The position numbers and the translations under genes were made by a program. Shown here one piece after another: positions 1 through 43,157 of a stretch of DNA of 43,157 nucleotides. The notes beneath the pieces were generated by a model, which searched no databases, was not told where the DNA came from, and saw nothing but the letters and a program-made list of their open reading frames with translations. Position 1 is the stretch's first letter; each line of letters opens with the position of its first letter. The stretch lies in sequence record MK373793.1, one strand, 5' to 3'. This stretch comes from Escherichia phage vB_EcoS_MM01.

Positions 1-261
1 TTAACTCTTCCTTTATATGCAAATGTGAAACGGGTGATTCGCTTTTTCTTGTGCTGCATTTGATGGAAAAAGTCAATAGGTGAGAGAAAGAAAACAAGCA
101 ATTTACGCAACTTTTTGCAAATTAATCTCCCGCTGCAGTTTACACGTAAATCGCGTAGGGCGATGTATGCCAATTGGTTCCGCGGGTTTTTGGAGACGCC
201 TATTACGTACATTTACGTTTTAGTTACGCTAGAAATCCCTTATATATAAACAGCTTAGATT

Positions 262-279
262 TATTATTATTATTATTAT
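262..279. repeat. (ATT)6 microsatellite in AT-rich non-coding left end
   Basis: ttattattattattatta run read directly; no convincing ORF overlaps. Confidence 0.6.
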
Positions 280-391
280 ATATCTATGTAACTGGCGTAA
301 CAGATCATTGCGGGAGTGTCGATATGTTTTCATGTTCCGCGCGCGATTTATATAAATAAGGGGTATTGGGGTGCTATGGGCTAGGATTTTA

Positions 392-409
392 GGCATACAC
401 GGCATACAC
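392..409 (+). repeat. tandem direct repeat ggcatacac x2
   Basis: ggcatacacggcatacac read directly in non-coding leader. Confidence 0.5.
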
Positions 410-485
410 ACAAACTACAGCCTATCAATACTGGGCTAATTGATAGTTAAGCGTAAAAGTATAGAATATTTACACCAAATTATAT

Positions 486-514
486 TTGACTACGTGTAAA
501 TGCAGATGTATTAT
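486..514 (+). promoter_or_regulatory. sigma70-like promoter (TTGACT - 17 nt - TATTAT)
   Basis: near-consensus -35 and -10 hexamers with 17-nt spacer immediately upstream of first early ORF. Confidence 0.5.
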
Positions 515-544
515 GAACTCACTTTAAACGGGAGGAGAAAAGAA

Positions 545-1048
545 GTGAACGAAACTAAGACGCTGGGCGAAGTGATTCGCGAGATGGTAAAGATGGCCCT
601 GAAGTCTGAAGACAAGACATTCAGAGCTCCATTAGAGCACATAACTGAACTTGTGCTGGGGAAGGATTGTCGAGATGAGTTTGGGACGCTGCCAAGGCTT
701 GAGCAACTAAAAAGCTCTTACGTATATAACACTACGGCACGAATGGAAGAGCTGCGCGAAGCTGGGCTGAAAGCAACTCACAGCATTGAGTCTATAGATT
801 ATATGAATGACTTCGGGACTGGCTATATAAAAGGAGAGCCGGAGCTAGTAATTACACTTAAGCCAGGCACCACAAACATAGGCACTCGCAAAAAGGCAGT
901 CGAGCAAACAAAGATCGTAGCTATCGAAGAGTTCAAATCTAAGCTGCTTAAGTTCTCACCTAGCACAATTGAACTTGAAGGTGAGATGTTAGAAGGTGCA
1001 CTGTATGCAATAAATGCTTATCGCGAAATGATTAAGGAGATGAACTAA
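545..1048 (+). CDS. hypothetical early protein
   Basis: ORF-track frame 500..1048; GTG at 545 is 9 nt after GGAGG, whereas ATG at 500 lies inside the promoter spacer; no recognisable motif. Confidence 0.5.
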   Translation: MNETKTLGEVIREMVKMALKSEDKTFRAPLEHITELVLGKDCRDEFGTLPRLEQLKSSYVYNTTARMEELREAGLKATHSIESIDYMNDFGTGYIKGEPELVITLKPGTTNIGTRKKAVEQTKIVAIEEFKSKLLKFSPSTIELEGEMLEGALYAINAYREMIKEMN

Positions 1049-1332
1049 TGAGTTTCAACTATGAGGAATATTTAAAAGAGGTTCATGACTCAATGACTGA
1101 AGAGCAGAAGGCCAATATCGCCAGAATCAAAAGAACCATTGATGAGAACAACAGAATGCTTGAAGCTGAATATAATAAAGCGAATCCTCGATACAATGGA
1201 AAGACGGTTGATGAGTATATCCTTAGTAATTGCGTTAACAAGCCGTGGCATGAAAAGCACACTCGCGCTGAATGGGAAGAAGCTATGGAGTTGTGGCAGC
1301 TAATGAAGAAGCTAAATAAACTGGTAAAATAG
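1048..1332 (+). CDS. hypothetical protein (94 aa)
   Basis: ORF track; ATGA overlap with upstream gene; stop TAG is part of junction motif A. Confidence 0.5.
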   Translation: MSFNYEEYLKEVHDSMTEEQKANIARIKRTIDENNRMLEAEYNKANPRYNGKTVDEYILSNCVNKPWHEKHTRAEWEEAMELWQLMKKLNKLVK

Positions 1333-1347
1333 CACTTTTTGTTAAAA
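1328..1347 (+). repeat. junction motif A copy (aatagcactttttgttaaaa)
   Basis: contains TAG stop of ORF 1048..1332; hairpin ctccc-agtga-gggag; motif B atcgaaacga at 1379-1388; ATG 1403. Confidence 0.6.
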
Positions 1348-1402
1348 CTCCAGTGAGGGAGTTTGGCATAATAGCTTTATCGAAACGAGAGAGGGATTCA
1401 AG

Positions 1403-1483
1403 ATGTACTATGACGTTATCGCTGTTTGCTTGGTTGCCATTGTTGCTATCGTTGCCATTGTTAAGATTACGGAGAAGAAGTAA
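1403..1483 (+). CDS. small hydrophobic peptide (26 aa, MYYDVIAVCLVAIVAIVAIVKITEKK)
   Basis: short ORF read manually downstream of motif A/B unit; single predicted TM stretch. Confidence 0.3.
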   Translation: MYYDVIAVCLVAIVAIVAIVKITEKK

Positions 1484-1614
1484 TGCATACTCAATTTATG
1501 ATGGATGATGTTTTATATGAAGCAATGCCGTGGCTAATCTGGTCCCTGGGATTTATGATTGTGTATATGATTGCATCATTCGCGGATGACGCTAAAGAGG
1601 AAATTAAAGAATGA
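1483..1614 (+). CDS. small membrane protein (43 aa)
   Basis: read manually; TAATG overlap upstream and ATGA overlap with next gene; hydrophobic core WLIWSLGFMIVYMIA. Confidence 0.3.
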   Translation: MHTQFMMDDVLYEAMPWLIWSLGFMIVYMIASFADDAKEEIKE

Positions 1615-1868
1615 TTACTATCAACCTGTCAGAGAAAGACGCGGCGCTGCTAAAGAGTATCATCATGAAACCAATGTACTCCACACTATCGTTCGAGCAG
1701 ATGCGCGTAGTTAAAGAGGTCGGTGCGCAGATTAATAATCAGCAGTTCGATGTTAGTGACTTCGAGAACTCTCGCCAGTACGAGTCGCTAAGTGTAAACT
1801 CCGCATACCTGCACAATTGGGATAAGGCGACAAAGAATTGGAGATTCGATAAGGAGTTCAATAAATGA
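1611..1868 (+). CDS. hypothetical protein (85 aa)
   Basis: ORF track; translational coupling with neighbours. Confidence 0.5.
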   Translation: MITINLSEKDAALLKSIIMKPMYSTLSFEQMRVVKEVGAQINNQQFDVSDFENSRQYESLSVNSAYLHNWDKATKNWRFDKEFNK

Positions 1869-2290
1869 TTTACATCCACACTTACTACACTGGAAAGTTT
1901 AACAGCGTTAAGCATGTTCGCGTGCATTATAGCTACGAGAGTGCAAAGGCTCAGCATTTGGTTCTAGGTGGTGACATTAAGCAATACGGAGAGATAGCGC
2001 GAATTGGTAAACAATTACCTGATCAATCAGGCATAATTGCTACATTTACAACGAGATTGGGCGGAGAAATGAAAATCAAAATTACAAACGTGAACCACAG
2101 GCCAGAAGAAGGCTTAATGACACTAGAGGAATGTGGATTTAAGGTTGGTGACGTTGTTGACGTTGTTGACGTTGCTGGGGTTTACATGGATGGTCGAGTT
2201 TACATTCTTGTGACTCGTGCAAACGATGGGGTATCTGTTGGCAGCGCGGTTGTTTTGGGTGAGAATGAGTACGAGGTGATTGAAGAATGA
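1865..2290 (+). CDS. hypothetical protein (141 aa)
   Basis: ORF track; contains coding tandem repeat VGDVVDVVDV (gacgttgtt x3). Confidence 0.5.
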   Translation: MIYIHTYYTGKFNSVKHVRVHYSYESAKAQHLVLGGDIKQYGEIARIGKQLPDQSGIIATFTTRLGGEMKIKITNVNHRPEEGLMTLEECGFKVGDVVDVVDVAGVYMDGRVYILVTRANDGVSVGSAVVLGENEYEVIEE

Positions 2291-2466
2291 AATTCAGACA
2301 AAGTGACCCAAAGCTACAGGCCAATCACTTTGATGGCTACGCAACATTCATCATTGCACAGGCTTGCGGAATGCGCGAAGACCCACAGGTTCACACCATT
2401 CACATGACCGAAGAGCAGGCTAGAGAGTTAGCTTACGAAATTCTAGAGCAATTGAATCGAATTTAA
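2287..2466 (+). CDS. hypothetical protein (59 aa)
   Basis: read manually; ATGA overlap with upstream stop. Confidence 0.4.
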   Translation: MKFRQSDPKLQANHFDGYATFIIAQACGMREDPQVHTIHMTEEQARELAYEILEQLNRI

Positions 2467-2515
2467 CGCGTCTAGAACGAATTCTAACGAACGATAATTT
2501 AAGCGGGGTGATTTC

Positions 2516-2677
2516 ATGATTAAGATCATTTATACTGGTGACGATGATGATTTGGCGCTAATTCGGTTTGGCGATGTGCTATTCGCAAAGTTGAATGAGG
2601 ATGGAGATTGCTACATTGTAAAAAACAAGAATGGCGAGGATATTTACCTTTCAAGAGACGAGGTCATGATTTGCTAA
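2516..2677 (+). CDS. hypothetical protein (53 aa)
   Basis: read manually; purine-rich RBS upstream; TAATG overlap with next gene. Confidence 0.35.
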   Translation: MIKIIYTGDDDDLALIRFGDVLFAKLNEDGDCYIVKNKNGEDIYLSRDEVMIC

Positions 2678-2814
2678 TGGATAACTACGAATTACCAAGC
2701 CAGTGGGCTAAGAGAATGATGGATGGCGCTAAGACTGGCGAAGAGGCTATGCAGTACTTTGAACTGATGAATCTATGGAAGGAGCGGGAAGATAAAAATA
2801 GCACGAATAGCTAA
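2677..2814 (+). CDS. hypothetical protein (45 aa; C-terminus NSTNS encoded by motif A)
   Basis: internal ATG of track ORF 2608..2814 (track start is TTG); coupled to upstream stop. Confidence 0.4.
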   Translation: MDNYELPSQWAKRMMDGAKTGEEAMQYFELMNLWKEREDKNSTNS

Positions 2815-2816
2815 AA
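2797..2816 (+). repeat. junction motif A copy (aatagcacgaatagctaaaa)
   Basis: member of 13-copy family AATAGCAC-N4-TTG(C/T)TAAA; motif-B-like tatcaaaacaacgagag follows before ATG 2872. Confidence 0.6.
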
Positions 2817-2871
2817 GCATTCGCCAGGGACGGCATATAATTACCTTATCAAAACAACGAGAGATTGAGAG

Positions 2872-3111
2872 ATGTTCGGATTATCAGAAGCGCACTTCAA
2901 CGCAGTAAAACGCCAGGCGGCAAAGCTAAATGACGAGTACAGCAAGTTATCGCCAAAGCAGCGTAAGGATGACAAGCAAGTTGCAGCATTGATTTCTAAG
3001 ATGTGGGAGCCAGTTTTCACAATTATTAGCCGAGACCGATTTGTGTGGACTAGCGGTTATCTTAAGGGTCGTGTTGGTCATGATGAGAATGGTCAATCGT
3101 TGTACGAATAG
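2872..3111 (+). CDS. hypothetical protein (79 aa)
   Basis: ORF track; preceded by motif A/B unit. Confidence 0.5.
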   Translation: MFGLSEAHFNAVKRQAAKLNDEYSKLSPKQRKDDKQVAALISKMWEPVFTIISRDRFVWTSGYLKGRVGHDENGQSLYE

Positions 3112-3388
3112 ATTGGATTGTTAAAAAAGAGCTTGCATCACTGATTGGAAGTATCTAATATTAATCACGTAGACAGACGAGACCACTAAGTGGTAACGGC
3201 GCACGGAGCGCAACTACTAAGTCCGTAGCTCATTAGGTAGCGTATGCGGCAAATCACTTCCCATTATGAGCTTTATTCTCTTAGGGACTTGTAAGACCTA
3301 GCGCAAATAGTCAATCAAATCGGTCGTAACAAGCGACGCTGGAGCCGTAACCAGCAATCTTCATCTAGCAAGCCTAGCTAAAGATTAT

Positions 3389-3463
3389 GCTCTGTTAGCT
3401 TAATGGAAAAAGCCGCAGCCTTCTAAGCTGTTGATGGTGGTTCGACTCCACCACGGAGCGCCA
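3389..3463 (+). tRNA. tRNA-Arg (anticodon UCU)
   Basis: manual cloverleaf: 7-bp acceptor stem GCTCTGT/ACGGAGC (one G-U), D stem GCTT/AAGC, anticodon stem GCAGC/GCTGT with loop CTTCTAA (U33, UCU, A37), T arm GGTGG-TTCGACT-CCACC, discriminator G, encoded CCA. Confidence 0.85.
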
Positions 3464-3482
3464 AATTAAAGGAGCCCTATCA

Positions 3483-3665
3483 ATGTGGGACGTTAAGTTA
3501 TCAATCAGATTAATGGGCCGTAGTTGCAAGAATTGCACTCAAGAATACATCGCGTCAGTTGCCGCAATCAGCGCTGAGGATGCGGTAGCGAAAGTAAAAG
3601 AGATGTCGGGCGCTGACCCTGACACTCACAAATTCCTAGTAGCTTACGTTCGTGAGCGAAAGTAA
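3483..3665 (+). CDS. hypothetical protein (60 aa)
   Basis: ORF track; AGGAG-like RBS right after the tRNA. Confidence 0.45.
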   Translation: MWDVKLSIRLMGRSCKNCTQEYIASVAAISAEDAVAKVKEMSGADPDTHKFLVAYVRERK

Positions 3666-3709
3666 AAAGTGTTATACCCTCGTTTAATTTTCATCTCTCT
3701 CGTTGTTTT

Positions 3710-3733
3710 AGCCCTCGCTTGAGGGCTTTTTTT
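3710..3733 (+). terminator. rho-independent terminator
   Basis: GC hairpin gccctc-gctt-gagggc followed by T7 run. Confidence 0.6.
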
Positions 3734-3744
3734 CGTCTGCAATA

Positions 3745-3753
3745 TGCTATAAT
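3745..3753 (+). promoter_or_regulatory. extended -10 promoter element (TGcTATAAT)
   Basis: TGnTATAAT 24 nt upstream of terS start; no good -35. Confidence 0.35.
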
Positions 3754-3776
3754 CTGGAATCAACAAAGGAGGATTT

Positions 3777-4283
3777 ATGAGCAAAGCAGCATTAAAGCTA
3801 GGCGAGGGCAACTTCAAGACTCTGTATAACAAGAAGTACGGCGATATCGCAATGGTGGCAGTTAACCGCAAATATACGCCTGAAGAGGTGTTTGATTTCG
3901 CGGTGAGATACTTTACCTGGGCTGAGGGTGAATCAATTAAAGCAATTGAGACGGCGGCATTCCAGGGTGTGGTTAGTGAAAACCTTATCCATAAGCCTAG
4001 AGTTTTTACCTTAACAGGCCTGGCTTTGTTTATGGGCGTCAAGATAGGTAGCTTTGCTCGTTGGCGTTCTGAGCCAGGTTACTCTGACGTCATGGAGTTT
4101 ATTGACAACGTAATATACGAGCAGAAGTATCAGCTAGGCGTTTCTGGTATCATCAACTCCACGATTGTTGGCAAGGAACTTGGAATTGATAAGCCGCAGG
4201 AGATCACCATTAGCAACAACTCCACTGCCAACGACGTTGATAGCATGAAGGCAGCGCTGGAATCTGTGATTGGTAAGCTGTAA
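3777..4283 (+). CDS. terS: terminase small subunit (putative)
   Basis: 168-aa ORF immediately upstream of terL with strong AGGAGG RBS; assignment by position. Confidence 0.5.
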   Translation: MSKAALKLGEGNFKTLYNKKYGDIAMVAVNRKYTPEEVFDFAVRYFTWAEGESIKAIETAAFQGVVSENLIHKPRVFTLTGLALFMGVKIGSFARWRSEPGYSDVMEFIDNVIYEQKYQLGVSGIINSTIVGKELGIDKPQEITISNNSTANDVDSMKAALESVIGKL

Positions 4284-4392
4284 AAATATGAGGGTATAAC
4301 ATGATTATTTGCACATTTCTTGGTTGGTGGATGATGACCAAGAACCTTAACGCAGGTCTGCTATATATAGCCATTAATCTGGGGGTTTCTCA

Positions 4393-5958
4393 ATGTCTTT
4401 AGTATGGGAAGAAATGACCATTCAGGAGAAGATGGCGGTTAAGGCTATATCAGAACACAGCTTCGAGGGATTCCTTAGGTGCTGGTTCCAGATTACTCAA
4501 GGCGAGCGGTATATCCCGAACTGGCATCACAAGTATTTGTGCAGAATCATTGACGAGATTATCGCTGGAGAGCGCAAGGACACCATTATCAATATAGCAC
4601 CTGGTAGCGGGAAGACAGAGATCGCATCAATACATTTCCCAGCCTACTCAATGGTTAAATTGAAGAAGGTAAGGAACCTTAACATCTCCTTTGCCGACTC
4701 CCTGGTTAAGCGTAACTCTAAGCGAGTTCGAGACCTTATCAAGTCGGCAGAATTTCAGGCGCTATGGCCTTGCAAGTTTGGAACATGCAAAGATGATGAA
4801 CTTCAGGTTCTTGATGAGAGTGGCAAGGTTAGATTTGAGTCAATATCAAAGGCGGCTGGGGGTCAGATTACTGGTGCGCGTGGTGGCTATATAACTGAAA
4901 AATATAGCGGTGCTGTGCTATTAGATGATTTTGACAAACCCGCAGATATGCTTTCACCAGTTTATCGAGCCAATAATCACGTAATGCTGAAAAACACCAT
5001 TCGCTCTCGTCGCGCTAGCTCAGTAAAAGGTAAGGCCACGCCAATCATTTCTATACAGCAGCGCCTGCACGTTAATGACTCAACATGGTTCATGATGGAA
5101 GGAGGGATGGGTATCGACTTTGATTTGATTAAGATACCTGCATTGGTAACTGAGGATTACATCGACACGCTACCTGACTGGATTAAAGAGCAATTTGCAG
5201 AGGATGTACTAAGCAGCGAATACATTGAGCGAGATGGAGTAAAGTACTACAGCTACTTTCCTAAAAAGGAGTCAGTAAGCGACCTGGTTGCGATGTGGGA
5301 TAGTGACTCTTACACTTTCCTTAGTCAATATCAGCAGGAACCTGTAGCGCTAGGTGGCAACCTCATTAACGTGGATTGGTTCCAGCGCATTAGCGACACG
5401 TTCAGACCTCCTGCTAAGTACGATTATCGATTCATAACTTGCGATACAGCTATGACTACAAAAAGTTATAGTGACTTCTCTGTACTTCAGCTGTGGGGAT
5501 ATAAAGATGCTAAGATTTACCTTATAGACCAGCGTCGCGGCAAATGGGAAGCACCAGAGTTGGAGGCAGAACTACTGGACTTCGAGAAGAAATCAAGGGC
5601 AACCAGTCAATCAGATGGCATCCTTCGAAAGATTATCGTCGAGAAGAAAGCATCTGGTATCGGCCTAATTCAATCAGCGAGTCGAGTTATGCGCACACCA
5701 GTAGAGCCTTACACACCGGATAAAGACAAGTTGACAAGGGTAATGAGTGCGCTGCCACAGATTAAGGCTGGTAACGTAGTTCTTCCTGAGTCTGCGACAT
5801 GGTTAAGCGGATTACTTACTGAGATTGCGGCATTTACCGCTGACGATTCTCATAAACATGATGACCAAATTGACTGTCTAACAATGGCGGTAAACCTGGT
5901 ACTTAACATTGTGGACGATCCCAAGTCTCGACTAATGCGCATAGCGGGAATTAAATAG
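4393..5958 (+). CDS. terL: terminase large subunit
   Basis: 521 aa; Walker A PGSGKTE, Walker-B-like VLLDDFD, C-terminal nuclease-like acidic residues. Confidence 0.85.
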   Translation: MSLVWEEMTIQEKMAVKAISEHSFEGFLRCWFQITQGERYIPNWHHKYLCRIIDEIIAGERKDTIINIAPGSGKTEIASIHFPAYSMVKLKKVRNLNISFADSLVKRNSKRVRDLIKSAEFQALWPCKFGTCKDDELQVLDESGKVRFESISKAAGGQITGARGGYITEKYSGAVLLDDFDKPADMLSPVYRANNHVMLKNTIRSRRASSVKGKATPIISIQQRLHVNDSTWFMMEGGMGIDFDLIKIPALVTEDYIDTLPDWIKEQFAEDVLSSEYIERDGVKYYSYFPKKESVSDLVAMWDSDSYTFLSQYQQEPVALGGNLINVDWFQRISDTFRPPAKYDYRFITCDTAMTTKSYSDFSVLQLWGYKDAKIYLIDQRRGKWEAPELEAELLDFEKKSRATSQSDGILRKIIVEKKASGIGLIQSASRVMRTPVEPYTPDKDKLTRVMSALPQIKAGNVVLPESATWLSGLLTEIAAFTADDSHKHDDQIDCLTMAVNLVLNIVDDPKSRLMRIAGIK

Positions 5959-5970
5959 CCGTGATAAACT

Positions 5971-5992
5971 AGCCCCTACATGGGGCTTTTTA
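5971..5992 (+). terminator. rho-independent terminator
   Basis: agcccc-taca-tggggc hairpin then T run. Confidence 0.5.
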
Positions 5993-6005
5993 TTGGAGAA
6001 ATGCA

Positions 6006-7274
6006 ATGGTAAAAACAGACAGCTACGCCAATATCTTTCTTGGCGGTAGTGATGGCAGTGAGATTTACGGGAGTTTAAATAACCAGACGCCTTCAATGCT
6101 GGCTTCTCTTTATGCTGATAATGCGCTGGTTCGTCGAATTATTGACACAATCCCAGAAACAGCACTAGCGGCAGGATTCCACATTGATGGTATTGATGAC
6201 GAGCCTGCATTCTGGTCGCGCTGGGATGGTTTGGAAATGACGAAGAACATTAACGATGCATGGTCATGGGCCAGATTGTTTGGTGGTTCCGCAATTGTTG
6301 CTATCGTTAAGGACAATAGAGCGCTAACAAGTCCGGTCAGAGAAGGTGCCGAACTTGAAACGGTTCGCGTTTACGACCGCACGCAAGTAAAAGTACAGAC
6401 CCGCGAAGAGAATCCACGCAACCCACGTTTTGGCAAGCCACTGACCTATCGCATTACCACTAACGAAAGCGATATGTTCTATGACGTTCATTATAGCCGG
6501 ATTCACATCATCGATGGCGAGAGAGTGCCTAACGCAATGCGCCGACAAAATGATGGGTGGGGCCGCAGTGTGCTTTCCAGTGATATTCTCGACTCGATTA
6601 AGGATTACACCAACTGCGAGCGACTTGCTACACAATTACTGAGACGCAAGCAGCAGGCTGTGTGGAAGGCGAAGGGTCTGGCTGAGTTGTGCGATGATAG
6701 CGAAGGGTTTGGTGCTGCAAGATTGAGACTGGCACAGGTTGACAACAATAGCGGCGTAGGTCAAGCAATTGGTATTGATGCCGAATCTGAAGAGTACAGC
6801 GTTCTTAACTCAGATATTGGCGGTATTGATGCGTTCCTGGATAAGAAGTTTGACAGAATCGTTGCGCTGAGCGGCATTCATGAAATCATCCTGAAGAACA
6901 AGAACGTCGGTGGCGTATCATCTAGCCAGAACACAGCGCTTGAGACATTCCATAAGTTGATTGACCGTAAGCGCAATTCTGAACTACTGCCTATTCTTGA
7001 GTTCCTAATCCCGTTCATCGTAAACGCGGAAGAGTGGTCAGTTGAGTTTAACCCGTTGGCACAGGAATCAAGTAAGGATAAAGCAGAAGTTCTGGAAAAG
7101 AACGTAAACAGCATTGCCGCACTAATTGCAGCCGGAGCTATGGATACGAACGAAGCACGTGACACACTACGCACTATCGCACCAGAGATTAAGATTGGTG
7201 ATAATGATATTCAGGCCGAGGAATCGGAGTTAATTACAGAGACAGAGGTTGTTAATGAAGAAATTGCGATATGA
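6006..7274 (+). CDS. portal protein (putative)
   Basis: 422-aa ORF directly after terL; canonical gene order. Confidence 0.65.
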   Translation: MVKTDSYANIFLGGSDGSEIYGSLNNQTPSMLASLYADNALVRRIIDTIPETALAAGFHIDGIDDEPAFWSRWDGLEMTKNINDAWSWARLFGGSAIVAIVKDNRALTSPVREGAELETVRVYDRTQVKVQTREENPRNPRFGKPLTYRITTNESDMFYDVHYSRIHIIDGERVPNAMRRQNDGWGRSVLSSDILDSIKDYTNCERLATQLLRRKQQAVWKAKGLAELCDDSEGFGAARLRLAQVDNNSGVGQAIGIDAESEEYSVLNSDIGGIDAFLDKKFDRIVALSGIHEIILKNKNVGGVSSSQNTALETFHKLIDRKRNSELLPILEFLIPFIVNAEEWSVEFNPLAQESSKDKAEVLEKNVNSIAALIAAGAMDTNEARDTLRTIAPEIKIGDNDIQAEESELITETEVVNEEIAI

Positions 7275-8364
7275 CAGTGCGAAGGTGAAAGCCAGATTTG
7301 ATGAAAACGGCTTTCTGGTTGATACCCCGATTGTTGCGCGTGTCGGGGTGCAAACCTACTACCTTCCAGACGGCACAGAACGAAGAGAATTTAGACCAGC
7401 CTCAGAGGTATTTAAACCTGATTCTCTAGCAAGTTATCAGGGCAAGCCAATTACCTTAGGTCATGTGTTTGTTAACTCTGAGAATGCCAAAGAGGTAGTT
7501 GTTGGTGCGGTATCTGGGTCAGCTATGCGTGAGGACTCGAATGTCATTGTTCCTCTAACTGTTTACGACAAGGAATCCATCGAGAAGGCGAAATCCGGTA
7601 TTGCTGGTGAGTTATCTGTAGGCTACTCAACTGTTGATATTGATTCGAAGGGGTGGGGTAGCAATGAAACTGGCGAGTATAAGTTGGACGGAGAATACCA
7701 ATCACAGGACGAAATCCCTTCTGATTGGGTTAGATTCGACGCTCTGCAAACTGAAATCAAAGTAAATCACGTCGCACTTGTCTATCAAGGCCGCGCGGGA
7801 GTAGCCAAACTTAATTTTGACGCTCAGCAGGAAAACCCGTATACTGACAGCGTTGATTCTATTAAAGAGGACGTAAAAGAAATGGTTAAGATTAAACTCG
7901 ACGGCGCTCAGGAGTTTGAAATTGCTCCCGAAGTCGCCGCTCACATTGAAGCAGTTAAAGCTGACTCCGCAAAAGAAAAGGCAAAAGCTGATGCACTGGA
8001 AGCTGAGCGTGATGCGCTTAAAGCTAAAGTTGATGCAATGCCATCAGAAATCGAGAAAGCAGTTGCTAAGGCGAAAGCTGACGCAGACGCGCTCGCAGCT
8101 TTGGTTGCTGTTGCTGCTGAAGCTGGCGTTAAAGCTGATGGTCTGGATGCTAAAGGCATTAAAGTAGCTTACGTTAAAGAAGTCTCTGGCCTGGATGTTT
8201 CTGAGAAATCTGACGCGTATATTGATGCAGCGTTCGACATTGCCAAAGAATCTGATAAAATGGCTGAAGTTCGCAAGGCTACCGCAGCCTCTGATAAATC
8301 TGACAGCAAAGACGAAGTTAAGGTTTTGAACCCGCGCGCTCGTCTGGCTAAAATTAAAAAATAA
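7255..8364 (+). CDS. head scaffolding / prohead maturation protein
   Basis: internal ATG of track ORF 7249 (track start TTG); C-terminal third is Ala/Lys/Glu-rich coiled-coil typical of scaffolds. Confidence 0.5.
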   Translation: MKKLRYDSAKVKARFDENGFLVDTPIVARVGVQTYYLPDGTERREFRPASEVFKPDSLASYQGKPITLGHVFVNSENAKEVVVGAVSGSAMREDSNVIVPLTVYDKESIEKAKSGIAGELSVGYSTVDIDSKGWGSNETGEYKLDGEYQSQDEIPSDWVRFDALQTEIKVNHVALVYQGRAGVAKLNFDAQQENPYTDSVDSIKEDVKEMVKIKLDGAQEFEIAPEVAAHIEAVKADSAKEKAKADALEAERDALKAKVDAMPSEIEKAVAKAKADADALAALVAVAAEAGVKADGLDAKGIKVAYVKEVSGLDVSEKSDAYIDAAFDIAKESDKMAEVRKATAASDKSDSKDEVKVLNPRARLAKIKK

Positions 8365-8374
8365 GGAGTCCTAA

Positions 8375-8872
8375 ATGGCAATTCGTTCCGTAGCTCTGGC
8401 AGGCATGGTAGCTGATACTTCCCTGTATAATATTGATGGTGCTTGCGTAGTTGGTGGCTCTGCTGCAATTCCGGTTGGCACAGTAGTAACCGTTAGCCCT
8501 GATCCATTAATCGATGGTCACAAGGTTGTTATTGCTGGCGCATCCGCTACTCTCCCTGCTTATGGTGTGGTTGTTAAATCTCATTATGAAACTCCTGACG
8601 GTACCGCTAAAACTCAGGAAGCAGTTAACGTAATGACAAACGGCAGAATCTGGGCAAGAACAAACCTTTCTGCAAAGCCAACTTTCGGTAGCGCTGTTTT
8701 CGTCAATAGTTCTGGTCTTATTGTAGCTGGCCCAGCAAGTGACACCGTTTTCGATACTGGCTTTACCTTCGCTGGTGGTTTTGCTACTGCATACACCGCT
8801 AGTGCAAACCCAATCAAGCAAGATGAGTCTGTTGATGGCAACATCGTAGAGATTCAGGTTAAGCAGAAATAA
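8375..8872 (+). CDS. head-associated structural protein (decoration-like, putative)
   Basis: 165-aa Gly/Ala/Val-rich ORF between scaffold and capsid genes; function by position only. Confidence 0.35.
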   Translation: MAIRSVALAGMVADTSLYNIDGACVVGGSAAIPVGTVVTVSPDPLIDGHKVVIAGASATLPAYGVVVKSHYETPDGTAKTQEAVNVMTNGRIWARTNLSAKPTFGSAVFVNSSGLIVAGPASDTVFDTGFTFAGGFATAYTASANPIKQDESVDGNIVEIQVKQK

Positions 8873-8875
8873 AAA

Positions 8876-8896
8876 CAGGCCCTTAGGGGCCTTTTT
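8876..8896 (+). terminator. rho-independent terminator
   Basis: aggccc-ttag-gggcct hairpin plus T run. Confidence 0.6.
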
Positions 8897-8910
8897 AGTG
8901 AGGTTATTTT

Positions 8911-9471
8911 ATGTTATTCGAAAAAGAAGTAGAAGTTGCGAACCTTGGTTATAATTCTGGTAATTCCCTTATTGATCAGGTTAATGAAGAATTATCAAAT
9001 CTTGTTGATTCAGGTTATAAATTTACATACAACTTCAGAAATGAATTGGATATTTCCTATTGGGAGATTGGTAATCAAAAGACAGGTCTAGTTGAATTAT
9101 CTGGTTTGGCAGTTAGGCATTTAGGGCTTTCAAAGAACGGTTTTAATGAGTTATCAGAGATTAAGATTTTCTCTTTTGAGTATGGCGTTGATTACTCTAC
9201 TGATGATGATATTGCTCGCATTACTGATGAAATTTTCGACAAAAAAGGGTACGTGCCATTATCTAGCAAGCTATTCAGTGCTACCATAGTTGATGAGTCA
9301 AACAAAACAAAACGCTCAGTATTGGAAGGTGGAAAGTATGTAACATACTATTCACCATCATACAAAAGAATTTTTATGTTGATAGCTGGGAAGCCAAAAA
9401 CAAAAGAACTAGAAACCAAAAAATCTGGATGGGCTTTGGTTAAGTATGAAGAAGTAGAAGCGCCAGAGTAA
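8911..9471 (+). CDS. orphan moron protein (186 aa), AT-rich
   Basis: ORF track; strong RBS; visibly lower GC than flanking head genes; bracketed by two terminators. Confidence 0.55.
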   Translation: MLFEKEVEVANLGYNSGNSLIDQVNEELSNLVDSGYKFTYNFRNELDISYWEIGNQKTGLVELSGLAVRHLGLSKNGFNELSEIKIFSFEYGVDYSTDDDIARITDEIFDKKGYVPLSSKLFSATIVDESNKTKRSVLEGGKYVTYYSPSYKRIFMLIAGKPKTKELETKKSGWALVKYEEVEAPE

Positions 9472-9476
9472 AATCA

Positions 9477-9499
9477 AACCTCCTTCGGGAGGTTTTTTA
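9477..9499 (+). terminator. rho-independent terminator
   Basis: acctcc-ttcg-ggaggt hairpin plus T6. Confidence 0.65.
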
Positions 9500-9554
9500 T
9501 TGCTAATTATCTGATACAATCATTAGGACTATTAAACAATATGGAGTAAATGAA

Positions 9555-11096
9555 ATGGCTTTAGAATTTAGGCAAATCCTTGCTGGTAACACAGCATCAC
9601 TTAGCCGTAAGGTGCTAGAGGCAATTGCGGAAGGTTGGCAGCCATTTGATAGAGTCCTGACCGGTACTGGATCTAATACCATTGGCATGGTTGTAGCCAA
9701 GGGAACCAATGCAGACATTACCGATTTCATGGTTCTTACTGCCACCAGTCGTCAAAAGCTAATTGATAGAGTAAACGATATCACTCACGAAGGTTGGGAG
9801 GTGTTTGGCGAACCGTCATCTGAGTCAAATCAGTTTGCAGTTGCGTTAACTAAAGGATTTCAGGGTACATCCGGTAGAGATGGAATGGCTGGCCCACAAG
9901 GTCCGCAAGGTCCGCGCGGAGAGGTTGGCCCAGAAGGTCCGCAGGGTCCAAAAGGTGACGATGGTACGCCTGGTGAAAAGGGTGAGCGTGGCGCTGTAGG
10001 TCCGCAAGGACCAATTGGCCCACAGGGCATTCAAGGTCCGCAAGGAATTCAAGGTCCAGCTGGCTTAAAGGGTGATAAGGGCGATAGGGGTGATGTTGGA
10101 CCGCAAGGGACGCAAGGATTAAAAGGTGATACTGGCGAGAAAGGAGACCCTGGCGAAGTCGGGCCTGCTGGTTTAACATTCCGTGGGCAATGGGTTCCTA
10201 GCACTGGTTATACAAAAGATGACACTGTAGTTTACGGCGGCTCAACCTACTTCGCAGTTAGCAACATTGCAGAAGATGAGGAACCTGGAGTATCACCTCT
10301 GTGGGTTGTTCTTGCCGCTCAGGGTACGAAAGGTGATAAGGGTGATAAGGGTGACCCTGGTGATATCGGTCCTCAAGGTGAAAAAGGAGAAACAGGACAG
10401 CAGGGCCCAAGAGGGGTTCAGGGGCAACAAGGTATTCAAGGTTTACCAGGCGAACAGGGGCCAAAAGGTGATCAAGGATTGCAAGGAATTACTGGACCAG
10501 CCGGTCCTCAAGGACCAAAAGGTGACACTGGACCTCAGGGTATTCAAGGTCCACAAGGGATTAGAGGGGTTGCTGGAGCGGTAGGACCACAAGGACCACA
10601 GGGAGAGAGGGGCGAAAAGGGCGATAAAGGAGAAAAAGGCGAAACTGGCGCAACCGGCCCACAGGGTCCAGCAGGTCAAAATAATACAAACAATCCAGTT
10701 TATACAACTCAACTTACCGTATCGACAAGCTACTCAGCTATAGCTATACCAAACAACCCTGGCATCTCTTTTTCAGTCAGAAGGGTTGGGAATAACATTG
10801 AGTACTCTTTTGTAGGCAACTCAATTGCAGGAAGGTATTTTGATGTTGAGGTTGTAAACTTTCCATCTGCTGACGTAGTTAAGAGATATCAGTCAAACCA
10901 CACAATTGCAGGAACTAGCAGGTATGTTGTAGGTGATCCTGCTGGTTATACTGGTGGTGGATATAAAAGAATTCAATTCTCAGCTAGAGATTGGGGAGAT
11001 AAAAACATTATAATGATTGATGTTTTTCACCTTCAGCGCCCAGCTGATACTAGTTTTAACATCGCAATTAGGATTGAGACATTCAAGCTGCCATAA
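9555..11096 (+). CDS. collagen-like repeat protein (putative head or tail fibre)
   Basis: 513 aa; two long Gly-X-Y blocks (approx. aa 107-196 and 248-360) flanking a globular insert, plus non-collagenous N- and C-terminal domains. Confidence 0.8.
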
Positions 11097-11174
11097 CATT
11101 AACGCCCGCCATTGCGCGGGCTTAAAACTCGTGTATAATGAACTCGTAAACTTGTTAACTAAAAGGATGATAAA

Positions 11175-12122
11175 ATGGCTATTAAGTTAGACGCCGAACA
11201 GGCTAAAATCACGGCTCACCTCGAGCAAATGGGCGTCGAAAAGGCTGATGCGGCTGGTATTTGGACCGTCAAGCAGCTTACCGAAACCCTCAAGCGTAAC
11301 TACGAGAAAGAATACCCGGATAACTCCGTTGTTAATATCTTCCCTGTAAGTAACGAAATCCCAAGTCACGCAAAATACTTTGAATACCCGGAATTCGATG
11401 GCGTAGGTATCGCTCAGATTATCGCTGATTACTCTGATGACCTGCCGCTGGTTGATGCTTTCATGACTGAGAAGCAAGGCAAAGTTTTCCGCTTCGGTAA
11501 CGCCTTCCTGGTGTCCGTTGATGAAATCAAAGCTGGTGCTGCAACTGGTCAGCCTCTGCAATCCCGCAAACAGGCTCTGGCATTTGAGGCTCACGACAAC
11601 CTGTTGGATAAACTTGTTTGGCAAGGTTCTACGCCTCATGGCATTACCAGCGTATTCAACGCGCCTAACGTAAACCAGATTACTGCTAATGCTAGTGGCT
11701 GGACTGATGCCAAGAACGCGGTTGATGACATTACCTCAATGATTGATGCTGTTGAAATCGCTACCCAGGGCATTCACCATGTAACTGACATCATTCTTCC
11801 GGCATCCGCTCGTCGAGTAATGCAGGGTCTGGTTGCTGGGACTACCATTAGTTACGGTGAACTGTTTACTCGTAACAACCCTGGCCTTACCATTCGTTAC
11901 CTTCAGTTCCTGGATAACTACGATGGCTCAGGCGGTAAGGCGGCTCTGGCATTTGAGAAAGATCCTTTGAACCTCAGCATTGAGATTCCGGAAGCGACCA
12001 ATGTACTCCCTGGTCAACCGAAGGATTTGCACTTCAAGTACCCAGTCACCTCTAAGTCTACTGGTCTGGTTATCTACCGACCGCTGACTGTATCTGTACT
12101 GAAAGGCATTACCTACCCTTAA
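11175..12122 (+). CDS. major capsid protein (putative)
   Basis: 315-aa ORF following scaffold in the head module; strong RBS; followed by strong terminator. Confidence 0.6.
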   Translation: MAIKLDAEQAKITAHLEQMGVEKADAAGIWTVKQLTETLKRNYEKEYPDNSVVNIFPVSNEIPSHAKYFEYPEFDGVGIAQIIADYSDDLPLVDAFMTEKQGKVFRFGNAFLVSVDEIKAGAATGQPLQSRKQALAFEAHDNLLDKLVWQGSTPHGITSVFNAPNVNQITANASGWTDAKNAVDDITSMIDAVEIATQGIHHVTDIILPASARRVMQGLVAGTTISYGELFTRNNPGLTIRYLQFLDNYDGSGGKAALAFEKDPLNLSIEIPEATNVLPGQPKDLHFKYPVTSKSTGLVIYRPLTVSVLKGITYP

Positions 12123-12128
12123 TAAATC

Positions 12129-12150
12129 GCCCTCTTCGGAGGGCTTTTTT
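12129..12150 (+). terminator. rho-independent terminator
   Basis: gccctc-ttcg-gagggc hairpin plus T6. Confidence 0.65.
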
Positions 12151-12214
12151 ACGCCTGTACGAAACCAAAACGATAGGTTATAATCACCACTAACAGATAA
12201 CAAAGGAGATTAAA

Positions 12215-12460
12215 ATGATTCGTTTAGAACACACGGGCGCTTGCTTTATCATGATTGATGGTAAGGGTTATGTTCCAGGTGATTTTATTGAAACTGAAGT
12301 TCTTAGCGCTGGCATCAAGCAGCTTATCGCCGAAGGTCGACTAGCAATTGCTGATGACCCTAAAGAATCTAAAAAGATTGCTGAAGAGATTGCTAGCAAA
12401 CGTAAGCGCAAAGAACCAAAAACCATCTCCGAAGCCGAGACTGGTAACGAGTACAAATAG
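12215..12460 (+). CDS. hypothetical protein (81 aa)
   Basis: ORF track; AGGAG RBS. Confidence 0.45.
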   Translation: MIRLEHTGACFIMIDGKGYVPGDFIETEVLSAGIKQLIAEGRLAIADDPKESKKIAEEIASKRKRKEPKTISEAETGNEYK

Positions 12461-12467
12461 TAAACAT

Positions 12468-12489
12468 GGGCGCTTCGGCGTCCTTTTTT
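12468..12489 (+). terminator. rho-independent terminator
   Basis: gggcgc-ttcg-gcgtcc hairpin plus T6. Confidence 0.55.
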
Positions 12490-12503
12490 GTATGGGGTAA
12501 ATT

Positions 12504-12905
12504 ATGAATGAACAAGTTATCGCCTTTATGCGCTCGCTGGTTCCGGCATTATCTGCCGTCCCTGATGAGACAATTGATGTGTGGGTCGATTTGGCACGCC
12601 TCTATGTATGTGAGAGTAAGTTTGGTATTGACTCAGATCGCGCTGTGGGCCTTTATGCGCTTCACTTAATGCTTTCTGATGGTGCTTTCAAGGCTTCTGG
12701 TGAGTCACTTGATTCTTATGGTAAGAGAATGGCTAGCTACTCTTTATCTGGGGAGTTTTCTATTAGTTACGACACCCAATCAGCAGCATCTGGCGACTTA
12801 TCATCTTCTCAATTCGGTAGAATGTATAAAGCGTTACTGCGGAAGAAAGGTGGTGGATTTGGGCTTATTACTTCCGCTGGTGGCGGTGGGTGTGGTTGCC
12901 GATGA
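12504..12905 (+). CDS. head-tail connector / adaptor (putative)
   Basis: 133 aa; first of four translationally coupled small genes between capsid and major tail genes. Confidence 0.4.
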   Translation: MNEQVIAFMRSLVPALSAVPDETIDVWVDLARLYVCESKFGIDSDRAVGLYALHLMLSDGAFKASGESLDSYGKRMASYSLSGEFSISYDTQSAASGDLSSSQFGRMYKALLRKKGGGFGLITSAGGGGCGCR

Positions 12906-13273
12906 ACTACGCAGATATTGAAGCAATTAACCGAGCTGGCGTTAACTTCTTCAGTGATGCTGGCGGTGTTTACACCATTACTACTGGTGCTGGTTATGTG
13001 GAGGTAATCAACGGCATAGAGGTCGATGTTCCTGCGCAAACTTTCCAACTAAAGGGTCTTGTGCGTGAGATTAAGAACCGTGATATTGACGGTGATTTCA
13101 TCCAATTTGGTGACAAGCGTGGAATCTTTACGGCAGAAGTGGAGATCAAACAAGGTTATCAAATTACTGTTGATGGTGAGGTTTTTGTTGTAGTAGACCC
13201 AAGGCCAGTAAAGCCAACCACTACGCTTGTTGGGTATCGTCCAATTCTCCGCAGGGTGGCAACTTATGGCTAA
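12902..13273 (+). CDS. head-tail joining protein (putative)
   Basis: ATG at 12902 overlapping upstream stop (track start 12890 is GTG); position. Confidence 0.4.
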   Translation: MNYADIEAINRAGVNFFSDAGGVYTITTGAGYVEVINGIEVDVPAQTFQLKGLVREIKNRDIDGDFIQFGDKRGIFTAEVEIKQGYQITVDGEVFVVVDPRPVKPTTTLVGYRPILRRVATYG

Positions 13274-13703
13274 AGAAATTGGAAACGTAGTAACTTTCGA
13301 GAAATCTATTGCTGACTGGATTGATAGAGCAGATGATAAGTTTTCTGATGTTGTGTCTGGTACGGTAATTAGGGCAACTAACGCTATTGTTGACCTTTCT
13401 CCTGTTGATACTGGCAGGTTCAAGGCTAACTGGCAGGTAACTGCCAACGCTCCAGCAGCGCAATCACTAAATGATTACGACCAGCTAGGAGGGGAAACCA
13501 AATCGGCACTTGCAAGGCAAGCTAGAGCGGTAGCAAGAAGCAAGGCAACTAAAGTGATCTACATTACCAACAGGCTTGATTATGCTGCTGAGCTTGAGTA
13601 TGGCGCATCAAATCAGGCGCCTTCTGGTGTTTTGGGTGTTGTTCGGGCAAGACTTGGAAGATACTTTGAAGAGTCAGTTGCTGAAGCAAGGAGTAAAAGC
13701 TAA
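13266..13703 (+). CDS. neck / tail-completion protein (putative)
   Basis: ATG at 13266 (internal to track ORF 13227) coupled to upstream stop; position. Confidence 0.45.
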   Translation: MAKEIGNVVTFEKSIADWIDRADDKFSDVVSGTVIRATNAIVDLSPVDTGRFKANWQVTANAPAAQSLNDYDQLGGETKSALARQARAVARSKATKVIYITNRLDYAAELEYGASNQAPSGVLGVVRARLGRYFEESVAEARSKS

Positions 13704-14104
13704 TGCAATATGAATTATCTTTAGCGGCAAGAAAGTTTGTTAACGATATTTTAGTTAATAATATCCCTTTCAGGTATCCAGTTGCATGGGAGAATGTTAA
13801 ATTCACTCCCCCATCCGAAGGCTCAATGTGGATTAAGTATGACTACACTGAGGTTGACTCTGTAACTTACGGACTAAGCAGAAAATGCAAGTATTACGTA
13901 GGAATGGTTCAGTTATCAATCTTCTTCTCACCAGGTACTGGAGTAAACAAGGCTCGGCAACTAGCTAATCAATTGGCAGAATCTATCATTGATGGTACAA
14001 TGCTTGAAATTGGATATGTTTATGAGGGTGGGGTTGTTAACCCGGTAATCAAATCTCAATCAGGCTGGTTCATCCCAGTTAGGTTTTATGTTCGTCTAGA
14101 CTAA
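13703..14104 (+). CDS. tail terminator-like protein (putative)
   Basis: 133 aa directly upstream of major tail protein gene. Confidence 0.4.
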   Translation: MQYELSLAARKFVNDILVNNIPFRYPVAWENVKFTPPSEGSMWIKYDYTEVDSVTYGLSRKCKYYVGMVQLSIFFSPGTGVNKARQLANQLAESIIDGTMLEIGYVYEGGVVNPVIKSQSGWFIPVRFYVRLD

Positions 14105-14113
14105 ATTAACTTA

Positions 14114-14788
14114 TTGAATTGGAGGTGTATTATTGCTCATTTATCAAATGGCACGCAGGTCTTCGTAGAAGGCTCTCGCGGAGCTGTAATTGACGTAACT
14201 GCAATTTCTAACGCAGTTACCCCTGTTTTAACTGTATCTGATGCGTCCGGCCTGGTTGTTGGTGACTATCTTCTGTTTACCGCTTCAGCTTCCACGCTAC
14301 TTGCTGACAAGCAAGTTCGAGTAACGGCAATCACTGGCACTTCAGTAACTGTTGAAGGTATTGATACCTCTAGTACTACAAAGTTCCCAGCTGGTTTAAC
14401 TGGTGAAGTTGTCAAGATTACTTCCTGGTTCGAAGTTCCTTGCGTTCAGGATGTATCTACTGATGGTGGCGAACAGCAATTCGTTAACTTCCAGTGTCTT
14501 TCTGACGACCGTGAACAGCAGATTCCTACTTATAAGTCTGCGGTAACGAATACCTTCACCTTTGCTCATGAGTACACTAACCCGGTTTATCCGGTTCTGC
14601 GTAACTACGATGAGTCAGGTCAGGTTGTTGCGATTCGTCTGTTCGTCCCTCGCGCACAGGAAATGCGTTTACAGTCCGGCACTATCGCTTTCAACGACAC
14701 GCCAACCATTGGCGTTAACGAAATCGAAACCGTATCAATTGCTGTATCCATTCGTGGTCGACTGTCCTCGGTTGCTGCTGAAGTCTAA
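14114..14788 (+). CDS. major tail protein
   Basis: 224 aa before chaperone and tape-measure genes; start uncertain (track TTG 14114; GGAGGTG RBS at 14121-14127 suggests in-frame ATT at 14129/14132). Confidence 0.6.
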   Translation: MNWRCIIAHLSNGTQVFVEGSRGAVIDVTAISNAVTPVLTVSDASGLVVGDYLLFTASASTLLADKQVRVTAITGTSVTVEGIDTSSTTKFPAGLTGEVVKITSWFEVPCVQDVSTDGGEQQFVNFQCLSDDREQQIPTYKSAVTNTFTFAHEYTNPVYPVLRNYDESGQVVAIRLFVPRAQEMRLQSGTIAFNDTPTIGVNEIETVSIAVSIRGRLSSVAAEV

Positions 14789-14792
14789 AAAC

Positions 14793-14816
14793 AAACCCTC
14801 TTCGGAGGGTTTTTTA
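14793..14816 (+). terminator. rho-independent terminator
   Basis: ccctc-ttcg-gaggg hairpin plus T6. Confidence 0.65.
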
Positions 14817-14819
14817 TTG

Positions 14820-14839
14820 CATAGCACTTTTTGCTAAAG
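14820..14839 (+). repeat. junction motif A copy (catagcactttttgctaaag)
   Basis: motif A followed by motif B atcgaaacga at 14871-14880 and ATG 14898. Confidence 0.6.
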
Positions 14840-14897
14840 CATAAATCAAAACATACTGTATAGTTACTTCATCGAAACGAAATAAAGGAATTAAGAA

Positions 14898-15284
14898 ATG
14901 AAAGTAATCATCGCAATTATGGCAACCCTGTTACTTGCTGGTTGCAACACAGACAAGGTTAAGACACTTAATGTTGATCTGACCTCAAATGAATGCAAGA
15001 ACATCGTATACAGCGCGACTGTTAACAATGAATCATTTACTCGGCTTTCATTCAAGCACCCGGAACTTAAAGAAGCTGTTATGTATGTGTCCCACATTGA
15101 GTGCACGAAATCTGTTAACAATTTTACACGTGGTGTTGTAATTGAACGCACTACAACATTGGCAAAGGTATCAAAGCCTAGTGACGCCTCAATTGAGATG
15201 GTTTATACTAAGCTATACAATTTAGAAGGTTTCGCTAAGGAAGTTGGCGAGAAGCTGGCTTACTCACGCGTTGTTATAAAATAA
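14898..15284 (+). CDS. lipoprotein (moron in tail module)
   Basis: N-terminal signal peptide with lipobox LLAGC; AT-rich; own motif A/B unit upstream. Confidence 0.7.
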   Translation: MKVIIAIMATLLLAGCNTDKVKTLNVDLTSNECKNIVYSATVNNESFTRLSFKHPELKEAVMYVSHIECTKSVNNFTRGVVIERTTTLAKVSKPSDASIEMVYTKLYNLEGFAKEVGEKLAYSRVVIK

Positions 15285-15302
15285 AACAGAGGATAAAACG
15301 AG

Positions 15303-15617
15303 ATGGCAAAGTTCAAACTTTCACTGGCAGCACTCCCTGACTTCAAGCTACCAGTAAAATTTAAGCTGGCTAACGACCAGGAAGTAGAAGTTATCTTTAC
15401 TGTCAAGCACAAGAAGACTTCTGAGCTTCAGGAGCTTTTACAGAAAGAAGAATTAAGCACTAAAGAACTAATCACGGCAATCGCATCTGATTGGGACCTT
15501 GAGGAAGAATTTAACGAAGATAACGTAAACGAGTTCGCAGACCTATTCCCTGCCTCAACGGTTGCGCTGACTACCGCTTATATGCAGGCGCTTGCTGGTC
15601 AGCGAGTAAAAAACTAA
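15303..15617 (+). CDS. tail assembly chaperone (lambda gpG-like)
   Basis: 104-aa ORF immediately upstream of tape measure gene; ends in slippery heptamer. Confidence 0.6.
   Translation: MAKFKLSLAALPDFKLPVKFKLANDQEVEVIFTVKHKKTSELQELLQKEELSTKELITAIASDWDLEEEFNEDNVNEFADLFPASTVALTTAYMQALAGQRVKN
15608..15614 (+). promoter_or_regulatory. -1 programmed ribosomal frameshift slippery site A_AAA_AAC
   Basis: heptamer AAAAAAC spans the last two sense codons of the G-like ORF; the -1 frame is open from 15614 into ORF 15626..15937. Confidence 0.55.
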
Positions 15618-15625
15618 AACGAGCG

Positions 15626-15937
15626 GTGTATCTACAGTACCAGTCAGAGCCAACTGATGCCGAACTGGAAGCTATTGGGATGCGCCGCTCTGATTACGAA
15701 GACGAAGAGCCTGAAGTTTTAAACTTCGACGAAAACATGATGAAAGCGTGGGACATTTATTGTTCAATGGCTACGCAGTGGAGAGTTGGAGCTAACGGAG
15801 CTACAGGGCTTGATTACAACGTGCTAAATTTCCTCTTTAGAGTGTATAATGTTTCTGAAGAAGAATTGGTGCTCAGCGATTTACGCATCCTTGAAGCTAA
15901 GGCTCTTGAGATGATGGATAACCTGAGAAAAAAATAA
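15626..15937 (+). CDS. frameshift extension of tail chaperone (gpT-like part of G-T fusion)
   Basis: -1 frame ORF contiguous with slippery site; conserved G/GT architecture upstream of tape measure. Confidence 0.55.
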   Translation: MYLQYQSEPTDAELEAIGMRRSDYEDEEPEVLNFDENMMKAWDIYCSMATQWRVGANGATGLDYNVLNFLFRVYNVSEEELVLSDLRILEAKALEMMDNLRKK

Positions 15938-15957
15938 CCCGCTTCGGCGGGTTTTCT
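15937..15957 (+). terminator. rho-independent terminator (leaky)
   Basis: cccgc-ttcg-gcggg hairpin plus TTTTCT. Confidence 0.5.
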
Positions 15958-15972
15958 ATTATGGAGGCTTAG

Positions 15973-18741
15973 ATGGCAACAAATGAATTAGCCGGAATCA
16001 CACTAGCCGTAGATGTCTCGCAGGTAGACAGGGGAACGCAGTCACTACAGAAGTTTAGGCAGGCTAACCAACAGGCCGCTTCCGGCATTAGTGAATTCGT
16101 CAACGCTGAGCAGGTTGCTAAAAACCAGGCGAGAGATACCGCGCGAGCACTTGCTGAGCAACAGGCCTCACTGGCTAAGCTGCAAACAGCCATTGATCCA
16201 ACCGCGGCAAAGTTCCGTAAACTCCAAGAGGCGGCGGTAGGTCTTGATAAGGCGTTCGCGGCTGGCGTAGTTCCTGATGAGGAGTTTTTCCGATTAGGTG
16301 AGGCGCTTGAAACGCAGAATGCAAAGCTAGCTCGCTCACGTGCGGCATTAACCGAAGAGGGTAGAGCGGCAGCGCAGGAAGCAAAGGATAAGTCAAAGGC
16401 AAAGGCTGAGGCAGATAGATTCATTGCATCACTGCAACGCCAGGCTCAAGCTGCAACATTGACGCGCGAGGAATATCTTAAGCTACAGGCGGCCCAGCTT
16501 GGCGTATCAGCGCAGGCTACACCATTAATTAACCAGATTGGCACTGCAACCCAGAGAACCGTTGAGAATCTTGGCAGGCAAGCCGCAGCATTCCAGAAGT
16601 CCGGTCTAAGCGCTGGTCAGTACAAGAATGCCATTAGTCAGCTACCAGCGCAGATTACTGACATTGGGACTTCATTGGCTGGCGGTATTCCTATCTGGTT
16701 AATTGCAATACAGCAGGGTGGTCAGATTAAGGATAGTTTCGGCGGCATCGCCAATACGGCGCGATTCCTGCTTTCTTACCTTACGCCACTAACCGCCGCC
16801 GCCGGTCTTCTTGGTGCTGGTTTCGCTTATGCAGCTGTTAGCATATACAAAAGCGAGGCCGCAATAAAGGAAGCGAGAAAGGCTATTGAGGATACACTTG
16901 GAGTTACAGGTGAATCCGCAAGAAAGCTAAGCATTAGTATTGCAAGGATCGCCGAGGCTTCAGACAAGACAGCTGAGGATATTACAAAGGCGTTCGTTTC
17001 AACAAGAGACGGAGCTCAGGAAGCAATCCTGAAACTCATTGATGTTGGTGTTAGCTACGAAGATGCAAGGGAGCTTGTTGAGAGATACAAAGACTCTTCA
17101 AACTTCACTCAGGTTAACGCTGAGATTGAAAAACACAGACTTGAAGCCGCAAAGATTAAAGATAGCTGGTTCGAGAACGCTAAGGCAGTTAGCTACTACA
17201 ATGATGTTGCGGTGCAAGGTCTAGTTAATTCGCCACTAACAAACGTTGCGGCAAGAAACAGCGCTGCAATTCAGGAGTTCGCAAGCCTTCTCGAGCAAGA
17301 TGTAAACAAAGCTCTAATTGATGGGAATAGATACGTTGCTGAGCAGGTTGATTTAATTGGTAAAGAGTACCTTGCACTTGACCGCGTGGCTGGTGCGGAG
17401 AAATCCCTTGCCGATGCAAGAAAGCAAGCTGCGGCTATTGCAAGAAGCGGTAATGCTGAAGCCATAGCTCAGGCTAATAGAGTAATTCAGCTTCGCCAGC
17501 GTGAACTTGATGAAGCCAAGAAGGCCGAAGCAGAGAGAAATAAGCCAGCCAAAACCAAAGCACCAAAGGAAGCCAGAGACCTTACCATAAATTACGAGTC
17601 AGGAGTTCTTGCGCTGGAGGCTCAATTAAGGCTGCTTAAGGATGTTGGGGGCCAGACAAAGGCGATAAGTACTGAGCGGAGGAAGCTACTTGAGGAAGAG
17701 GCTAAGTTTGCAATCCTTGAGGAGCGTCAGGCTGCTGGGACAATCGGCAGAGAGCAAGCAAGGCTTCTTCTTGAGAAAGATAAAGTTCTCGAGTTAGCCA
17801 GACAGAAGGCAGAGTTAGGCGATCAGATTGTTTTGCAGGAGAGAGCCAATAAGTTAGCCGAAGACAATAGGAAGAAGACTCTTCAGATTAACAACGAGGC
17901 AAATAACATTGATTTGGGTGCTGGTTTGTCATCTCGTGAACAGCAGAGGGCGAGAGAAATCCAGGCGCTTCAGTCCAATCAGGTTAATGCTGGCGGCGCT
18001 ATTGATGACGTAGATTTTACACAACTTCTAGAAGCAAGGCGTAACTTTTATGCTCAGGAAGATGCGCTACGTGAAAACTGGCTTGCTGGCGTGAATCAAT
18101 CCTTTGCCAATTGGGCTGAGAGCGCGACGGATGCCTTCTCAATTGCTGGAAGTTTAACCACAACCGTATTTGAGGGCATTACAGACCAGATTACCAACCT
18201 TGTAACCACTGGCGAAACAAACTTCAGGGAGTTTACTGTTAGCATCCTTAAGCAGATTGCTAAGATTGCAACCCAACTTCTTATTGTTAAGGCTATTGAG
18301 TCTAGCTTGAGTAGCTTTGGTGGTACTGGTGGCGCGATTGGCTCTATAGCATCTGCGATTGGTGGTGGATTTGCTAATGGTGGTTACACTGGCAGTGGCG
18401 GGAAATATCAACCAGCAGGCACGGTTCACAAAGGCGAGTTTGTATTCACAAAAGAAGCAACAAGCCGCATTGGTGTTAAAAACCTTTATGCACTAATGAA
18501 AGGCTATGCAAATGGCGGCGCTGTTGGTGGCTCTTCAGGATATGCAAATGGCGGCTTGGTTTCTGGTGGTTCAGATGTTAATGTTAGCGGCATTACTGTT
18601 AACGTTAATGGTGGAATTGGAAGCGACCCAGAACAGGCCAAGGCGCTGCAAAATGGCGTCAAGGCAATTGTAGCTGAAGAGATTTCTCAGTCCTTCCAGC
18701 AGGGTGGCCGTGCTTATCAGTACCTTAGAGGTTTTAACTAA
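15973..18741 (+). CDS. tail tape measure protein
   Basis: 922 aa, long Ala/Gln/Lys-rich helical region, Gly-rich C-terminus, position after G/GT. Confidence 0.8.
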   Translation: MATNELAGITLAVDVSQVDRGTQSLQKFRQANQQAASGISEFVNAEQVAKNQARDTARALAEQQASLAKLQTAIDPTAAKFRKLQEAAVGLDKAFAAGVVPDEEFFRLGEALETQNAKLARSRAALTEEGRAAAQEAKDKSKAKAEADRFIASLQRQAQAATLTREEYLKLQAAQLGVSAQATPLINQIGTATQRTVENLGRQAAAFQKSGLSAGQYKNAISQLPAQITDIGTSLAGGIPIWLIAIQQGGQIKDSFGGIANTARFLLSYLTPLTAAAGLLGAGFAYAAVSIYKSEAAIKEARKAIEDTLGVTGESARKLSISIARIAEASDKTAEDITKAFVSTRDGAQEAILKLIDVGVSYEDARELVERYKDSSNFTQVNAEIEKHRLEAAKIKDSWFENAKAVSYYNDVAVQGLVNSPLTNVAARNSAAIQEFASLLEQDVNKALIDGNRYVAEQVDLIGKEYLALDRVAGAEKSLADARKQAAAIARSGNAEAIAQANRVIQLRQRELDEAKKAEAERNKPAKTKAPKEARDLTINYESGVLALEAQLRLLKDVGGQTKAISTERRKLLEEEAKFAILEERQAAGTIGREQARLLLEKDKVLELARQKAELGDQIVLQERANKLAEDNRKKTLQINNEANNIDLGAGLSSREQQRAREIQALQSNQVNAGGAIDDVDFTQLLEARRNFYAQEDALRENWLAGVNQSFANWAESATDAFSIAGSLTTTVFEGITDQITNLVTTGETNFREFTVSILKQIAKIATQLLIVKAIESSLSSFGGTGGAIGSIASAIGGGFANGGYTGSGGKYQPAGTVHKGEFVFTKEATSRIGVKNLYALMKGYANGGAVGGSSGYANGGLVSGGSDVNVSGITVNVNGGIGSDPEQAKALQNGVKAIVAEEISQSFQQGGRAYQYLRGFN

Positions 18742-18771
18742 TTAACGGGGCTTCGGCCCCTAAGGATTTTT

Positions 18772-19122
18772 ATGGCTATTGATACATTTAATTACTGCAC
18801 TCAAATCCAGAATGGGGGCGGTTCATTCTCTAACACAAACAACGTGCGAATTGTTAGCTTCGGGAATGGTTTCGAGCAAAGAGGAACTGGGGGCTATCGA
18901 AGCAATAAGCGCAGCTACCAGATGACCTATACAAACAAGAACTGGCGTGAGGTTATGGATTTCTGTTTCAATCACATCATCACACCATTCTTCTGGAAAA
19001 CACCGCAAGGCGATACTTCTATGTTTGTTATTCAGCAGGATAGCATTTCAGTTACGCCATTAAGTAGCGAAGTTCAAACTGTAAACATGCAATTCGTGGA
19101 AGTCTTTAGCTCAATGCGTTAA
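18772..19122 (+). CDS. minor tail protein (lambda gpM-like)
   Basis: 116 aa directly after tape measure; first of M-L-K-I-J order. Confidence 0.65.
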   Translation: MAIDTFNYCTQIQNGGGSFSNTNNVRIVSFGNGFEQRGTGGYRSNKRSYQMTYTNKNWREVMDFCFNHIITPFFWKTPQGDTSMFVIQQDSISVTPLSSEVQTVNMQFVEVFSSMR

Positions 19123-19126
19123 ACTA

Positions 19127-19149
19127 AGCCCCTATACGGGGCTTTTTTT
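19127..19149 (+). terminator. rho-independent terminator
   Basis: gcccc-tatac-ggggc hairpin plus T7. Confidence 0.65.
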
Positions 19150-19194
19150 ATATGATACATTGTATTTCATAACTAATTTCACAACGAGAAATTT

Positions 19195-19719
19195 ATGGAA
19201 GAAATGCGTAGAGTTTGCAAGAAGTGCGGGGTAGAGAAGATTCATTCAGAGTTCGCAAAGCATAAGCAGTGCATGTTTGGTATAACTCATGAATGTAGAG
19301 TTTGTGCACTTAAGAGGTCTCAATACAGAACGCCAGATAAGCTGGCAATGAAATCAGAATACGACAAGAGAAGATATGAGAGAAGTTCAAAAAGGCAGAA
19401 AATAGATAGGGAATCTGACCCAGCGAAATACAAACTTTCAACATACAAAAGCTTTGATAAAAAGAGAGGTCTCAATTCTGACATAGACTACGAATTTGTT
19501 CTAAATGCAATAGATTCACCTTGCTTTTATTGCGGATTAAAAGATAAGCAAAATGTTGGGTTAGATAGAATTGAAAACTCAATTGGTCACATGAAGTCAA
19601 ACGTAGTTCCGTGTTGCTCATTATGTAACATGACAAGGGGTGATAGATTTACTCATGAGGATTTTAAAGAGTTTATAGCACCTTCAATAGCTAAATTTAG
19701 AGAGGCAAATAAATGCTAA
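19195..19719 (+). CDS. HNH endonuclease (free-standing, putative homing endonuclease)
   Basis: Cys-rich zinc motifs CKKCG...CRVC and HNH core CFYCG...GLDRIEN...GH...CCSLCN; AT-rich; inserted between M-like and L-like tail genes. Confidence 0.7.
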   Translation: MEEMRRVCKKCGVEKIHSEFAKHKQCMFGITHECRVCALKRSQYRTPDKLAMKSEYDKRRYERSSKRQKIDRESDPAKYKLSTYKSFDKKRGLNSDIDYEFVLNAIDSPCFYCGLKDKQNVGLDRIENSIGHMKSNVVPCCSLCNMTRGDRFTHEDFKEFIAPSIAKFREANKC

Positions 19720-20468
19720 GTGCAAAATTTGAGAATCAGCTACAATCTTTATTTCCTGGAGAGGTGGTAACATTGATTCAGGTTGATGGTACATCATTTG
19801 GTGCAAATATATTTAACTTCCACAATGAGAACATTTCATACACACCTGAAGAAATTATGATTTCCCAAATGAACGGAGAACCACTACCAGAGAAGACCAT
19901 CACATTTCGTGGTGAAGAGTATGGGCCTAGACCTTTTGGTATCTCGGGTATCAATATGACTTCTGACGGTAAAGCAAATAAGGTGACACTAACCGTTTCA
20001 AACGTAGATCAGCGCATTAGTGCACTTATCCGCACTTACAATGGATTGGTAAAGGCTAAGGTTACCATCTGGATTACTACACGCGATAACATTAATGAAG
20101 ACGGAAGTATTGCTGATGGGGACTATCGCCGATTTGTTTACTTCATTGAGCGCCCCAAACAGGTTGACTACAAGACTGCCTCGTTTGAGCTAAGTAGCCC
20201 AATTGATATGGACGGTATTTACATCCCTGCCAGACTTGTTCAGTCTGTTTGCTACTGGGCTTCAAGGGGCTGGTATCGCAGCGGGAATGGTTGTGCTTAT
20301 GCTGGTAATAGATACTTCAATAAGGATGATGAGCCAGTGTCAGACCCATCATTAGACTTCTGCGCCGGAACGGTAAACAGTTGCAAAATTAGATTTGGTG
20401 CTAACAATCAATTGGATTTCGGTGGTTGTGCGGCAGCAAGTCTTCAAGCTAAAGCCAATCAGAGCTAA
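19713..20468 (+). CDS. minor tail protein (lambda gpL-like)
   Basis: 251 aa; C-terminal four-Cys cluster (CYWASRGW...C...C...C) as in gpL Fe-S proteins. Confidence 0.7.
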   Translation: MLSAKFENQLQSLFPGEVVTLIQVDGTSFGANIFNFHNENISYTPEEIMISQMNGEPLPEKTITFRGEEYGPRPFGISGINMTSDGKANKVTLTVSNVDQRISALIRTYNGLVKAKVTIWITTRDNINEDGSIADGDYRRFVYFIERPKQVDYKTASFELSSPIDMDGIYIPARLVQSVCYWASRGWYRSGNGCAYAGNRYFNKDDEPVSDPSLDFCAGTVNSCKIRFGANNQLDFGGCAAASLQAKANQS

Positions 20469-20481
20469 AGAGGATTTATCA

Positions 20482-21240
20482 ATGTTAACACCGAAAGTTA
20501 AACTGCAAATCTTCCAGCACGCAAAGGAAGTTTACCCGCATGAATGCTGCGGGGTTGTTACACAAAAGGGTCGTGCGCAGAAGTATCACAGAATCACAAA
20601 CACAAGCAAAGACCCTGAAAATGAGTTTGTACTCGATTCAAACGAGTATTCTGATATTGCATTTGGATTATCTGATAACGAGTCAATTGTTTACGTGGTT
20701 CACTCACATACTGGTGATGGCGCAACAACAAGGCCTAGCCCTGCGGATATCTGTAGCTGCAACGAGTGCGAGATTCCTTACGTTATCGTAAGCATCCCAG
20801 AAGGAGACATGAGAACCCTTGAACCTTCAACCATGCCACTGATTGGTCGCCCATGGGGTTTAGGTAGCTTTGATTGCTGGGAGTTAGTTATGGCTTTCCA
20901 CAAGAAATACGGCGTCAAACTGAATGACTATCGAGTTAATTACCCGTGGTGGGAGAAGAAGTACGGCGAAAATATCTATGATGACAACTGGATTAAGGAA
21001 GGTTTTGAGCTGGTAAAAACTTCTGATATTCCTGTTGGCTCAATGATTATGATGCAGGCGCAAAGCGATGTTACAAACCACGCAGGAATATACATTGGCA
21101 ATAACAGATTCATCCACCACCTCTATGGTAAAATGAGTTCTGTTGATATCTACTCCGATTACTGGCGCGAGCGCACAGTGCGAATTGTTCGCCATAAGGA
21201 TTTACCAGAGGATGTAAGTTATGACCCAGAAACTGATTGA
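20482..21240 (+). CDS. tail assembly protein (lambda gpK-like; MPN/JAMM + NlpC/P60-like)
   Basis: ECCG and HSHTGDG...SPAD JAMM-like motif near N-terminus; ATG 20482 inside track ORF 20395. Confidence 0.75.
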   Translation: MLTPKVKLQIFQHAKEVYPHECCGVVTQKGRAQKYHRITNTSKDPENEFVLDSNEYSDIAFGLSDNESIVYVVHSHTGDGATTRPSPADICSCNECEIPYVIVSIPEGDMRTLEPSTMPLIGRPWGLGSFDCWELVMAFHKKYGVKLNDYRVNYPWWEKKYGENIYDDNWIKEGFELVKTSDIPVGSMIMMQAQSDVTNHAGIYIGNNRFIHHLYGKMSSVDIYSDYWRERTVRIVRHKDLPEDVSYDPETD

Positions 21241-21793
21241 TATTAAGTTAGGCCTGTCTATAGGTAGAAGGTTTGGCAAGGTTCACCAAATGGCGGTGAG
21301 CAGCGTGCCCGAAGCAATGCGAGCACTATGTTCACAGATCCCTGCCTTCAAGGAGTTCATGAATAGCCATGTGGGGCAAAACACCAGATATGCTATTTTT
21401 GTGGATGGTAAAAATGTGAACGAGCATCGAATCGAAGATTTCAACGCCGTTCAGGAGATACGAATCTTACCAATTCCTCGGGGCCGTAAGTCTGGCGGGT
21501 TATTTCAGACAATTTTAGGCGCCGCTCTTATTACTGTTGGTATCTTCACTGGGCAAGTTTACTTGATTGGTGCTGGTGTTTCTCTGGCTGCTGGTGGTAT
21601 TGCTCAGCTGCTTTCACCTCAAGCTACTGGGTTGAAAGACCAAAGCAACCAGACGAGCAATAGAGCATCTTACGCATTCGGCTCTGCCGTGAACACGGTA
21701 GCTGCTGGTTATCCTGTTTGCCTTCCGTATGGTTATCGAACAGTTGGTGGGTCGGTATTTTCGGCCGGCAGTTATGCAGAAGACAATGCTTAA
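21221..21793 (+). CDS. tail assembly protein (lambda gpI-like)
   Basis: 190 aa between K-like and J-like genes; hydrophobic Gly-rich C-terminal half. Confidence 0.6.
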   Translation: MTQKLIDIKLGLSIGRRFGKVHQMAVSSVPEAMRALCSQIPAFKEFMNSHVGQNTRYAIFVDGKNVNEHRIEDFNAVQEIRILPIPRGRKSGGLFQTILGAALITVGIFTGQVYLIGAGVSLAAGGIAQLLSPQATGLKDQSNQTSNRASYAFGSAVNTVAAGYPVCLPYGYRTVGGSVFSAGSYAEDNA

Positions 21794-21799
21794 ATATCA

Positions 21800-21824
21800 T
21801 ACCCGCCTAGTGCGGGTTTTTTAT
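21800..21824 (+). terminator. rho-independent terminator
   Basis: acccgc-ctagt-gcgggt hairpin plus T6. Confidence 0.55.
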
Positions 21825-21873
21825 TTAGTGTAGAATGGCACAAATGATCAAAACAAACATGAGGCTTTATGAT

Positions 21874-24800
21874 ATGGCTGAAGAGATTAAGATTTATGGC
21901 GCTAAGGGTGGTAGCCAGAAGCAACACCAACCAGTAGAGCAGGAAGACAACCTTATTTCGGTGAACAAGGTTAAGGTATTGCTTGCCGTTGCTGATGGTG
22001 AGGTTGACCCTAATTTCTCCATGAAGGATTTATACCTTGCTGATGTGCCTGTTCAGAACCAGGATAACAGCTACAACTATGAAGGAGTTCGGGCAGAATT
22101 TCGCTCTGGGACTCAGTATCAGGATTACATTGCTGGGCTTGATGGTGCTAACTCAGAGATTCAGGCATCTCGTGAAATCACAAATGATACGCCTTACATC
22201 ATTGCGGTTAATAACAGTCAGCTTTCAGCAATTCGAGTTAAACTATTTTGGCCTCGACTAGTTAAACAGGAAAGCAATGGAGACCTGAATGGTACAACTT
22301 GCGAGTACGCAATTGACTTGTCTGTTAATGGTGGAGCATATCAGGAATACACTCGCGGAGTTGCAAACGGGAAGACAACAACTGGTTACGACCGTAGTAT
22401 CCGTGTAAACCTTCCGGCTGAATTTGATAGCGCGCTAGTTAGAATTCGGAAGATTACGCCTGATTCAACAATTAGCACTCTGGTTAATGGAATGCAGATT
22501 ACAACCTATCAGGAAGTGATTGACGCTAAATTCCGCTATCCGCTTACGGCTCTGGTTTACGTTGAGTTTGGCTCTGACCTGTTCCCTAATGGCATCCCGA
22601 CAATCTCTATCAAGAAGAGATGGAAACTTATTCAGGTTCCAACGAACTATAATCCAGAGACAAGAACTTATAGCGGCACATGGAATGGTCTATTTAAAAT
22701 GGCTTGGTCAAATAACCCTGCGTGGGTTCTTTATGACTTAGTAACAAACCGCCGCTATGGTCTTGACCAGCGAGAGTTGGGTGTAGAGATTGATAAGTGG
22801 GGTCTATACGAAGCCGCGCAATTCTGTGACCAGATGGTGCCGGATGGGAAAGGTGGAATGGAGCCGCGTTACCTGTGCGATATGGTTGTGCAGAATAAAG
22901 TTGAGGCCTACACGCTAATTCGTGATATCTGTTCAATATTCCGTGGCCTGACTTTCTATGATGGCGAAAAGATTGGTATCGTGGTTGATAAACCGCGAAA
23001 CCCGTCTTACATCTTCACTAATGATAACGTTGTAAACGGATTATTCAGCCGCACCTTTGCCAGTGATAAGAGTCTTTACACCACGGCAAACGTTCAGTTT
23101 GATGATGTTGAGAACAACTATCAGCAGGATGTTGAGCCAGTTTTTGAACTCGAGGCTACTCGCCGCTTTGGTTTTAACCCTGTTGATTTAACTGCTATTG
23201 GCTGTACTCGAAGAAGCGAAGCAAACAGGCGCGGTAGGTGGCTTCTAAAAACAAATCTGAGAAGCGAAACTATCAGCTTCACTACCGGACTGGAAGGCAT
23301 GATTCCGATGATTGGCGAGGTTATTGCGGTTAATGACGCAGCATGGTCTAGCAACTATCAATTAAACCTTTCTGGTCGAATCGAATCAGTGCAGGGGTTG
23401 CAGGTTTTTACCCCGTTTAAAGTTGACGCAGCACCTGGTGATAGAATCCTGCTTAACAAGCCTGACGGAAGCCCAGAGGCAAGAACCATTGCCAGCGTTT
23501 CGGAAGATGGTAGAACAATCAACCTTAACACTGCTTTCAGTTTTGTGGCTCAGCCGGATACTGTTTTCGCAATCGATAAGAACAACCTCGCGCTTCAGCA
23601 GTATGTGGTGACCGGGATTCAAAAAGCAGACACTGATGGTCAGGACTCATTTCAATATACGATTACTGCTGTAGAGTACGACCAGAACAAATACGATGAG
23701 ATTGACTACGGCGTTAACATCATTGACCGCCCAACATCAATTGTAGAGCCTGACAGATTATCGCCACCAGAAAACCTGACCGTGTCAAGCTACAGCAAGA
23801 TTGTTCAGGGATTGTCGGTTGAGACAATGGTTATTGGCTGGGATAAGGCGCCATACGCTAAAACATACAATGTTCAGTGGAGAAAAGAGAATGGTAACTG
23901 GATTAACGTACCCAGAACAGCTAGCACAGAAGTTGATATCGAGGGCATTTACGCAGGAATCTATGACGTTAGGGTTCGCAGCGTATCAGATACTGAAAAC
24001 GTGTCTGCATGGTCTGGTATTGTAACAAGAAGCCTTACTGGAAAGATTGGTAAGCCACCAAAGCTGCAGGTTATAACGGCGACTGATGACGAAGTTTTCG
24101 GAATTAGAGTTAAGTGGGGCTTTGCAGATGGTAGTGGCGACACTGCATACACAGAGCTTCAGCAGGTAGAGGACAATGGCGATGGCACATACAATCCAGA
24201 CAATGCAAGTTTACTTACTTTGGTTCCGTATCCTCAATATGAATATTGGCACTCTCCAATACAACCGGGTAAGGTTATTTGGTATAGGGCAAGAATCATA
24301 GACAGAATCGGAAACACTTCTGATTGGACTGATTTTGTTAGAGGTATGAGTACTGACGATGCGCAAAAGATAGCTGAGTACATTAAGGTTGATATAGAGC
24401 AGTCTGAAGGTTTTAAATACCTACAGCAGAATGCAATTGAGAAAAACCAGGACATTCAGAATCAAGCTGAGGCAATTATCGAGAACGCGTTGGCTAATGA
24501 TGGTGATGTTCGAAGAATGACAAAGGAGAATGGCAAACGTAAGGCTGAATATGTTCAGGCGGTTAATCTTATAGCTAATGAAACTGAGGCGCGTGTAGAG
24601 GCTCTCACGCAGCTTAAAGCGCAGATAGATGACGAGGTTGTGGCGTCAATTAGTGAAGTTCAGACAGCGCTAGCCACAGAGACCGAAGCAAGGACTACAG
24701 CTGACACAGCATTATCTGCAAGATTGGGTGATAATGAAGCAGCTCTAAACCAGAAGCTAGACGCTTTCTCTAATGCTACATCAACTGGCGTACAGTACGG

Positions 24801-25230
24801 AATAAGCCTTGGTCTTAAATACAATGGACAGACCTATTCATCTGGCATGAGTATGGAGCTAGTTGGCACTGGTGGAAATGTTCGCAGTCAGTTCATATTT
24901 GACGCAAACAGATTCGCCATAAGTAATGGCATTGGTTCTGGTTCCGGTCAGTGGCAATTGCCTTTCGTTGTCGAGAATGGGAGCGTAATCATCCAAAGCG
25001 CAGTTATCGGCGATGGTTCAATCAGTAACGCGAAGATTGGTAACTTTATTCAGTCAAACAATTACGTGGCTAACACTACCGGTTGGAGACTTGATAAAGG
25101 TGGCACATTCGAGAATAACGGGTCAACACCTGGTGAAGGTAGAATGAAGCAGACTAACCAAACAATTTCTGTAGCAGATGCAAATGGAAGGCTTCGTGTT
25201 CAGATTGGTCGTTTAACTGGAGTATACTAA
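21874..25230 (+). CDS. central tail fibre / host specificity protein (lambda gpJ-like)
   Basis: N-terminus GAKGGSQKQHQP...LISVNKVKVLLAVADGEVD and internal TPDSTISTL...YPLTALVYVEF match the lambda J pattern; start chosen at ATG 21874 with GAGG RBS (track 21835). Confidence 0.85.
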   Translation: MAEEIKIYGAKGGSQKQHQPVEQEDNLISVNKVKVLLAVADGEVDPNFSMKDLYLADVPVQNQDNSYNYEGVRAEFRSGTQYQDYIAGLDGANSEIQASREITNDTPYIIAVNNSQLSAIRVKLFWPRLVKQESNGDLNGTTCEYAIDLSVNGGAYQEYTRGVANGKTTTGYDRSIRVNLPAEFDSALVRIRKITPDSTISTLVNGMQITTYQEVIDAKFRYPLTALVYVEFGSDLFPNGIPTISIKKRWKLIQVPTNYNPETRTYSGTWNGLFKMAWSNNPAWVLYDLVTNRRYGLDQRELGVEIDKWGLYEAAQFCDQMVPDGKGGMEPRYLCDMVVQNKVEAYTLIRDICSIFRGLTFYDGEKIGIVVDKPRNPSYIFTNDNVVNGLFSRTFASDKSLYTTANVQFDDVENNYQQDVEPVFELEATRRFGFNPVDLTAIGCTRRSEANRRGRWLLKTNLRSETISFTTGLEGMIPMIGEVIAVNDAAWSSNYQLNLSGRIESVQGLQVFTPFKVDAAPGDRILLNKPDGSPEARTIASVSEDGRTINLNTAFSFVAQPDTVFAIDKNNLALQQYVVTGIQKADTDGQDSFQYTITAVEYDQNKYDEIDYGVNIIDRPTSIVEPDRLSPPENLTVSSYSKIVQGLSVETMVIGWDKAPYAKTYNVQWRKENGNWINVPRTASTEVDIEGIYAGIYDVRVRSVSDTENVSAWSGIVTRSLTGKIGKPPKLQVITATDDEVFGIRVKWGFADGSGDTAYTELQQVEDNGDGTYNPDNASLLTLVPYPQYEYWHSPIQPGKVIWYRARIIDRIGNTSDWTDFVRGMSTDDAQKIAEYIKVDIEQSEGFKYLQQNAIEKNQDIQNQAEAIIENALANDGDVRRMTKENGKRKAEYVQAVNLIANETEARVEALTQLKAQIDDEVVASISEVQTALATETEARTTADTALSARLGDNEAALNQKLDAFSNATSTGVQYGISLGLKYNGQTYSSGMSMELVGTGGNVRSQFIFDANRFAISNGIGSGSGQWQLPFVVENGSVIIQSAVIGDGSISNAKIGNFIQSNNYVANTTGWRLDKGGTFENNGSTPGEGRMKQTNQTISVADANGRLRVQIGRLTGVY

Positions 25231-25277
25231 GTGATAGAATTGGCAAATGGATTTGCCTACTTCAATTGGAGATAATT

Positions 25278-25583
25278 ATGGCTGAGTATGGAATTGCAAC
25301 ATATGATGCAAATGGTAATTACAATAACTACGGGATTAAGCCGGTTACGGTTGTCGCGGTTGTTGATTTAGCGGCAGGTCAAACTTCCGGATCATACACA
25401 TACACAATACCTAGCGGTTATAAGGTTGGGTACTTTATAACGTTAGATGAGGGGGCAGTTAATAATGGCAGGTACATAGTGGCGAGTGGTAACTCTATAA
25501 CCATTGTTCCGGGAAATGCTGCCGCAGATGGTTACTACCCAGCGACTAAGTGTAAAATGGTAGTTTATTTGGAGAAAGTATAA
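25278..25583 (+). CDS. small tail-tip associated protein (paralogue 1)
   Basis: ATG 25278 with GGAG RBS (track start 25266 is TTG); N-terminus MAEYGIATYDANGN resembles next gene. Confidence 0.45.
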   Translation: MAEYGIATYDANGNYNNYGIKPVTVVAVVDLAAGQTSGSYTYTIPSGYKVGYFITLDEGAVNNGRYIVASGNSITIVPGNAAADGYYPATKCKMVVYLEKV

Positions 25584-26254
25584 TGGCAGATTATGGCGCG
25601 ATAATTGATGTTAACGGAAACCCATTCATCACCCCCGCTTCAACTCCTTTTTGTCTTTACCGAAAGTATACTTTTCAGTCTTCGGGTGATTCTGCGGCGC
25701 ACAGTGTAACTCAATACTTACCTTTCAATTCAAGCTATCCAGTTAGCGTTTTCATTAAAACAAGCGCGCCAGGACAAGGTGTGGCAGTGATAGCATACAA
25801 CATAACAGAAGGTCCAAACGCAGGAACAATATATATAAATGGCACAAACTATGCGGGTCAATCATTCACATTGACGGCCTATGTTTTCGCTATATTCCCG
25901 CAAAATCTGCCAGATTGGGGAATGGCGATATGGGATGCGAAAGGCGATCTTGTACTGACCAACGAGAGCAAGGTGCTAAGCGACCTTTTTACTGTTAATG
26001 GAAGAGGTATAGATATTGACTCAACTTATCAAGGCAGCGTTGCGGTTTGCCCAGCGGCACTTGGCGCCCTTAACGTTTACCAGGTCCAGAATGGACAGCA
26101 AATAATAAGGTCCGCTACTGCTGGCGTTTCCTGTAGGTACAATGGATCAACAACAAGAATAAATGCAGTTCCATTGATAAACGGAACGCAGGCGTCAGGA
26201 GGAACAACCAACGGAGCAAGGGTTACGGCAATTTATACAGCAGCATACGACTAA
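25583..26254 (+). CDS. small tail-tip associated protein (paralogue 2)
   Basis: 223 aa, N-terminus MADYGAIIDVNGNP; ATGA-coupled to previous gene. Confidence 0.45.
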   Translation: MADYGAIIDVNGNPFITPASTPFCLYRKYTFQSSGDSAAHSVTQYLPFNSSYPVSVFIKTSAPGQGVAVIAYNITEGPNAGTIYINGTNYAGQSFTLTAYVFAIFPQNLPDWGMAIWDAKGDLVLTNESKVLSDLFTVNGRGIDIDSTYQGSVAVCPAALGALNVYQVQNGQQIIRSATAGVSCRYNGSTTRINAVPLINGTQASGGTTNGARVTAIYTAAYD

Positions 26255-26279
26255 AGCCCCTTCCGGGGCTTTTCATTTA

Positions 26280-26501
26280 TCAACCTCCACAATCGTGGTC
26301 TTTGAAATTCCGGTCAGAGACGTACTGAAATGAGAATGGATATCCAGCCCTAAGTAAAAGCTCCTCACCGCGTTTCTGCGTACCAAAAATATAAACCGAG
26401 TAATTCATCCCGCCTGACTCATAAACAGCCGTACAAGTGCGTTCTGGCATCGTAGAGCACCCACCTAACACCATTGCCGCGATAACGATTAATTTTTTCA
26501 T
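26280..26501 (-). CDS. lipoprotein (superinfection-exclusion candidate)
   Basis: internal ATG of track ORF 26280..26555 gives MKKLIVIAAMVLGGC lipobox; AGGTGA RBS. Confidence 0.65.
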   Translation of the reverse strand: MKKLIVIAAMVLGGCSTMPERTCTAVYESGGMNYSVYIFGTQKRGEELLLRAGYPFSFQYVSDRNFKDHDCGG

Positions 26502-26511
26502 CTTATTCACC

Positions 26512-26616
26512 TTAGAACCCTTTAAAGTTGGAAGCCAGAAGAAGAACCCAAACAAAGAAACCAGTTACAGCAGCGCCGAAGGTGAAGGCCATTACGTTGG
26601 TTGCGAAGTTAGTCAT
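26512..26616 (-). CDS. small membrane peptide (34 aa)
   Basis: MTNFATNVMAFTFGAAVTGFFVWVLLLASNFKGF; preceded on minus strand by motif A/B unit. Confidence 0.4.
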   Translation of the reverse strand: MTNFATNVMAFTFGAAVTGFFVWVLLLASNFKGF

Positions 26617-26681
26617 TTTTGAATCCTTAGTAAGTATTTTTCGTTTCGATGGAGTAATAGTACCGCATCCTTGCGGATTGT

Positions 26682-26701
26682 CTTTAGCAATTCGTGCTAT
26701 T
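26682..26701 (-). repeat. junction motif A copy (aatagcacgaattgctaaag on minus strand)
   Basis: supplies stop codon of upstream methyltransferase-like ORF; motif B at 26641-26650. Confidence 0.6.
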
Positions 26702-27340
26702 CGCCAAGAATACAGCTCTTGCAAATCCACGAGGTGTAAGACTGCGAATTACCTTCGTCTTCTTGCTCTTGCCACCGAGTTTCTTATATTGGTCAGAGAA
26801 ACCATCATTAACATCAACAGGAAGCAACTCAGGCCACTTAAATCCATTACCAGACCAAATGCACGTCTTCTTAGGGTATGCGTCCCTTGACTTTATTAGG
26901 TCGCTAAAAAACGGGTGTAAATCATCTTCAGGCAAGTATCCACCAAACTCGTAAGGGTGGAATGTGTTATCAGGCTTTCGCCACAGAGATGACAGTACAC
27001 TGATTGGATTCTCAATCATATAAGGCACGCCGTACTTCTCAGCCAGGTTAAAAGCAACCTTGCAAGTTTCTGCCGCTTCAGTCTGGAAGTTTGGGTTAGC
27101 TTGGCGCTTACGTTCAAAATGCCTTGACCCACTCACAGCCAAATCAGTGCATGGTGGGAAAGCCAATATGAAATCAGGTTTCACATCAAAATCGAAGTTT
27201 GCATCAATCCATGCGTTAACGTACTTAATGTTATCGTGCTCAACCTTCGCATTCAAATCGCCGTAACTACCGTGGTCAGACTCGTCAAAGTTGAAGCAGT
27301 AACAAGTGTGACCAGCCTCAGCCCTAGTTAGCGCAGCAGA
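26684..27340 (-). pseudogene. cytosine-C5 DNA methyltransferase-like ORF, apparently 5'-truncated
   Basis: PDFILAFPPCTDLAVSG resembles C5-MTase motif IV (PC dipeptide) and MIENP the ENV motif, but no FxGxG motif I; frame open to 27340 with no ATG/GTG, only TTG at 27256. Confidence 0.45.
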
Positions 27341-27359
27341 CTATGACAAGGTTGTCGCA

Positions 27360-27866
27360 ATGCGCGAGGTTCTTTGCAACATTCCGGCTTATGATAGTAT
27401 TGTTAACAGCGAAACGGCTCAGAAGGAGTTATCAATCTTTGGTGAGATTCTCGGTGTTGGTGTAAAGATTCGAATTGACCACGTTGACGTTGTTGATGGA
27501 GTTGTTCATATCACAGATTATAAGACCACAGCAGACGCAAGCCCTGAAGGGTTCGGTAAATCAGCTTTCTCTCATGGATACTTGGCTAAAATGGCATTGC
27601 AGCGCGATCTGTTTGTAAAAGCATTTAACGAGAAGAGGAAGGTAGTCGTTGGTCTTATGGCACAAGAAAAAACTGAACCTTACTTACCCATGAAGTACAC
27701 GCTAACAGATGATCAGCTTCGTATTGGCAGATTGCAGTATCTTGAAGCCCTAGCTACATACAAGAAATGCAAGGAGCTTGATATATGGCCTGGTTACTCA
27801 AATGGGATTACAGAGCAAGAGCTAGTTATCCCTGATTGGGCAACTAAGCAGTATAAAGAAATTTAA
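27360..27866 (+). CDS. PD-(D/E)xK exonuclease (lambda Exo/YqaJ-like), possibly N-terminally truncated
   Basis: catalytic-core-like IDHVDVVDG...ITDYKT near N-terminus; frame opens only at 27312. Confidence 0.55.
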   Translation: MREVLCNIPAYDSIVNSETAQKELSIFGEILGVGVKIRIDHVDVVDGVVHITDYKTTADASPEGFGKSAFSHGYLAKMALQRDLFVKAFNEKRKVVVGLMAQEKTEPYLPMKYTLTDDQLRIGRLQYLEALATYKKCKELDIWPGYSNGITEQELVIPDWATKQYKEI

Positions 27867-27885
27867 ATAGCACGAATTGCTAAAA
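27866..27885 (+). repeat. junction motif A copy (aatagcacgaattgctaaaa)
   Basis: starts in the TAA stop of the exonuclease; motif-B variant catcaacaacgaacgagg precedes Erf ATG. Confidence 0.6.
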
Positions 27886-27939
27886 CAAAAAGGGATAGCT
27901 GAGGTATAGTTATCCCATCAACAACGAACGAGGTTAAAG

Positions 27940-28590
27940 ATGCAAATTTCAGAATCATGCAAGTCAATTTTAAATGCACTACACACTGCAAAAGCAATGT
28001 TTGCAAAGGCTGAGCGATCTAAGCAGAACTCGCACCTTAAAAACAAATACGCTACACTTGAAGACGTATTGGCGGCTGTCGAGCCTGGTTTAGATGAGTG
28101 TGGCTTGGTGATGTTCCAAAGCGTTCTTGATGATGAACAAACTAATCGCATGAAGGTTGAGACGAAGCTATTCCATGCAGAGTCAGGCGAATGGGTTAGC
28201 TTCTTAATGATTGTCCCAATCAGCAAGAATGACGCTCAAGGTTACGGCTCTGCGCTTACATATGCTCGACGTTACGGCATTACAGCGGCTTTAGGTCTTA
28301 GTCAGGCAGATGACGATGGTAATCTAGCTGCGAAGGGTGTTAAAGACTTTAAGCGCGAGCTTGAGAAGTGCAATACTCTTGATGAGCTTCGTGGCGTATG
28401 GAAAGAAGCCAAGCAATCACTTGATGCGGCTGGTTGGAAGGTTTTCGAGCCACACATTATCGAGCGCAAAGCAGAGATTGAAGCGAATGCAATGACGGGC
28501 TTTAACCCAGCAACACCTAAGAAAGTTGCAGAAAAAAGTAGTACTCAAGAAAAAGTTGAAGTAGAATCTCAACAAATCGACACATTTTAA
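27940..28590 (+). CDS. Erf-family single-strand annealing protein
   Basis: 216 aa; GSALTYARRYG-type segment; between exonuclease and SSB. Confidence 0.6.
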   Translation: MQISESCKSILNALHTAKAMFAKAERSKQNSHLKNKYATLEDVLAAVEPGLDECGLVMFQSVLDDEQTNRMKVETKLFHAESGEWVSFLMIVPISKNDAQGYGSALTYARRYGITAALGLSQADDDGNLAAKGVKDFKRELEKCNTLDELRGVWKEAKQSLDAAGWKVFEPHIIERKAEIEANAMTGFNPATPKKVAEKSSTQEKVEVESQQIDTF

Positions 28591-28630
28591 ATTAAACGGG
28601 GCTTCGGCCCCAATTAAAGAGAGATAAAAA

Positions 28631-29056
28631 ATGCACGTAATTACTGGTCAGATTCGCCGCGCTCCATTCACAAAAGAAGGTCAAAATGCAAATGGTAACT
28701 GGAAGATGTTTGCAATCGATCTCTCTGAAAGTTTTAAAAACAAAGACGGTCAGCGAGAGTACACATCATATCGCGCAGTTTTCTTTGCCAAAGAGTCAAT
28801 GTTAGATTGGTATAACGAGGCATTTCAGGAAGGTAAGATTGTTAGCGTTAGCGCAGAGAGCTTGTCTGTTGATGTTCGGGATAAAGATGGTAAGACTTAC
28901 GTGACTGTTAATATGAACAACCCTCGACTTGAGTTTAGTCAGCGTGGTGATTCACAACCGCAGCAAAATAATAGACAGCAGCAACAACAGAATCAACAAC
29001 AGCAAAGGCAACAACCACAGCAACAACAGCAATTTAATGACGATATACCATTCTAA
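28631..29056 (+). CDS. ssb: single-stranded DNA-binding protein
   Basis: Gln-rich linker and C-terminal acidic tip FNDDIPF, like bacterial SSB DDDIPF. Confidence 0.7.
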   Translation: MHVITGQIRRAPFTKEGQNANGNWKMFAIDLSESFKNKDGQREYTSYRAVFFAKESMLDWYNEAFQEGKIVSVSAESLSVDVRDKDGKTYVTVNMNNPRLEFSQRGDSQPQQNNRQQQQQNQQQQRQQPQQQQQFNDDIPF

Positions 29057-29059
29057 AGA

Positions 29060-29085
29060 TAAAGCCCCTTTCGGGGCTTTTTTTA
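29060..29085. terminator. bidirectional rho-independent terminator
   Basis: agcccc-tttc-ggggct hairpin with A run before and T run after, between convergent ssb and tail fibre genes. Confidence 0.6.
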
Positions 29086-30603
29086 TCACATATTTACACG
29101 AACGGAAACAAAAGAATCTTTTGGTATGTCTATTGGGTCACCATCACTATATCCATCAATCTTGTTTGATGCGAAAGCTGGAGAGACTTCATGAACTCTG
29201 TGGTATGTCTTTAATTTTATTGACCCGTCCTCATTAACAGAGTAATCAATCCATATTCTTGGTTGCTTGTTTATGTCAACTGGAACCTCAAAGCCTCCAT
29301 CAACACCACCCCAGGCGGCGTCGGAGTTAAGGCCTGTGCATCCAGATATCAAATAAACACCTTCAGAAATCCTCTCAACCTCACACCCCTCTGCTTCTGA
29401 GCTAATTTCAAAACTACCATCACCAAAAACCTTAACTATTGGTGAGGCTATCTTAATAAATCCATTTGAGTCGACCGTTGTATTTAAATCTCTTACGAAA
29501 AAATCCCTCCAGTCTGTTAGTCTAGCTGGATTATCGAATCTCTGCCTAAATCTGGGTGCGCCCTCTGTTATTGTTGAGAATCCAATTTGACTGTAATTAC
29601 CTGAAAGACCATTCTCTGCTATTGTCATTACCTCAGCGTAAGGGTATGGAGCGCCATTACCTCCCGGATAAGGTGATGAGTCTGAGGAGTAAAAACCAAT
29701 GCCACTCCTCATTGGCGTCGATCCATAAGCCACCGTTGCTGGATGCTTTGTATACATAGAGTTGATGTTATTTGATGCTTCAACATCTGTTGTAGCCCCA
29801 GTTCCACCACTGATTAAAGGTAAGGCAATTCTTTCTTGGGATGGATTGTAAAAGTAACCCCAGTCGGCCTCCCCAACGAAAAATTTATAATTACCACTAC
29901 CAGAGTCGACGTATGTTGTTTCCTGGCCCTGTTCAAACCTTGAAACTAAATTATTAACCTCTGCTTTTGAATAAACCTCAATATTTGTCCTTGCTAGTGG
30001 TTTGTCTAAGATATCCGATAAAGCCCTGTCAACTCTTAGGAGGTTTGATGCATTAACAGATGCCGCGCTATCAGCTGCCTCTGCTGCTGAAGCTGCTGCT
30101 GCATTACTGTCAGATAATGCACTTGCTGCGCTTGCAGCTGCTGCATCTTTATCGGCAGAAACAATAGCCCTATCAGCTGAAACCTGGGCAGCATCAGTAG
30201 CTACTTGCTGAAATTGAGCGTTTACTGTATTTATGCTTTGCTGAAATTCATCAGCATCAAAGTCATTAAAAGCATCTACAGCGGATGCAACTTCAGTTTC
30301 ACGTGACTGATAGTAACGAAGGGTTTCTGCAACATCCTGAGCCAAACCCTGAACAGTAATTCCATCGTGAGCAAGAATCGCGTAACCAGTGCCAGCCGGA
30401 ACAGTTTCAGAATTAGGGTTATAAACATTAATCTGCGTATCGCTGATAATCTCTGAGATGGTGTAAATTTTTACTGGTTCAGTTTTAAATACAATGGTGG
30501 CGCCTACGCGAATCAGTGTAAGAGGCGCCTTCCATGATGTCCCTACGCCAGTAACCTCGCCATTTGCAGCTAGTGAAGCTGTTCCTAAGTCATAAATTGC
30601 CAT
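29086..30603 (-). CDS. tail fibre protein (putative)
   Basis: 505 aa; Ala/Ser-rich central segment and Gly/Ser-rich C-terminal domain; assignment by composition. Confidence 0.45.
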   Translation of the reverse strand: MAIYDLGTASLAANGEVTGVGTSWKAPLTLIRVGATIVFKTEPVKIYTISEIISDTQINVYNPNSETVPAGTGYAILAHDGITVQGLAQDVAETLRYYQSRETEVASAVDAFNDFDADEFQQSINTVNAQFQQVATDAAQVSADRAIVSADKDAAAASAASALSDSNAAAASAAEAADSAASVNASNLLRVDRALSDILDKPLARTNIEVYSKAEVNNLVSRFEQGQETTYVDSGSGNYKFFVGEADWGYFYNPSQERIALPLISGGTGATTDVEASNNINSMYTKHPATVAYGSTPMRSGIGFYSSDSSPYPGGNGAPYPYAEVMTIAENGLSGNYSQIGFSTITEGAPRFRQRFDNPARLTDWRDFFVRDLNTTVDSNGFIKIASPIVKVFGDGSFEISSEAEGCEVERISEGVYLISGCTGLNSDAAWGGVDGGFEVPVDINKQPRIWIDYSVNEDGSIKLKTYHRVHEVSPAFASNKIDGYSDGDPIDIPKDSFVSVRVNM

Positions 30604-30625
30604 TATGTAAAGCCCTCATTTTTAA

Positions 30626-30644
30626 AATAGCACATTTTGTTAAG
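30626..30644 (+). repeat. junction motif A copy, orphan (aatagcacattttgttaag)
   Basis: plus-oriented between two minus-strand genes; no motif B or plus-strand gene downstream. Confidence 0.5.
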
Positions 30645-30667
30645 TTGCATTGTATCATCTTTCAGGT

Positions 30668-30690
30668 ATAAAAAAACCTCCCGAAGGAGG
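30668..30690 (-). terminator. rho-independent terminator of minus-strand replication operon
   Basis: cctcc-cgaa-ggagg hairpin; A7 on plus strand equals T7 on minus. Confidence 0.6.
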
Positions 30691-31620
30691 TTAGCTATTC
30701 AATAAATCACTTGCCTTATATATCCGCTTCCTTACCCCTGACTTGAATGAGTGCTCATCATTAGGGATTACCACATCAATATTACGATCATCAGCAACGG
30801 CGAGTAAATCGAGAGAATGACGAGCGCATGCAATACGTAACTTGGAGTCTTTGAGCGCGTAAGCAACCATTTCCATGTTGTAACTGGAGTGGCAAACAAG
30901 TACACAGCGGTTCCCAGTAGCAATGTGAACGCGATAGCCGTCAATGAAATTATCGACAAGATAAGCGTACTCATCATCCTTAAAGGAACCAATAACAGCC
31001 ACAGACTGACGAGTATAATCTTTTGCAGCATAACTAACATCTCCTTCCTCATTGATAAACATTACATTACACATTTCTTCTGATATGCCGTCACTATAAG
31101 CCATAAAGCACGGGGCAGCATGAATTAATTCGCCGGACTTCGTCTTGCCAACATCAAACCCAAACTCGCTATAAATACCCTCGTATGTACTGAGTGGGGT
31201 TAACTCTACTCTTTCTGTCCTTTCCATTATCTCTAAGCATCTTTCATGGTCAATCTGGGCGCCCATTTTGTATGGTGATGTCCTTGATGCTCTTTTGTTT
31301 GCTTTTGCAACAATCTCAACAGGAACCAGATTTAACCAGTCACCAAGCGTATCTATTGTTTCGCTATAACTCATTCCTGAGCACTTCATGACCCAACCAA
31401 CACCAGAATCATTGCCGCACTGGTTGCATATTGCTGCACCGTTGCCTTTTTCCTGACCTAGCTCATCCGTGAATCGAAACCTATCACGACCTCCGCAGTT
31501 TGGGCATGGACCATGCTTCTTGCTAAGATTTTCTCTGGTCCATCCTAAATGAGACAGGTATAACTCACCCCACATCCCTTTCATTTTAGCTATCACTTCA
31601 TTTTTATCATGATGATTCAT
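30691..31620 (-). CDS. DNA primase (zinc-ribbon + TOPRIM-like, putative)
   Basis: CPNCGG...C..C zinc-binding cluster near N-terminus; ATG 31620 with GGAGG RBS inside track ORF. Confidence 0.5.
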   Translation of the reverse strand: MNHHDKNEVIAKMKGMWGELYLSHLGWTRENLSKKHGPCPNCGGRDRFRFTDELGQEKGNGAAICNQCGNDSGVGWVMKCSGMSYSETIDTLGDWLNLVPVEIVAKANKRASRTSPYKMGAQIDHERCLEIMERTERVELTPLSTYEGIYSEFGFDVGKTKSGELIHAAPCFMAYSDGISEEMCNVMFINEEGDVSYAAKDYTRQSVAVIGSFKDDEYAYLVDNFIDGYRVHIATGNRCVLVCHSSYNMEMVAYALKDSKLRIACARHSLDLLAVADDRNIDVVIPNDEHSFKSGVRKRIYKASDLLNS

Positions 31621-31675
31621 ATACACCTCCATAAACAATAAAGGCACTATACATAATGCACAGTGCCATTGCTTA

Positions 31676-32182
31676 TCAAATCGTGCTGTTTTGCTCTGAC
31701 TCTCTCTTTTTCTTATTCTCTTCCTTAATCTTGCGCCATGATCTAGCAGGTGGTTTTTTTGCTAAATCCTCCTTCTTAACAACTCTAAGCATTTCTCGAC
31801 GGTCGCAACGCAATGTTAGTGGCTTACCGTTGCTATCAAATCGCAGATCAGGACGAATGAAGCTAGCTCTATATCCTTCGCCTGTACGCTTGTACTTTCC
31901 GTGCAGCTTCTGCGCGCCTTTCGCTGAGATCATTCCGCGCTTACACCACTCAGAAACTACTGCATGAGTCACATTGGCGGCTTTTGCTAGCTTCGATTTA
32001 CCGCCGTAGAAGTTAAGAACTATCTCAAGCCTTGCGCGTAAACTTGCTCGCACTTCATCCTTCAAAGTGTAGTAGCCATAAGGTCGACTACGTTCTTTCT
32101 TATCTTCGCCTCGCTGGGTTCCGTTATTTCCATTTAATGTACGCTTGTCCACTTCACCAGTTGATTCCGCGATTCTCGTCAT
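31676..32182 (-). CDS. HTH DNA-binding protein (Cro/YdaS-like, putative regulator)
   Basis: GGKSKLAKAANVTHAVVSEWCKRGMIS helix-turn-helix-like segment; basic termini. Confidence 0.45.
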   Translation of the reverse strand: MTRIAESTGEVDKRTLNGNNGTQRGEDKKERSRPYGYYTLKDEVRASLRARLEIVLNFYGGKSKLAKAANVTHAVVSEWCKRGMISAKGAQKLHGKYKRTGEGYRASFIRPDLRFDSNGKPLTLRCDRREMLRVVKKEDLAKKPPARSWRKIKEENKKKRESEQNSTI

Positions 32183-32193
32183 TATTAATCTCC

Positions 32194-32213
32194 AATAGCA
32201 CTTTTTGTTAAAA
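32194..32213 (+). repeat. junction motif A copy (aatagcactttttgttaaaa)
   Basis: in divergent intergenic region 12 nt from HTH gene start and about 70 nt upstream of helicase ATG. Confidence 0.6.
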
Positions 32214-32282
32214 GTCGTTTTGATTTAGTGTTAGTATTGTACCCAACAAAACGCTACAACACAAATTAATAGGGCTTAACAA

Positions 32283-34277
32283 ATGCTTCCCGTAGAAAAA
32301 CTTGTTGCTAACTTTGATAAGAATCGACTTGCAGAGATTAAGCGTGACTACTCATTTGGTGAGATAACTCCTTACGATTTTCAATGCGTGACATTTGATG
32401 CAATTGGCAAAGCAATTGGAAAGTACGAGGCGCCATTTATAGCTGACCTTTCCGTTTCTGCCGGTAAAACAATAATTCTAGCTATGATTGGTAAGCGAAT
32501 GGAGCAGCTTGGTCTTCCTTACATGGTCCTGTCTCGCCAGTCAGAAATAGTTTCGCAAGATAGCGAAGAGCTTCGCAATTTCGGTATCCGTAATAGCGTC
32601 TATTGCGCTGGCCTTAACGTTAAATCTGTTTACTACCCAACGATAGTGGCAAGTGAAGGAACCGCAGCCAATGGCTTGTTTAAGGGTCTTGGTGACTATG
32701 TTCCGGCAGTTATCGCCATAGATGAATGTCACATGGTGGATCATATGGATATAGTTGAGGCAGAAGAGAACGAAGAAACGTTTGAGCAAATGAGCACCGC
32801 AAAAGGTGAAATGGTTTCCAAAGATGGTGAATACACGGGGTTAACTGGTACAGGCCGCTCACAGTACACATTAATCATAACTGAGATGAAAAGGCGTTGC
32901 CGTGAGAAATACAAGCGCGAACTACGTATCTTTGGACTTACTGGTAGCCCATACCGTGATAACAATCATATCGTGGTAAGTAATCCTAATATTCGAGGAT
33001 TTTGGCGCAAGACGGTTATGCAAGTGCCAACCAATTACCTTGTTGACTTGGGGTTTGTTGTCCCAACAGTTTACGGAGAGGTTGGTGATTTGGGTTATGA
33101 CCTTGCTGAGTTTACACCAGATGGCTCTGATGGGGTTAAAGACTTCACAAAGAAAGACTTGAATGCAATGGAGGAGAAGATTCACCAAAGCCAATCTATG
33201 ACACAAAAGATTATGCAGTTTGCAGCTAAGTTCATGGAGACAAGGAACGCAGCACTTGTTACTTGTTCTGGCAAGCGTCATTGCGAAGAGGCGGCGGCTG
33301 CCCTTCCTGAAGGTGTAACCTGGGCTATAGTAACAGACTCCACAGGAGAGAAAAAACGCCGTGAGATTCTAGCTGATGCATCTGAGGGTAAGTATAAATT
33401 CATTTTCCAGATTGGATGCCTCACAACCGGCGTAAATGTCCCGCCGTGGGATACGTCAATAATTCTTAGGAAGGTTGGCAGCATCACATTGCTTATTCAG
33501 CTTCTGGGTCGTGGTATGCGCATTCTTAAGAAGAAGCATAAAGAAATGGGTATGGTTAAAGATGACCACGTGGTATTAGACTTCGCTGGCACTCTCGATG
33601 ACATGGCAGAATTATACTTTGACCCAATCATAGAAGAGGTTCAGGACCAGAAATTCAAGTCTTCTCGTAAGGGTGGGGAAGAGCCAAGAGTATGCCCAGC
33701 TTGCAGCTATGAGAACTCACCATTTGCTCGTAGATGTAATAATGTTATAGATGGAAAAAGATGTGAGCACTTCTTTCAGTTCCGCACTTGTGATGACATT
33801 GAGGATCCTCAGACAAAGGTTATATTAAAGAAAGGATGCGGTGAGAAAAACGACATTGCTGCTAAAAACTGTAGATGCTGTGGCGAGATGTTGATTGACC
33901 CAAACGCCAAACTTTCAGGAAAGATGTATCGTCAAGGGGATTGGTTGCGAGTTTACAGATTTAGCATTGGTCTAACTAAAAACCAAACTGGCATAGTCGC
34001 CCGTTATGAAATCATGGCGCACAGTGGTCAGAGGTTCATTGCATATGAAACATTCTTCCCAGAGAGTGACCATCGCGTTTGCTCTGTTAAGTGGAAGGCA
34101 TTTTGTCAGACTCACATACAGAACAAAGCAGAGGCATTTAGAATTGGCCGCTTGCGTAATGCGAAAATGATCATGACCAACGCCAGCCAGTTCCGTGAGC
34201 CAATGCGAGTGACACACAGAAAAAACCAAAAAGGTCAGGACATCATAGCCAATAAATCTTTTACTATGGAGGATTGA
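32283..34277 (+). CDS. SF2 DNA helicase (DEAH/DECH box)
   Basis: Walker A SAGKT, motif II IAIDECHMV, C-terminal Cys-rich zinc-finger-like cluster. Confidence 0.7.
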   Translation: MLPVEKLVANFDKNRLAEIKRDYSFGEITPYDFQCVTFDAIGKAIGKYEAPFIADLSVSAGKTIILAMIGKRMEQLGLPYMVLSRQSEIVSQDSEELRNFGIRNSVYCAGLNVKSVYYPTIVASEGTAANGLFKGLGDYVPAVIAIDECHMVDHMDIVEAEENEETFEQMSTAKGEMVSKDGEYTGLTGTGRSQYTLIITEMKRRCREKYKRELRIFGLTGSPYRDNNHIVVSNPNIRGFWRKTVMQVPTNYLVDLGFVVPTVYGEVGDLGYDLAEFTPDGSDGVKDFTKKDLNAMEEKIHQSQSMTQKIMQFAAKFMETRNAALVTCSGKRHCEEAAAALPEGVTWAIVTDSTGEKKRREILADASEGKYKFIFQIGCLTTGVNVPPWDTSIILRKVGSITLLIQLLGRGMRILKKKHKEMGMVKDDHVVLDFAGTLDDMAELYFDPIIEEVQDQKFKSSRKGGEEPRVCPACSYENSPFARRCNNVIDGKRCEHFFQFRTCDDIEDPQTKVILKKGCGEKNDIAAKNCRCCGEMLIDPNAKLSGKMYRQGDWLRVYRFSIGLTKNQTGIVARYEIMAHSGQRFIAYETFFPESDHRVCSVKWKAFCQTHIQNKAEAFRIGRLRNAKMIMTNASQFREPMRVTHRKNQKGQDIIANKSFTMED

Positions 34278-34278
34278 A

Positions 34279-34698
34279 GTGAAGATTACAGATAAAGAAG
34301 ATTACATTGAGTTTTACCCAGGCGCTGTAAAGTCATGCCCAAAGGAGGATGACGAACAGATCTTTTGCTCTGATTGGGTTAAGTATCATTATCCGCAGAT
34401 TGTTTACTGGCATACAGTTAATGAAGGTATGAAATCAATTGGGTCAGCAAGGAAGGATGCAGCCAAGGGTTTGCTTAAGGGTGTATCAGATTGCTTATTC
34501 CTGATACCCGAATCGCTGCGTGGCAAGTACCCTTTCGGAGCTATAGAGTTAAAGAGAGCTGGCAAGACCCAGGCTAGTCCAGTCAGCGATGAACAAAGGT
34601 CTTTCCTTAAAAGCGTAAGAGAATCAGGCGGCTTCGCAGGTGTCGCATACGGGCGCGAAGGTTTTCTTGCAGCATTCAAAGAAATGATTTCAAAATAG
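34279..34698 (+). CDS. VRR-NUC domain nuclease (putative)
   Basis: 139 aa; PD-(D/E)xK-like DCLFL...GAIELK; GTG start coupled to helicase stop. Confidence 0.5.
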   Translation: MKITDKEDYIEFYPGAVKSCPKEDDEQIFCSDWVKYHYPQIVYWHTVNEGMKSIGSARKDAAKGLLKGVSDCLFLIPESLRGKYPFGAIELKRAGKTQASPVSDEQRSFLKSVRESGGFAGVAYGREGFLAAFKEMISK

Positions 34699-34713
34699 CA
34701 CTAATTGCTAAAG
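34694..34713 (+). repeat. junction motif A copy (aatagcactaattgctaaag)
   Basis: TAG stop of VRR-NUC gene lies within motif; motif B at 34745-34754; ATG 34777. Confidence 0.6.
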
Positions 34714-34776
34714 ACGTTTCGATGGGTTGGTGTATTATCTATTCATCGAAACGAAACACACAAAGAGAGAAAGAAA

Positions 34777-34971
34777 ATGGCTACTATCTTTACTGGTAAA
34801 ATCTACGAATCACGCAAGACTGGTTACGAATATGAATTGGTAATCACTGAAGAAGGTTATGTTCTTGATGATGGTGATGGTTACGCATTCGAAGTTAGCC
34901 CTAGCTATAAAGATGATTTAGAAACTGTTAAAAACGCATTTGGCGAGAAATTTGATGAGGTATCAGAATAA
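34777..34971 (+). CDS. hypothetical protein (64 aa)
   Basis: internal ATG of track ORF 34705, placed by motif B and RBS. Confidence 0.45.
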   Translation: MATIFTGKIYESRKTGYEYELVITEEGYVLDDGDGYAFEVSPSYKDDLETVKNAFGEKFDEVSE

Positions 34972-35192
34972 TGGCAATTTTTACTTTTGAAAATCAATGG
35001 GAAGTGTTCAAGTTAATGGTAGTTCAGGAGTTAGATAGGTCTGGCTACAAAGGAGATATGTGGTATTTGGCTGAATGCCTTGATATGAGCTTTGAAGAGG
35101 ATTACCTGAACACGGATGTCGAAACATGGCGTGACCGTGTGGTTGCAGACATCGCAGAAATGAAAAAAGATTGCCCGGAGGATTTCGAATAA
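34971..35192 (+). CDS. hypothetical protein (73 aa)
   Basis: ORF track; coupled. Confidence 0.45.
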   Translation: MAIFTFENQWEVFKLMVVQELDRSGYKGDMWYLAECLDMSFEEDYLNTDVETWRDRVVADIAEMKKDCPEDFE

Positions 35193-35317
35193 TGAAAATT
35201 GTAGACAAAGAGATGTTCGAGATTGCACAGGTTTACGCAAGTGACGCTGTTAAGACTGGCTCAGAGTATTGCTGGATGTGTGCTAGAGAATACTTAAAAA
35301 TGGCTTACGGCCTATGA
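35192..35317 (+). CDS. hypothetical small protein (41 aa)
   Basis: read manually; TAATG overlap upstream, ATGA overlap downstream. Confidence 0.3.
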   Translation: MKIVDKEMFEIAQVYASDAVKTGSEYCWMCAREYLKMAYGL

Positions 35318-35556
35318 TAGTTGAAACCGGACGCGCCGCAGTTTGGGCGCACTGTGGAGAGGCGGGATTGCAAGATGACATCAAGAAAATATCTAAATAC
35401 TTCGATATTCAAGAAATCAGCGTTGTGTACGGCGGTAAATTTTCATATATACAAGATCGTCCAAGGAAATATGTAAGAGTTAAGCCTGGTGTGAGTATTG
35501 ATGTTAACGATTTCCTGAAATCTCAGGGATGCAAATTTAAGATAACCAAGGGTTAA
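35314..35556 (+). CDS. hypothetical protein (80 aa)
   Basis: ORF track. Confidence 0.45.
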   Translation: MIVETGRAAVWAHCGEAGLQDDIKKISKYFDIQEISVVYGGKFSYIQDRPRKYVRVKPGVSIDVNDFLKSQGCKFKITKG

Positions 35557-35558
35557 AT

Positions 35559-35810
35559 ATGTTGGGTTTATATTTTCAGCCAGAGCATTACGATTTAGTG
35601 TATGGGCAAAGTGGGGCGAAGTTTAGAGCGATACCTATTTCTGATTGGTTTCCTCCTGACTATCTTGATGTTAACGCAAAAACTAAAGATGGAAAGTGGG
35701 TTCAGATTTACTACTCGCCAGCTTGCGGCAACCTTTGCATGACTGACTTGGACCAGAAATTAGCAATTAGTGCGGAAATGATTGATTACTGGTTAAAAGA
35801 AGTTGAATGA
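35559..35810 (+). CDS. hypothetical protein (83 aa)
   Basis: ORF track. Confidence 0.45.
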   Translation: MLGLYFQPEHYDLVYGQSGAKFRAIPISDWFPPDYLDVNAKTKDGKWVQIYYSPACGNLCMTDLDQKLAISAEMIDYWLKEVE

Positions 35811-35881
35811 GAGCACTAACACTAGTAGCATTAGCACCACTGTTTAGCTTTACTATCTTATACTTTATCGTAATGAATTAA
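35807..35881 (+). CDS. very small hydrophobic peptide (24 aa)
   Basis: read manually; ATGA overlap; could be non-coding. Confidence 0.25.
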   Translation: MRALTLVALAPLFSFTILYFIVMN

Positions 35882-35891
35882 GGAACTTAAA

Positions 35892-37028
35892 ATGGCAACT
35901 GCAAAAATTACCAACGAAGAGCTGCGCGAAGAGCTGGCGAACGGTATGACTAACAAAGCAATCGCAGAGAAGTACGGTATGAATATTCGCAATGTTGAGT
36001 TGCGTCGTAGTAAATTGGCAAAGAGTGGAGAATTGCACGGAAACCCAGGCATCAAAAAGCTAGTTCCTGACGGTTATATGGTTAAGGGAACATCAACGAT
36101 GATTGATGCCGAAGGTAACGAAAAGATTCGCTGGGTTAAAACATCCGTAGATAATGAGCGCCTTGAGGTTTTAATGGAGCAGGCTCGAGAGGCATTTTGC
36201 TCAGAGTTGCCAAAGGCTATTCCATCTGAATCACCGAATGTTAACTTTGATGATAACACACTTGCGATGTATCCAGTTTTTGATTTACACATTGGAGCAA
36301 TGGCACACAAACACGAGTGCGGCGAAAACTACGACACAGCAACAGCCGAGAAAGTAATGAATGGATTCTTTGATTACGCTGTTGATAAGGCGCCAAACTC
36401 TAAGAATGCTGTATTGGTATTGGGTGGCGATTTCCTGCATTACGATTCACTTGAGGCAAAAACACCAGCTTCAGGGCATATCTTAGATAGCGACAGTCGT
36501 TATGCAAAAATTGTTTATGTTGCAATCCGGTCAGTACGTCGTGCAATTTCTCGAATGATGGGGAAGCACCAGAATATCGACATTAAAGTTATAAGCGGAA
36601 ACCATGATGAAGCGGGAATGGTTTGGTTGCGTGCGGCGCTGGCTGCATTTTATGAAGATGAGCCGCGTGTAAGCGTTGACGTTAGCCCTGCCGCTATGAT
36701 GATGACCAGCTTTGGAAGCACGCTTATTGGTTATACTCATGGGCACCAGATGCGTAAAGCTGATACAAGACTGACTGTTATGGCAACTGATTTCCGTAAG
36801 TTGTTTGGGCAAAGTGAGTATGTTTATACACATAGTGGCCATTGGCACTCACAGAAAATTACAGAGACGAATCTTGGTATTGATGAAGTTCACGGCCAGC
36901 TAGGTAGCCCAGATGCGTACTCGGCAAATGGCGGCTGGCGCTCTCAGCGTCAAGCGGCAGTAATCGTTTATCATAAGGAATTTGGCGAGGTTGGTCGCTT
37001 CATCTGTCGCCCAAAAATGTTTAGCTAA
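35892..37028 (+). CDS. calcineurin-like metallophosphoesterase with N-terminal HTH-like domain
   Basis: motifs DLHIG, GGDFLHYD, GNHDE, GHWH in order; N-terminal TNKAIAEKYGMNIRNVELRR resembles an HTH. Confidence 0.65.
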   Translation: MATAKITNEELREELANGMTNKAIAEKYGMNIRNVELRRSKLAKSGELHGNPGIKKLVPDGYMVKGTSTMIDAEGNEKIRWVKTSVDNERLEVLMEQAREAFCSELPKAIPSESPNVNFDDNTLAMYPVFDLHIGAMAHKHECGENYDTATAEKVMNGFFDYAVDKAPNSKNAVLVLGGDFLHYDSLEAKTPASGHILDSDSRYAKIVYVAIRSVRRAISRMMGKHQNIDIKVISGNHDEAGMVWLRAALAAFYEDEPRVSVDVSPAAMMMTSFGSTLIGYTHGHQMRKADTRLTVMATDFRKLFGQSEYVYTHSGHWHSQKITETNLGIDEVHGQLGSPDAYSANGGWRSQRQAAVIVYHKEFGEVGRFICRPKMFS

Positions 37029-37046
37029 TAGCACTTTTTGTTAAAA
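37027..37046 (+). repeat. junction motif A copy (aatagcactttttgttaaaa)
   Basis: begins right after TAA stop; hairpin acccac-gaaa-gtgggt; motif B 37078-37087; ATG 37100. Confidence 0.6.
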
Positions 37047-37099
37047 CGATACCCACGAAAGTGGGTATTATTGTTTTATCGAAACGAGAGGAGATAGAA

Positions 37100-37588
37100 A
37101 TGAATTGGCATGAATTTTTCATATACGATAATGGAACTTTGTTTTGGAAGGTGAAGCCTTCAAGAAGTGTCTTGGTTGGCAGCGTTGCTGGTGGCTTGCA
37201 CTCCGCTGGATATGTTGACTTAAGGTTAAATAAAAAAGCATACTTGTGCCATAGAATTATTTGGGAGATGCATAACGGGATAATACCAGAAGGTATGGAG
37301 ATTGATCATATAAATCACATTAGGGATGACAACAGAATTGAGAATTTGCGACTTGTGAGCAGGCTAGAAAACCATAGAAACAGATCAAAACCAAAAAACA
37401 ATAAAAGCGGATTTACTGGAGTGAGGCAAACGAATAGTGGTAAGTGGACATCTTACATATGCTTAAGGGATGAAAATAACAAGAGGTATATAAAAACATT
37501 ATATTACGGAGATTCTTTTGATTGCGCTGTATCTGCAAGAGTCGAGGCTGTGAAAGGCTTTGGGTTTCATGATAATCACGGGGAGTAA
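37100..37588 (+). CDS. HNH endonuclease with AP2-like DNA-binding domain
   Basis: IDHINHIRDDNRIENLRLVSRLENHRN plus C-terminal GFTGVRQ...GKWTSYI. Confidence 0.65.
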   Translation: MNWHEFFIYDNGTLFWKVKPSRSVLVGSVAGGLHSAGYVDLRLNKKAYLCHRIIWEMHNGIIPEGMEIDHINHIRDDNRIENLRLVSRLENHRNRSKPKNNKSGFTGVRQTNSGKWTSYICLRDENNKRYIKTLYYGDSFDCAVSARVEAVKGFGFHDNHGE

Positions 37589-37594
37589 GAAGGA

Positions 37595-37858
37595 ATGACT
37601 AGAGAGAAATATAACAGAGAAATCATTGGCCTGAATGGCGAAACTGCAATCGTGGACGTATATCGAGTTCTTTCGGCTTTTAATGTGCAAAACCCAATGG
37701 CACAGCACGCAATCAAAAAGCTCCTTTGTGCAGGGTTAAGAGGCCACAAAGACTTAAACGAGGATGTTGATGACATTATCGATTCATTGCAGAAAATGAA
37801 AACCTTCTTAGGTCAGCAGCAAATAGCACAAATTGCTAAAGACAATAATCAAAAGTAA
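37595..37858 (+). CDS. hypothetical protein (87 aa)
   Basis: ORF track; embeds a motif A copy in its C-terminal codons. Confidence 0.45.
   Translation: MTREKYNREIIGLNGETAIVDVYRVLSAFNVQNPMAQHAIKKLLCAGLRGHKDLNEDVDDIIDSLQKMKTFLGQQQIAQIAKDNNQK
37822..37841 (+). repeat. junction motif A copy embedded in coding sequence (aatagcacaaattgctaaag)
   Basis: encodes QIAQIAK; motif B at 37873-37882 precedes next gene. Confidence 0.55.
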
Positions 37859-37892
37859 GTTAATATAACCACATCGAAACGAGATAAACCAA

Positions 37893-38096
37893 ATGAACGA
37901 GAGAGATAAAATGACTAACGTAACACTGAAATGCACATCAAACACTTCTAAGTCCCTGGATTTCGTAGTAGGAAATACTTATGAGGCAGTTGACCGCAAG
38001 GACTCGATGTTTGAGGTGATCAGCGAGAAAGGTTGGTGTTTGATTATGCCGCTGGATGGGCACTTCGTTAAGTTTGGGGTAACAAAACAGAAATAA
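37893..38096 (+). CDS. hypothetical protein (67 aa)
   Basis: ORF track. Confidence 0.45.
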   Translation: MNERDKMTNVTLKCTSNTSKSLDFVVGNTYEAVDRKDSMFEVISEKGWCLIMPLDGHFVKFGVTKQK

Positions 38097-38124
38097 TATA
38101 GCAATATAAAACATAGATATGCGT

Positions 38125-38153
38125 AGGGGTGGCCTTTTGGCTGCCCCTTTTTT
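38125..38153 (+). terminator. rho-independent terminator
   Basis: aggggtggcc-tttt-ggctgcccct imperfect hairpin plus T run. Confidence 0.5.
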
Positions 38154-38228
38154 CGTTCAAATCTTATGTAGTTAAGGTTAGTATTTAGACATTATGTTTA
38201 ACTATTGACAATTTAATGAGGTTTTATT

Positions 38229-38444
38229 ATGCGCGATGTAATTAACGCCGCTACTGCTCTTTCTGGCGGCTCTTCCTTGACTGGAGCTGCTACTGGGCAG
38301 CTTGTTGTTGCTGTTATTGGTCTTATTTTTCTTATTGCATTTGGTTTGTTTGGTGCCTGGCTTAAGTGGAAGGATAGTAAAGCAATTCGCCGCGCGCTAG
38401 AGTCTGGAGACTTGCAGACAGCGTTAAAGCTGAGAGCTAAGTAA
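38229..38444 (+). CDS. holin (possibly pinholin)
   Basis: 71 aa, Gly/Ala-rich hydrophobic segments, charged C-terminus, directly upstream of endolysin. Confidence 0.5.
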   Translation: MRDVINAATALSGGSSLTGAATGQLVVAVIGLIFLIAFGLFGAWLKWKDSKAIRRALESGDLQTALKLRAK

Positions 38445-38935
38445 TGAGTACGCAAAGGGTAGTGATAGGCGTACTAACTGCGGGTGCTATAGGTATAGCC
38501 GCCCCTCTTATCGAAAAGGTGGAGGGTGTAGAGTACAAGCCTTATAAGGACATCGCTGGAATTTGGACTGTTTGCAGTGGTATTACTGGTCCTGATGTCA
38601 TCATTGGTAAAACATATACCAAATCAGAGTGCAGGAAATTGTTAACCAAGCACATAGCAATACACGGGAAATATGTTGAAGATGCCATTAAAGTTCCAGT
38701 ACATCCAAACACTCGAGCGGCGCTAATTAGCTTTAGCTACAATGTTGGCGGCAATGCAATGAGGAAGTCTACAGCTGTAAGGCTAATTAACAACGGAAAG
38801 ATTGAGCAGGGGTGTAAGGCGCTGAGTCTTTGGAATAAAGCCACCATTAACGGCAAGAAGGTTGTCGTTAAGGGGCTTGTTAATCGCAGGAATGAGGAGA
38901 TCAAGCTATGCTTAAGCGGCTTGCAGGGTTATTGA
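38444..38935 (+). CDS. SAR endolysin (lysozyme, phage 21 R-like)
   Basis: N-terminal Gly/Ala-rich signal-anchor VVIGVLTAGAIGIAAPLI then EGVEYKPYKDIAGIWTVCSGITG with Glu/Asp/Thr catalytic triad. Confidence 0.8.
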   Translation: MSTQRVVIGVLTAGAIGIAAPLIEKVEGVEYKPYKDIAGIWTVCSGITGPDVIIGKTYTKSECRKLLTKHIAIHGKYVEDAIKVPVHPNTRAALISFSYNVGGNAMRKSTAVRLINNGKIEQGCKALSLWNKATINGKKVVVKGLVNRRNEEIKLCLSGLQGY

Positions 38936-39297
38936 TGTTCGCGGCCTTATCTGGATGCTCGGCAACTGATGCGCTGACCGGGCTAATTGGCAGTAAGCCA
39001 GAAGTCACGGCACAGGTTGGTGCGGCTAACAATAAGGTTGGCGTTGGTGCTTCAGTTAGTAGCGACTCTAGCAACTCATCAGAGGCCACAGTAAGAGATT
39101 CAAAGGTTGGTAGCCTTGATAGCTCTAGCGGTAAAAAGACCTCTGACAATTCGATTAAGGCATCTACAATCACTGCAGAAAAGATTGAAATTACCAATAA
39201 CGAATCATCCGCGCTTCCGTGGATTGGAACAGGAGCTATGGGTCTGCTGGTTTTAATTCTCCTGGCCTTAATCTTAAGACGTAAAAAAGCCTCCTAA
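38908..39297 (+). CDS. unimolecular spanin (lipoprotein with C-terminal TMD)
   Basis: lipobox LSGC at N-terminus and C-terminal TM helix GLLVLILLALIL followed by RRKKAS. Confidence 0.6.
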   Translation: MLKRLAGLLMFAALSGCSATDALTGLIGSKPEVTAQVGAANNKVGVGASVSSDSSNSSEATVRDSKVGSLDSSSGKKTSDNSIKASTITAEKIEITNNESSALPWIGTGAMGLLVLILLALILRRKKAS

Positions 39298-39311
39298 TGG
39301 AGGCTGTATTT
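39283..39311. terminator. bidirectional rho-independent terminator
   Basis: gcctcc-taat-ggaggc hairpin between A run and T run, separating convergent operons. Confidence 0.5.
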
Positions 39312-39578
39312 TTAGATTTTACCTTCCTGCATAAGACCTTCAACTAAAGTCATGCAATATCTTGCTGGCTTCCATTTCTCGAGCGCTTTCTCAGCACCAT
39401 TCTCAGTCTTGTATGATTTGATGCTTGGTACCTTAGTCATGCTAACTCCACCGCCATATCCATAATCGATCTCTTCAACAACCCAAAACAAACCATCAAT
39501 TTCTTTAACTAAGAGTCGTTTAAAAGCAAGGTTGCCAGTTTCTTCGTTTTTGTAGCGCTTCAGGTAACGTACAGTCAT
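39312..39578 (-). CDS. hypothetical protein (88 aa)
   Basis: internal ATG of track ORF 39312..39650, placed by motif A/B unit. Confidence 0.45.
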   Translation of the reverse strand: MTVRYLKRYKNEETGNLAFKRLLVKEIDGLFWVVEEIDYGYGGGVSMTKVPSIKSYKTENGAEKALEKWKPARYCMTLVEGLMQEGKI

Positions 39579-39641
39579 TTTTGATTTCCTTTTGTGTGTC
39601 TCTTTTCGATGAATTAAGAATAGCAAAAGCCCATGATGGGC

Positions 39642-39661
39642 TTTTAACAAAAAGTGCTATT
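39642..39661 (-). repeat. junction motif A copy (aatagcactttttgttaaaa on minus strand)
   Basis: follows TAA stop of upstream gene; hairpin gcccat-catgggc; motif-B variant catcgaaaaga. Confidence 0.6.
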
Positions 39662-40005
39662 TAAGAGAATAACTCGTCGTCAGTCATCATTCCTATGCTC
39701 ATCATCTCTTTTATATACTTGCTGCCATACCCGCTCAGTGCTTCGAAGCTAAACTCAAACGGCCTTTTCAGACTCCCCTTGCTAACAAACTCACCACACT
39801 TACCATCAATATATCCAGCGCTTAACATCTTAGCGCAGAACTCCTTTGAAGCTGCACTACAAAACTCTCTGTGCGACAAGCCTGCCGCCTTGCTGAATCT
39901 CTCTGAATCCTTGTGCTTGTATATGAATCGCGCCAAATGCTGACGCGTGAAGTAAGAATACGACTCACAAAATCTGTATACATCGAGAAGAAACATCTTA
40001 ATCAC
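39661..40005 (-). CDS. hypothetical protein (114 aa)
   Basis: ORF track; GTG start overlapping upstream stop. Confidence 0.45.
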   Translation of the reverse strand: MIKMFLLDVYRFCESYSYFTRQHLARFIYKHKDSERFSKAAGLSHREFCSAASKEFCAKMLSAGYIDGKCGEFVSKGSLKRPFEFSFEALSGYGSKYIKEMMSIGMMTDDELFS

Positions 40006-41585
40006 CCTATTACACGTGGATTAACATAAACACGGTCATCAATCATGCAAACATAGTTACGCTCTTCAAGCATCGGGATTAAGTGGTCCTTAATCTTCGT
40101 CATTACGCCAGCCTGAGCCTCGAATGGCTTAACCTTACGAGCAGCCTCATACAACGCACGAAGGCTAACGAAACCTTTACCAGCCTTACCCATCTTCAGA
40201 GCCAGGTCGATAAGTTTATTCATCTCGGCGTTATCACCAGCATGACCAGCGGCATTGGCAGAAGATAAATATGTTTTGCTTAACTCGTTAAACATTAAAA
40301 CTGCTTCTTGCATTGTTTCAAGTTCAATCTCGCGTGACTTCTGAGGATTACTACCTTCTTCAGATACCCAATTGCGAACAGTATGAAGAACCGAGGCTAT
40401 GCGGATTGCCTGCTTGTCAAACTTACCAAGTGCGCCACGCAGCATTGTATGACTATACTTACCACCATCACGTAAGTGCGGCTCCATATCCTGGCGAGCA
40501 CGGTTTAAATAACGCATAGCCGAATCGCTAATGGTCAGTTTAACATCGACTTCACTCATGATATTGTGAATTAGCTTAAAGTAAGTTGCCTTAAGCGCTC
40601 CATCAATAGGCTCATAAGTTGAACGACCCTCATCATCAACAAAAACACGTTCACCTAAGAATGATTTCTCACGAACAAGCAAAAAACGCTCTGATACACC
40701 GATACCGCGAGCACCAGCATTCATGATTGCGTTGATTGTCTCATCCTGTGCAATTACAGAGATACAACCCAACGCAGTAAAAGACATGTTGTTTTCAGCG
40801 TTAGCACGAGCAATAGAAACATCACCAGAGTCCCACGCCTTAAGAACCAGTTCACTGTTTGTCTTTTTGCTTCCGTCACCATAAGTCATGCCTAATAATG
40901 AGTTTACAGAAGTTGCTTCATCCGATATTACAGCAAAGTTACCTTGACGGAAGTTAATTCGCGCAAGACCTTCAGGAGTTGTGTCAGATACAGGAAAAAC
41001 CACATCACATAACTTCTCCAGCTTCTCCTCAAGATTCTCCTTATCTTCAAACAATCTGGCCATTTCCGAAGGTGATTGCTCCTGCTTCATTTCTTTAGCG
41101 AGAGCAGAGAGTTTCGCCATAATCTTTTTACGTTCACGCTTGCGCTCTTCGTTGATTCTGTCTCGTTCAGCAATCATTGGCGCAGTTGCCAGGCTGTTAA
41201 TTGCTGATTTACCGGTTGAAGGCGGCTGGCTTGTAACAACATAAAGCGCGGTTGGCTGAGTTGTTCCGTGATACTCAACAGTAAAGCGACCCAGCATTGC
41301 AGAAGATACGCAGCCGAGAAAATGCATATAAGCAGAAGAAGCCGGGAACTGTACTGAGCGGGCGATGTTAGCCGATAGCTTACCTACCACATCAAAATCA
41401 TTTCCAAGACTGATTACAGGATACTTATCATTACAATTCTCAACCTCTACAGGGTCTTTCCAGAATGACTGAGCGTATCGCATACCGTTCGCTTTAATTG
41501 CCACACGAAGCGGTGAAATGCCTTGCTGCTGCGCAATAGCCATAACCTGGTCGACACTCAACTTGCTGGATTCGAACTCAAACAT
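40002..41585 (-). CDS. P-loop NTPase (replication-associated ATPase, DUF3987-like?)
   Basis: Walker A QPPSTGKSA and Walker-B-like AVISDEA; start at MFEFESS inside track ORF. Confidence 0.5.
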   Translation of the reverse strand: MFEFESSKLSVDQVMAIAQQQGISPLRVAIKANGMRYAQSFWKDPVEVENCNDKYPVISLGNDFDVVGKLSANIARSVQFPASSAYMHFLGCVSSAMLGRFTVEYHGTTQPTALYVVTSQPPSTGKSAINSLATAPMIAERDRINEERKRERKKIMAKLSALAKEMKQEQSPSEMARLFEDKENLEEKLEKLCDVVFPVSDTTPEGLARINFRQGNFAVISDEATSVNSLLGMTYGDGSKKTNSELVLKAWDSGDVSIARANAENNMSFTALGCISVIAQDETINAIMNAGARGIGVSERFLLVREKSFLGERVFVDDEGRSTYEPIDGALKATYFKLIHNIMSEVDVKLTISDSAMRYLNRARQDMEPHLRDGGKYSHTMLRGALGKFDKQAIRIASVLHTVRNWVSEEGSNPQKSREIELETMQEAVLMFNELSKTYLSSANAAGHAGDNAEMNKLIDLALKMGKAGKGFVSLRALYEAARKVKPFEAQAGVMTKIKDHLIPMLEERNYVCMIDDRVYVNPRVIG

Positions 41586-41658
41586 CTTAATACTCCATCT
41601 CGTTAATATGCGGGCATTATATAACACCCGCTCAGATATGCTTTAACTTTTAGTGCTG

Positions 41659-42012
41659 TTATAGGTATTGCGCTTCGAATTTGTAAGTTTCGCAGAGCGT
41701 CTTAAATCCAACCTCTTCATCTCGATAAAGCTGCCAGGCATTGCCTTCTTTGTCATAAATGTAACCAGCATTCTGACCCAAACCAGAGTGCATATTCACC
41801 TGGAAGCGCTTACCCTCAGTGAAAACTTTAGCAACGCCGCTCTTGTGATTAACCTTTGTACAATACAGAGTCTTAGTTTTAATGTATTTTCCGCGCTCCG
41901 TAAGGTTCTGCCATTTGCCGTTAACCTTGATTTGTTCCACACCATCTTTAACGCGAGCTTTGAATAAATCATTGTCGCTTGAAATCCAGTTTTTACTAAT
42001 TGTAGTAGTCAT
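41659..42012 (-). CDS. hypothetical protein (117 aa)
   Basis: internal ATG of track ORF 41659..42039, coupled to upstream stop. Confidence 0.45.
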   Translation of the reverse strand: MTTTISKNWISSDNDLFKARVKDGVEQIKVNGKWQNLTERGKYIKTKTLYCTKVNHKSGVAKVFTEGKRFQVNMHSGLGQNAGYIYDKEGNAWQLYRDEEVGFKTLCETYKFEAQYL

Positions 42013-42014
42013 TA

Positions 42015-42176
42015 TTAAGCTCTCTCTTTCGTTTTCCACATGAATTTGTTTGGCGCTGACTTACGCACGATGCGCACAACAATCTTATCTGTCTTTTGTA
42101 CCAAGCCGTAAATCTTACCGTCAAGTGATGCTCGGTACACTGCTTCTTCCATCGCGTCGTAAAAGTTGTCGAACAT
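42015..42176 (-). CDS. hypothetical small protein (53 aa)
   Basis: read manually (MFDNFYDAMEEAVYRASLDGK...); preceded by motif A/B unit. Confidence 0.35.
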   Translation of the reverse strand: MFDNFYDAMEEAVYRASLDGKIYGLVQKTDKIVVRIVRKSAPNKFMWKTKERA

Positions 42177-42227
42177 TTTTTATCTCCCGTCTCGATGAAA
42201 AGATAATACCGCATATCGCATAAATGC

Positions 42228-42247
42228 TTTTAGCAATTCGTGCTATT
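42228..42247 (-). repeat. junction motif A copy (aatagcacgaattgctaaaa on minus strand)
   Basis: encodes C-terminal NSTNC* of upstream small gene; motif-B variant catcgagacg at 42188-42197. Confidence 0.6.
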
Positions 42248-42391
42248 GCGAGCTTTTTCTATCGCCTTAAGCATTATCTCGTGACTTTCTAACAAATCCT
42301 CTCGAAACCAGTCGCCGCAAGGCCAACCTTTCCCGCTATAAGCAGCCACAGTGTCAATGTCGTAATAATTGATTTCTGATGGTAGCAACAT
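42230..42391 (-). CDS. hypothetical small protein (53 aa, C-terminus ARNSTNC)
   Basis: read manually; ends inside motif A. Confidence 0.35.
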   Translation of the reverse strand: MLLPSEINYYDIDTVAAYSGKGWPCGDWFREDLLESHEIMLKAIEKARNSTNC

Positions 42392-42394
42392 ATT

Positions 42395-42595
42395 TTAAAC
42401 CTCTTTGAACTTAGCTATACCAAGAACCACCCAGTTACCCAGGGATTTCACAGCCATAAAGCCGCCACCCTTAAACTTTTCACGATTACCGTAAATTAGC
42501 AGCTCGCCGCTCTTTAACTCTTCGAACTGGTATTCTGCGCCTTTCTCGAAGCAATCATTGTAGCCATTGATAACGCCAGTGCACTTTAGTTTCAT
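42395..42595 (-). CDS. hypothetical protein (66 aa)
   Basis: ORF track; GAGGA RBS. Confidence 0.4.
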   Translation of the reverse strand: MKLKCTGVINGYNDCFEKGAEYQFEELKSGELLIYGNREKFKGGGFMAVKSLGNWVVLGIAKFKEV

Positions 42596-42605
42596 ATCTT
42601 AGTCC

Positions 42606-42782
42606 TCAAAAAGGTATGCAATGATTGCAGCCTTCACCATTGCAACAGAAATCTTCATCCTCTGACTGGAAATGTCTGGCAAGATTAATGTCAATCTTTC
42701 CCTTAACAACCATCTCAGTATAGTCCTCGTTAAGCCCAATCAGAGCGCATTCATGGCGTATCTCTTCTTTATTTATCTTCAT
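42606..42782 (-). CDS. hypothetical Cys-rich small protein (58 aa)
   Basis: read manually; C-terminal CCNGEGCNHC cluster; overlaps upstream gene by 14 nt. Confidence 0.35.
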   Translation of the reverse strand: MKINKEEIRHECALIGLNEDYTEMVVKGKIDINLARHFQSEDEDFCCNGEGCNHCIPF

Positions 42783-43050
42783 GCTTTTTCATCTCGTTAA
42801 TGAAACATTGAACAACAAGCAGCTTGTCTTCGTTATGAATCGGCGACTCTTTAAGGGCATCAATCACCGCGTTAAGAGGAGCTCCGTCATGGAAGAACTC
42901 CTGACCCAGGCTACAGAACTGTGCGCTTGTAGGGTAAGCAATCTGGTTAACAGTGGTCGTCATCGTGTCAGCGCTTGCCTTTGCGAAGCCAATTCCAGAT
43001 GCCAGAATTGCTGCTGCGTATACTGCTGTGATTAACTTTTTCATATCCAT
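42769..43050 (-). CDS. secreted/periplasmic protein with signal peptide
   Basis: N-terminus MKKLITAVYAAAILASGIGFAKA typical Sec signal; preceded by motif A/B unit. Confidence 0.5.
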   Translation of the reverse strand: MDMKKLITAVYAAAILASGIGFAKASADTMTTTVNQIAYPTSAQFCSLGQEFFHDGAPLNAVIDALKESPIHNEDKLLVVQCFINEMKKHEDK

Positions 43051-43097
43051 CTCCTCGTTGTTGATGTGTTAACTATAGCCACATAGATTCAATATGT

Positions 43098-43117
43098 CTT
43101 TAGCAAAAAGTGCTATT
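43098..43117 (-). repeat. junction motif A copy (aatagcactttttgctaaag on minus strand)
   Basis: motif-B variant catcaacaacgaggag lies between it and ATG 43050. Confidence 0.6.
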
Positions 43118-43157
43118 TCTCAGATTGGCGATAATCACTGGTATCACAAAGGTATCA
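43103..43157 (-). CDS. 3' end of a gene running off the window edge (partial; ...RNSTFC*)
   Basis: only one minus frame is open to the window edge; stop TAA lies inside motif A. Confidence 0.25.

Follow-up and report, generated by a model that had tools for sequence, protein, structure and literature searches.

A conserved intergenic control region of the T1-like phage vB_EcoS_MM01 with an early promoter and a predicted packaging start

The window analyzed here, the 43,157 nucleotides of record MK373793.1, is the complete genome of Escherichia phage vB_EcoS_MM01 (MM01), a T1-like headful-packaging phage of the Drexlerviridae, subfamily Braunvirinae. The two ends of this record together make up a conserved non-coding control region that separates the two divergently transcribed gene blocks flanking the junction. 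Judged from its sequence, this region probably has two jobs, one as the pac site from which packaging starts and the other as the seat of an operator-controlled early promoter. The analysis established the anatomy of the region, its conservation, and its homology to the regions of relatives in which pac ends have been mapped. The published record was opened near the predicted cut by convention.

Extent of the region and the promoters at its edges

The MM01 genome belongs to the Rtp/ACG-M12-like Drexlerviridae (43 kb). When the permuted genome was closed, positions 43045 to 43157 became contiguous with positions 1 to 544, and the two stretches formed a single divergent intergenic region of approximately 650 bp, with 43044 or 43050 as the start of the first leftward gene (minus strand). 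Relatives whose records are stored with different start points have a single unbroken gap of 675 to 710 bp at the homologous place. The homologous region was non-coding and 650 to 780 bp long in 14 relatives representing four subfamilies, and it was the largest gap in the annotations of both T1 and TLS. The initial annotation had described positions 1 to 545 as an AT-rich, non-coding left end. The base composition agreed with this (36.9% GC compared to 43.8% for the genome, and only 24% for positions 201 to 300), as did the coding content, since the open reading frames (ORFs) inside the roughly 500 bp said to lack a convincing ORF were at most 61 aa long and none was kept across relatives. The interval itself had to be revised, however, because the true region spans the record junction into 43045 to 43157. 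Each of the features that had been listed was found again in its place or within a few bases of it.

The left end had also been proposed as a physical genome terminus. The MM01 record starts in the same alignment column as the ACG-M12 record, and this exact alignment makes position 1 a record convention; the ACG-M12 paper does not explain its choice of genome ends. No shared terminal sequence of at least 8 nt and no terminal direct repeat were present at the two MM01 record ends, and the one internal 10-mer match that came out of the comparison of the ends was ascribed to chance. With no terminal repeat and a start that copies that of ACG-M12, the physical terminus was abandoned. A cos site or direct terminal repeats were also rejected, as the MM01 ends share no sequence and SU57 shows no cos behavior; close relatives are described as circularly permuted and as having no cos site.

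The right edge of the region carries the early promoter PR on the plus strand (486 to 514), which consists of TTGACT (486 to 491), a 17-nt spacer, and TATTAT (509 to 514) and matches the consensus at 10 of 12 positions. The start of the spacer is filled by the palindrome TACGTGTAAA (491 to 500), here called O1. Downstream are a Shine-Dalgarno sequence, GGGAGGAG (530 to 537), and the first rightward gene, which begins with GTG at 545 and encodes a 167-aa DUF7174 protein (530 to 1048 for the two elements together, plus strand). Of the 14 relatives examined, most have kept the -35/-10 pair with an ACRYGT palindrome in the spacer. The spacing, Shine-Dalgarno sequence, following gene, and conservation all agree with PR being a predicted sigma-70 early promoter, and the earlier call of a sigma70-like promoter for the first early gene was borne out by both the consensus match and its conservation in relatives. 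A further promoter-like site at 440 to 467 was specific to MM01. The product of the first rightward gene matched Pfam family PF23796 (E = 3e-47), and a DUF7174 gene is also the first after the region in TLS and, weakly, in T1. This protein is acidic (pI 5.4), and comparison of its AF2 model (pLDDT 78) with the PDB gave no fold match, the best hit having E = 0.06 and TM < 0.3.

At the left edge is a leftward promoter cassette on the minus strand (43072 to 43118), consisting of the 21-nt Drexlerviridae repeat AAATAGCACTTTTTGCTAAAG (43098 to 43118) and a -10-like TATAGT (43077 to 43072). The repeat was nearly invariant in all 12 of the 12 aligned genomes, and its consensus is known for TLS, T1, Rtp, and Rogue1 (PMC11447400). 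A 21-nt repeat cassette was found at 14 other MM01 promoters, PR being the only canonical strong sigma-70 promoter in the region. Adjoining the repeat is AGATT (43122 to 43126, plus strand), in which GATT was invariant in the aligned genomes and the preceding A nearly so. We considered this word as the homologue of the AGATTT assigned to pac by the TLS authors and rejected it, as the TLS word lies approximately 110 bp further right. Three direct GRTAWTCAY repeats follow at 43130 to 43157 on the plus strand (GATAATCAC, GGTATCAC, and GGTATCA/T, the last one cut by the record junction) at spacings of 9 to 11 bp; they are statistically weak, and GRTATCAY was not enriched in a genome-wide count. 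Across the junction lies a lineage-specific left block (1 to 100) that is common only to ACG-M12-type phages. In blastn searches, positions 3 to 301 were matched only in ACG-M12, SCS31, and ECH1, and other relatives have a TTGCAAT/GCAATATTGC-rich block in place of 1 to 100. The substitutions in the block do not follow a codon-like pattern.

Repeats, palindromes, and the AT-rich tract

Eleven copies of TTAC[GA][CT] were counted between positions 103 and 500, compared to 1.6 expected from the remaining genome, and although the pattern was chosen post hoc, this count was matched by none of 2,000 Markov-1 simulations. The TACGT-containing repeats that had been noticed earlier are thus real and belong to one family. 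Enrichment of the TTACRY-type motif was also measured in seven relatives (T1, AHS24, Phagiculus, BEK2, DTL, IME253, and JulesPiccard; P < 0.02). Across the whole genome, the 8-bp palindrome TACRYGTA occurred only at 141 and 491. The first of these positions lies in the operator-like upstream palindrome TTTACACGTAAA (139 to 150), here called O2, which was identified from the sequence and the alignment. Most aligned genomes have an ACRYGT-centered palindrome in the column of O2; SU57 lacks it, and its T1 version is degenerate. The first rightward gene would be fired from PR, a near-consensus sigma-70 promoter, and the spacer palindrome, repeated approximately 350 bp upstream, would be the operator at which a dimeric DNA-binding protein shuts PR off. 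Both this repression and the identity of the protein that binds the repeats are things that we infer.

Three direct TTACGY repeats (203 to 229, plus strand; starts at 203, 213, and 224) abut an AT-rich tract. They are spaced 10 and 11 bp apart, which is one helical turn, in a pattern of 6- to 7-bp repeats that was defined post hoc. Most relatives have direct TWACRY copies to the left of the tract, in T1 as two copies of AAATTACGCC, and the equivalent layout in TLS is built with GTTCWC (6 copies compared to 0.43 expected). The right flank of the tract carries two inverted TTACRY copies, TTACAT and TTACGC (286 to 300, minus strand). Inverted arms were located at 223 to 232 and 292 to 301, but a cruciform or hairpin across the tract was rejected, the single-stranded DNA folding no better than shuffled sequences (z = -1.7). 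A scan of 12 genomes showed the order of direct repeats, AT-rich tract, and inverted repeats, complete or partial, in most of them; it was clearest in MM01, ACG-M12, BEK2, DTL, and AHS24.

The tract itself (232 to 291; 17% GC) is the least stable 60-bp duplex of the genome by nearest-neighbor calculation, with -58.3 kcal/mol compared to a mean of -79.3 (standard deviation, 4.6), a distance of 4.6 standard deviations. The homologous tract was the stability minimum in T1 and TLS as well. The (ATT)6 microsatellite of the initial annotation was returned by TRF as (TTA)6.3 at 261 to 279; the genome (43 kb) has no other perfect trinucleotide microsatellite, and (TTA)4-8 is kept in Braunvirinae and Rogunavirinae. 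Further to the right, the tandem ggcatacac repeat noted before was located at 392 to 409 (plus strand) as two copies of GGCATACAC with a 9-bp period, containing the ATACAC variant of the TTACRY-type motif. Since MM01 coding regions contain many tandem 9-mers, this one does not stand out by itself; at the aligned position, T1 has three copies of GATTAACAC and BEK2 has GTTACACGCACGACACG. Sequence and alignment also identified an inverted repeat, CTATCAAT-N8-ATTGATAG (421 to 444); in several Braunvirinae relatives, its place is taken by the palindrome AGCTATAGCT with GGGCT after it. This layout of repeats and palindromes is conserved and is undescribed in the T1-like phage papers compared, and a literature search with the motif strings returned only irrelevant papers.

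The packaging start and alternative readings

We compared the region with the genome ends of related phages, a check that had been suggested with the initial annotation, and the pac ends of four relatives fell inside the aligned region. The T1 record annotates a terminal redundancy at 1..2800 that begins inside the homologous region, and its end aligned to MM01 position ~24. For TLS, a submolar HindIII/EcoRV pac fragment puts the end in the homologous region. The SU57 end was set at an abrupt change in coverage in the homologous untranslated region (UTR) (PMC7718038), and the start of that record aligned to position ~128. For MSK, a PhageTerm peak on the forward strand at 36,862 (p 1.6e-9; PMC8421802) aligned to position ~113. 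When the arbitrary record starts of Rtp, ACG-M12, and CEB_EC3a (the last at position ~135) were added to these four ends, the MM01 equivalents covered positions from about 1 to 135. The earlier suggestion of a terminus or pac site therefore stands on four independent mappings in homologous regions, as does the suggested regulatory role on the promoter, but position 1 is not a physical end, and the packaging cut is predicted to lie further right. From this homology we infer that the first pac cut in MM01 falls at about 100 to 135 (plus strand), with packaging proceeding rightward.

The mapped ends of the four relatives scatter over about 100 bp, and a weak resemblance to P22 pac helped to fix the T1 and TLS ends. 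A P22-pac-like word, AAGATTTATCTG, was also sought in the MM01 genome and set aside as uninformative, because its 59 matches compare to 57.8 expected. The SU57 authors saw no submolar fragment and obtained several candidate ends from PhageTerm, and the MSK record is flagged UNVERIFIED. The MSK/SU57 end element, GGACTACCATACAAGTTGATTTT, was absent from MM01 and ACG-M12, where the alignment shows a different block.

The packaging enzyme genes agree with a pac-type mechanism. The small terminase subunit gene, terS (3777 to 4283), matched PF16677 (P22 gp3-like) and adjoins the gene for TerL, and a pac-type terminase together with the lack of fixed repeat ends points to headful packaging in MM01. 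The predicted pac site lies 3.7 kb upstream of terS. P22-type small terminases are known to use a single site of approximately 22 bp inside terS and not repeat arrays. TerS of MM01 is approximately 90% identical to those of phages with the other left block, and because of this the swap of the left block has no obvious matching change in TerS. Covariation with TerS or with replication proteins, sought for both the left block and the motif type, was uninformative, because TerS differs so little across block types and the candidate proteins resemble those of T1 and TLS alike.

Taken together, these observations suggest the following course of packaging. The terminase would make its first cut on the concatemer at approximately 100 to 135, and heads would then be filled rightward, in the direction of the DUF7174 gene, terS/terL, and the structural genes. 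The small terminase subunit would most likely assemble on the repeat blocks that flank the cut, which are the lineage-specific block (43127 to 100) on the left and, on the right, packaged side, the palindrome at 139 to 150, the phased TTACGY repeats, and the deformable AT-rich tract at 232 to 291.

The module of repeats and AT-rich DNA may be such a terminase assembly site, or it may be a replication origin. The second possibility, in which the central module (139 to 150, 203 to 229, 232 to 291, and 286 to 300) is an origin and pac merely adjoins it, is one that we hold to be somewhat unlikely, and we extend it only tentatively to an origin of T1-like phages (Drexlerviridae) that lies within approximately 100 bp of the packaging start. 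An initiator might conceivably oligomerize on the direct half-sites and melt the (TTA)6 tract, whereupon the phage helicase and primase would load; it is possible, if doubtful, that the same protein, as a dimer on the palindrome in the PR spacer, autoregulates early transcription in the style of iteron plasmids. In iteron replicons, the dimer binds the operator and the monomer binds the iterons. In MM01, the direct half-sites at 10- to 11-bp intervals on one flank of the tract face inverted copies on the other, a full palindrome overlaps the core promoter, and the sites do not occur outside this single region. Duplex stability reaches its genome-wide minimum in the tract in MM01, T1, and TLS alike, as is expected of an AT-rich unwinding element, but low stability alone is not diagnostic, because in T1 and TLS another non-coding gap, upstream of recE, is just as unstable. 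GC skew was of no help in locating an origin, because it follows the direction of transcription.

Replication genes are present in MM01, including those for a DUF3987 ATPase (40002 to 41627) and an SF2 helicase. The adjoining gene at 39664 to 39996 encodes a 111-aa homologue of a protein that bears the annotation HTH domain-containing in TLS, and another gene (31676 to 32182), just upstream of that for the primase, encodes a Cro/CI-like protein that is very basic (pI 10.2). These candidate proteins are 44 to 70% identical to their T1 and TLS counterparts alike, and the DUF3987 ATPase matched no solved structure. No origin has been found in the T1-like family so far, our literature search turned up neither an origin nor transcription start sites for Drexlerviridae, and the TLS authors found no origin-like repeats. 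Against an origin, the repeats of 6 to 7 bp are far shorter than the usual 17- to 22-bp iterons, and the region contains neither a cluster of DnaA boxes nor an IHF core site. A search for DnaA boxes (TTWTNCACA) gave one match with one mismatch in 1 to 544 and two more where the first leftward gene begins, and the genome as a whole had fewer than expected by chance, unlike an oriC-like origin. No initiator gene was found next to the repeats, the candidate binders being encoded 1.5 to 11 kb away. The gene behind PR was considered as a Rep-like autoregulated initiator and rejected, because its acidic DUF7174 product, as modeled, appears to have no DNA-binding fold match.

We judged it improbable that control of transcription and insulation between two divergent early operons are the sole functions of the region, with packaging starting elsewhere or from no fixed site. 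The palindromes would then hardly be more than operators of a looping phage repressor, the half-sites would be auxiliary, and the AT-rich tract would be a spacer or a target of nucleoid proteins, an account of the parts to which we likewise give little credence. Divergent promoters, PL and PR, do stand at the two edges of the region; a palindrome in the PR spacer with another approximately 350 bp upstream is the classic geometry of an operator pair; PR is singled out from the 14 promoters with the 21-nt cassette by its canonical sigma-70 form; and a PhageTerm run on KanT1 gave no obvious termini. However, an operator pair needs less than the conserved layout of approximately 370 bp that separates the promoters, the TTACRY-type motif was absent from all other promoters of the MM01 genome, and the pac ends of relatives were independently mapped to the homologous region four times. 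Small genes or a non-coding RNA hidden in the region are very improbable, for although a 48-aa ORF across the junction (43094..83) is retained in ACG-M12 and nine relatives have an open hydrophobic ORF (FSKKCYSLDLWIVADIAMI...) that some records name "membrane protein", the former lacks a Shine-Dalgarno sequence, starts inside the 21-nt DNA repeat, and has 8 synonymous versus 11 non-synonymous codon changes, the latter has its fewest substitutions at third codon positions, which is not codon-like, ORFs over the AT-rich tract vary in frame and strand between genomes, and Rfam 15 covariance models gave no credible match in MM01 1 to 1200 or the regions of eight relatives.

Comparison with known systems

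Long known for contaminating laboratories, T1-like phages are today candidates for therapy and biocontrol, and several of their basic cis-acting sites are poorly defined, pac having been mapped only to within approximately 100 bp. Far from being filler, the "untranslated left end" has conserved parts whose order is fixed in the four subfamilies examined; among them are a candidate operator pair and an array, resembling either an origin or a terminase platform, around the most meltable DNA of the genome. The record ends cut this functional unit, and constructs for engineering or synthetic rebooting must therefore keep 43045 to 544 contiguous. If the module were an origin, one phage DNA-binding protein would both open it and switch off the first early promoter. 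The MM01 result is otherwise ordinary.

Composite packaging sites, such as those of SPP1, P1, and lambda, have short repeats that flank the cut zone. By analogy, the predicted MM01 site resembles SPP1 pacL-pacC-pacR, P1 pac, and lambda cosN-cosB in that a cut zone would lie between short repeated motifs, that opposed repeats on the packaged side would surround a bendable AT-rich segment, and that it appears to have a non-coding stretch to itself, a few hundred base pairs long. It differs from them in having no sequence similarity, a P22-gp3-like TerS, no IHF core site, and a candidate site that lies well upstream of terS, by the 3.7 kb given above.

Iteron-type origins are found in the plasmids pPS10, pSC101, and F and in SaPI and P4; our literature search on the P4 iteron returned only irrelevant papers. 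The likeness to MM01, again one of analogy, would consist of helically phased direct repeats beside the least stable DNA with inverted copies on the opposite flank and of a palindrome of two half-sites overlapping a promoter. In contrast to these origins, the MM01 repeats are 6 to 7 bp long instead of 17 to 22 bp, no initiator gene is adjacent, and the gene behind the promoter is not Rep-like.

The Drexlerviridae 21-nt repeat, aaATAGCACnnnTTGnTAAAA (PMC11447400), has one perfect MM01 copy (43098 to 43118), which heads the leftward operon. This copy lies outside 1 to 544, and PR (486 to 514) is without the repeat and is a plain sigma-70 promoter. The 2024 TLS paper named the function of this repeat as an open question.

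The closest counterpart is the left-end UTR with pac of T1, TLS, SU57, and MSK. It differs from the MM01 region in that approximately 130 bp around the mapped ends are replaced by an unrelated block in MM01 and ACG-M12 and in that the MM01 terminus is predicted from homology. In other respects the two correspond: they have the same size and the same flanking divergent gene blocks, the 21-nt repeat and leftward promoter stand at one edge and the DUF7174 gene is the first at the other, the AT-rich minimum lies approximately 200 to 240 bp from the record start, and the TerS proteins belong to the same family.

Extent and anatomy of the intergenic region

The window is a full T1-like siphophage genome (Drexlerviridae, Braunvirinae), and its first 25 kb matched ACG-M12, SCS31, CEB_EC3a, Rtp, and many others at 62-74% coverage and 81-85% identity by megablast. 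Rightward genes run from 545 through small early genes to the terminase subunit genes terS (3777-4283, plus strand; P22-gp3 family PF16677) and terL (4393-5958, plus strand) and then the structural genes; a leftward gene block occupies 39-43 kb, and a search of the window for a terminal repeat found none. A 513-aa ORF at 9555-11096 holds an internal run of 9-bp tandem repeats and matched the "collagen repeat protein" annotated in the relative AugustePiccard. When the permuted genome was closed, 43045-43157 and 1-544 formed a single divergent intergenic region of approximately 650 bp, limited on the left by the first leftward gene (minus strand, start at 43044/43050) and extending across the record junction, beyond the 1-545 delimited in the initial annotation. 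In records opened elsewhere, the region was unbroken and unannotated (BEK2, 685 bp; DTL, 675; IME253, 706; IME542, 684; JulesPiccard, 700; JK06, 710), and its homologue is the largest annotation gap in T1 (700 bp) and TLS (783 bp). The Rtp version measures 1015 bp, with an insertion of approximately 330 bp that adjoins the leftward gene and includes another 21-nt repeat of the type described below.

All of the features that had been listed for the left end were present on inspection of the sequence. From left to right, a leftward promoter cassette (43072-43118, minus strand) that includes a perfect Drexlerviridae 21-nt repeat is adjoined by AGATT, the GATT part of which was invariant in the alignment, and is followed by a lineage-specific block (43127-100) in which three GRTAWTCAY repeats straddle the record junction. 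Next come a cut zone at approximately 100-135, predicted by homology with the ends of relatives, and the palindrome TTTACACGTAAA at 139-150; in this column, most aligned genomes have an ACRYGT-centred palindrome, which T1 has in degenerate form and SU57 lacks. Three direct TTACGY repeats (203, 213, and 224), each a helical turn from the next, lead into an AT tract (232-291) containing (TTA)6, beyond which lie two inverted copies of the TTACGY-type repeat (286-300) and a more variable stretch (300-480) with the GGCATACAC tandem repeat (two copies at 392-409 by TRF), which aligns with three copies of GATTAACAC in T1, and an inverted repeat at 421-444. The rightward early promoter PR (486-514, plus strand) consists of TTGACT (486-491), a 17-nt spacer whose first part is TACGTGTAAA, and TATTAT (509-514), agreeing with the sigma70 consensus at 10/12 positions. 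A Shine-Dalgarno sequence, GGGAGGAG (530-537, plus strand), separates PR from the DUF7174 gene (545-1048, plus strand), the homologues of which begin at the GTG at 545, and an ATG at 500 sits within the promoter. The gene holds this first rightward position in TLS as well and, with weak conservation, in T1; it encodes an acidic protein (pI 5.4) whose AF2 model (pLDDT 78) matched no PDB fold. The T1 copy gave a sub-threshold AcrF2 match (E = 0.005), and an anti-defence role, although unsupported, would fit the gene's position.

In most relatives, the 43127-100 block is replaced by one rich in TTGCAAT and GCAATATTGC. These approximately 120 bp to the right of the 21-nt repeat are highly conserved, with TTGCAA and GCAATATTGC palindromes (relatives' sequences L008-L013, L002, and L004), and an unrelated block takes their place in the window and ACG-M12. 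The relatives' block holds an ORF labelled "membrane protein" in some records and kept open in all nine genomes. Substitutions in the block do not fit coding in that frame and show no third-codon-position bias, so the constraint is on the DNA. A 48-aa ORF in the window (MSLAKSAISQIGDNHWYHKG..., 43094-43157 joined to 1-83) spans the record junction and is consequently missed by ORF finders on the linear record. The ACG-M12 counterpart is equally long and differs by 8 synonymous and 11 non-synonymous changes; the ORF is probably no gene, since its start falls within the 21-nt repeat and no Shine-Dalgarno sequence precedes it.

Repeats and duplex stability

The region is AT-rich, as initially described, with a GC content of 36.9% in 1-545 and 24% in 201-300 versus 43.8% overall. 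The TACGT-containing repeats proved to belong to one family, TTAC[GA][CT], with 11 copies in 103-500 versus 1.6 expected from the remaining genome, a number reached by 0/2000 first-order Markov simulations for a pattern picked post hoc from the same data. The corresponding region of T1, AHS24, Phagiculus, BEK2, DTL, IME253, and JulesPiccard also had an excess of the pattern (P from 0.015 to 2e-8), but that of IME542 or JK06 did not; these recurrences are not independent trials because the genomes share ancestry. The 8-bp palindrome TACRYGTA occurs in 43 kb only at 141 and 491. A scan of 12 genomes found the order of direct repeats, AT tract, and inverted repeats, in full or in part, in the majority, with the clearest examples in the window, ACG-M12, BEK2, DTL, and AHS24; TLS has an equivalent layout built from GTTCWC (6 copies versus 0.43 expected).

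No other 60-bp duplex in the genome is as unstable as the AT tract (-58.3 kcal/mol versus a mean of -79.3, sd 4.6), and the homologous tract is also the stability minimum in T1 and TLS. A second, equally unstable non-coding gap lies upstream of recE in T1 (L023, ~29,850-30,380) and TLS (L022, ~28,700-29,170) and is another candidate unwinding site; no equivalent was found among the window's five least stable windows. The microsatellite, (TTA)6.3 at 261-279 by TRF, is the sole perfect trinucleotide microsatellite genome-wide. (TTA)n is kept at 4 to 8 units in Braunvirinae and Rogunavirinae, and T1 and TLS have AT-richness without it.

The 21-nt repeat (AATAGCACnnnTTGYTAA), already described for Drexlerviridae (PMC11447400), has 14 copies in the window versus 0.13 expected, all oriented with transcription (1328-1345, 2797-2814, 14820-14837, 26684-26701, 27866-27883, 30626-30643, 31673-31690, 32194-32211, 34694-34711, 37027-37044, 37822-37839, 39644-39661, 42230-42247, and 43100-43117). 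It forms a rigid cassette in which a -10-like hexamer begins exactly 21 nt past the repeat in 11/14 copies and the leader ATCGAAACGA exactly 33 nt past it in 9/14, a fixed spacing that we did not find described in the literature. TTGYTA cannot act as a -35 because it lies 22 nt from the -10, which is too far; the dyad TAGCA-N5-TGCTA has its centre near -42, a position at which class II activators bind.

Packaging ends mapped in relatives

For relatives, four independent lines of evidence locate the pac end within the homologous region. The T1 record annotates terminal redundancy at 1..2800. In TLS, a submolar HindIII fragment, together with sub-digests, put pac approximately 5.9 kb from a HindIII site; the exact base was picked for its weak similarity to P22 pac (PMC11447400). 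The SU57 end is one of several PhageTerm candidates, located at an abrupt coverage change in the homologous UTR, and this phage gave no submolar band (PMC7718038). For MSK, PhageTerm called forward headful packaging starting at 36,862 (p 1.6e-9) (PMC8421802). Sequences of MSK, SU57, and CEB_EC3a were retrieved and aligned to the window. The MSK peak, from a record flagged unverified, lies in the conserved sequence GGACTA[C]CATACAAG, corresponding to window ~113; the SU57 and CEB_EC3a starts project to ~128 and ~135. Because these ends align there, the first cut in the window phage should by homology fall at about 100-135, with rightward packaging. The sequence surrounding the relatives' cuts is not conserved in the window or ACG-M12, which have a different block of ~130 bp there. 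A P22-pac-like word had no statistical support in the window, and KanT1 showed no obvious termini by PhageTerm.

Base 1 of the window shares an alignment column with base 1 of ACG-M12, and the Rtp and T1 records start 18-24 window positions to its right. MK373793.1 was therefore opened for collinearity with earlier records and not at a measured end. The initial annotation's candidate terminus, pac site, origin, or regulatory hub is partly supported: the relatives' ends favour a pac region and the early promoter stands, but position 1 is an ACG-M12 record convention.

GATC clusters lie near the assigned pac ends of TLS (L021, 930-1003; three in ~35 bp: CGATCC, TGATCG, and TGATCA) and T1 (L015, 2490-2537; two within 12 bp), just left of the record starts, and are reminiscent of the Dam-regulated TGATCA/G hexamers of P1 pac. 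No such cluster was found in the window, where GATC is strongly depleted genome-wide (45 sites versus 138 +/- 11 expected from dinucleotide-preserving shuffles) and absent beyond 39471. Homologues of the T1 and TLS Dam methylases are absent from the window genome; in Dam-encoding T1 (235 sites) and TLS (281), GATC is commoner than expected.

Proposed function of the region

The region is functional and well organised, and its main roles are those expected in the T1-like family, for which a long untranslated left end with pac is already in the literature (PMC7718038, PMC11447400, PMC8421802). It probably combines a packaging-initiation region with the first early promoter under putative operator control. 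The promoter part is suggested by the near-consensus hexamers, their conservation, and the conserved spacer palindrome, where a dimer, once bound, would obstruct RNA polymerase; the palindrome recurs ~350 bp upstream.

The main alternative, not mutually exclusive with these two functions, is that the central module may be a replication origin, which we consider possible but doubtful. Phased half-site repeats adjoin the genome's most meltable DNA, inverted copies lie on its opposite flank, and a complete palindrome overlies the promoter. However, the repeats are very short, the region has neither a DnaA-box cluster nor an IHF core, and the gene behind the promoter is no initiator, given its acidic product and unmatched fold. 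Candidate binders are TerS, a very basic Cro/CI-like protein adjoining the primase, a 111-aa homologue of the TLS "HTH domain-containing" protein adjoining the DUF3987 ATPase, and that ATPase itself; because all four have diverged equally from T1 and TLS, covariation is unable to separate the hypotheses. The TLS study found no origin-like repeats in its genome (PMC11447400), and we found no Drexlerviridae origin identified in the literature. Nor, T1 and Rtp genome papers aside, did we find there the layout of palindrome pair and phased half-sites or an AT tract that is a genome-wide stability minimum with a conserved microsatellite. The candidate origin is the sole potentially new claim, and a tentative one. 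Transcriptional control as the only function of the region is improbable. Hidden small genes or RNA are more improbable still, and, as initially noted, there is no convincing ORF, internal ORFs being at most 61 aa and varying in frame, strand, and length among relatives.

The packaging part of the proposed dual function is based on homology to the relatives' mapped ends plus the repeat layout, in which repeat blocks would lie on either side of the cut zone and the packaged side would combine repeats in opposing orientations with a deformable AT segment. Such a layout is shared by composite packaging sites, and the repeat-flanked candidate cut zone of the window resembles SPP1 pacL-pacC-pacR, lambda cosN-cosB, and P1 pac.

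Follow-up and report, generated by a model that had tools for sequence, protein, structure and literature searches.

Gene content and genomic setting of the block

The analysed window (43,157 nt, MK373793.1) is the complete genome, of approximately 43 kb, of the Rtp-like coliphage vB_EcoS_MM01 (Drexlerviridae, Braunvirinae), in which a block of ten small genes occupies positions 545-3111 of the + strand, between a divergent control region and terS (3777-4283, PF16677), which is carried on the same strand. This is the MM01 copy of a small-gene block already known from Rtp/T1-like coliphages, and it corresponds to rtp1-rtp17 of phage Rtp. The genome papers of Rtp and T1 reportedly noted the "many small genes at the genome termini" of T1-like phages, and the annotations of all related genomes inspected show such blocks of small genes with no assigned function. 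The arrangement is that of the Braunvirinae: the first gene is rtp1-like (DUF7174) and lies behind a conserved promoter, and it is followed by rtp7-, rtp9-, rtp11-, rtp12- and rtp15-like genes, a tRNA-Arg gene and an rtp17-like gene, in this order. The relatives named in the comparisons below are Rtp, vB_EcoS_ACG-M12 (hereafter ACG-M12), AugustePiccard, EC3a and IME542.

The first gene product, p1 (545-1048, 167 aa, GTG start), belongs to phrog_4841 and matches the Pfam family DUF7174 (PF23796) over residues 1-166 with 160.4 bits (E 3.4e-47; gathering cut-off 27 bits). It is followed by p2 (1048-1332, 94 aa), the product of a mosaic gene and without a family match. Homologues covering its full length are confined to the ACG-M12 lineage, and its last 30 aa are nearly the same as in ACG-M12 gp77. 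Next come two membrane peptides, p3 (1403-1483, 26 aa, single-span, 100% identical to its ACG-M12 homologue) and p4 (1483-1614, 43 aa, with an acidic tail), the latter present in three of six phages. Both are hydrophobic enough for one span each (Kyte-Doolittle 19-residue maxima 2.98 and 1.67), as the first-pass annotation of the sequence had proposed. The rtp7-like p5 (1611-1868, 85 aa, phrog_16063) matches DUF7180 (PF23805; 89.2 bits, E 2.7e-25, gathering cut-off 27 bits). The p6 protein (1865-2290, 141 aa) is a fusion of two modules, since residues 1-44 match the rtp9/phrog_3955 mini-protein and residues 69-141 match phrog_5684, which elsewhere is a stand-alone protein of 69-84 aa. The remaining products are the rtp11-like p7 (2287-2466, 59 aa, phrog_7411), the acidic p8 (2516-2677, 53 aa, pI 4.2, phrog_38524, 20 phage records), the rtp12-like p9 (2677-2814, 45 aa, phrog_1312) and the basic, rtp15-like p10 (2872-3111, 79 aa, phrog_303).

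The block was initially described as ten coupled ORFs of 24-167 aa; the ten ORFs and their coupling are borne out, but the smallest product has 26 aa, not 24. Overlaps of 1 or 4 nt occur at six of the nine junctions, coding sequence makes up 93% of the region, and nine of the ten ORFs are preceded, 4-12 nt upstream of the start, by a Shine-Dalgarno match of 4 nt or more. Raw pN/pS values range from 0.01 to 0.47 wherever a relative exists, and this excess of synonymous substitutions identifies the ORFs of the block as genuine genes. The very short p3, p4 and p9 could be suspected of being chance open frames, as they have just 26-45 aa and, in the case of p3 and p4, no family match. This is nevertheless highly improbable, because all three have Shine-Dalgarno sites and are kept at 54-100% amino acid identity with an excess of synonymous changes (four synonymous and no non-synonymous changes in p3 with respect to ACG-M12; pN/pS of 0.14-0.31 for p4 and p9).

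The genes had also been described as orphans lacking recognizable motifs, which does not hold. Homologues of all ten occur in other phages (fewest for p2, with four records), two of the proteins contain Pfam domains and seven match PHROG families of unknown function; most genes of the block are already catalogued. The same applies to a second block regarded as orphan (34777-35881), every one of whose five ORFs (34777-35810) has a PHROG match. Scans of all ten proteins against Pfam, PHROGs, PADLOC and NCBIfam returned only DUF or unknown-function families, and searches of PDB sequences with profiles of p1 and p10 and with p2, p5, p6 and p7 singly gave nothing below E 0.3. No paper on DUF7174 or DUF7180 was found in a literature search.

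Conserved backbone and variable slots

Only 42% of the nucleotides of the block can be aligned to its best relative, at 86% identity. The block consists of a backbone, formed by p1, p2, p5, the N-module of p6, p7, p9 and p10, and of variable slots occupied by p3, p4, the C-module of p6 and p8, the contents of which differ from phage to phage. The backbone, to which seven of the ten genes belong, is found in all six phages compared, its order unchanged. In Rtp (rtp1-rtp18, equivalent to gp78-gp66 of ACG-M12) the order is likewise control region, small genes, tRNA-Arg, rtp17-like gene and terS, with DUF7174 in first position, the same backbone order and homologues of p1, p5, the p6 N-module, p7, p9, p10 and the rtp17-like p11. 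The two phages differ in the slots: MM01 carries p3 and p4, the fused p6, and p8, which occurs in none of the five relatives compared, whereas Rtp carries at the place of p3/p4 a polynucleotide kinase and a 30-aa protein 79% identical to T4 Stp. Among relatives, the same slots contain the T4 Stp homologue, polynucleotide kinase or a P-loop NTPase.

This organization resembles that of phage "accessory regions", where variable counter-defence genes accumulate in hotspots with conserved genes on either side (Silas et al., bioRxiv 10.1101/2023.04.06.535777). The MM01 block likewise has variable cassettes flanked by conserved genes, blocks of this type show gene fusion or fission (p6, and the second gene when AugustePiccard is compared with EC3a), and modules are common to unrelated phages (p8 with T7-like phages, the p6 N-module with myophages of ~130 kb). 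In contrast, T1-like/Rtp phages go unmentioned in that work, and the genes considered here are known from sequence alone. The homologues of p8 include P694_22 of a T7-like Berlinvirus, found at the gene-1.8 position between a nucleotide kinase and the gp2 RNA polymerase inhibitor. This protein is 45-47% identical to p8 over the full length, although it belongs to another phage family and genomic context and the likeness is one of sequence only.

The T4 stp peptide inhibits EcoprrI restriction and triggers the PrrC anticodon nuclease. Because these slots are occupied in relatives by a Stp homologue, polynucleotide kinase and P-loop or nucleotide kinases, the slot genes of MM01 are, by analogy, likely to be host-directed factors; p3, p4, the p6 C-module and p8 would act on the host in anti-defence or takeover. 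Neither Stp nor a T4-type polynucleotide kinase has a homologue in the MM01 window, p3 and p4 are hydrophobic membrane peptides unlike Stp, and Rtp6 clusters with no window protein. An acidic mimic of the Ocr/ArdA type and of matching size was not found among the ten proteins, whose net charges range from -6 to +3; the most acidic products are p8 and p4, and p1 reaches just -4. Compared with the anti-phage defence proteins of PADLOC-DB, the only match is at chance level (E 0.028), and in the general family scans none of the window proteins matches a known anti-defence protein.

In the initial description, host takeover and anti-defence were extended to the entire block. Some observations agree with all ten being early genes of this kind: the block is preceded by a divergent control region with a conserved promoter of host type, relatives carry the Stp homologue and the polynucleotide kinase within it, and p1, p2 and the p6 C-module evolve fast (35-50% amino acid identity, pN/pS 0.35-0.47). 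However, seven of the ten genes belong to the backbone, the known anti-defence proteins have no counterpart in the window, and p1 looks in its structural model like a DNA-binding regulator. Moreover, p7 (88-95% identity, pN/pS 0.06-0.14) and p10 are under strong purifying selection (pN/pS 0.01-0.21 for the two), and p10 has homologues in 827 phage records. A host-directed role for the whole block is thus unlikely, and the proposal is better confined to the slot products, for which the slot contents of relatives speak. For p7 and p10, conserved phage-intrinsic roles are more probable than a part in an arms race. With backbone and slots told apart, the candidates for an anti-defence screen fall from ten to four.

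The divergent control region and p1

The control region upstream of the block comprises ~651 nt and spans the ends of the window, with its left part at 43051-43157, directly following the start of the last leftward gene (43050), and its right part at 1-485. The left part joins position 1 on the circular map; window end and start are contiguous in AugustePiccard, with a spacing of 181 nt in both phages. The right part contains TTACG[CT] motifs at 103, 144, 203, 213, 224, 295 and 451 and an (ATT)n run at ~258-285. The seven motifs within 1-560 are the genome maximum (mean 0.75 per 560 nt, sd 0.86), and the control-region alignment shows no variation in their ACG columns or in the (ATT)n run. Enrichment of the exact motif extends to ACG-M12, AugustePiccard and EC3a, whereas Rtp and IME542 lack it. 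A palindrome, TTAC-N2-GTAA, was considered as operator, with three sites in 1-560 against 0.34 expected; because it has no site in Rtp or IME542, it is kept only as a hint.

The region ends with a σ70-type promoter, TTGACT-17-TATTAT, at 486-514 (+ strand, 10/12 matches). The six relatives in the alignment all preserve both hexamers in sequence and position, which substantiates the promoter postulated ahead of the block; a promoter scan returned 12 promoter-like sites against 10.9 expected, and it is conservation, not statistics, that singles this one out. A further promoter-like site, at 440-467, is not conserved in relatives. The 486-514 promoter would place the transcription start near 521, which excludes an ATG at 500, located within the conserved promoter, as the start of p1 and supports the start at 545. 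Promoter-like sites of this host type are found upstream of the tRNA unit (3132-3160) and of terS (TGcTATAAT, ending at 3753) as well, and the "early" timing originally attributed to the genes is not readable from the 486-514 promoter. The literature searched contained no transcriptome of a T1-like phage. We know of no RNA polymerase gene in T1-like phages, and none was noticed in the window. Host σ70 RNA polymerase would read the block, soon after DNA entry, as one polycistronic mRNA.

The first product of this mRNA is fast-evolving (35-50% amino acid identity to relatives); it is kept by the relatives compared, and several other Drexlerviridae have it too. An AlphaFold2 model of p1 (pLDDT 78) consists of a winged helix (residues 1-107) followed by a C-terminal helical hairpin. 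Its elements (H7-20, E25-29, H30-38, H57-65, (H68-72), E75-83 and E99-107) follow the winged-helix topology α1-β1-α2-α3-β2-β3, in a model rather than a solved structure, and the predicted recognition helix holds the residues that are best conserved. The best structural matches of the model are the iteron-binding initiators RepE and Pi, CtsR and output domains of the OmpR/PhoB type. As with winged-helix DNA-binding proteins, the modelled topology is accompanied by short repeated motifs in the adjacent control region. At the sequence level, p1 has no match to winged-helix or HTH families in Pfam, NCBIfam or a PDB profile search. An exhaustive profile search of 1.8 billion representatives returned 50 clusters only, with no informative relative among them; two short fragments and a single long repeat protein aside, they are of similar size. 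Foldseek against a viral structure library found only uncharacterized Drexlerviridae proteins. On the basis of the model, p1 is probably a DNA-binding regulator; its winged-helix domain, with a dimerizing hairpin, would bind the control region from which it is transcribed. This gives p1 a testable role in a phage family in which regulation is little known.

The distal segment and the structured RNA

Beyond the block, a second promoter (TTGCAT-17-TAATAT, 3132-3160, + strand), near-invariant in relatives, is followed on the same strand by a conserved structured RNA leader (3166-3388) extending up to the tRNA-Arg gene (anticodon UCU, 3389-3463), by p11 (3483-3665, 60 aa, phrog_2919, rtp17-like, 93-98% identical in relatives) and by a terminator-like hairpin with a T run (3710-3727), which is the first + strand site of this kind after the operon promoter and lies just before terS. 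The leader, of ~220 nt, forms nine helices with 37 pairs, with 99.4% of cells paired and compensatory changes at 11 pairs, and none of 500 shuffles reaches its covariation score. As its folding energy is not unusual (z -0.27), the evidence for this RNA is covariation only. A covariance-model match falls at 3166-3253. A degenerate tRNA or a known RNA family was considered, but ARAGORN and Rfam found nothing, with no Rfam family even at E 10.

The distal part of the locus could be seen differently, with p9, p10, the RNA-tRNA unit and p11 forming a packaging or late module of terminase/pac accessory factors or late regulators instead of belonging to the early operon. The order p9-like, p10, (tRNA), p11-like and terS is kept in distant Drexlerviridae, with p10 a few genes upstream of terS in all four other Drexlerviridae loci inspected; constraint is strongest in p10 and p11; the segment 3132-3388 is more conserved than the surrounding genes; and the p10 homologue is annotated as "transcriptional repressor" in some records. 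The p10 model is a three-helix bundle with a conserved disordered tail. Nevertheless, similarity to packaging proteins is lacking, terS, with a promoter-like site of its own, lies beyond the terminator that follows p11, and the compensatory changes in 3166-3388 point to RNA structure, not to a duplex DNA site. Assignment of the distal genes to a packaging or late module is rather improbable, somewhat less plausible still than a host-directed role for all ten genes.

Integrated view of the locus

The reading that we favor, and consider moderately probable, is that of an Rtp-type rightward operon in which p1 would regulate from the control region, the slot products would be directed at the host, and the constrained backbone proteins p7 and p10 would serve phage-intrinsic functions. 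A more far-reaching version joins these elements: dimeric p1 would be an unrecognized master regulator or origin binder throughout the Drexlerviridae, acting on phased TTACG-type repeats beside the (ATT)n run and switching the leftward and rightward operons, and p3/p4, the acidic p8 and the p6 C-module would be new anti-defence or takeover factors replacing the Stp/polynucleotide-kinase pair of Rtp. This combination is speculative, and we doubt that it holds in full.

The structured RNA at tRNA-Arg is more novel than the genes of the block themselves. It lies directly ahead of the tRNA gene, 88 phage records contain it without annotation, and a 16-mer scan of IMG/VR returned 18 loci, six of which are true Braunvirinae homologues and the rest chance matches.

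Conserved Small-Gene Block

The plus-strand block at 545-3111 had been described in the first-pass annotation as ten tightly coupled ORFs, and all ten (p1-p10, in order) are present where that annotation placed them. Of the size range given there, the upper end (167 aa) holds and the lower end (24 aa) does not, the smallest ORF having 26 aa. At six of the nine junctions the neighbouring ORFs share 1 or 4 nt, 93% of the region is coding, and a Shine-Dalgarno match lies 4-12 nt before the start of nine of the ten ORFs. In a codon-level comparison with five related loci, which leaves out p8 as having no homologue among them, the other nine ORFs have raw pN/pS values of 0.01-0.47, i.e., an excess of synonymous changes, with p3 (26 aa) differing from its ACG-M12 counterpart by four synonymous and no non-synonymous changes. 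The block ORFs are thus genuine genes. Constraint is tight in p7, p10 and p11, the gene that follows the tRNA-Arg downstream of the block (pN/pS 0.01-0.21), and p1, p2 and the C-terminal module of p6 are fast-evolving (0.35-0.47). The two tiny membrane peptides that had been proposed are p3 and p4, each of which is hydrophobic enough for one membrane span.

The description of these genes as orphans without recognizable motifs has to be abandoned, as all ten proteins have homologues in other phages, and p1 and p5 belong to the Pfam families DUF7174 (E 3e-47) and DUF7180 (E 3e-25), respectively. PHROG families of unknown function are matched by p1 and p5-p10. Homologues of p10 occur in 827 phage records and those of the p6 modules in 498; rarest in the block are p2, with 4 records, and p8, with 20. 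The block is the counterpart of rtp1-rtp17 in phage Rtp and of gp78-gp66 in phage ACG-M12, annotated there as hypothetical proteins. Scans of p1-p10 matched no PADLOC or NCBIfam model, and sequence comparison with solved structures gave no match for p1 and p10 (as profiles) or for p2, p5, p6 and p7 (singly). What was observed is real yet ordinary, a new representative of a type of small-gene block already known. A second supposed orphan block (34777-35810), flanked by the genes for a VRR-NUC nuclease and for a repair exonuclease, fares likewise, since all five of its ORFs (64, 73, 42, 80 and 83 aa) fall into PHROG families without assigned function. One of them, the 42-aa ORF at 35189-35314, shows a weak match to the septation inhibitor Kil (E 9e-4).

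The window is a complete siphophage genome of 43,157 bases that also encodes the small and large terminase subunits (3777-4283 and 4393-5958), tail genes, primase, helicases and lysis genes, and its structural half shares 82-84% nucleotide identity with AugustePiccard, JeanPiccard, Rtp and EC3a, which are Rtp-like coliphages (Drexlerviridae, Braunvirinae).

Backbone and Variable Slots

Clustering of the block proteins from the window and from five relatives gave eight families that all six phages carry in the same order: p1, a p2-like second gene, p5, the N-terminal module of p6, p7, p9, p10 and p11. Interspersed with this backbone are the variable cassettes of the window, namely p3 (found in two of the six phages), p4 (three), the p6 C-module (two) and p8 (one, the window itself). 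The principal variable slot lies between the second gene, in which fusion, fission and intragenic mosaicism are seen, and p5. In Rtp this slot holds a polynucleotide kinase and rtp6, a 30-aa protein with 79% identity to T4 Stp, and in AugustePiccard a P-loop NTPase; dNMP or polynucleotide kinases also occur within the block in other Drexlerviridae. p6 (1865-2290) is a fusion in which residues 1-44 match an rtp9-like mini-protein and residues 69-141 a stand-alone protein of 69-84 aa, the two modules being separate genes in different frames in ACG-M12 (gp72 and gp71). Elsewhere the 44-aa N-module is found as a stand-alone protein, forms the C-terminal end of 122-aa proteins and the N-terminal end of one 112-aa protein, and is also present in myophages of ~130 kb. 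The acidic, 53-aa p8 (2516-2677) has homologues of 45-47% identity in T7-like Berlinvirus phages, where the gene (2498-2671 in locus L036) occupies the gene-1.8 position, flanked by the genes for a nucleotide kinase and for gp2, the inhibitor of RNA polymerase. Its occurrence in both kinds of phage implies horizontal exchange between phage families.

The best-supported reading is that the block would be a host-transcribed operon, in which the conserved backbone is probably regulatory or phage-intrinsic and the variable slots would take up host-directed accessory genes. An anti-defence role, suggested in the first-pass annotation from the location of the block, has indirect support only, and this for no more than four of the ten products.

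Promoters and Timing

The AugustePiccard genome bridges both ends of the window with equal spacing, which makes them neighbours in the circular map, and the block therefore starts after a divergent control region of ~651 nt (43051-43157 plus 1-544). On the other side of this region, the leftward operon opens with a minus-strand gene (42772-43050, start at 43050); its 93-aa product has a signal-peptide-like N-terminus (MKKLITAVYAAAILASGIGFAKA...) without a lipobox cysteine and matches phrog_19819, a family of unknown function. The strong promoter claimed for the block is borne out as a site, TTGACT-17-TATTAT at 486-514 (plus strand), kept in all six aligned relatives, but not by enrichment, as the promoter scan as a whole found 12 sites vs. 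10.9 expected; its support is thus conservation. The GTG at 545 is favoured as the p1 start, since it aligns with the ATG starts of EC3a and AugustePiccard, and the ATG at 500 was rejected because it lies inside this promoter.

Similar sigma-70-type sites also precede the tRNA unit (3132-3160) and the small terminase gene, terS, so promoter type does not discriminate timing. An extended -10 promoter-like site, TGcTATAAT at 3745-3753, lies directly after a terminator (3710-3727) and directly before terS, by which the packaging genes too appear to use a host-type promoter. Early expression of the block is plausible, given its host-type promoter, its setting beside a divergent control region, and the presence in or near the slots of genes homologous to early or middle genes of T4 and T7; a literature search found no transcriptome of a T1-like phage.

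Candidate Regulators

p1 belongs to a small family, which forms 50 representative clusters in a set of 1.8 billion proteins and whose annotated matches in a viral structure library are Drexlerviridae phages. In the AlphaFold2 model of p1 (pLDDT 78), the N-terminal domain has the order a1-b1-a2-a3-b2-b3 and two long helices come after it; the invariant residues L55, S58, Y59, N62, T63 and R66 lie in or beside helix a3, which we take to be the recognition helix of this fold. From the modelled fold and these residues we infer that p1 would be a dimeric DNA-binding regulator. A possible target is the set of TTACG[CT] repeats in the control region, where seven such motifs form the genome maximum (genome mean 0.75 per 560 nt); three of them (203, 213 and 224) are phased at 10-11 bp and adjoin an (ATT)n run (258-285) that is conserved. 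The control region also contains a tandem GGCATACAC x2 at 392-409, and its layout (43051-43157 plus 1-485) recalls that of an operator array or of iterons beside an AT-rich stretch; Rtp and IME542 show no enrichment of the exact TTACG[CT] motif. Another candidate for binding the repeats is encoded in the replication region by the minus-strand gene at 31679-32182, whose 168-aa product contains a Cro/HTH-like segment and matches phrog_2856, 'transcriptional regulator'.

In the model of p10 (2872-3111), three helices form a basic bundle and the disordered tail (GRVGHDENG.SLYE) is conserved; the structural matches of the model are non-specific. Its homologues in phages TR2 and IMM-001 are labelled 'transcriptional repressor' (L014 199-435 and L015 37-300), a label for which no supporting family or fold match was obtained.

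Candidate Structured RNA Leader of tRNA-Arg

The most novel object near the block is a structured RNA leader of tRNA-Arg. The region 3112-3388 looks non-coding, yet exceeds the neighbouring genes in conservation among Braunvirinae. It contains a near-invariant plus-strand promoter (TTGCAT-17-TAATAT, 3132-3160), followed by ~220 nt and then directly by the tRNA-Arg (3389-3463, plus strand). On an alignment of 14 Braunvirinae sequences, a nine-helix structure of 37 pairs was derived in which 99.4% of cells are paired and compensatory double changes occur at 11 pairs (48 cells); its covariation score was reached by none of 500 column shuffles, and slid controls yield 0-2 such pairs. Folding energy is not unusual, and Rfam has no family for 3132-3388, even at E 10. 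By blastn the element occurs in 88 phage records and is unannotated in most among the matches listed. When searched with a covariance model of its 5' domain, the window yields one copy and four loci from other Drexlerviridae lineages (Klebsiella, Tempevirinae and Erwinia phages) yield none, which restricts this domain to Braunvirinae among the loci examined. The ~220 nt between the promoter and the tRNA are a candidate new structured RNA, co-transcribed with tRNA-Arg and p11.

ARAGORN detects the tRNA-Arg in all 14 relatives, with anticodon TCT or, in three of them, CCT. The distance to it from the aligned start, a point ~12 nt before the -35 hexamer, is 205-342 nt. These relatives include Rtp (L002, about 4893-4969) and DTL (L012, about 614-691), in whose records it is unannotated; a published comparison calls the tRNA absent in both (PMC8421802). 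AGA is the commonest Arg codon of the window phage (28-33% of Arg codons). Downstream, p11 (3483-3665) would be translated from the transcript that carries the tRNA. The label 'DUF3667 domain-containing' that it bears in some records is not reproduced by Pfam; the 60-aa protein is rtp17-like, belongs to phrog_2919 and retains 93-98% identity across relatives.

Follow-up and report, generated by a model that had tools for sequence, protein, structure and literature searches.

What is the short sequence that recurs at gene junctions in the genome of Escherichia phage vB_EcoS_MM01, a T1/Rtp-like coliphage, and what reads it? A preliminary description of the stretch analysed here (MK373793.1, 43,157 nt, hereafter the window) listed 13 copies of this sequence, motif A, and each was recovered at its reported position. 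The repeat given there is real, but its spacer is N3 and not N4: the N4 pattern returns no match even with two mismatches, while the corrected pattern ATAGCAC-N3-TWGYTAA has 13 exact matches. At ≤2 mismatches the latter gives 19 matches against 1.74±1.27 in shuffled sequences (maximum 7), so the copies are enriched over a shuffled-genome null. Copies overlooked earlier are a strong 14th at 41659(-) and a degenerate in-register pair at 1994(+) and 31689(-). Motif A follows the local gene orientation in 12 of the 13 copies, the exception being 30627+; in these 12 the predicted +1 is 16–38 nt 5' of a start codon. Its reported absence from the late operon holds for the terS-to-major-tail block (3777–14788), which is skipped, but not for copy 14821, which is located among the late structural genes, with the major tail gene on one side and an Rtp34-like lipoprotein gene on the other. 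The repeat itself is already published for phages TLS, T1 and Rtp, as a 21-nt direct repeat left unexplained (PMC11447400); what is new here is its identification as a marbox match.

All window copies share one register over ~62 bp, which starts at motif A and continues with an 18-bp gap free of sequence constraint, a TATAAT-like hexamer (often TGn-extended), 6 bp, CA(+1)TCGAAACGA (motif B), SD and ATG (Table 1). The hexamer, at a fixed 18 bp from motif A (exactly so in 12 of 16 copies), had been overlooked; motif B, already described as a second, start-associated motif, is in register in 12 of 13 copies and falls at the predicted transcription start, 16–38 nt from the ATG. Among 331 unique instances from ~120 viral loci, motif A holds ~28 bits of information and is followed by T36/G37 (TGn; 47% and 75%), then TATAAT, with A-11 and T-7 strongest, and then C-1/A+1. 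For 67% of instances the best -10 is at offset 39, and for 83% it is no more than 1 away; TATAAT matches of at least 5/6 occur at offset 39 in 52%, against ≤9% at every other offset. The elements have no -35 box; TTGCTA is separated from the -10 by 22 bp. Canonical -35/-10 promoters show no excess in the window (29 vs 37 expected, and 26 vs 27 expected), and only three sigma70 promoters were found in TLS by its authors (PMC11447400). Given the single-register layout of motif A, -10, CA, SD and ATG, we infer start sites and a leader role for motif B, and the elements are very probably ~16 sigma70-type promoters of this anatomy that dispense with a -35 box. The option of a phage-specific promoter or operator, raised in the preliminary description, thus pointed in the right direction: upstream element, -10 hexamer, CA start, leader and SD are all present.

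Table 1. Predicted promoter elements and associated features in the window
Feature	Coordinates	Strand	Marbox	-10	Predicted +1	ATG, gene	Remarks
Promoter element 1	1328..1389	+	1329-1348 (ATAGCACTTTTTGTTAAAAC)	1367-1372 (tgg-CATAAT)	1379	1403, 26-aa hydrophobic ORF	Type-1 spacer hairpin AAACTCC/GGAGTTT; TAG stop of upstream ORF inside marbox
Weak/degenerate element	1993..2054	+	1994-2013, marbox-like (ATAGCGCGAATTGGTAAACA, 12/14)	2032-2037 (CATAAT)	~2044	2069	
Promoter element	2797..2858	+	2798-2817	2836-2841 (TATAAT)	2848	2872, Rtp15/T1 gp59-like	
Promoter element, late region	14820..14881	+	14821-14840	14859-14864 (TATAGT)	14871	14898, Rtp34-like lipoprotein	Terminator 14793-14812 precedes
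Promoter element	26640..26701	-	26700-26681	26662-26657 (TACTAT)	26650	26616, 34-aa membrane-like ORF	Spacer hairpin CCGCA/TGCGG
Promoter element	27866..27927	+	27867-27886 (ATAGCACGAATTGCTAAAAC)	27905-27910 (TATAGT)	27917	27940, Erf-like recombinase	Type-2 inverted repeat GGGATA/TATCCC flanks -10
Orphan copy	30626..30692	+	30627-30646 (13/14)	TATAAA, off-register			Opposed to local minus-strand tail fibre and primase genes; motif B absent; runs into primase terminator hairpin 30675-30692; position kept in Rtp (33761+) and T1 (34901+)
Weak element, HTH/primase junction	31629..31690	-	31689-31670, marbox-like (12/14)	31651-31646 (TATAGT)	~31639	31620, primase	-10 within terminator hairpin 31667-31643; T1 35996- and TLS 35241- laid out alike
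Cro-like HTH protein gene (Rtp52 / T1 gp23 / phrog_2856)	31676..32182	-					Rival candidate reader of motif A
Helicase promoter element	32194..32258	+	32195-32214	32233-32238 (tgt-TAGTAT) or 32235-32240 (TATTGT)	32245-32248	32283	Inverted repeat CGTTTTG/CAAAACG
Sigma70-like HTH gene promoter	32236..32264	-		32241-32236 (TACAAT)			TTGTGT 32264-32259, 17 bp from -10
Promoter element	34694..34755	+	34695-34714	34733-34738 (TATTAT)	34745	34777, Rtp55-like	GTTTCGAT just 3' of marbox, complementary to ATCGAAAC (motif B)
Promoter element	37027..37088	+	37028-37047	37066-37071 (TATTAT)	37078	37100, HNH endonuclease	Gap holds nested terminator hairpin 37048-37069
Promoter element	37822..37883	+	37823-37842	37861-37866 (TAATAT)	37873	37893, small gene	Ahead of holin/endolysin genes
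Promoter element	39600..39661	-	39660-39641	39622-39617 (tgc-TATTCT)	39610	39578	Gap holds nested terminator hairpin 39646-39624
Promoter element, overlooked earlier	41599..41660	-	41659-41640 (ACAGCACTAAAAGTTAAAGC, 13/14)	41621-41616 (TATAAT)	41609	41585, helicase	Inverted repeat GCGGG/CCCGC flanks -10
Promoter element	42186..42247	-	42246-42227	42208-42203 (TATTAT)	42196	42176, Rtp70-like	
Promoter element	43055..43117	-	43116-43097	43077-43072 (TATAGT)	43065	43050, 93-aa protein with signal peptide	19-bp gap

Such promoters might be activator-independent extended -10 promoters, with motif A serving as an UP-element-like or DNA-shape enhancer touched by alpha-CTD or sigma alone. UP-like enhancers were indeed proposed by the TLS authors (PMC11447400), TGn is common 5' of the hexamer and the centre of motif A is A/T-rich. 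We nevertheless consider this improbable, as motif A carries invariant G/C positions (GCAC, G13), its information matches the content of a specific protein site, and TTGCTA is too far from the -10 to act as a -35 box. The A-tract UP consensus, moreover, does not resemble motif A.

Motif A agrees at 13 of 14 specified positions with the E. coli marbox AYnGCACnnWnnRYYAAAYn (consensus AYNGCACNNWNNRYYAAAYN, confirmed in the literature); it stands in forward orientation and is centred at -40.5, and a forward marbox overlapping -35 defines a class II site. Marbox sites of at least 13/14 number 15 in the window, whereas shuffled sequences have 0.83 (maximum 3). The consensus W predicts A or T at position 10, which our search pattern did not constrain, and 99% of copies have one of these two bases there; the E. 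coli consensus alone recovers in-register promoters in Klebsiella phage KL (10/10), T1 (16/21), TLS (17/21) and Rtp (13/16). Phages that infect Escherichia, Klebsiella, Salmonella, Citrobacter and other hosts share an invariant motif A, which fits a conserved host reader; the element anatomy is conserved across Drexlerviridae, and neither the window nor Rtp, T1 or TLS encodes a MarA-like protein. Judging from how well the elements agree with validated E. coli marbox promoters in sequence, orientation and spacing, we think it probable that Rob/MarA/SoxS of the host bind motif A and activate promoters of the anatomy described. If true, this suggests that phage early genes run on the host's antibiotic- and stress-response activators. 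The palindrome TAGCA/TGCTA, prominent in the preliminary description, would then be incidental, the element being orientation-dependent and motif A a single asymmetric 20-bp site.

Each copy would accordingly form a complete, compact transcription-unit boundary with a class II activator-type sigma70 promoter. Motif A would be the 20-bp marbox, an asymmetric site of the AraC-family monomers MarA, SoxS and Rob (RamA being the corresponding activator in Klebsiella, Salmonella and Enterobacter), and at ~-50 to -31 it would stand in for the missing -35 box. The bound activator would touch sigma70 region 4 and alpha-CTD; RNA polymerase would then read the hexamer 18 bp downstream and start at the A of the CA step 6–7 bp on, making motif B (ATCGAAACGA) the first 10 nt of the mRNA, an A/C-rich and presumably unstructured leader to the SD and ATG.

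The hairpins or U-rich stretches reported between motifs A and B are real. A perfect stem of at least 6 bp flanks the -10 in 34% of copies vs 6.4% in arm-swap permutations; hairpins of type 1 occur in 30/121 clusters and of type 2 in 28/121, and around half of promoter families have a terminator or hairpin nested in the gap around the -10. The stop codon of the upstream gene is often within or beside the marbox, and several such hairpins are annotated as terminators in the T1 sequence record. In type 1, a GC tetraloop stem followed by a U-tract, which the T-rich -10 and discriminator supply, makes up an intrinsic terminator; in type 2 the arms flank the -10. Upstream transcripts would in this way end at the start point of the next one.

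It may be asked if these hairpins make the whole element an RNA signal, in which motif A, as a small boxB-like hairpin (UAGCA-CNNNU-UGYUA), and the hairpin after it direct processing, antitermination or re-initiation, with motif B as a processed 5' end. Hairpins with covarying arms do end exactly at -1, motif A sits at the 3' end of upstream cistrons, and C/T variation at position 14 retains G-C or G-U pairing; however, Y14 is also the exact degeneracy predicted by the marbox consensus, the 5-bp A/U-rich stem is marginal, and the fixed-register TGnTATAAT and CA start are left unaccounted for. Compensatory double changes are not observable because the motif A positions either never vary or were set by the pattern used for searching. 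We find this very unlikely, and RNA processing or translation re-initiation, as proposed earlier, is not needed to explain the data. The same applies to a recombination linker, to which we give hardly any credence as the primary role: copies would be short boundary sequences promoting cassette exchange, without regulatory function. Their location at gene boundaries, the two main alleles (TTT-TTGT and GAA-TTGC), which suggest spread by duplication, and HNH homing-endonuclease genes with their own copy in the window (37028), Rtp (21392), T1 (41955) and TLS (48196) agree with it, but it leaves unexplained why the copies are strictly oriented with transcription, why a -10 and a start site lie in register with them, and why most late-gene junctions have none. 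Homology of 20 bp would serve as no more than an incidental substrate, and the spread of cassettes, such as HNH genes together with their copy, may be a side effect. The suggested analogy with SAS/ESAS pairs is not supported either: in cluster K mycobacteriophages the SAS is a 13-bp sequence (GGGATAGGAGCCC), for which a role in translation is proposed, at 3–7 bp from the start codon, and the ESAS is a pair of 17-bp inverted repeats (PMC3203893), unlike motif B at the predicted start and the single site of motif A.

Some observations do argue against host activators. Little MarA or SoxS is present in the absence of stress, and a large part of Rob is kept inactive. To make early genes depend on these proteins would seem hazardous, unless the basal level of Rob is enough or the TGn-extended -10 works activator-independently. 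Activation of the MarA/RamA type is usually modest, ~2–4 fold, which sits oddly beside the conservation of motif A. The motif also tolerates less variation than the marbox consensus (A0, A3, T11, T12, A19), and the extra positions, which create the TAGCA/TGCTA dyad, could mean a second or different reader; Y19 of the consensus is mostly A in phage copies, as it is in micF. A conserved, phage-encoded Cro-like HTH gene adjoins one copy in every genome examined, and motif A could be its operator, bound at the TAGCA-N5-TGCTA dyad by a dimeric class II activator or an early-gene shut-off repressor, with the marbox likeness coincidental or mimicry. Conservation of this gene extends to ~828 phage records, practically all of the family, and it is encoded divergently from one copy. 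The -10 of its putative promoter overlaps that of the helicase promoter, and transcription from it would pass through the marbox (~+15..+34), an autoregulatory geometry equal to TLS P57/DR11. The dyad is centred at -42, as is classical for class II, and A3 and T12, 'N' positions of the marbox, complete the 5-bp dyad. Against this, the predicted recognition helix (S-x-Q-x-V-x-x-W) varies among phages with an invariant motif, the invariant parts being the N-terminal arm and the C-terminal region; a single Cro-type HTH would be expected to bind a symmetric site, whereas the element has no symmetry beyond the pentamers and depends strictly on orientation; and the 13/14 match, the orientation and the micF-like 18-bp spacing would be unaccounted for. 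We regard an HTH operator as unlikely. The dyad also fits the E. coli Lrp consensus yAGhAwATTwTdCTr, with agreement at 11–13 of 15 positions (consensus from PMC5554404), but binding by host Lrp is extremely doubtful: the W/A/T core does not accommodate invariant C7 or the central GAA class, conservation reaches asymmetrically past the 15-mer (AAA(A/C) on the 3' side), Lrp sites are not characterised by orientation dependence or a fixed class II distance, and the marbox fit, at 13/14, is better.

Reading of motif A by the host MarA/SoxS/Rob family would be in keeping with known class II promoters. In the RamA-RNAP cryoEM structure the micF site is centred at ~-41 with GCAC distal and AAA proximal, compared with a centre of -40.5 in the phage. 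E. coli micF runs ACAGCACTGAATGTCAAAAC, 18 bp, TAGAAT, 7 bp, +1, and the phage element ATAGCACGAATTGCTAAAAC, 18 bp, TATAAT, 6 bp, +1, while the mar marbox ATGCCACGTTTTGCTAAATC has TTTTGCTAAA in common with phage motif A.

The 43-kb window is the genome of a virulent siphophage of the T1 superfamily (Rtp group, Drexlerviridae). ACG-M12, ECH1, Rtp and similar records match 55-73% of a 14-kb query at 80-87% identity, and the gene order is that of Rtp, T1 and TLS. The repeated element ATAGCAC-N3-TWGYTAA (motif A) is present in 13 exact copies, the number given in the preliminary description. The four-nucleotide spacer assumed there returns no matches even at two mismatches, and the spacer at all 13 positions is N3. 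Allowing up to two mismatches yields 19 matches in the window, compared with 1.74±1.27 in shuffled sequences. A consensus scan of the window adds a 14th strong copy ahead of the second helicase gene, and two degenerate, in-register copies, 1994(+) and, ahead of the primase, 31689(-) (copies are named by start and strand). The distance from the start of motif A to the ATG is 66-88 nt, and a start codon follows the element, as had been proposed, in 12 of the 13 exact copies, 16-38 nt beyond the predicted transcription start. The genes behind the copies include an Erf recombinase, a helicase, an HNH endonuclease, a lipoprotein and small membrane or secreted proteins.

Coordinates of the promoter elements and neighbouring features in the window, with counterparts in related genomes
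Feature	Window position	Strand	Counterpart
26-aa ORF	1403-1483	+	
Degenerate copy	1994	+	
Late block, terS to major tail	3777-14788		
Rtp34-like gene	14898-15284	+	
Marbox-like site at the J-like tail gene	21835-21854	+	T1 25020, TLS 24907 (variant form)
34-aa ORF	26512-26616	-	
Orphan marbox region, copy 30627(+)	30626-30692	+	Rtp 33761, T1 34901
Primase, ATG start	31620		
Primase, GTG start of the automatic ORF list	31647		
HTH gene (Rtp52/T1 gp23 family)	31676-32182	-	
Degenerate copy ahead of the primase	31689	-	
Copy divergent from the HTH gene	32195		TLS DR11
Overlapping -10 boxes of helicase and HTH gene	32233-32241	+/-	also in TLS
HTH-gene promoter	32264-32236	-	TLS P57
Flagged terminator	37048-37069		
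HNH gene	37100-37588	+	Rtp 21392, T1 41955, TLS 48196
Flagged terminator	39646-39624		
Second helicase, ATG start	41585		Rtp67
Second helicase, GTG start of the automatic ORF list	41627		
14th strong copy	41659	-	

The orphan copy 30627(+) is opposed to the surrounding minus-strand genes, lacks motif B (the second conserved block, described below) and continues into the primase terminator. Rtp and T1 have a copy at the corresponding position, without a -10 box in T1. The region it occupies separates the primase terminator from the start of the tail-fibre gene, and just upstream of it lies a minus-strand TGATACAAT (an extended -10) from which transcription would pass through the marbox towards the tail-fibre gene. 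This copy may therefore have a role on tail-fibre or primase transcripts. In the late block, the window scan found no copy of the promoter element and no enrichment of canonical sigma70 promoters; many bidirectional-looking terminators are seen between the genes of this block. At the J-like tail gene, a further marbox-like site overlaps either the gene start or the ribosome-binding site; with no in-register -10, it may be a remnant or may serve for binding outside a promoter.

Oriented copies in the window align without gaps over about 62 bp. Motif A (offsets 0-21 from its own start) is followed by a variable stretch, a TATAAT-like hexamer (offsets 39-44), about 6 bp and motif B, (C)ATCGAAACGA (offsets 50-60), after which come a purine-rich SD and the ATG. 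The hexamer had gone unmentioned in the preliminary description. To the family scan, Rtp, T1, TLS and about 120 IMG/VR stretches containing the motif contributed 396 instances, 331 of them unique. Across the unique instances motif A carries about 28 bits of information. The information profile further shows T36 (47%) and G37 (75%) upstream of the hexamer, the hexamer itself (T.63 A.76 T.62 A.50 A.50 T.77), and C50 (59%) and A51 (76%) at the start, followed by an A/C-rich stretch (A 48%, C 22%, G 18% and T 12% from +1 to +14). Offset 39 is where the best -10-like hexamer lies in 67% of instances (83% if one position to either side is allowed), and TATAAT at five or more of six positions is found at offset 39 in 52% of instances versus at most 9% at any other offset. 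A profile of this kind characterises a TGn-extended -10 sigma70 promoter with a predicted CA start, and motif B is the predicted start site together with the first 10 nt of the transcript. In the window, the A predicted as +1 falls at 1379, 2848, 14871, 26650, 27917, 34745, 37078, 37873, 39610, 41609, 42196 and 43065.

The -35 position is occupied by AAAA(C/G)N. No TTGACA-like hexamer lies 16-18 bp upstream of the -10, and the window scan shows no enrichment of the canonical sigma70 -35/-10 arrangement. TTGYTA was considered as a -35 box and rejected, being 22 bp from the hexamer and thus too far. We are highly confident in the predicted anatomy, namely promoters without a -35 box and with a specific upstream site centred near -41.

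The site fits the E. coli marbox/soxbox, consensus AYNGCACNNWNNRYYAAAYN, which is bound by the monomeric AraC-family activators MarA, SoxS and Rob, with RamA reading the same consensus in other Enterobacteriaceae. Like the marbox, motif A is asymmetric, and reads A-T-A-GCAC-nn-W-TT-G-Y-T-AAA-A-C. When compared with a 20-bp test consensus, AYnGCACnnWnnRYYAAAYn (14 specified positions; RE1 GCAC, RE2 YAAA), all 14 strong copies agree at 13 of 14 positions and the two weak copies at 12. In total, 15 window sites (the 14 copies and the site at 21835) reach 13 of 14, compared with 0.83 expected in shuffled sequences (maximum 3). Of 276 instances, 99% have A or T at position 10, which was left free in the search patterns, just as the W of the consensus predicts.

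Class II sites are defined in the literature as marboxes in forward orientation overlapping the -35. In the cryoEM structure of the RamA-RNAP class II complex at micF, the site is centred around -41, its GCAC on the distal and its AAA on the proximal side, and the RamA monomer contacts sigma region 4 and the alpha-CTD. In the window, GCAC...AAA points towards the downstream gene in 15 of 16 copies, the gap between marbox and hexamer measures 18 bp for 12 of these 16 and 19-20 bp for the others, and the marbox centre falls at -40.5 relative to the predicted +1. The two layouts can be laid side by side: E. coli K-12 micF has ACAGCACTGAATGTCAAAAC, 18 bp, TAGAAT, 7 bp and the annotated +1, while the phage element has ATAGCACGAATTGCTAAAAC, 18 bp, TATAAT, 6 bp and the predicted +1. 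The E. coli mar marbox, ATGCCACGTTTTGCTAAATC, has TTTTGCTAAA in common with the phage motif. Scanning other genomes with the E. coli consensus alone returned sites of at least 13/14: 21 in T1 (16 with an in-register -10), 21 in TLS (17), 16 in Rtp (13) and 10 in the Klebsiella phage KL, a Webervirus (all 10). At the level of sequence, the element conforms to the class II marbox description in each respect examined.

Searches with E. coli MarA (tblastn and phmmer) against the window, Rtp, T1 and TLS gave only noise (E of at least 0.6). The absence of a phage-encoded MarA homologue from these searches, together with the Cro-like rather than AraC-like nature of the phage's own HTH protein, is as expected of an activator supplied in trans by the cell. 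Since sequence, orientation and spacing all fit, the simplest reading, and in our view the probable one, is that the elements work as class II marbox promoters, with host Rob, MarA, SoxS or RamA as the activator.

Alternatively, motif A could be read by the phage Cro-like HTH protein itself. This protein is conserved in about 828 phage records, and its gene is divergent from one of the marbox copies and has a sigma70-like promoter of its own (TTGTGT, 17 bp, TACAAT) reading through motif A, a layout that is alike in TLS. However, in an alignment of 28 homologues the recognition helix (S-x-Q-x-V-x-x-W) is variable, the invariant parts being the N-terminal arm (DKRxxNGNNGxxRG) and the C-terminal region, and the AlphaFold model (pLDDT 87) examined with Foldseek contains a single Cro-type HTH domain. 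A variable reading head is a poor match for motif A, because the motif is invariant across phages of many enterobacterial genera. The variable helix and single Cro-like domain lower the standing of this alternative, which we regard as unlikely. In the distant control, Pseudoalteromonas phage H40/1, which does not belong to the Drexlerviridae, the match was a small Cro-like protein only.

The N-terminal arm of the HTH protein (D12-K-R14-x-x-N17-G-N-N20-G...R24...R31) is both invariant and predicted to be disordered. This conservation pattern suggests that the protein has a conserved partner other than a DNA sequence recognised through the helix, with a host protein and a feature of DNA backbone or shape as candidates. 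The -10 boxes of the helicase (TAGTAT/TATTGT) and of the HTH gene (TACAAT) overlap back to back on opposite strands, an arrangement resembling a divergent switch between mutually exclusive promoters in which the marbox is part of the HTH leader. The same regulator is carried by about 20 T1-like genomes deposited as 'Campylobacter phage' (e.g. A110b and A134, host Campylobacter jejuni), which share 79% identity with the coliphage-type window genome; given this identity and the shared regulator, their host labels look doubtful.

Returning to the marbox promoters, the 18-bp gap and the discriminator are under no sequence constraint, and both are used for hairpins. A perfect stem of at least 6 bp pairing offsets 27-34 with 43-50, with TGnTATA in the loop, occurs in 34% of 276 promoter-type instances, compared with 6.4% (maximum 10.9%) in arm-swap permutations. 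After clustering of the instances into 121 sequence families, two types can be distinguished. Type 1 (30/121 families) is a GC-rich tetraloop hairpin within the gap, for which the T-rich -10 and discriminator provide the U-tract; several of these are annotated as terminators in the T1 record, and the terminator scan flags two places in the window. Type 2 (28/121 families) consists of inverted repeats on either side of the -10 with diverse arm sequences, some without a U-tract; GGGATA/TATCCC at 27892-27916 is an example from the window. At the primase junction, the -10 lies inside the HTH-gene terminator and the predicted start in or just past its 3' arm, so that new primase transcripts would not be stopped by it. 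Upstream genes often have their stop codon in or adjoining the marbox, which itself contains TAG and TAA. Stop codons in the marbox and hairpins in the gap together account for an earlier observation, that the motif marks the 3' end of a gene and is followed by a hairpin or U-rich stretch.

Several neighbouring genes merit comment. HNH genes with a marbox-type promoter of their own are present in the window, Rtp, T1 and TLS, one of them inserted in the Rtp tail module, so the promoter cassette seems to move along with mobile genes. The Rtp34-like gene in the tail module is likewise preceded by a promoter of its own, and its product, which carries a lipoprotein signal and a lipobox (MKVIIAIMATLLLAGC...), is possibly a superinfection-exclusion or receptor-blocking lipoprotein. 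Two short hydrophobic ORFs directly behind promoters (26 and 34 aa), both with a good SD and with no homologue in Rtp, may encode small membrane peptides. For the primase and the second helicase, the automatic ORF list gives upstream GTG starts; the layout of promoter and SD indicates the ATG starts instead, and for the second helicase this yields a protein of 527 aa, equal in length to Rtp67.

The repeat itself was already known, its function was not. The 2024 re-annotation of TLS describes a direct repeat of 21 nt (DR1-DR18), aaATAGCACnnnTTGnTAAAA, which is present at 21 places, following the direction of transcription about 76 nt upstream of start codons and also found in T1, Rtp and Rogue1; only three sigma70-like promoters were found in TLS, and stoperators, enhancer-binding sites or UP elements were proposed as roles for the repeat (PMC11447400). 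By its aaATAGCACnnnTTGnTAAAA consensus, orientation and start distance, the window element is a member of this Drexlerviridae family; sequence, orientation, the distance of about 76 nt and the TTT/GAA/AAA subclasses are all as in motif A. An in-register -10, the CA start, the leader, the identity with the marbox and the nested hairpins do not figure in the text and table consulted (PMC11447400). The literature we searched contained no transcript mapping or binding data for T1-like phages and, under 'marbox' and 'phage', nothing on T1-like promoters, so any absence of prior art refers to that search.

T1-like phages are classic, abundant and now therapeutic, yet there has been essentially no account of their transcription: specialists counted no more than 3-10 sigma70 promoters in a genome, besides a 21-nt repeat for which they had no explanation. 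If the repeat is taken to form the upstream part of class II marbox promoters, the missing promoter set is supplied (about 16 gene-fronting promoters here), and the orientation of the repeat and its distance to start codons are explained. We tentatively propose, with slightly more doubt than confidence, that T1-like phages (Drexlerviridae, including the therapeutic Klebsiella Webervirus) have wired nearly all of their early and middle transcription to the host Mar/Sox/Rob/RamA activators of the antibiotic and stress responses, each genome having 10-21 super-consensus class II marboxes for this purpose. In that case phage genes would be expressed more strongly in cells stressed by bile, oxidants or drugs and in multidrug-resistant mutants over-expressing MarA, RamA or SoxS, while hundreds of replicating genomes would act as marbox decoys, draining activators from host efflux and porin promoters. 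This would constitute a direct mechanistic link between the regulation of antibiotic resistance and phage susceptibility. Dependence of phage fitness on multidrug-resistance regulators, should host activators indeed read motif A, would bear on phage-antibiotic combinations and on predicting which clinical isolates are good hosts. Finally, a terminator nested in a promoter is a compact and reusable part for synthetic biology.

A number of other systems were compared with the element. The sigma54 consensus, TGGCAC-N5-TTGCW, has its GG and GC elements exactly 10 bp apart and the start about 12 nt downstream. TAGCAC-N3-TTGC is 2 bp too short for this and has A for the first G, and the conserved -10 and start are 25-38 bp further downstream; a sigma54 promoter was rejected. 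The consensus sequences of Fis, IHF and CRP do not fit by eye, and that of Lrp fits in part (11-13/15), less well than the marbox. Covariation within motif A gives no pointer for or against an RNA hairpin, because the positions are invariant or fixed by the search pattern; we take the element to be a promoter in DNA rather than structured RNA. Stoperators are repressor sites within transcribed regions which block elongation. Those of mycobacteriophage L5, cited by the TLS authors, are similarly present as many oriented copies of one short site across the phage genome; unlike them, the copies described here hold a fixed promoter-upstream position with a -10 box.

The start-associated sequences (SAS) of cluster K mycobacteriophages, to which the element had been likened, also comprise repeated, oriented motifs at the starts of non-structural genes, sometimes paired. 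The SAS is a 13-bp GGGATAGGAGCCC located 3-7 bp upstream of the start codon with a proposed role in translation, and the extended SAS (ESAS) consists of two imperfect 17-bp inverted repeats with a variable spacer immediately upstream of it (PMC3203893). The analogy fails on both parts: motif B is unrelated in sequence and lies upstream of the SD, at a distance of 16-38 nt to the start codon, and motif A consists of one 20-bp asymmetric site, with the -10 hexamer between it and motif B.

Further parallels are the activator-dependent phage promoters without a -35 box, i.e. those of Mu with Mor/C (about -43.5), lambda PRM with cI (-42) and the T4 middle promoters with MotA/AsiA. As in the window element, a good -10 is combined with a missing -35 and a specific site overlapping the -35 region, which in those promoters recruits the sigma70 holoenzyme. 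The T4 MotA box (TGCTT) is at -30, the wrong position in comparison with -41, and neither MotA nor AsiA was flagged by PHROGs or Pfam. While the Mu, lambda and T4 factors are phage-encoded, no MarA homologue was found in the window, Rtp, T1 or TLS, and the site equals the box of a host regulon. The micF-type class II promoters of E. coli agree in all of marbox match (13/14), forward orientation, centre (about -41) and 18-bp gap. Unlike their chromosomal counterparts, the phage elements reside in a virulent genome at 14-21 copies per 43-50 kb, are much nearer to the consensus and much more uniform, and add to the marbox a TGn-extended -10, a conserved A/C-rich leader and nested terminators.

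Follow-up and report, generated by a model that had tools for sequence, protein, structure and literature searches.

A repeated motif of T1-like phages contains a marbox and appears to form the activator-binding half of a promoter cassette

In the class II promoters of Escherichia coli, the marbox covers the −35 region and is occupied by one activator monomer, which contacts the alpha C-terminal domain and region 4 of sigma-70, in place of −35 recognition. By definition, the box of a class II promoter faces the downstream gene (PMC12052159; PMC9638938), and the consensus of the MarA sites found by ChIP-seq is gcactaattgctaaa (PMC5684230). In the cryo-EM complex of Rob with micF, the A-site G is located at −47 and the A at −45 (PMC9178005). 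A repeat has separately been described in phage TLS, where a 21-nt intergenic direct repeat, aaATAGCACnnnTTGnTAAAA, which was also noted in T1, Rtp and Rogue1, is found about 76 nt 5′ of the start codons; its function was left open, a stoperator, an enhancer site or an UP element being suggested, and only three sigma-70 promoters were found by the authors (PMC11447400).

The DNA analysed here, referred to as the window, is the whole 43,157-nt stretch of Escherichia phage vB_EcoS_MM01 (MK373793.1). It carries a repeat, motif A, which is the same as the TLS repeat in its consensus and in its co-orientation with transcription. Motif A contains the E. coli marbox, the site of MarA, SoxS and Rob. 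Judged from the sequence, it probably provides the activator site in one half of a promoter cassette of about 70 bp, which occurs about 15 times in the window genome (Table 1). New with respect to the TLS study, in which the repeat is termed “intergenic” (PMC11447400), are the link to the marbox, the fixed register to the −10 hexamer, and the overlap with the stop codons of upstream genes. No link between phages and the marbox was found in the literature consulted, which was largely open-access.

At positions 2797–2816, motif A reads AATAGCACGAATAGCTAAAA, with a TAG at motif positions 3–5 and a TAA within GCTAAA, as the original prediction had described it. Six copies with at most three mismatches from this 20-mer are present in the window (0.00 expected), the looser pattern TAGCACNAATWGCTAAA is found 18 times (1.17 expected), and 15 copies of the motif have a −10 hexamer as well. 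The consensus of 106 cassettes is aATAGCACtaATTGcTAAA. Read from 5′ to 3′, a cassette begins with the near-consensus marbox (A-T-A-GCAC-N3-TTG-Y-TAAA), which a spacer of exactly 20 nt separates from a −10 hexamer resembling TATAAT; a conserved A follows after a further 6 nt, and then come an A/C-rich leader (ATCGAAACGAG), a ribosome-binding site and the ATG. In the window cassettes, 66–88 nt lie between the start of the marbox and the ATG. The spacing between the 15-mer and the −10 is 20 nt in 94 of the 106 cassettes, and among the good −10 hexamers associated with 140 matrix matches in six T1-like genomes, 76 are at exactly 20 nt, 6 at 19 nt and 4 at 21 nt, with almost none elsewhere. Orientation is equally uniform, as all 15 window cassettes and 109 cassettes in the six genomes point to the −10 and the downstream start codon. 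In most cassettes, a hairpin either lies within the spacer or surrounds the −10, and many of those of T1 and TLS have a TGn-extended −10.

Table 1. Cassettes of the window, with the upstream ORFs and their stop codons. Scores are from the MarA weight matrix; x gives the position at which the stop codon begins, relative to the T of TAGCAC (0).
Cassette	Strand	Marbox	−10	Leader	Score (bits)	Upstream ORF and stop	Remarks
1329–1389	+	ATAGCACTTTTTGTTAAAAC (1329–1348)	CATAAT (1367–1372)	ATCGAAACGAG from 1379		1048–1332 (+), TAG of the marbox, x=0	Hairpin in spacer
1994–2054	+	ATAGCGCGAATTGGTAAACA, degenerate	CATAAT (2032–2037)		14.3	1865–2290 (+), frame-2 read-through	Read-through is in frame into downstream gene, ATG 2069
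2798–2858	+	ATAGCACGAATAGCTAAAAG (2798–2817)	TATAAT (2836–2841)	ATCAAAACAAC from 2848	17.1	2608–2814 (+), distal TAA 2812–2814, x=13, tail NSTNS	Copy of the original prediction; downstream ATG 2872; ORF ending at 2814 has 45 aa from ATG 2677, homologue of ACG-M12 gp69
14821–14881	+	ATAGCACTTTTTGCTAAAGC	TATAGT (14859–14864)	ATCGAAACGAA			Major tail gene 14114–14788 ends 36 nt 5′ of the cassette, terminator hairpin between
26640–26700	−	ATAGCACGAATTGCTAAAGA (26681–26700)	TACTAT (26657–26662)	ATCGAAACGAA	18.8	26684–27256 (−), Dcm-like, distal TAA, x=13, tail NSTNC	
27867–27927	+	ATAGCACGAATTGCTAAAAC	TATAGT (27905–27910)	ATCAACAACGA		27360–27866 (+), TAA, x=−4	ATG 27940 (Erf); hairpin GGGATA...TATCCC encloses −10, z −5.7
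31629–31689	−	CAGCACGATTTGATAAG, degenerate	TATAGT			31676–32182 (−), HTH regulator, TGA inside the degenerate copy, x=10	Upstream of primase gene; −10 within terminator-like hairpin 31667–31643, z −5.8
32195–32254	+	ATAGCACTTTTTGTTAAAAG	TAGTAT at 19 nt		16.9		Upstream of helicase (ATG 32283); divergent intergenic region without a real co-directional gene upstream
34695–34755	+	GCACTAATTGCTAAA, the published MarA consensus, 15/15	TATTAT (34733–34738)	CATCGAAACGA (34744–34754)	19.5 (top)	34279–34698 (+), VRR-NUC, TAG of the marbox, x=0	Exact reverse complement of leader in spacer, 34714–34724
37028–37088	+	ATAGCACTTTTTGTTAAAAC	TATTAT (37066–37071)	ATCGAAACGAG		35892–37028 (+), exonuclease, TAA, x=−3	HNH endonuclease gene follows; terminator-like hairpin in spacer, 37048–37069, z −5.2
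37823–37883	+	ATAGCACAAATTGCTAAAGA	TAATAT (37861–37866)	ATCGAAACGAG	18.7	37595–37858 (+), reads through marbox in open frame, stop x=32	ATG 37893
39600–39660	−	ATAGCACTTTTTGTTAAAAG	TATTCT	ATCGAAAAGAG		39661–40005 (−), TAA, x=−4	Terminator-like hairpin 39646–39624, z −4.4
41599–41659	−	ACAGCACTAAAAGTTAAAGC	TATAAT (41616–41621)		17.1	41659–42039 (−), TAA, x=−3	Upstream of DNA helicase (ATG 41585); ACA flank as in E. coli micF
42186–42246	−	ATAGCACGAATTGCTAAAAG	TATTAT (42203–42208)	ATCGAGACGGG	18.8	42230–42391 (−), distal TAA, x=13, tail NSTNC	ATG 42176
43055–43116	−	ATAGCACTTTTTGCTAAAGA	TATAGT at 21 nt	ATCAACAACGA	17.5		Right-end cassette; ATG 43050

Compared with the marbox consensus (gcannwwntgnnaaa / GCACTAATTGCTAAA), the copy at 34696 matches in 15 of 15 positions and the remaining copies in 13–14. 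A weight matrix was derived from 29 MarA ChIP-seq sites of E. coli and from no other sequences. The motif copies score 16.9–19.5 bits with it and rank first, in the uppermost part of the range of the E. coli sites themselves (median 13.6, maximum 19.5); the matrix has 19 matches in the window, whereas resampled sequence gives 1.3. The micF promoter, as taken from the E. coli genome, reads GCACTGAATGTCAAA followed by 20 nt and TAGAAT, and, on the assumption that the conserved A located 7 nt after the −10 is +1, the register of the cassettes is that of the Rob–micF complex. The cassettes agree with class II promoters in the marbox match, the forward orientation, the position of the box over the −35 region (centred at about −41), and a poor or absent −35. 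In the logo, there is no conserved hexamer 16–18 nt 5′ of the −10; canonical two-hexamer promoters number 30 in the window against 37.4 expected, that is, without enrichment, and the two-hexamer scan detects only one of the cassettes, and this one weakly (AAGACA-17-TATAGT, 43100–43072, 9 of 12). As in micF, an asymmetric GCAC-N7-YAAA box in forward orientation stands 20 nt before the −10 and replaces the −35. Unlike the E. coli promoters, the cassettes belong to a virulent phage, number about 15–20 per 45 kb, serve nearly all operons, and have an ATA flank, a conserved transcribed leader and, mostly, an embedded hairpin in addition.

The match, the register and the orientation make it probable that the cassettes are class II promoters driven by host MarA, SoxS or Rob. 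A phage without an RNA polymerase, sigma factor or MarA homologue of its own would use host Rob, MarA or SoxS, with RamA in the activator role in Klebsiella, and transcription would start at the conserved A 7 nt after the −10 (A of ATCGAAACGA).

Other known elements agree less well with the motif. A sigma-54 promoter (GG-N10-GC, TGGCAC-N5-TTGCW, start 12 nt downstream) differs from the AG-N8-GC arrangement of the motif (TAGCAC-N3-TTGC), and it is also ruled out by the sigma-70 type −10 at a fixed 20 nt. The site of Lrp is YAGHAWATTWTDCTR, whose arms fit, whereas its centre and the asymmetry do not, and the marbox is the better match. The centre of the phage motif is of three discrete types, and a dimeric palindromic operator, TAGCA-N5-TGCTA, is broken in the T-type copies, the conserved flanks being asymmetric as well.

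That RNA polymerase reads the motif by itself, as an UP-like element bound by the alpha C-terminal domain or as an unusual substitute of the −35, in which case the cassettes would be constitutive strong promoters, is unlikely. UP-like elements have been proposed in the TLS study (PMC11447400), the flanks of the motif are rich in A, and the −10 hexamers are strong, many of them being TGn-extended in T1 and TLS. However, UP elements are A/T-only tracts located from −59 to −38, whereas the motif lies at about −50 to −31, reaching into the −35 zone (−33), and G and C (GCAC, TTGC) are among its most conserved positions; TTGCTA, on the other hand, is separated from the −10 by 22 bp, a distance too great for a −35 and for contact by sigma region 4. 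Some activator-free activity is plausible all the same, since the −10 is good and often TGn-extended in T1 and TLS.

Candidates for a phage-encoded reader were sought at several levels. With MarA, SoxS and Rob queries verified against the PDB, no homologue was detected by phmmer and hmmsearch in the six-frame translations of eight phage genomes. Among the 26 window ORFs scanned, Pfam identified a single HTH protein, of the Cro/CI type (31676–32182), and neither MotA nor AsiA, while Rfam searches of the window returned only tRNA. The AlphaFold model of DUF7174, the product of the first gene, gave no MarA-like or DNA-binding fold match in Foldseek.

Phage T4 offers a precedent for a phage-encoded activator: its middle promoters, which depend on MotA and on sigma appropriation by AsiA, likewise lack a −35 and combine an activator box with a normal −10. 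The MotA box is TTGCTTTA, which TTGCTAAA of the motif resembles; as an identity for motif A, it has the wrong position or composition, since the box of the cassettes is centred near −40 and the MotA box at −30, and the presumed activator is here host-encoded. A MotA/AsiA-like phage factor without detectable similarity to MarA, for which the marbox likeness would be coincidence or mimicry, is an improbable reader. The phage motif is tighter than the E. coli consensus, with a fixed ATA flank, C at position 4 and T at position 12 in the logo, which could mean that there is a different or additional reader; many small early ORFs are without known function, and the motif is lacking from the promoter of the leftmost operon, which is a canonical one, so that a factor encoded there could be made first. 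Against this stand the 15/15 marbox match in the exact micF register, which is unlikely by chance, the presence of the motif in the right-end promoter, which is presumably used first, the fold search with DUF7174, and the distribution of the cassette.

The arrangement of marbox, 20 nt and −10 is also present in T1, TLS, Rtp, ACG-M12 and the Klebsiella phage KP36, and a search of lambda found none. It is carried, with different leaders, by the GC-rich podophages C130_2 and IME_EC2, which have only replication enzymes in common with the window; C130_2 is 95.6% identical to the Stutzerimonas phage STP9. The Drexlerviridae, Hungariovirus and Murrayvirus all carry the cassette, and the proteins common to the three are replication enzymes only, which argues against a shared phage-encoded reader. 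Since the podophage genera share the T1-like replication module, part of the distribution could be due to horizontal transfer instead of independent selection.

The distribution also bears on the stoperator idea raised for TLS (PMC11447400), according to which the motifs would be asymmetric sites bound by a phage repressor that block elongation, as in mycobacteriophage L5. The sites are indeed found between genes and oriented with transcription, and the window encodes the Cro/CI-like HTH protein. Nevertheless, this function is most improbable: the phages carrying the cassette are virulent whereas L5 is temperate, the register to the −10 is fixed rather than the intergenic position being arbitrary, and the Cro-like regulator is absent from both C130_2 and IME_EC2, which bear the cassettes.

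It is about as likely as not that at least three lineages of virulent phages of enterobacteria, namely the Drexlerviridae (with T1), Hungariovirus and Murrayvirus, leave the recognition of most of their promoters to host MarA, SoxS, Rob or RamA. Growth of T1-like phages is very good in laboratory strains that are not under stress, and we know of no report of rob, marA or soxS mutants among the T1-resistant ones. In unstressed cells, MarA and SoxS are low and Rob is largely sequestered (PMC5684230). A strong dependence on these activators would therefore need basal Rob activity or an activation induced by infection.

If promoter recognition is indeed left to these activators, the expression of phage genes would depend on the state of the host with regard to antibiotic, bile and oxidative stress, a multidrug-resistant mutant in which MarA or RamA is constitutive would make a better host, and hundreds of replicating genomes with 15–20 consensus marboxes each would titrate the regulators off the resistance regulon of the host. 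Phages of the Drexlerviridae are widely isolated with a view to treating E. coli and Klebsiella infections, and their growth is predicted to be directly linked to the mar/sox/rob resistance regulators and RamA. T1, one of the classic T phages, has no polymerase or sigma factor of its own, and a marbox identity of the motif bears on how it directs transcription. The function of the repeat was left open in the 2024 re-annotation of TLS, and a class II marbox identity makes the question directly testable. For annotation, it should be considered that scanners for −35 and −10 hexamers miss marbox promoters and that gene ends overlap promoters.

The original prediction had concerned the stop codons of upstream genes, many of which do fall in the motif. 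With x as defined in Table 1, a co-directional ORF of at least 40 aa has its stop at x = −6 to +13 in 12 of the 15 window copies, whereas random placement yields 0.95 on average and never more than 6 in 20,000 trials. The proposed examination of related phages gave the same picture, with a stop in or at the motif for 82 of the 94 cassettes having a co-directional ORF upstream in the six T1-like genomes; the upstream gene was taken as the longest ORF and checked by eye against the RefSeq annotation. Conserved genes that stop on motif triplets include the helicase-adjacent VRR-NUC, the RecE fragment, the DNA repair exonuclease, the Dcm-like methylase and the HTH regulator, and in ACG-M12 and Rtp, annotated genes including TerL and the tape-measure protein likewise end on the motif.

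The use of TAG at 1330 and 34696 was borne out (Table 1). A TAA directly preceding the motif had been assigned to 27864, 37026 and 39661, which is correct for 37026, in the same frame as the TAG, whereas in the other two the TAA is one base further upstream (TAAA-TAG) and in another frame. The distal TAA had been assigned to 2812, 26684, 42230 and 43100; the first three end ORFs with the motif-encoded tails NSTNS, NSTNC and NSTNC, and the fourth, which translates to NSTFC, extends beyond the window with only 15 codons inside it and is probably not a gene, since ACG-M12 and Rtp have no annotation in the corresponding region. The stops of ORF 41659–42039 and of the HTH regulator are additional cases, and no real gene takes its stop at the 14821 copy. 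A tblastn screen of the window ORFs against close relatives is uninformative for gene calling, since every frame is conserved at 85–95% DNA identity.

The further claim, that the motif is selected as a frame-independent translation terminator which fuses a functional, conserved NSTNC peptide onto unrelated proteins, did not hold up and is hardly credible, even though stops at the motif are far above chance and NSTNC-type tails recur, with 16 distal-TAA endings in the six genomes and 48 in IMG/VR loci. The conserved core closes two frames only, one by the TAA at −3 and the TAG at 0 and the second by the TAA at 13; frame 2 (ATA GCA CGA ATT GCT AAA) is open and is closed only by a non-conserved T at −4. 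Four read-through ORFs are accordingly present in the six genomes, two of them in the window (37595–37858 and 1865–2290). The tails, moreover, differ or vanish among orthologues: depending on the phage, the HTH regulator ends in ...NSTI, ...KAKE, ...NSIFS, ...STDC or before the motif, and the Dcm-like protein stops at x = 13 in the window and at the TAG, x = 0, in TLS. The tail sequence follows the centre type of the motif, and the motif is equally conserved where it is untranslated or read in another frame, including the copies without an upstream gene (14822, 32196 and 43115).

Stops are in strong excess at exactly x = 0, as found in 35 of the 94 cassettes of the six genomes and in 253 of about 490 distinct IMG/VR cassettes with an upstream ORF. 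This excess would also be expected if the repeats were recombination linkers at module boundaries, the identical cassettes of 60–70 bp allowing modules, for example HNH endonuclease genes with a cassette of their own, to be swapped and leaving gene ends in the motif. The gene content between cassettes does vary among relatives, and HNH genes sharing one N-terminus are each preceded by a T-type cassette in five genomes. Such an origin leaves the fixed −10 register and the marbox identity unexplained, however, and is very unlikely as the primary role of the repeats; as a secondary effect, it is compatible with a promoter function rather than its competitor.

The fixed −10 register and the marbox identity indicate that the motif is conserved as a promoter element at the DNA level, and the supply of stops would result from genes being packed against it. 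Under maximally tight packing, upstream genes would extend right up to the cassette and end on whichever stop is offered in their frame, namely the TAG at the 5′ edge, a TAA or TGA just before it, or the TAA of GCTAAA, which would leave a five-residue NSTNC-type tail. Stop-codon use and peptide tails thus seem to be by-products of tight gene packing, side effects rather than a selected function, and the amber stops and NSTNC-type tails of T1-like phages should be annotated with this in mind. A similar arrangement is found in the class II/III promoters of T7, where a conserved promoter abuts or overlaps the 3′ end of the preceding gene and stops are located beside or within it. In contrast to T7, the stop triplet TAG (ATAGCAC) is part of the conserved element and serves about one third of the upstream genes, and a second stop inside motif A gives rise to the recurrent five-residue tail.

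The element AATAGCACGAATAGCTAAAA, which occupies positions 2797-2816 of the window, recurs there as six 20-mer copies with at most three mismatches, where none is expected, and 18 copies fit a looser pattern (1.2 expected); a longer conserved unit embraces 15 of the window's copies. Fifteen bases of the motif, GCAC-N3-TTG-Y-TAAA, fit the Escherichia coli marbox, whose consensus, established by MarA ChIP-seq, is gcactaattgctaaa (PMC5684230) and is matched exactly by the copy at 34696. On a weight matrix made from 29 E. coli sites of that study and from nothing else, the motif copies take the top ranks of the window with 16.9-19.5 bits, compared with a median of 13.6 and a maximum of 19.5 bits for the E. 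coli sites themselves. The matrix returns 19 hits in the window versus 1.3 in resampled sequence, and the lambda control gives three weak hits, none of them with a -10.

Aligned with their flanks, the copies reveal a cassette in strict register, composed of the motif, 20 nt, a TATAAT-like hexamer, 6 nt and a conserved A, followed by ATCGAAACGAG, a ribosome-binding site and ATG. When a -10 hexamer is required to match at least five of the six TATAAT positions, the gap is 20 nt in 76 of 140 matrix hits from six genomes and 19 or 21 nt in ten, with almost none at other distances. No conserved -35 hexamer is present in the aligned cassettes; TTGCTA, considered for this role, lies 22 bp from the -10, beyond the reach of sigma region 4. 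Scanning the window for two-hexamer promoters reveals no enrichment (30 sites vs 37.4 expected) and catches just one cassette, weakly.

This architecture is that of class II marbox promoters, in which a forward-oriented box overlaps the -35 (PMC12052159) and whose archetype is micF, with the box centred at -41.5 (PMC9638938). In an E. coli genome, the micF promoter reads GCACTGAATGTCAAA, 20 nt, TAGAAT, with a box-to--10 spacing equal to that of the phage cassettes. The cryo-EM structure of Rob on micF reveals that Rob touches G-47 and A-45 within the GCAC site, and that it holds sigma region 4 away from the -35 (PMC9178005); the same bases stand at -47 and -45 in the phage cassettes if the conserved A is +1. 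From sequence and geometry, the cassette is predicted with high confidence to be a class II marbox promoter, a kind already known, whose recognition in a phage setting is new.

The same element is already known from relatives of the window, which is the genome of a T1-like siphovirus in the family Drexlerviridae, collinear with Rtp, T1 and TLS and closest to Escherichia phage ACG-M12 (87-89% identity over ~60-87% of two query segments). In the 2024 re-annotation of TLS, aaATAGCACnnnTTGnTAAAA is listed 21 times, in 18 cases not lying entirely inside a gene; the copies are co-oriented with transcription and lie ~76 nt 5' of start codons. Its authors note comparable repeats in T1, Rtp and Rogue1, suggest that they serve as stoperators, enhancer sites or UP elements, and call the function an open question (PMC11447400). 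In a literature search that covered few subscription journals, no paper was found that connects the marbox with these repeats or with any phage.

The spacer of the cassette at 34696 contains CGTTTCGATG (34714-34724), the exact reverse complement of the conserved leader CATCGAAACG (34744-34754), and the two form a 10-bp inverted repeat flanking the -10 hexamer. Two orphan copies, good marbox matches opposed to the local genes and with no -10 in register, are found at 30628-30644 (+) and 35759-35775 (-); in ACG-M12, Rtp and T1 the former is conserved, lying between the genes for tail fibre and primase. At 3366-3382 a degenerate sequence resembling the motif, TAGCAAGCCTAGCTAAA, also with no -10 in register, lies just upstream of a tRNA (3389-3460; Rfam 64.6 bits; tRNA-Arg in the ACG-M12 annotation).

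The original prediction had treated the motif as a frame-independent gene terminator that adds an NSTN(C/S) C-terminus to unrelated proteins, and had listed nine gene ends. All nine are found as ORF ends, with three qualifications. The "preceding TAA" shares the frame of the TAG at 37026 but not at 27864 and 39661, where it starts 4 bases before the T of TAGCAC, 1 base upstream of the earlier placement, and the ORF ending at 43100 is present but runs off the window, its equivalent being unannotated in relatives. Two cases were missing from the list, 41659-42039 and the HTH regulator gene 31676-32182. Counting ORFs of at least 40 aa whose stop codon begins between x = -6 and x = +13 (x, first base of the stop codon, with the T of TAGCAC as 0), 12 of 15 copies hold a stop versus 0.95 by random placement (maximum 6 in 20,000 trials), and the ACG-M12 RefSeq annotation, compared by eye, is consistent with the pattern in 15 of 19 cassettes. 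The overlap between gene ends and motif is real and far beyond chance; its distribution is listed in the table, in which the survey of six T1-like genomes covers 94 cassettes with a co-directional upstream ORF.

Gene ends, embedded hairpins and HNH genes at the cassettes (L001-L004, related phage genome records)
Feature	Scope	Position or count
Stop on TAG (x = 0)	six T1-like genomes	35/94
Stop at most 6 bases upstream	six T1-like genomes	27/94
Stop inside motif	six T1-like genomes	20/94, 16 of them on distal TAA
Read-through of motif	six T1-like genomes	4/94
ORF end 26-50 nt upstream	six T1-like genomes	8/94
Stop at x = 0	IMG/VR loci, distinct cassettes	253
Stop at x = -4	IMG/VR loci, distinct cassettes	47
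Stop at x = -3	IMG/VR loci, distinct cassettes	41
Stop at x = +13	IMG/VR loci, distinct cassettes	48
Embedded hairpins (four of many)	window	27887-27916; 31643-31667 (-); 37048-37069; 39624-39646 (-)
Embedded hairpin	L003	41980-42007
MNWH... HNH gene with cassette	window	37028-37588
MNWH... HNH gene with cassette	L001	39123
MNWH... HNH gene with cassette	L002	6317; 21394
MNWH... HNH gene with cassette	L003	41957
MNWH... HNH gene with cassette	L004	48194

Frame independence does not hold, as the conserved core closes two frames only: TAA(-3) and TAG(0) are tandem stops of one frame, TAA(+13) closes a second, and the third (ATA GCA CGA ATT GCT AAA) is closed only in copies that have a non-conserved T before the AAA flank. 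ORF 37595-37858 passes through the motif and stops at x = 32, and a 141-codon ORF, 1865-2290, crosses an entire degenerate cassette (GCGC for GCAC, TTGG for TTGC) in frame into the ATG of the next gene at 2069. Its counterparts in ACG-M12, gp72 and gp71, are separate genes on either side of an intact cassette. Nor is the peptide conserved. Orthologous HTH regulators end in NSTI (window, ACG-M12), KAKE (Rtp), NSIFS (T1) or STDC (TLS), the KP36 orthologue stops before the motif, and the Dcm-like protein carries an NSTNC tail in the window while its TLS homologue stops on TAG. The tail residues track the centre type of the motif, GAA giving N and TTT giving F. Across the six genomes and the IMG/VR loci, 11 of 18 translated copies (stop at distal TAA) are of the GAA type and 32 of 70 untranslated copies of the TTT type, a skew that could be avoidance of the NSTFC tail or just shared ancestry. 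The proposed terminator and peptide-tag role is probably a by-product.

Tight gene packing would produce it if each upstream gene reached the promoter edge and ended at the first stop met in its frame. Upstream ORFs number 48, 20 and 18 per frame, with the TAG frame in excess (chi-square p = 5e-5, which overstates the significance because related cassettes are not independent); this excess may stem from selection against translation into the promoter or from recombination within the repeated cassette. HNH endonuclease genes sharing an N-terminus (MNWH...) each have their own T-type cassette upstream, with a terminator-like hairpin, at positions that vary between phages, as if gene and cassette were a unit that moved.

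Between the marbox end and ~+2, a hairpin far stabler than shuffles (z below -2) is found in 53 of 89 cassettes. The stem sequences vary from cassette to cassette, and the sense strand folds more stably than the antisense (p = 2.6e-7), a difference suggesting that the hairpins form as RNA in read-through transcripts. One type lies in the spacer and resembles an intrinsic terminator whose tail is the T-rich -10; the T1 annotation labels such hairpins rho-independent terminators. A hairpin of the other type encloses the -10 hexamer, stops directly ahead of the presumed +1 and is not followed by a U tract. A promoter that contains a terminator would agree with the "transcripton" organisation put forward for T1.

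Regarding the protein that reads the cassettes, no MarA/SoxS/Rob homologue was found in any frame of eight phage genomes with queries confirmed exact against PDB 1BL0 and 7VWY, and Pfam detects just one Cro/CI-type HTH among 26 window ORFs. The sole clear exception to the cassette rule is the leftmost operon, possibly an immediate-early unit, which has a canonical promoter without marbox (TTGATA-16-TAGAAT, 441-468) and codes for DUF7174 (500-1048), its first product, and a 94-aa ORF. The DUF7174 structure model is mixed alpha/beta (pLDDT 76) and matches no known structure significantly.

Most contigs that a pattern scan of IMG/VR retrieved are T1-like, but two podophage genera that are not T1-like also came up, Hungariovirus (C130_2, 55% GC) and Murrayvirus (IME_EC2, 59% GC). 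Each of the two has about seven to nine cassettes, whose marbox, flank and 20-nt register are those of the T1-like phages; the leader differs in IME_EC2. Their genes, including the C130_2 portal gene, also stop on the marbox TAG. Only replication and recombination enzymes are common to these podophages and the window, and neither the Cro-like regulator nor DUF7174 is present in them. Since the cassettes are shared and the proteins in common are few, their common reader would most simply be a host protein, and host MarA/SoxS/Rob probably drive the cassette promoters. Coliphage C130_2 and Stutzerimonas phage vB_SstS_STP9 share 95.6% identity over 69% of the query; a phage dependent on enterobacterial MarA/SoxS/Rob would not be expected to grow on a pseudomonad.

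A further observation concerns ~2.2 kb (8911-11096) from the head protease region to the major capsid gene, for which ACG-M12, Rtp, T1 and TLS have no equivalent. Encoded there are a 186-aa ORF that belongs to no family and a 513-aa protein, which has collagen triple-helix repeats and DUF1737 and may be a head fibre.

What the first reader, a model, noticed from the sequence alone, without database searches (positions are those of the whole stretch)
3112..3463. tRNA-Arg(UCU) preceded by 277 bp of non-coding DNA and a 10-bp repeat of its 3' end
A well-folded tRNA-Arg(UCU) with encoded CCA lies between the early genes and terS. AGA/AGG are rare codons in enterobacteria, so a phage copy could support late translation. 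The upstream 277 bp has stops in all frames. It contains CACGGAGCGC at 3202-3211, identical to the tRNA 3' acceptor strand at 3452-3461. This may be a remnant of a second tRNA or a former attachment core.
Basis: partly seen in the sequence, partly recalled or inferred. Interest (0 to 1): 0.4.

Follow-up and report, generated by a model that had tools for sequence, protein, structure and literature searches.

The report
Conserved phage leader RNA before tRNA-Arg
The "empty" 277 bases in front of this phage's arginine tRNA gene are not junk or a dead tRNA: they hold a promoter and a folded leader RNA that is conserved across the whole T1 phage family, matched no family in Rfam 15, and has no known function.

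Summary
tRNA-Arg(UCU) lies at 3389-3463 with an encoded CCA. The region 3112-3388 has stops in all six frames. CACGGAGCGC occurs only at 3202 and 3452.

The interpretation (dead second tRNA or old attachment core) does not hold. The window is an Rtp/ACG-M12-like virulent coliphage (Drexlerviridae, Braunvirinae). The 277 bp contain a sigma-70-type promoter (TTGCAT-17-TAATAT, 3133-3161) and a leader RNA of about 220 nt (3169-3388).

- The leader's hairpins keep pairing through compensatory changes, as well as the tRNA's own helices do.
- Its two end modules recur in T1, Tlsvirus, Nouzillyvirus, Vilniusvirus and Webervirus, always just downstream of the same promoter geometry.
- There the leader is followed either by a ribosome-binding site or by an inserted tRNA (Arg-UCU, Arg-CCU or Ser-GCU).

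The 10-mer is the loop plus 3' stem of leader hairpin H3. Other genera have a hairpin at that position with unrelated sequence, and the closest relative, ACG-M12, lacks the match. The repeat is best read as coincidence.

The tRNA itself is ordinary and already annotated in relatives. AGA is the phage's commonest Arg codon. The leader matches nothing in Rfam 15 and I found no paper describing it. Its function is inferred only: most likely a separately acting RNA released by RNase P.

The parts
3118..3131 (+). A-rich tract TTGTTAAAAAAGAG just upstream of the -35 hexamer (possible UP element)
   Evidence: Conserved in all 16 Braunvirinae loci that match the promoter anchor. The role is inferred.
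3133..3161 (+). Sigma-70-type promoter: -35 TTGCAT (3133-3138), 17-nt spacer, -10 TAATAT (3156-3161)
   Evidence: The same geometry (-35 TTGAC-like, 17-18 nt spacer, TAnnnT, then 6-7 nt to the G of GUAGAC) holds with different hexamers. ES has TTGACA/TACATT, XGG-1 TTGACA/TATATT, T1 TTGACC/TAGTAT, LL5 TTGACG/TAGATT, PMM-G3 TTGACG/TAACTT. The simple consensus scan did not call it in the window. No transcript data are available.
3169..3388 (+). Structured leader RNA, about 220 nt, from the inferred start (GUAGACAGACGAG) to the base before the tRNA
   Evidence: Found in 88 GenBank Braunvirinae records and in metagenome contigs. In every locus that reaches far enough downstream it is directly followed by a tRNA-Arg. 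99.3% of cells are paired and 16 pairs show double changes, against 8.7 in shuffles (0 of 500 reach it). No Rfam hit at E <= 10. It is single-copy in the window.
3182..3194 (+). Hairpin H2 (ACCAC-UAA-GUGGU)
   Evidence: Four of five pairs covary: GC/CG/AU, CG/AU, AU/UA/GC. A hairpin is present at the same place in all genera.
3199..3211 (+). Hairpin H3 (GCGC-ACGGA-GCGC).
   Evidence: Invariant within Braunvirinae except for the loop in DTL. A hairpin sits at the same position after AACG, with other stems, in T1 (GUGAGA/UCUCAC), HazelMika (GCAGC/GCUGC), L120 (GCAUC/GAUGC), phage 36 (GUGGC/GCCAC) and LL5.
3223..3249 (+). Hairpin H4 (CCGU-A-GCU-CAUUAGGU-AGC-GUA-UGCGG)
   Evidence: One pair changes G-C to A-U in TR2 and ES. 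One pair varies U-G/C-G/U-A.
3255..3291 (+). Clade-specific inserted hairpin
   Evidence: Present only in the window and ACG-M12. Other clades carry other inserts at this place.
3297..3310 (+). Hairpin H5 (CCUA-GCGCAAA-UAG)
   Evidence: Nearly invariant. Absent from TR2 and ES. The outer pair is broken in the window.
3323..3337 (+). Hairpin H6 (GUCGU-AACAA-GCGAC), preceded by conserved UCGG
   Evidence: Three of five pairs covary, and a U-G pair fixes the + strand as the RNA strand. Model R1 scores 68 bits here, 34.8 bits in LL5 and 20.7 bits in phage 36.
3338..3355 (+). Hairpin H7 (GCUGG-AGCCGUAA-CCAGC), directly abutting H6
   Evidence: Always 5 bp, with seven stem variants across genera. 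The loop always ends in CGUAA at the 3' stem, except in the second JulesPiccard copy, which ends in CAUAA.
3356..3386 (+). Clade-specific hairpin H8 just before the tRNA
   Evidence: AAUCUU/AAGAUU in the window against AAUCCUU/AAGGAUU in ES. The inner stem is CUAG/CUAG against UAGCG/CGCUA.
3389..3463 (+). tRNA-Arg(UCU) with encoded CCA
   Evidence: ARAGORN. Rfam tRNA 64.6 bits. Annotated in ACG-M12 and relatives.
3468..3665 (+). Ribosome-binding site AAAGGAG and a 60-aa ORF (rtp17-like, phrog_2919) in the same unit
   Evidence: ORF list. phrog_2919, E = 8e-29. Homologues in 790 phage records.
3710..3733 (+). Intrinsic terminator that closes the unit
   Evidence: 7-bp GC-rich stem followed by T7. 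Conserved in T1, LL5, XGG-1 and PMM-G3. Annotated in T1 and EC3a.
3745..3753 (+). Extended -10 promoter-like element TGCTATAAT for terS (context only, not part of the leader unit)
   Evidence: Conserved after the terminator across genera: TGGTAAAAT, TGGTATAAT, TGATATACT.

Best explanation
The 277 bp are the promoter and the 5' leader RNA of a small self-contained transcription unit: promoter, leader, tRNA-Arg(UCU), a 60-aa ORF, then a terminator.

Proposed sequence of events:
1. Host RNA polymerase starts at about 3169.
2. The roughly 220-nt leader folds into a series of hairpins (H2-H8).
3. RNase P, in making the tRNA's 5' end, cuts at 3388/3389 and so releases the leader.
4. The tRNA supplies AGA decoding for a phage whose commonest Arg codon is AGA.

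The leader is older than the tRNA. The same promoter, the same 5' module (GUAGAC..GAG, H2, AACG, H3) and the same 3' module (UCGG, H6 abutting H7 with a loop ending in CGUAA, then an A-rich linker) occur across Drexlerviridae, including T1. In those phages the leader runs either into a ribosome-binding site or into an inserted tRNA.

Because the leader stayed conserved after tRNAs were inserted between it and the ribosome-binding site, I infer that it acts on its own rather than as a spacer or translational operator. It is most likely a stable, protein-binding RNA freed by processing.

Shown: the anatomy, the conservation, the covariation, and which strand is the RNA strand.
Inferred: the transcription start, the RNase P release, and above all the leader's function. 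My confidence in the 'separately acting RNA' step is about 0.3.
For: - Identity of the phage: 93% identical to ACG-M12.
- Distribution: the leader is present in 88 Braunvirinae records. In every locus that reaches far enough downstream it is directly followed by a tRNA-Arg.
- Covariation: 16 pairs with double changes against 8.7 in shuffles (0 of 500 reach it); slid controls give 0-2; 99.3% of cells are paired. H2, H6 and H7 covary as well as the tRNA's own helices. RNAalifold predicts the same hairpins. U-G pairs in H4, H6 and H7 fix the + strand.
- Spread to other genera: models trained only on Braunvirinae hit other genera at the expected spot. R2 (5' module) gives XGG-1 26.3 bits, T1-type 17-20 bits (E 0.0008-0.008), L120, HazelMika and PMM-G3. 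R1 (3' module) gives LL5 34.8 bits and phage 36 20.7 bits.
- Promoter geometry is conserved while the hexamers differ.
- tRNAs lie between the conserved linker (..AUUCA..) and the ribosome-binding site: Arg-UCU, Arg-CCU or Ser-GCU, with an extra Ile-like tRNA in EC3a.
- H3 is a position-conserved hairpin with unrelated sequences in other genera.
- AGA is 27% of Arg codons.
- No Rfam family matches at E <= 10. No paper describing the leader was found.
Against: - There are no transcript data, so the promoter, the start site and the RNase P release are inferred.
- The simple promoter scan did not call the window's promoter: by my count 3 and 4 matches in the two hexamers, 7 of 12, where the scan needs 9.
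- Folding energy is not unusual (z = -0.6 to -1.2).
- T1-type matches to the 3' module are individually weak (12.9 bits, E about 0.2). The sequence-only HMM sees T1 only at E of 2-8.
- H3 and H5 never vary within Braunvirinae, so they carry no covariation there.
- Nothing computed here says what the leader does.
Confidence: 0.72

Rival explanations
1. One reading: the upstream DNA is decaying non-coding sequence, and its 10-mer is a relic of a second tRNA's 3' end or of an old attachment core at a tRNA gene.
For: An exact 10-mer matches the acceptor 3' strand, against 0.03 expected in the window. tRNAs have come and gone at this locus: a second tRNA in EC3a and different tRNAs in other genera.
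Against: - The region is conserved with compensatory changes, which is not decay.
- The tRNA model finds nothing there at E <= 10.
- The promoter lies only about 30 nt upstream of the 10-mer, leaving no room for a tRNA body.
- H3 has non-tRNA-like counterparts in other genera.
- The match is missing in ACG-M12 and others.
- The 1.3% chance level is not extreme for one of many things a reader could notice.
- No integrase was found among ten large ORFs.
Confidence: 0.03
2. Acceptor-strand mimic: the CGGAGC in H3 pairs with the tRNA's 5' acceptor strand (GCUCUG) in the primary transcript. This encloses the leader and delays or controls tRNA folding and RNase P cleavage.
For: RNAalifold chose this long-range helix. 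It can form in 98.5% of cells across 22 sequences, with G-U to G-C changes tolerated. Two divergent tRNA-Arg alleles keep the same acceptor stem.
Against: - There is no double-sided covariation.
- The Rtp tRNA change (U3 to C) and the DTL leader change (G to U) are not compensated.
- The H3 sequence is unchanged in TR2 and ES, whose tRNA acceptor differs.
- Nothing comparable exists in HazelMika. In XGG-1, H3 has another sequence, and a CGGAGC that could pair with that tRNA's 5' strand lies elsewhere in the leader (read).
- The tRNA's own 7-bp stem should win thermodynamically.
Confidence: 0.08
3. Polymerase-modifying leader (put-like or nut-like): the nascent hairpins bind the transcribing RNA polymerase, or a factor, and make it resistant to the terminator at 3710-3733. 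Transcripts from this promoter would then run on into terS and the late genes.
For: It is a promoter-proximal, conserved, multi-hairpin RNA with two directly abutting hairpins. HK022 put is about 70 nt with two stem-loops just after the promoter, and its action does not depend on tethering of the putRNA to the elongation complex by the nascent transcript (PMC9378689). A conserved strong terminator lies between this unit and terS. The leader stayed conserved after tRNA insertion, which fits a co-transcriptional role.
Against: - terS has its own conserved extended -10 promoter right after the terminator in every genus examined, so read-through is not needed.
- No sequence relationship to put was tested.
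- No second copy of the leader exists in the window.
- Upstream early transcripts would also carry the leader, so the terminator would not insulate anything.
Confidence: 0.12
4. Ordinary cis-acting 5' UTR: the hairpins are a translational operator or a stability element for the small ORFs that follow (its ancestral state in T1 and LL5). In the window it persists only by inertia.
For: In T1, LL5, phage 36, L120 and PMM-G3 the leader ends 9-25 nt before a ribosome-binding site.
Against: In Braunvirinae, XGG-1 and HazelMika a processed tRNA separates the leader from the ribosome-binding site. The leader still shows purifying selection and compensatory changes within Braunvirinae. The first hairpin starts 13 nt from the 5' end, which by my knowledge of 5'-terminal stabilising hairpins is too far to act as one.
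Confidence: 0.12
5. DNA-level element: an origin, a pac site or a protein operator rather than an RNA.
For: The element lies about 400 bp upstream of terS. Short motifs of the form (G/C)CGTAA recur 2-4 times (read from the sequences).
Against: G-U pairs on the + strand would be A-C mismatches on the other strand. The element starts at a fixed distance from a promoter. The T1 record marks its terminal repeat at 1-2800, about 7.6 kb from its leader, so packaging would start far from it (my inference).
Confidence: 0.04

Closest known systems
Phage-encoded tRNA-Arg(UCU) genes of Rtp/ACG-M12-like coliphages
   Same: The tRNA at 3389-3463 is the gene already annotated in ACG-M12, SU57, EC3a, JulesPiccard and others, at the same position between rtp15-like and rtp17-like genes.
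   Different: None for the tRNA itself. None of those records annotates the leader: the features under the match are listed as 'none' for most records, and a few place a hypothetical-protein or repressor CDS over it.
HK022 put RNAs (cis-acting antiterminator RNAs)
   Same: A promoter-proximal, phage-encoded, multi-hairpin RNA with adjacent stem-loops. Its action would not depend on tethering by the nascent transcript (PMC9378689).
   Different: Put is about 70 nt and occurs in lambdoid phages upstream of terminators that must be passed. Here the downstream genes have their own promoter. The leader is 55-360 nt and modular. No sequence or functional link has been shown.
T4 stable RNAs 'species 1 and 2' (rnaC, rnaD) in the T4 tRNA cluster (from my knowledge, not tested here)
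   Same: Non-tRNA structured RNAs that are co-transcribed with phage tRNAs, released by tRNA-processing enzymes, and still of unknown function.
   Different: They come from a different phage family. No sequence comparison was made. The T4 RNAs lie inside a multi-tRNA cluster, whereas this leader predates the tRNA and also exists without one.
Spacer-derived regulatory RNAs from tRNA transcripts, such as E. coli 3'ETS-leuZ (from my knowledge)
   Same: A functional RNA produced as a by-product of tRNA precursor processing.
   Different: 3'ETS-leuZ is a short, Hfq-dependent sponge from a 3' spacer. This is a long structured 5' leader with no terminator-type 3' end.
Anticodon-arm mimics such as the thrS operator (from my knowledge)
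   Same: H7 has a 5-bp stem, and its loop ends in CGUAA right at the 3' stem. That matches C34-G35-U36-A37-A38 of tRNA-Thr(CGU). In T1 and HazelMika the H6 loop AUAGUGGU(U)AA resembles a D-loop.
   Different: The loops are 8-12 nt, not 7. The tRNA covariance model gives no hit. This is a resemblance only.

Membership tests
tRNA (Rfam RF00005), for 3389-3463 | Cloverleaf that scores above the curated threshold of the tRNA covariance model | tested here: met
   64.6 bits against a gathering score of 29, full-length model match 1-71.
tRNA (Rfam RF00005), for 3389-3463 | Anticodon in a 7-nt loop, assignable to an amino acid | tested here: met
   ARAGORN reports tRNA-Arg with anticodon tct at position 34.
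tRNA remnant or pseudogene, for 3112-3388 | Residual similarity to the tRNA model | tested here: not met
   No tRNA hit in 3112-3388 at E <= 10. None in the T1 leader either.
tRNA remnant or pseudogene, for 3112-3388 | Neutral decay: no constraint, no compensatory change | tested here: not met
   Hairpins H2, H4, H6 and H7 keep pairing through double changes. Of the 16 double-change pairs in the whole structure, 10 lie in these leader hairpins.
Phage attachment core at a tRNA gene | Integrase gene in the phage | tested here: not met
   Ten large ORFs gave tail, primase zinc-ribbon, Cro-like, helicase, ERF, HNH, DUF3987 and DUF7174 matches, and two gave no Pfam match; none was an integrase. Not every ORF was scanned.
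Phage attachment core at a tRNA gene | Core identical to the 3' end of a host tRNA gene | tested here: inconclusive
   The leader has no match in 5,426 E. coli genomes at E <= 10, but a 10-nt core is too short for that search to detect.
HK022-type put RNA | About 70 nt, two stem-loops, just downstream of a promoter | tested here: inconclusive
   The leader is promoter-proximal and has abutting hairpins H6 and H7, but it is 220 nt with at least seven hairpins. Put anatomy is taken from PMC9378689.
HK022-type put RNA | Suppresses downstream terminators by binding the RNA polymerase beta' zinc-binding domain | not testable with these tools
   This needs transcription assays. The independent terS promoter after the terminator argues that read-through is not required.
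Any described RNA family (Rfam 15) | A match to one of 4,227 covariance models | tested here: not met
   No hit in 3112-3388 at E <= 10. No hit in the T1 leader. Only the two tRNAs hit in EC3a 1900-2330.
Protein-coding gene, for 3112-3388 | An open reading frame conserved among relatives | tested here: not met
   Six to nine stops in every frame. Indels among relatives are hairpin-sized and not multiples of three.

The most novel reading that the evidence does not exclude
The leader is a previously undescribed RNA class of the whole T1 family (Drexlerviridae) that works in trans after release by RNase P, or by RNase E in phages without the tRNA. One specific version: its abutting H6 and H7 hairpins mimic the D-arm and anticodon arm of an ANN-reading tRNA (loop ending ..NGU-A-A). 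They would act as a decoy or recruiter for a host protein that recognises such anticodon arms, such as a tRNA-targeting defence nuclease, a modification enzyme or a synthetase. That would also explain why only ANN-reading tRNAs (Arg-UCU, Arg-CCU, Ser-GCU, Ile-UAU) have settled next to it.
Probability: 0.1. Interest if true: 0.75.

Novelty: new variant of a known kind. Interest (0 to 1): 0.5.

Why it matters
T1 is one of the classical coliphages, and its relatives are among the commonest phages isolated on E. coli and Klebsiella and considered for therapy. How they regulate their genes is still largely unknown; a recent paper on phage TLS lists open questions of this kind (PMC11447400).

A family-wide, strongly conserved structured RNA sits at one of the few clear sigma-70 promoters. 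It lies next to a site where rare-codon tRNAs are repeatedly gained. That makes it a concrete, testable candidate for a regulatory or anti-host RNA.

For annotation, it also shows that the "gap" upstream of the tRNA in hundreds of deposited genomes is a feature, not filler. Short sequence repeats of tRNA ends should not be read as attachment cores without comparative data.

Tried and rejected
- Second tRNA or tRNA relic: the Rfam tRNA model gives nothing at E <= 10.
- Helix ACGGA/UCCGU (3203-3207 with 3222-3226): rejected. TR2 and ES change UCCGU to UCCAU and compensate inside H4 (G-C to A-U), not with ACGGA.
- Long-range helix between H3 and the tRNA's 5' strand: compatible but shows no covariation, and it is not conserved outside Braunvirinae.
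- boxA-like UGCUCAUUA in H4: one mismatch to the rrn boxA consensus (from memory), but it lies partly inside a stem and is absent from other genera (read).
- T-box-like specifier (AGA in UUAAGACC): that module is absent from TR2 and ES, and ES has no AGG counterpart.
- CsrA-type site (CACGGAG in the H3 loop): motif resemblance only, and not conserved in other genera.
- Pseudoknot between UCGG and the CCG of the H7 loop: supported by the second JulesPiccard copy but broken in TR2 and ES.
- Complementarity to the host: no match in E. coli genomes, although the database is too large to detect short seeds.
- Second copy of the leader in the window: none.
- Thermodynamic stability test: not significant.
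- IMG/VR scan with a 16-nt degenerate pattern: mostly chance hits. Two metagenome pattern hits, L095 and L097, were chance.
- Structure of the rtp17-like protein: a confident model but no significant fold match.
- Literature searches for a described RNA in these phages found nothing relevant.

Full report
**1. Checking the observation**

ARAGORN finds a single tRNA in the window, tRNA-Arg(tct) at 3389-3463 on the + strand. The Rfam tRNA model gives 64.6 bits against a threshold of 29. CCA is encoded at the 3' end.

The 277 nt from 3112 to 3388 carry 6-9 stop codons in each of the six frames. CACGGAGCGC occurs only at 3202-3211 and 3452-3461, against 0.03 expected in the window.

**2. What the window is**

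Region 2800-3800 is 93% identical to Escherichia phage ACG-M12 (Drexlerviridae, Braunvirinae, Guelphvirus). It matches 83 phage records in all. In those records the tRNA-Arg is annotated between an rtp15-like and an rtp17-like gene, upstream of terS. terS is confirmed here by Pfam GP3_package and phrog_606.

Ten large ORFs gave tail, primase zinc-ribbon, Cro-like, helicase, ERF recombinase, HNH, DUF3987 and DUF7174 matches, and two gave no Pfam match. None was an integrase.

**3. The upstream DNA is conserved, not decaying**

An alignment with four relatives showed that everything from about 3117 to the tRNA is kept. Differences fall as paired changes in hairpins or as whole-hairpin insertions.

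A blastn search with the 277 nt alone finds 88 records, all Braunvirinae-type genomes. A metagenome scan adds about ten more contigs. In every locus that extends far enough downstream, the element is followed directly by a tRNA-Arg: UCU in most, CCU in TR2 and ES.

**4. Promoter**

The conserved block opens with TTGCAT, 17 nt, TAATAT (3133-3161), then 7 nt, then GUAGAC. In phage ES the hexamers are TTGACA and TACATT at the same distances.

In other genera the same layout holds with near-consensus -35 boxes: XGG-1, T1, HazelMika, LL5, PMM-G3 and L120. The simple scan did not call the window's promoter: I count 7 of 12 consensus matches, and the scan requires 9. The promoter and the start at about 3169 are therefore inferred from comparative geometry, not shown.

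**5. RNA structure**

RNAalifold on 17 sequences predicts hairpins, with 10 pairs showing compensatory changes. I then fixed a structure on 22 distinct leader-plus-tRNA sequences (A3).

- 99.3% of cells are paired.
- 16 pairs have double changes, against 8.7 in shuffles (0 of 500 reach it).
- Partners slid by 1-3 columns give only 0-2 such pairs.
- Leader hairpins H2 (4 of 5 pairs), H6 (3 of 5) and H7 (2 of 5) covary as strongly as the tRNA's anticodon and acceptor stems. H4 has one compensatory pair.
- U-G pairs in H4, H6 and H7 identify the + strand as the RNA strand.

Single-sequence folding energies are unremarkable, with z between -0.6 and -1.2.

**6. The leader is older and wider than Braunvirinae**

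tblastn with the rtp17-like 60-aa protein finds 790 Drexlerviridae records. I looked upstream of that gene in other genera.

| Phage (genus) | What follows the leader |
|---|---|
| BUCT-XGG-1 (Nouzillyvirus) | tRNA-Arg(CCU) |
| HazelMika (Vilniusvirus) | tRNA-Ser(GCU) |
| LL5, phage 36 (Tlsvirus) | ribosome-binding site, no tRNA |
| PMM-G3 (Webervirus) | ribosome-binding site, short leader |
| T1 and about 20 T1-like contigs | ribosome-binding site of gp57, no tRNA |

The shared anatomy, in order, is:
- GUAGAC..GAG
- hairpin H2
- AACG
- hairpin H3
- a variable middle
- UCGG
- H6 directly abutting a 5-bp H7 whose loop ends in CGUAA
- an A-rich linker (..AUUCA..)
- then a ribosome-binding site or a tRNA

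Seven different H7 stems all keep 5 bp.

Covariance models trained only on Braunvirinae support the homology objectively.
- The 5' module model hits XGG-1 (26.3 bits), T1-type leaders (17-20 bits, E 0.0008-0.008), L120, HazelMika and PMM-G3.
- The 3' module model hits LL5 (34.8 bits, E 2.6e-9) and phage 36 (20.7 bits). T1-type hits are weak (12.9 bits) but at the right position.
- A sequence-only HMM sees XGG-1 (E 0.0017) and barely sees T1.
- Both modules are single-copy in the window.

**7. What the 10-mer is**

Positions 3199-3211 form hairpin H3 (GCGC-ACGGA-GCGC). The 10-mer is the last base of its 5' stem, its loop and its 3' stem.

Within Braunvirinae this block is invariant, apart from a loop change in DTL. 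In other genera a hairpin sits at exactly this place after AACG, with unrelated stems: GUGAGA/UCUCAC in T1, GCAGC/GCUGC in HazelMika, GCAUC/GAUGC in L120, GUGGC/GCCAC in phage 36.

The match to the tRNA's 3' end varies among relatives:

| Match length | Phages |
|---|---|
| 10 nt | window, IME542 |
| 8 nt (CGGAGCGC) | most Braunvirinae |
| absent | ACG-M12 (closest relative; tRNA has ACGGGGC), FP, DTL, TR2, ES, XGG-1, HazelMika |

Other 8-mers are shared between leader and tRNA at unrelated places in TR2 and HazelMika. This agrees with the 18% of shuffles that share an 8-mer and the 1.3% that share a 10-mer.

A long-range helix between CGGAGC and the tRNA's 5' strand can form in 98.5% of cells, but it shows no double covariation and two uncompensated breaks. 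I read the repeat as coincidence. I leave a small probability for a role as an acceptor-strand mimic.

**8. The tRNA's likely role**

In 52 ORFs of the window AGA is 13.6 per 1000 codons and the commonest Arg codon (27%). AGG is 7.6 and AUA 11.2 per 1000. All three are rare in E. coli (my knowledge). The codon-supply idea is therefore plausible, though not tested.

All tRNAs seen at this locus read ANN codons. That includes a second tRNA in EC3a and PCEc3 with a UAU anticodon and a long extra arm.

**9. How the leader might work**

The unit ends at a strong terminator (3710-3733). This is followed at once by an extended -10 element before terS. The terminator-promoter pair is conserved in T1, LL5, XGG-1 and PMM-G3. 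The late genes therefore do not need read-through, which lowers the put-like antitermination reading; put anatomy is taken from PMC9378689.

The tRNAs lie between the conserved linker and the ribosome-binding site, and RNase P must cut the leader off there. Yet the leader stayed under structural constraint afterwards. That argues against a pure translational operator or spacer. It favours an RNA that acts on its own after release, or while still nascent.

This step is inference. My confidence in it is about 0.3. My confidence that the region is a promoter plus a conserved structured leader RNA is high.

**10. Comparison with what is known, and novelty**

The tRNA is already annotated in relatives. 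The leader matches no Rfam 15 family at E <= 10. Most of the GenBank records examined annotate nothing over it, and none annotates an RNA there. It did not turn up in four literature searches.

The closest analogues are:
- put RNAs
- the T4 stable RNAs co-transcribed with tRNAs
- spacer-derived RNAs from tRNA transcripts

For none of these was membership shown. I rate the finding a new variant of a known kind (a structured leader RNA).

The original claim (tRNA plus repeat) is ordinary. The re-interpretation has moderate interest.

Noticed in passing
L004 2203-2301 (phage EC3a); also PCEc3 L002 2504-2605: A second tRNA lies right after tRNA-Arg. It scores 41.3 bits on the Rfam tRNA model, has anticodon loop CUUAUAC (UAU, Ile/AUA) and an extra arm of about 27 nt. 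ARAGORN misses it, and it is absent from the window. All tRNAs seen at this locus read ANN codons.
   Followed up: partly
L010 (JulesPiccard) about 1062-1118: The H6-H7-linker module of the leader is duplicated in tandem. The second copy has a changed H7 loop (AAUCAUAA) and sits next to the tRNA.
   Followed up: partly
window 3710-3753: An intrinsic terminator is followed immediately by an extended -10 element (TGCTATAAT) before terS. This pair is conserved in T1, LL5, XGG-1 and PMM-G3, which fits the idea of modular 'transcriptons' in T1-like phages.
   Followed up: partly
window 3483-3665: The rtp17-like 60-aa protein is present in 790 Drexlerviridae records and has an invariant CxxC. The AlphaFold model is confident (pLDDT 88.6, beta-beta-alpha-beta). 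Fold matches are only weak: PurS, archaeal/eukaryotic large-subunit ribosomal proteins, and Bacillus RNA polymerase complexes, in chains I take from memory to be the epsilon subunit; all have E > 0.1. One GenBank record calls it a putative RNA polymerase inhibitor.
   Followed up: partly
window, whole: AGA is the commonest Arg codon (163 of 596). AGG (91) and AUA (11.2 per 1000) are also frequent. The long ORFs at 15973-18741 and 21835-25230 carry 21 AGA codons each.
   Followed up: yes
window 9593-9616: A hairpin AGCAUC-ACUUAGCCGUAA-GGUGCU lies inside an ORF. Its loop ends like the leader's H7 loop (..GCCGUAA). This may be chance.
   Followed up: no
GenBank records PP134917 (PsgS01F), MG065688 (A110b), MG065640 (A14b): Genomes deposited as Pseudomonas or Campylobacter phages are ordinary E. 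coli-type Braunvirinae/Drexlerviridae by sequence. The host labels look doubtful.
   Followed up: no
L111 1426-1683 (HazelMika CDS 86): The annotated CDS overlaps tRNA-Ser (1394-1481). The conserved protein starts at ATG 1498, so the annotated start is probably too far upstream.
   Followed up: partly
L110 about 1312-1392 (BUCT-XGG-1): In the unannotated gap of about 220 nt after the tRNA there is a short ORF (MKIVTVIVKDTVTGSISKYNQRLKGG). By eye it resembles the start of T1 gp57.
   Followed up: no
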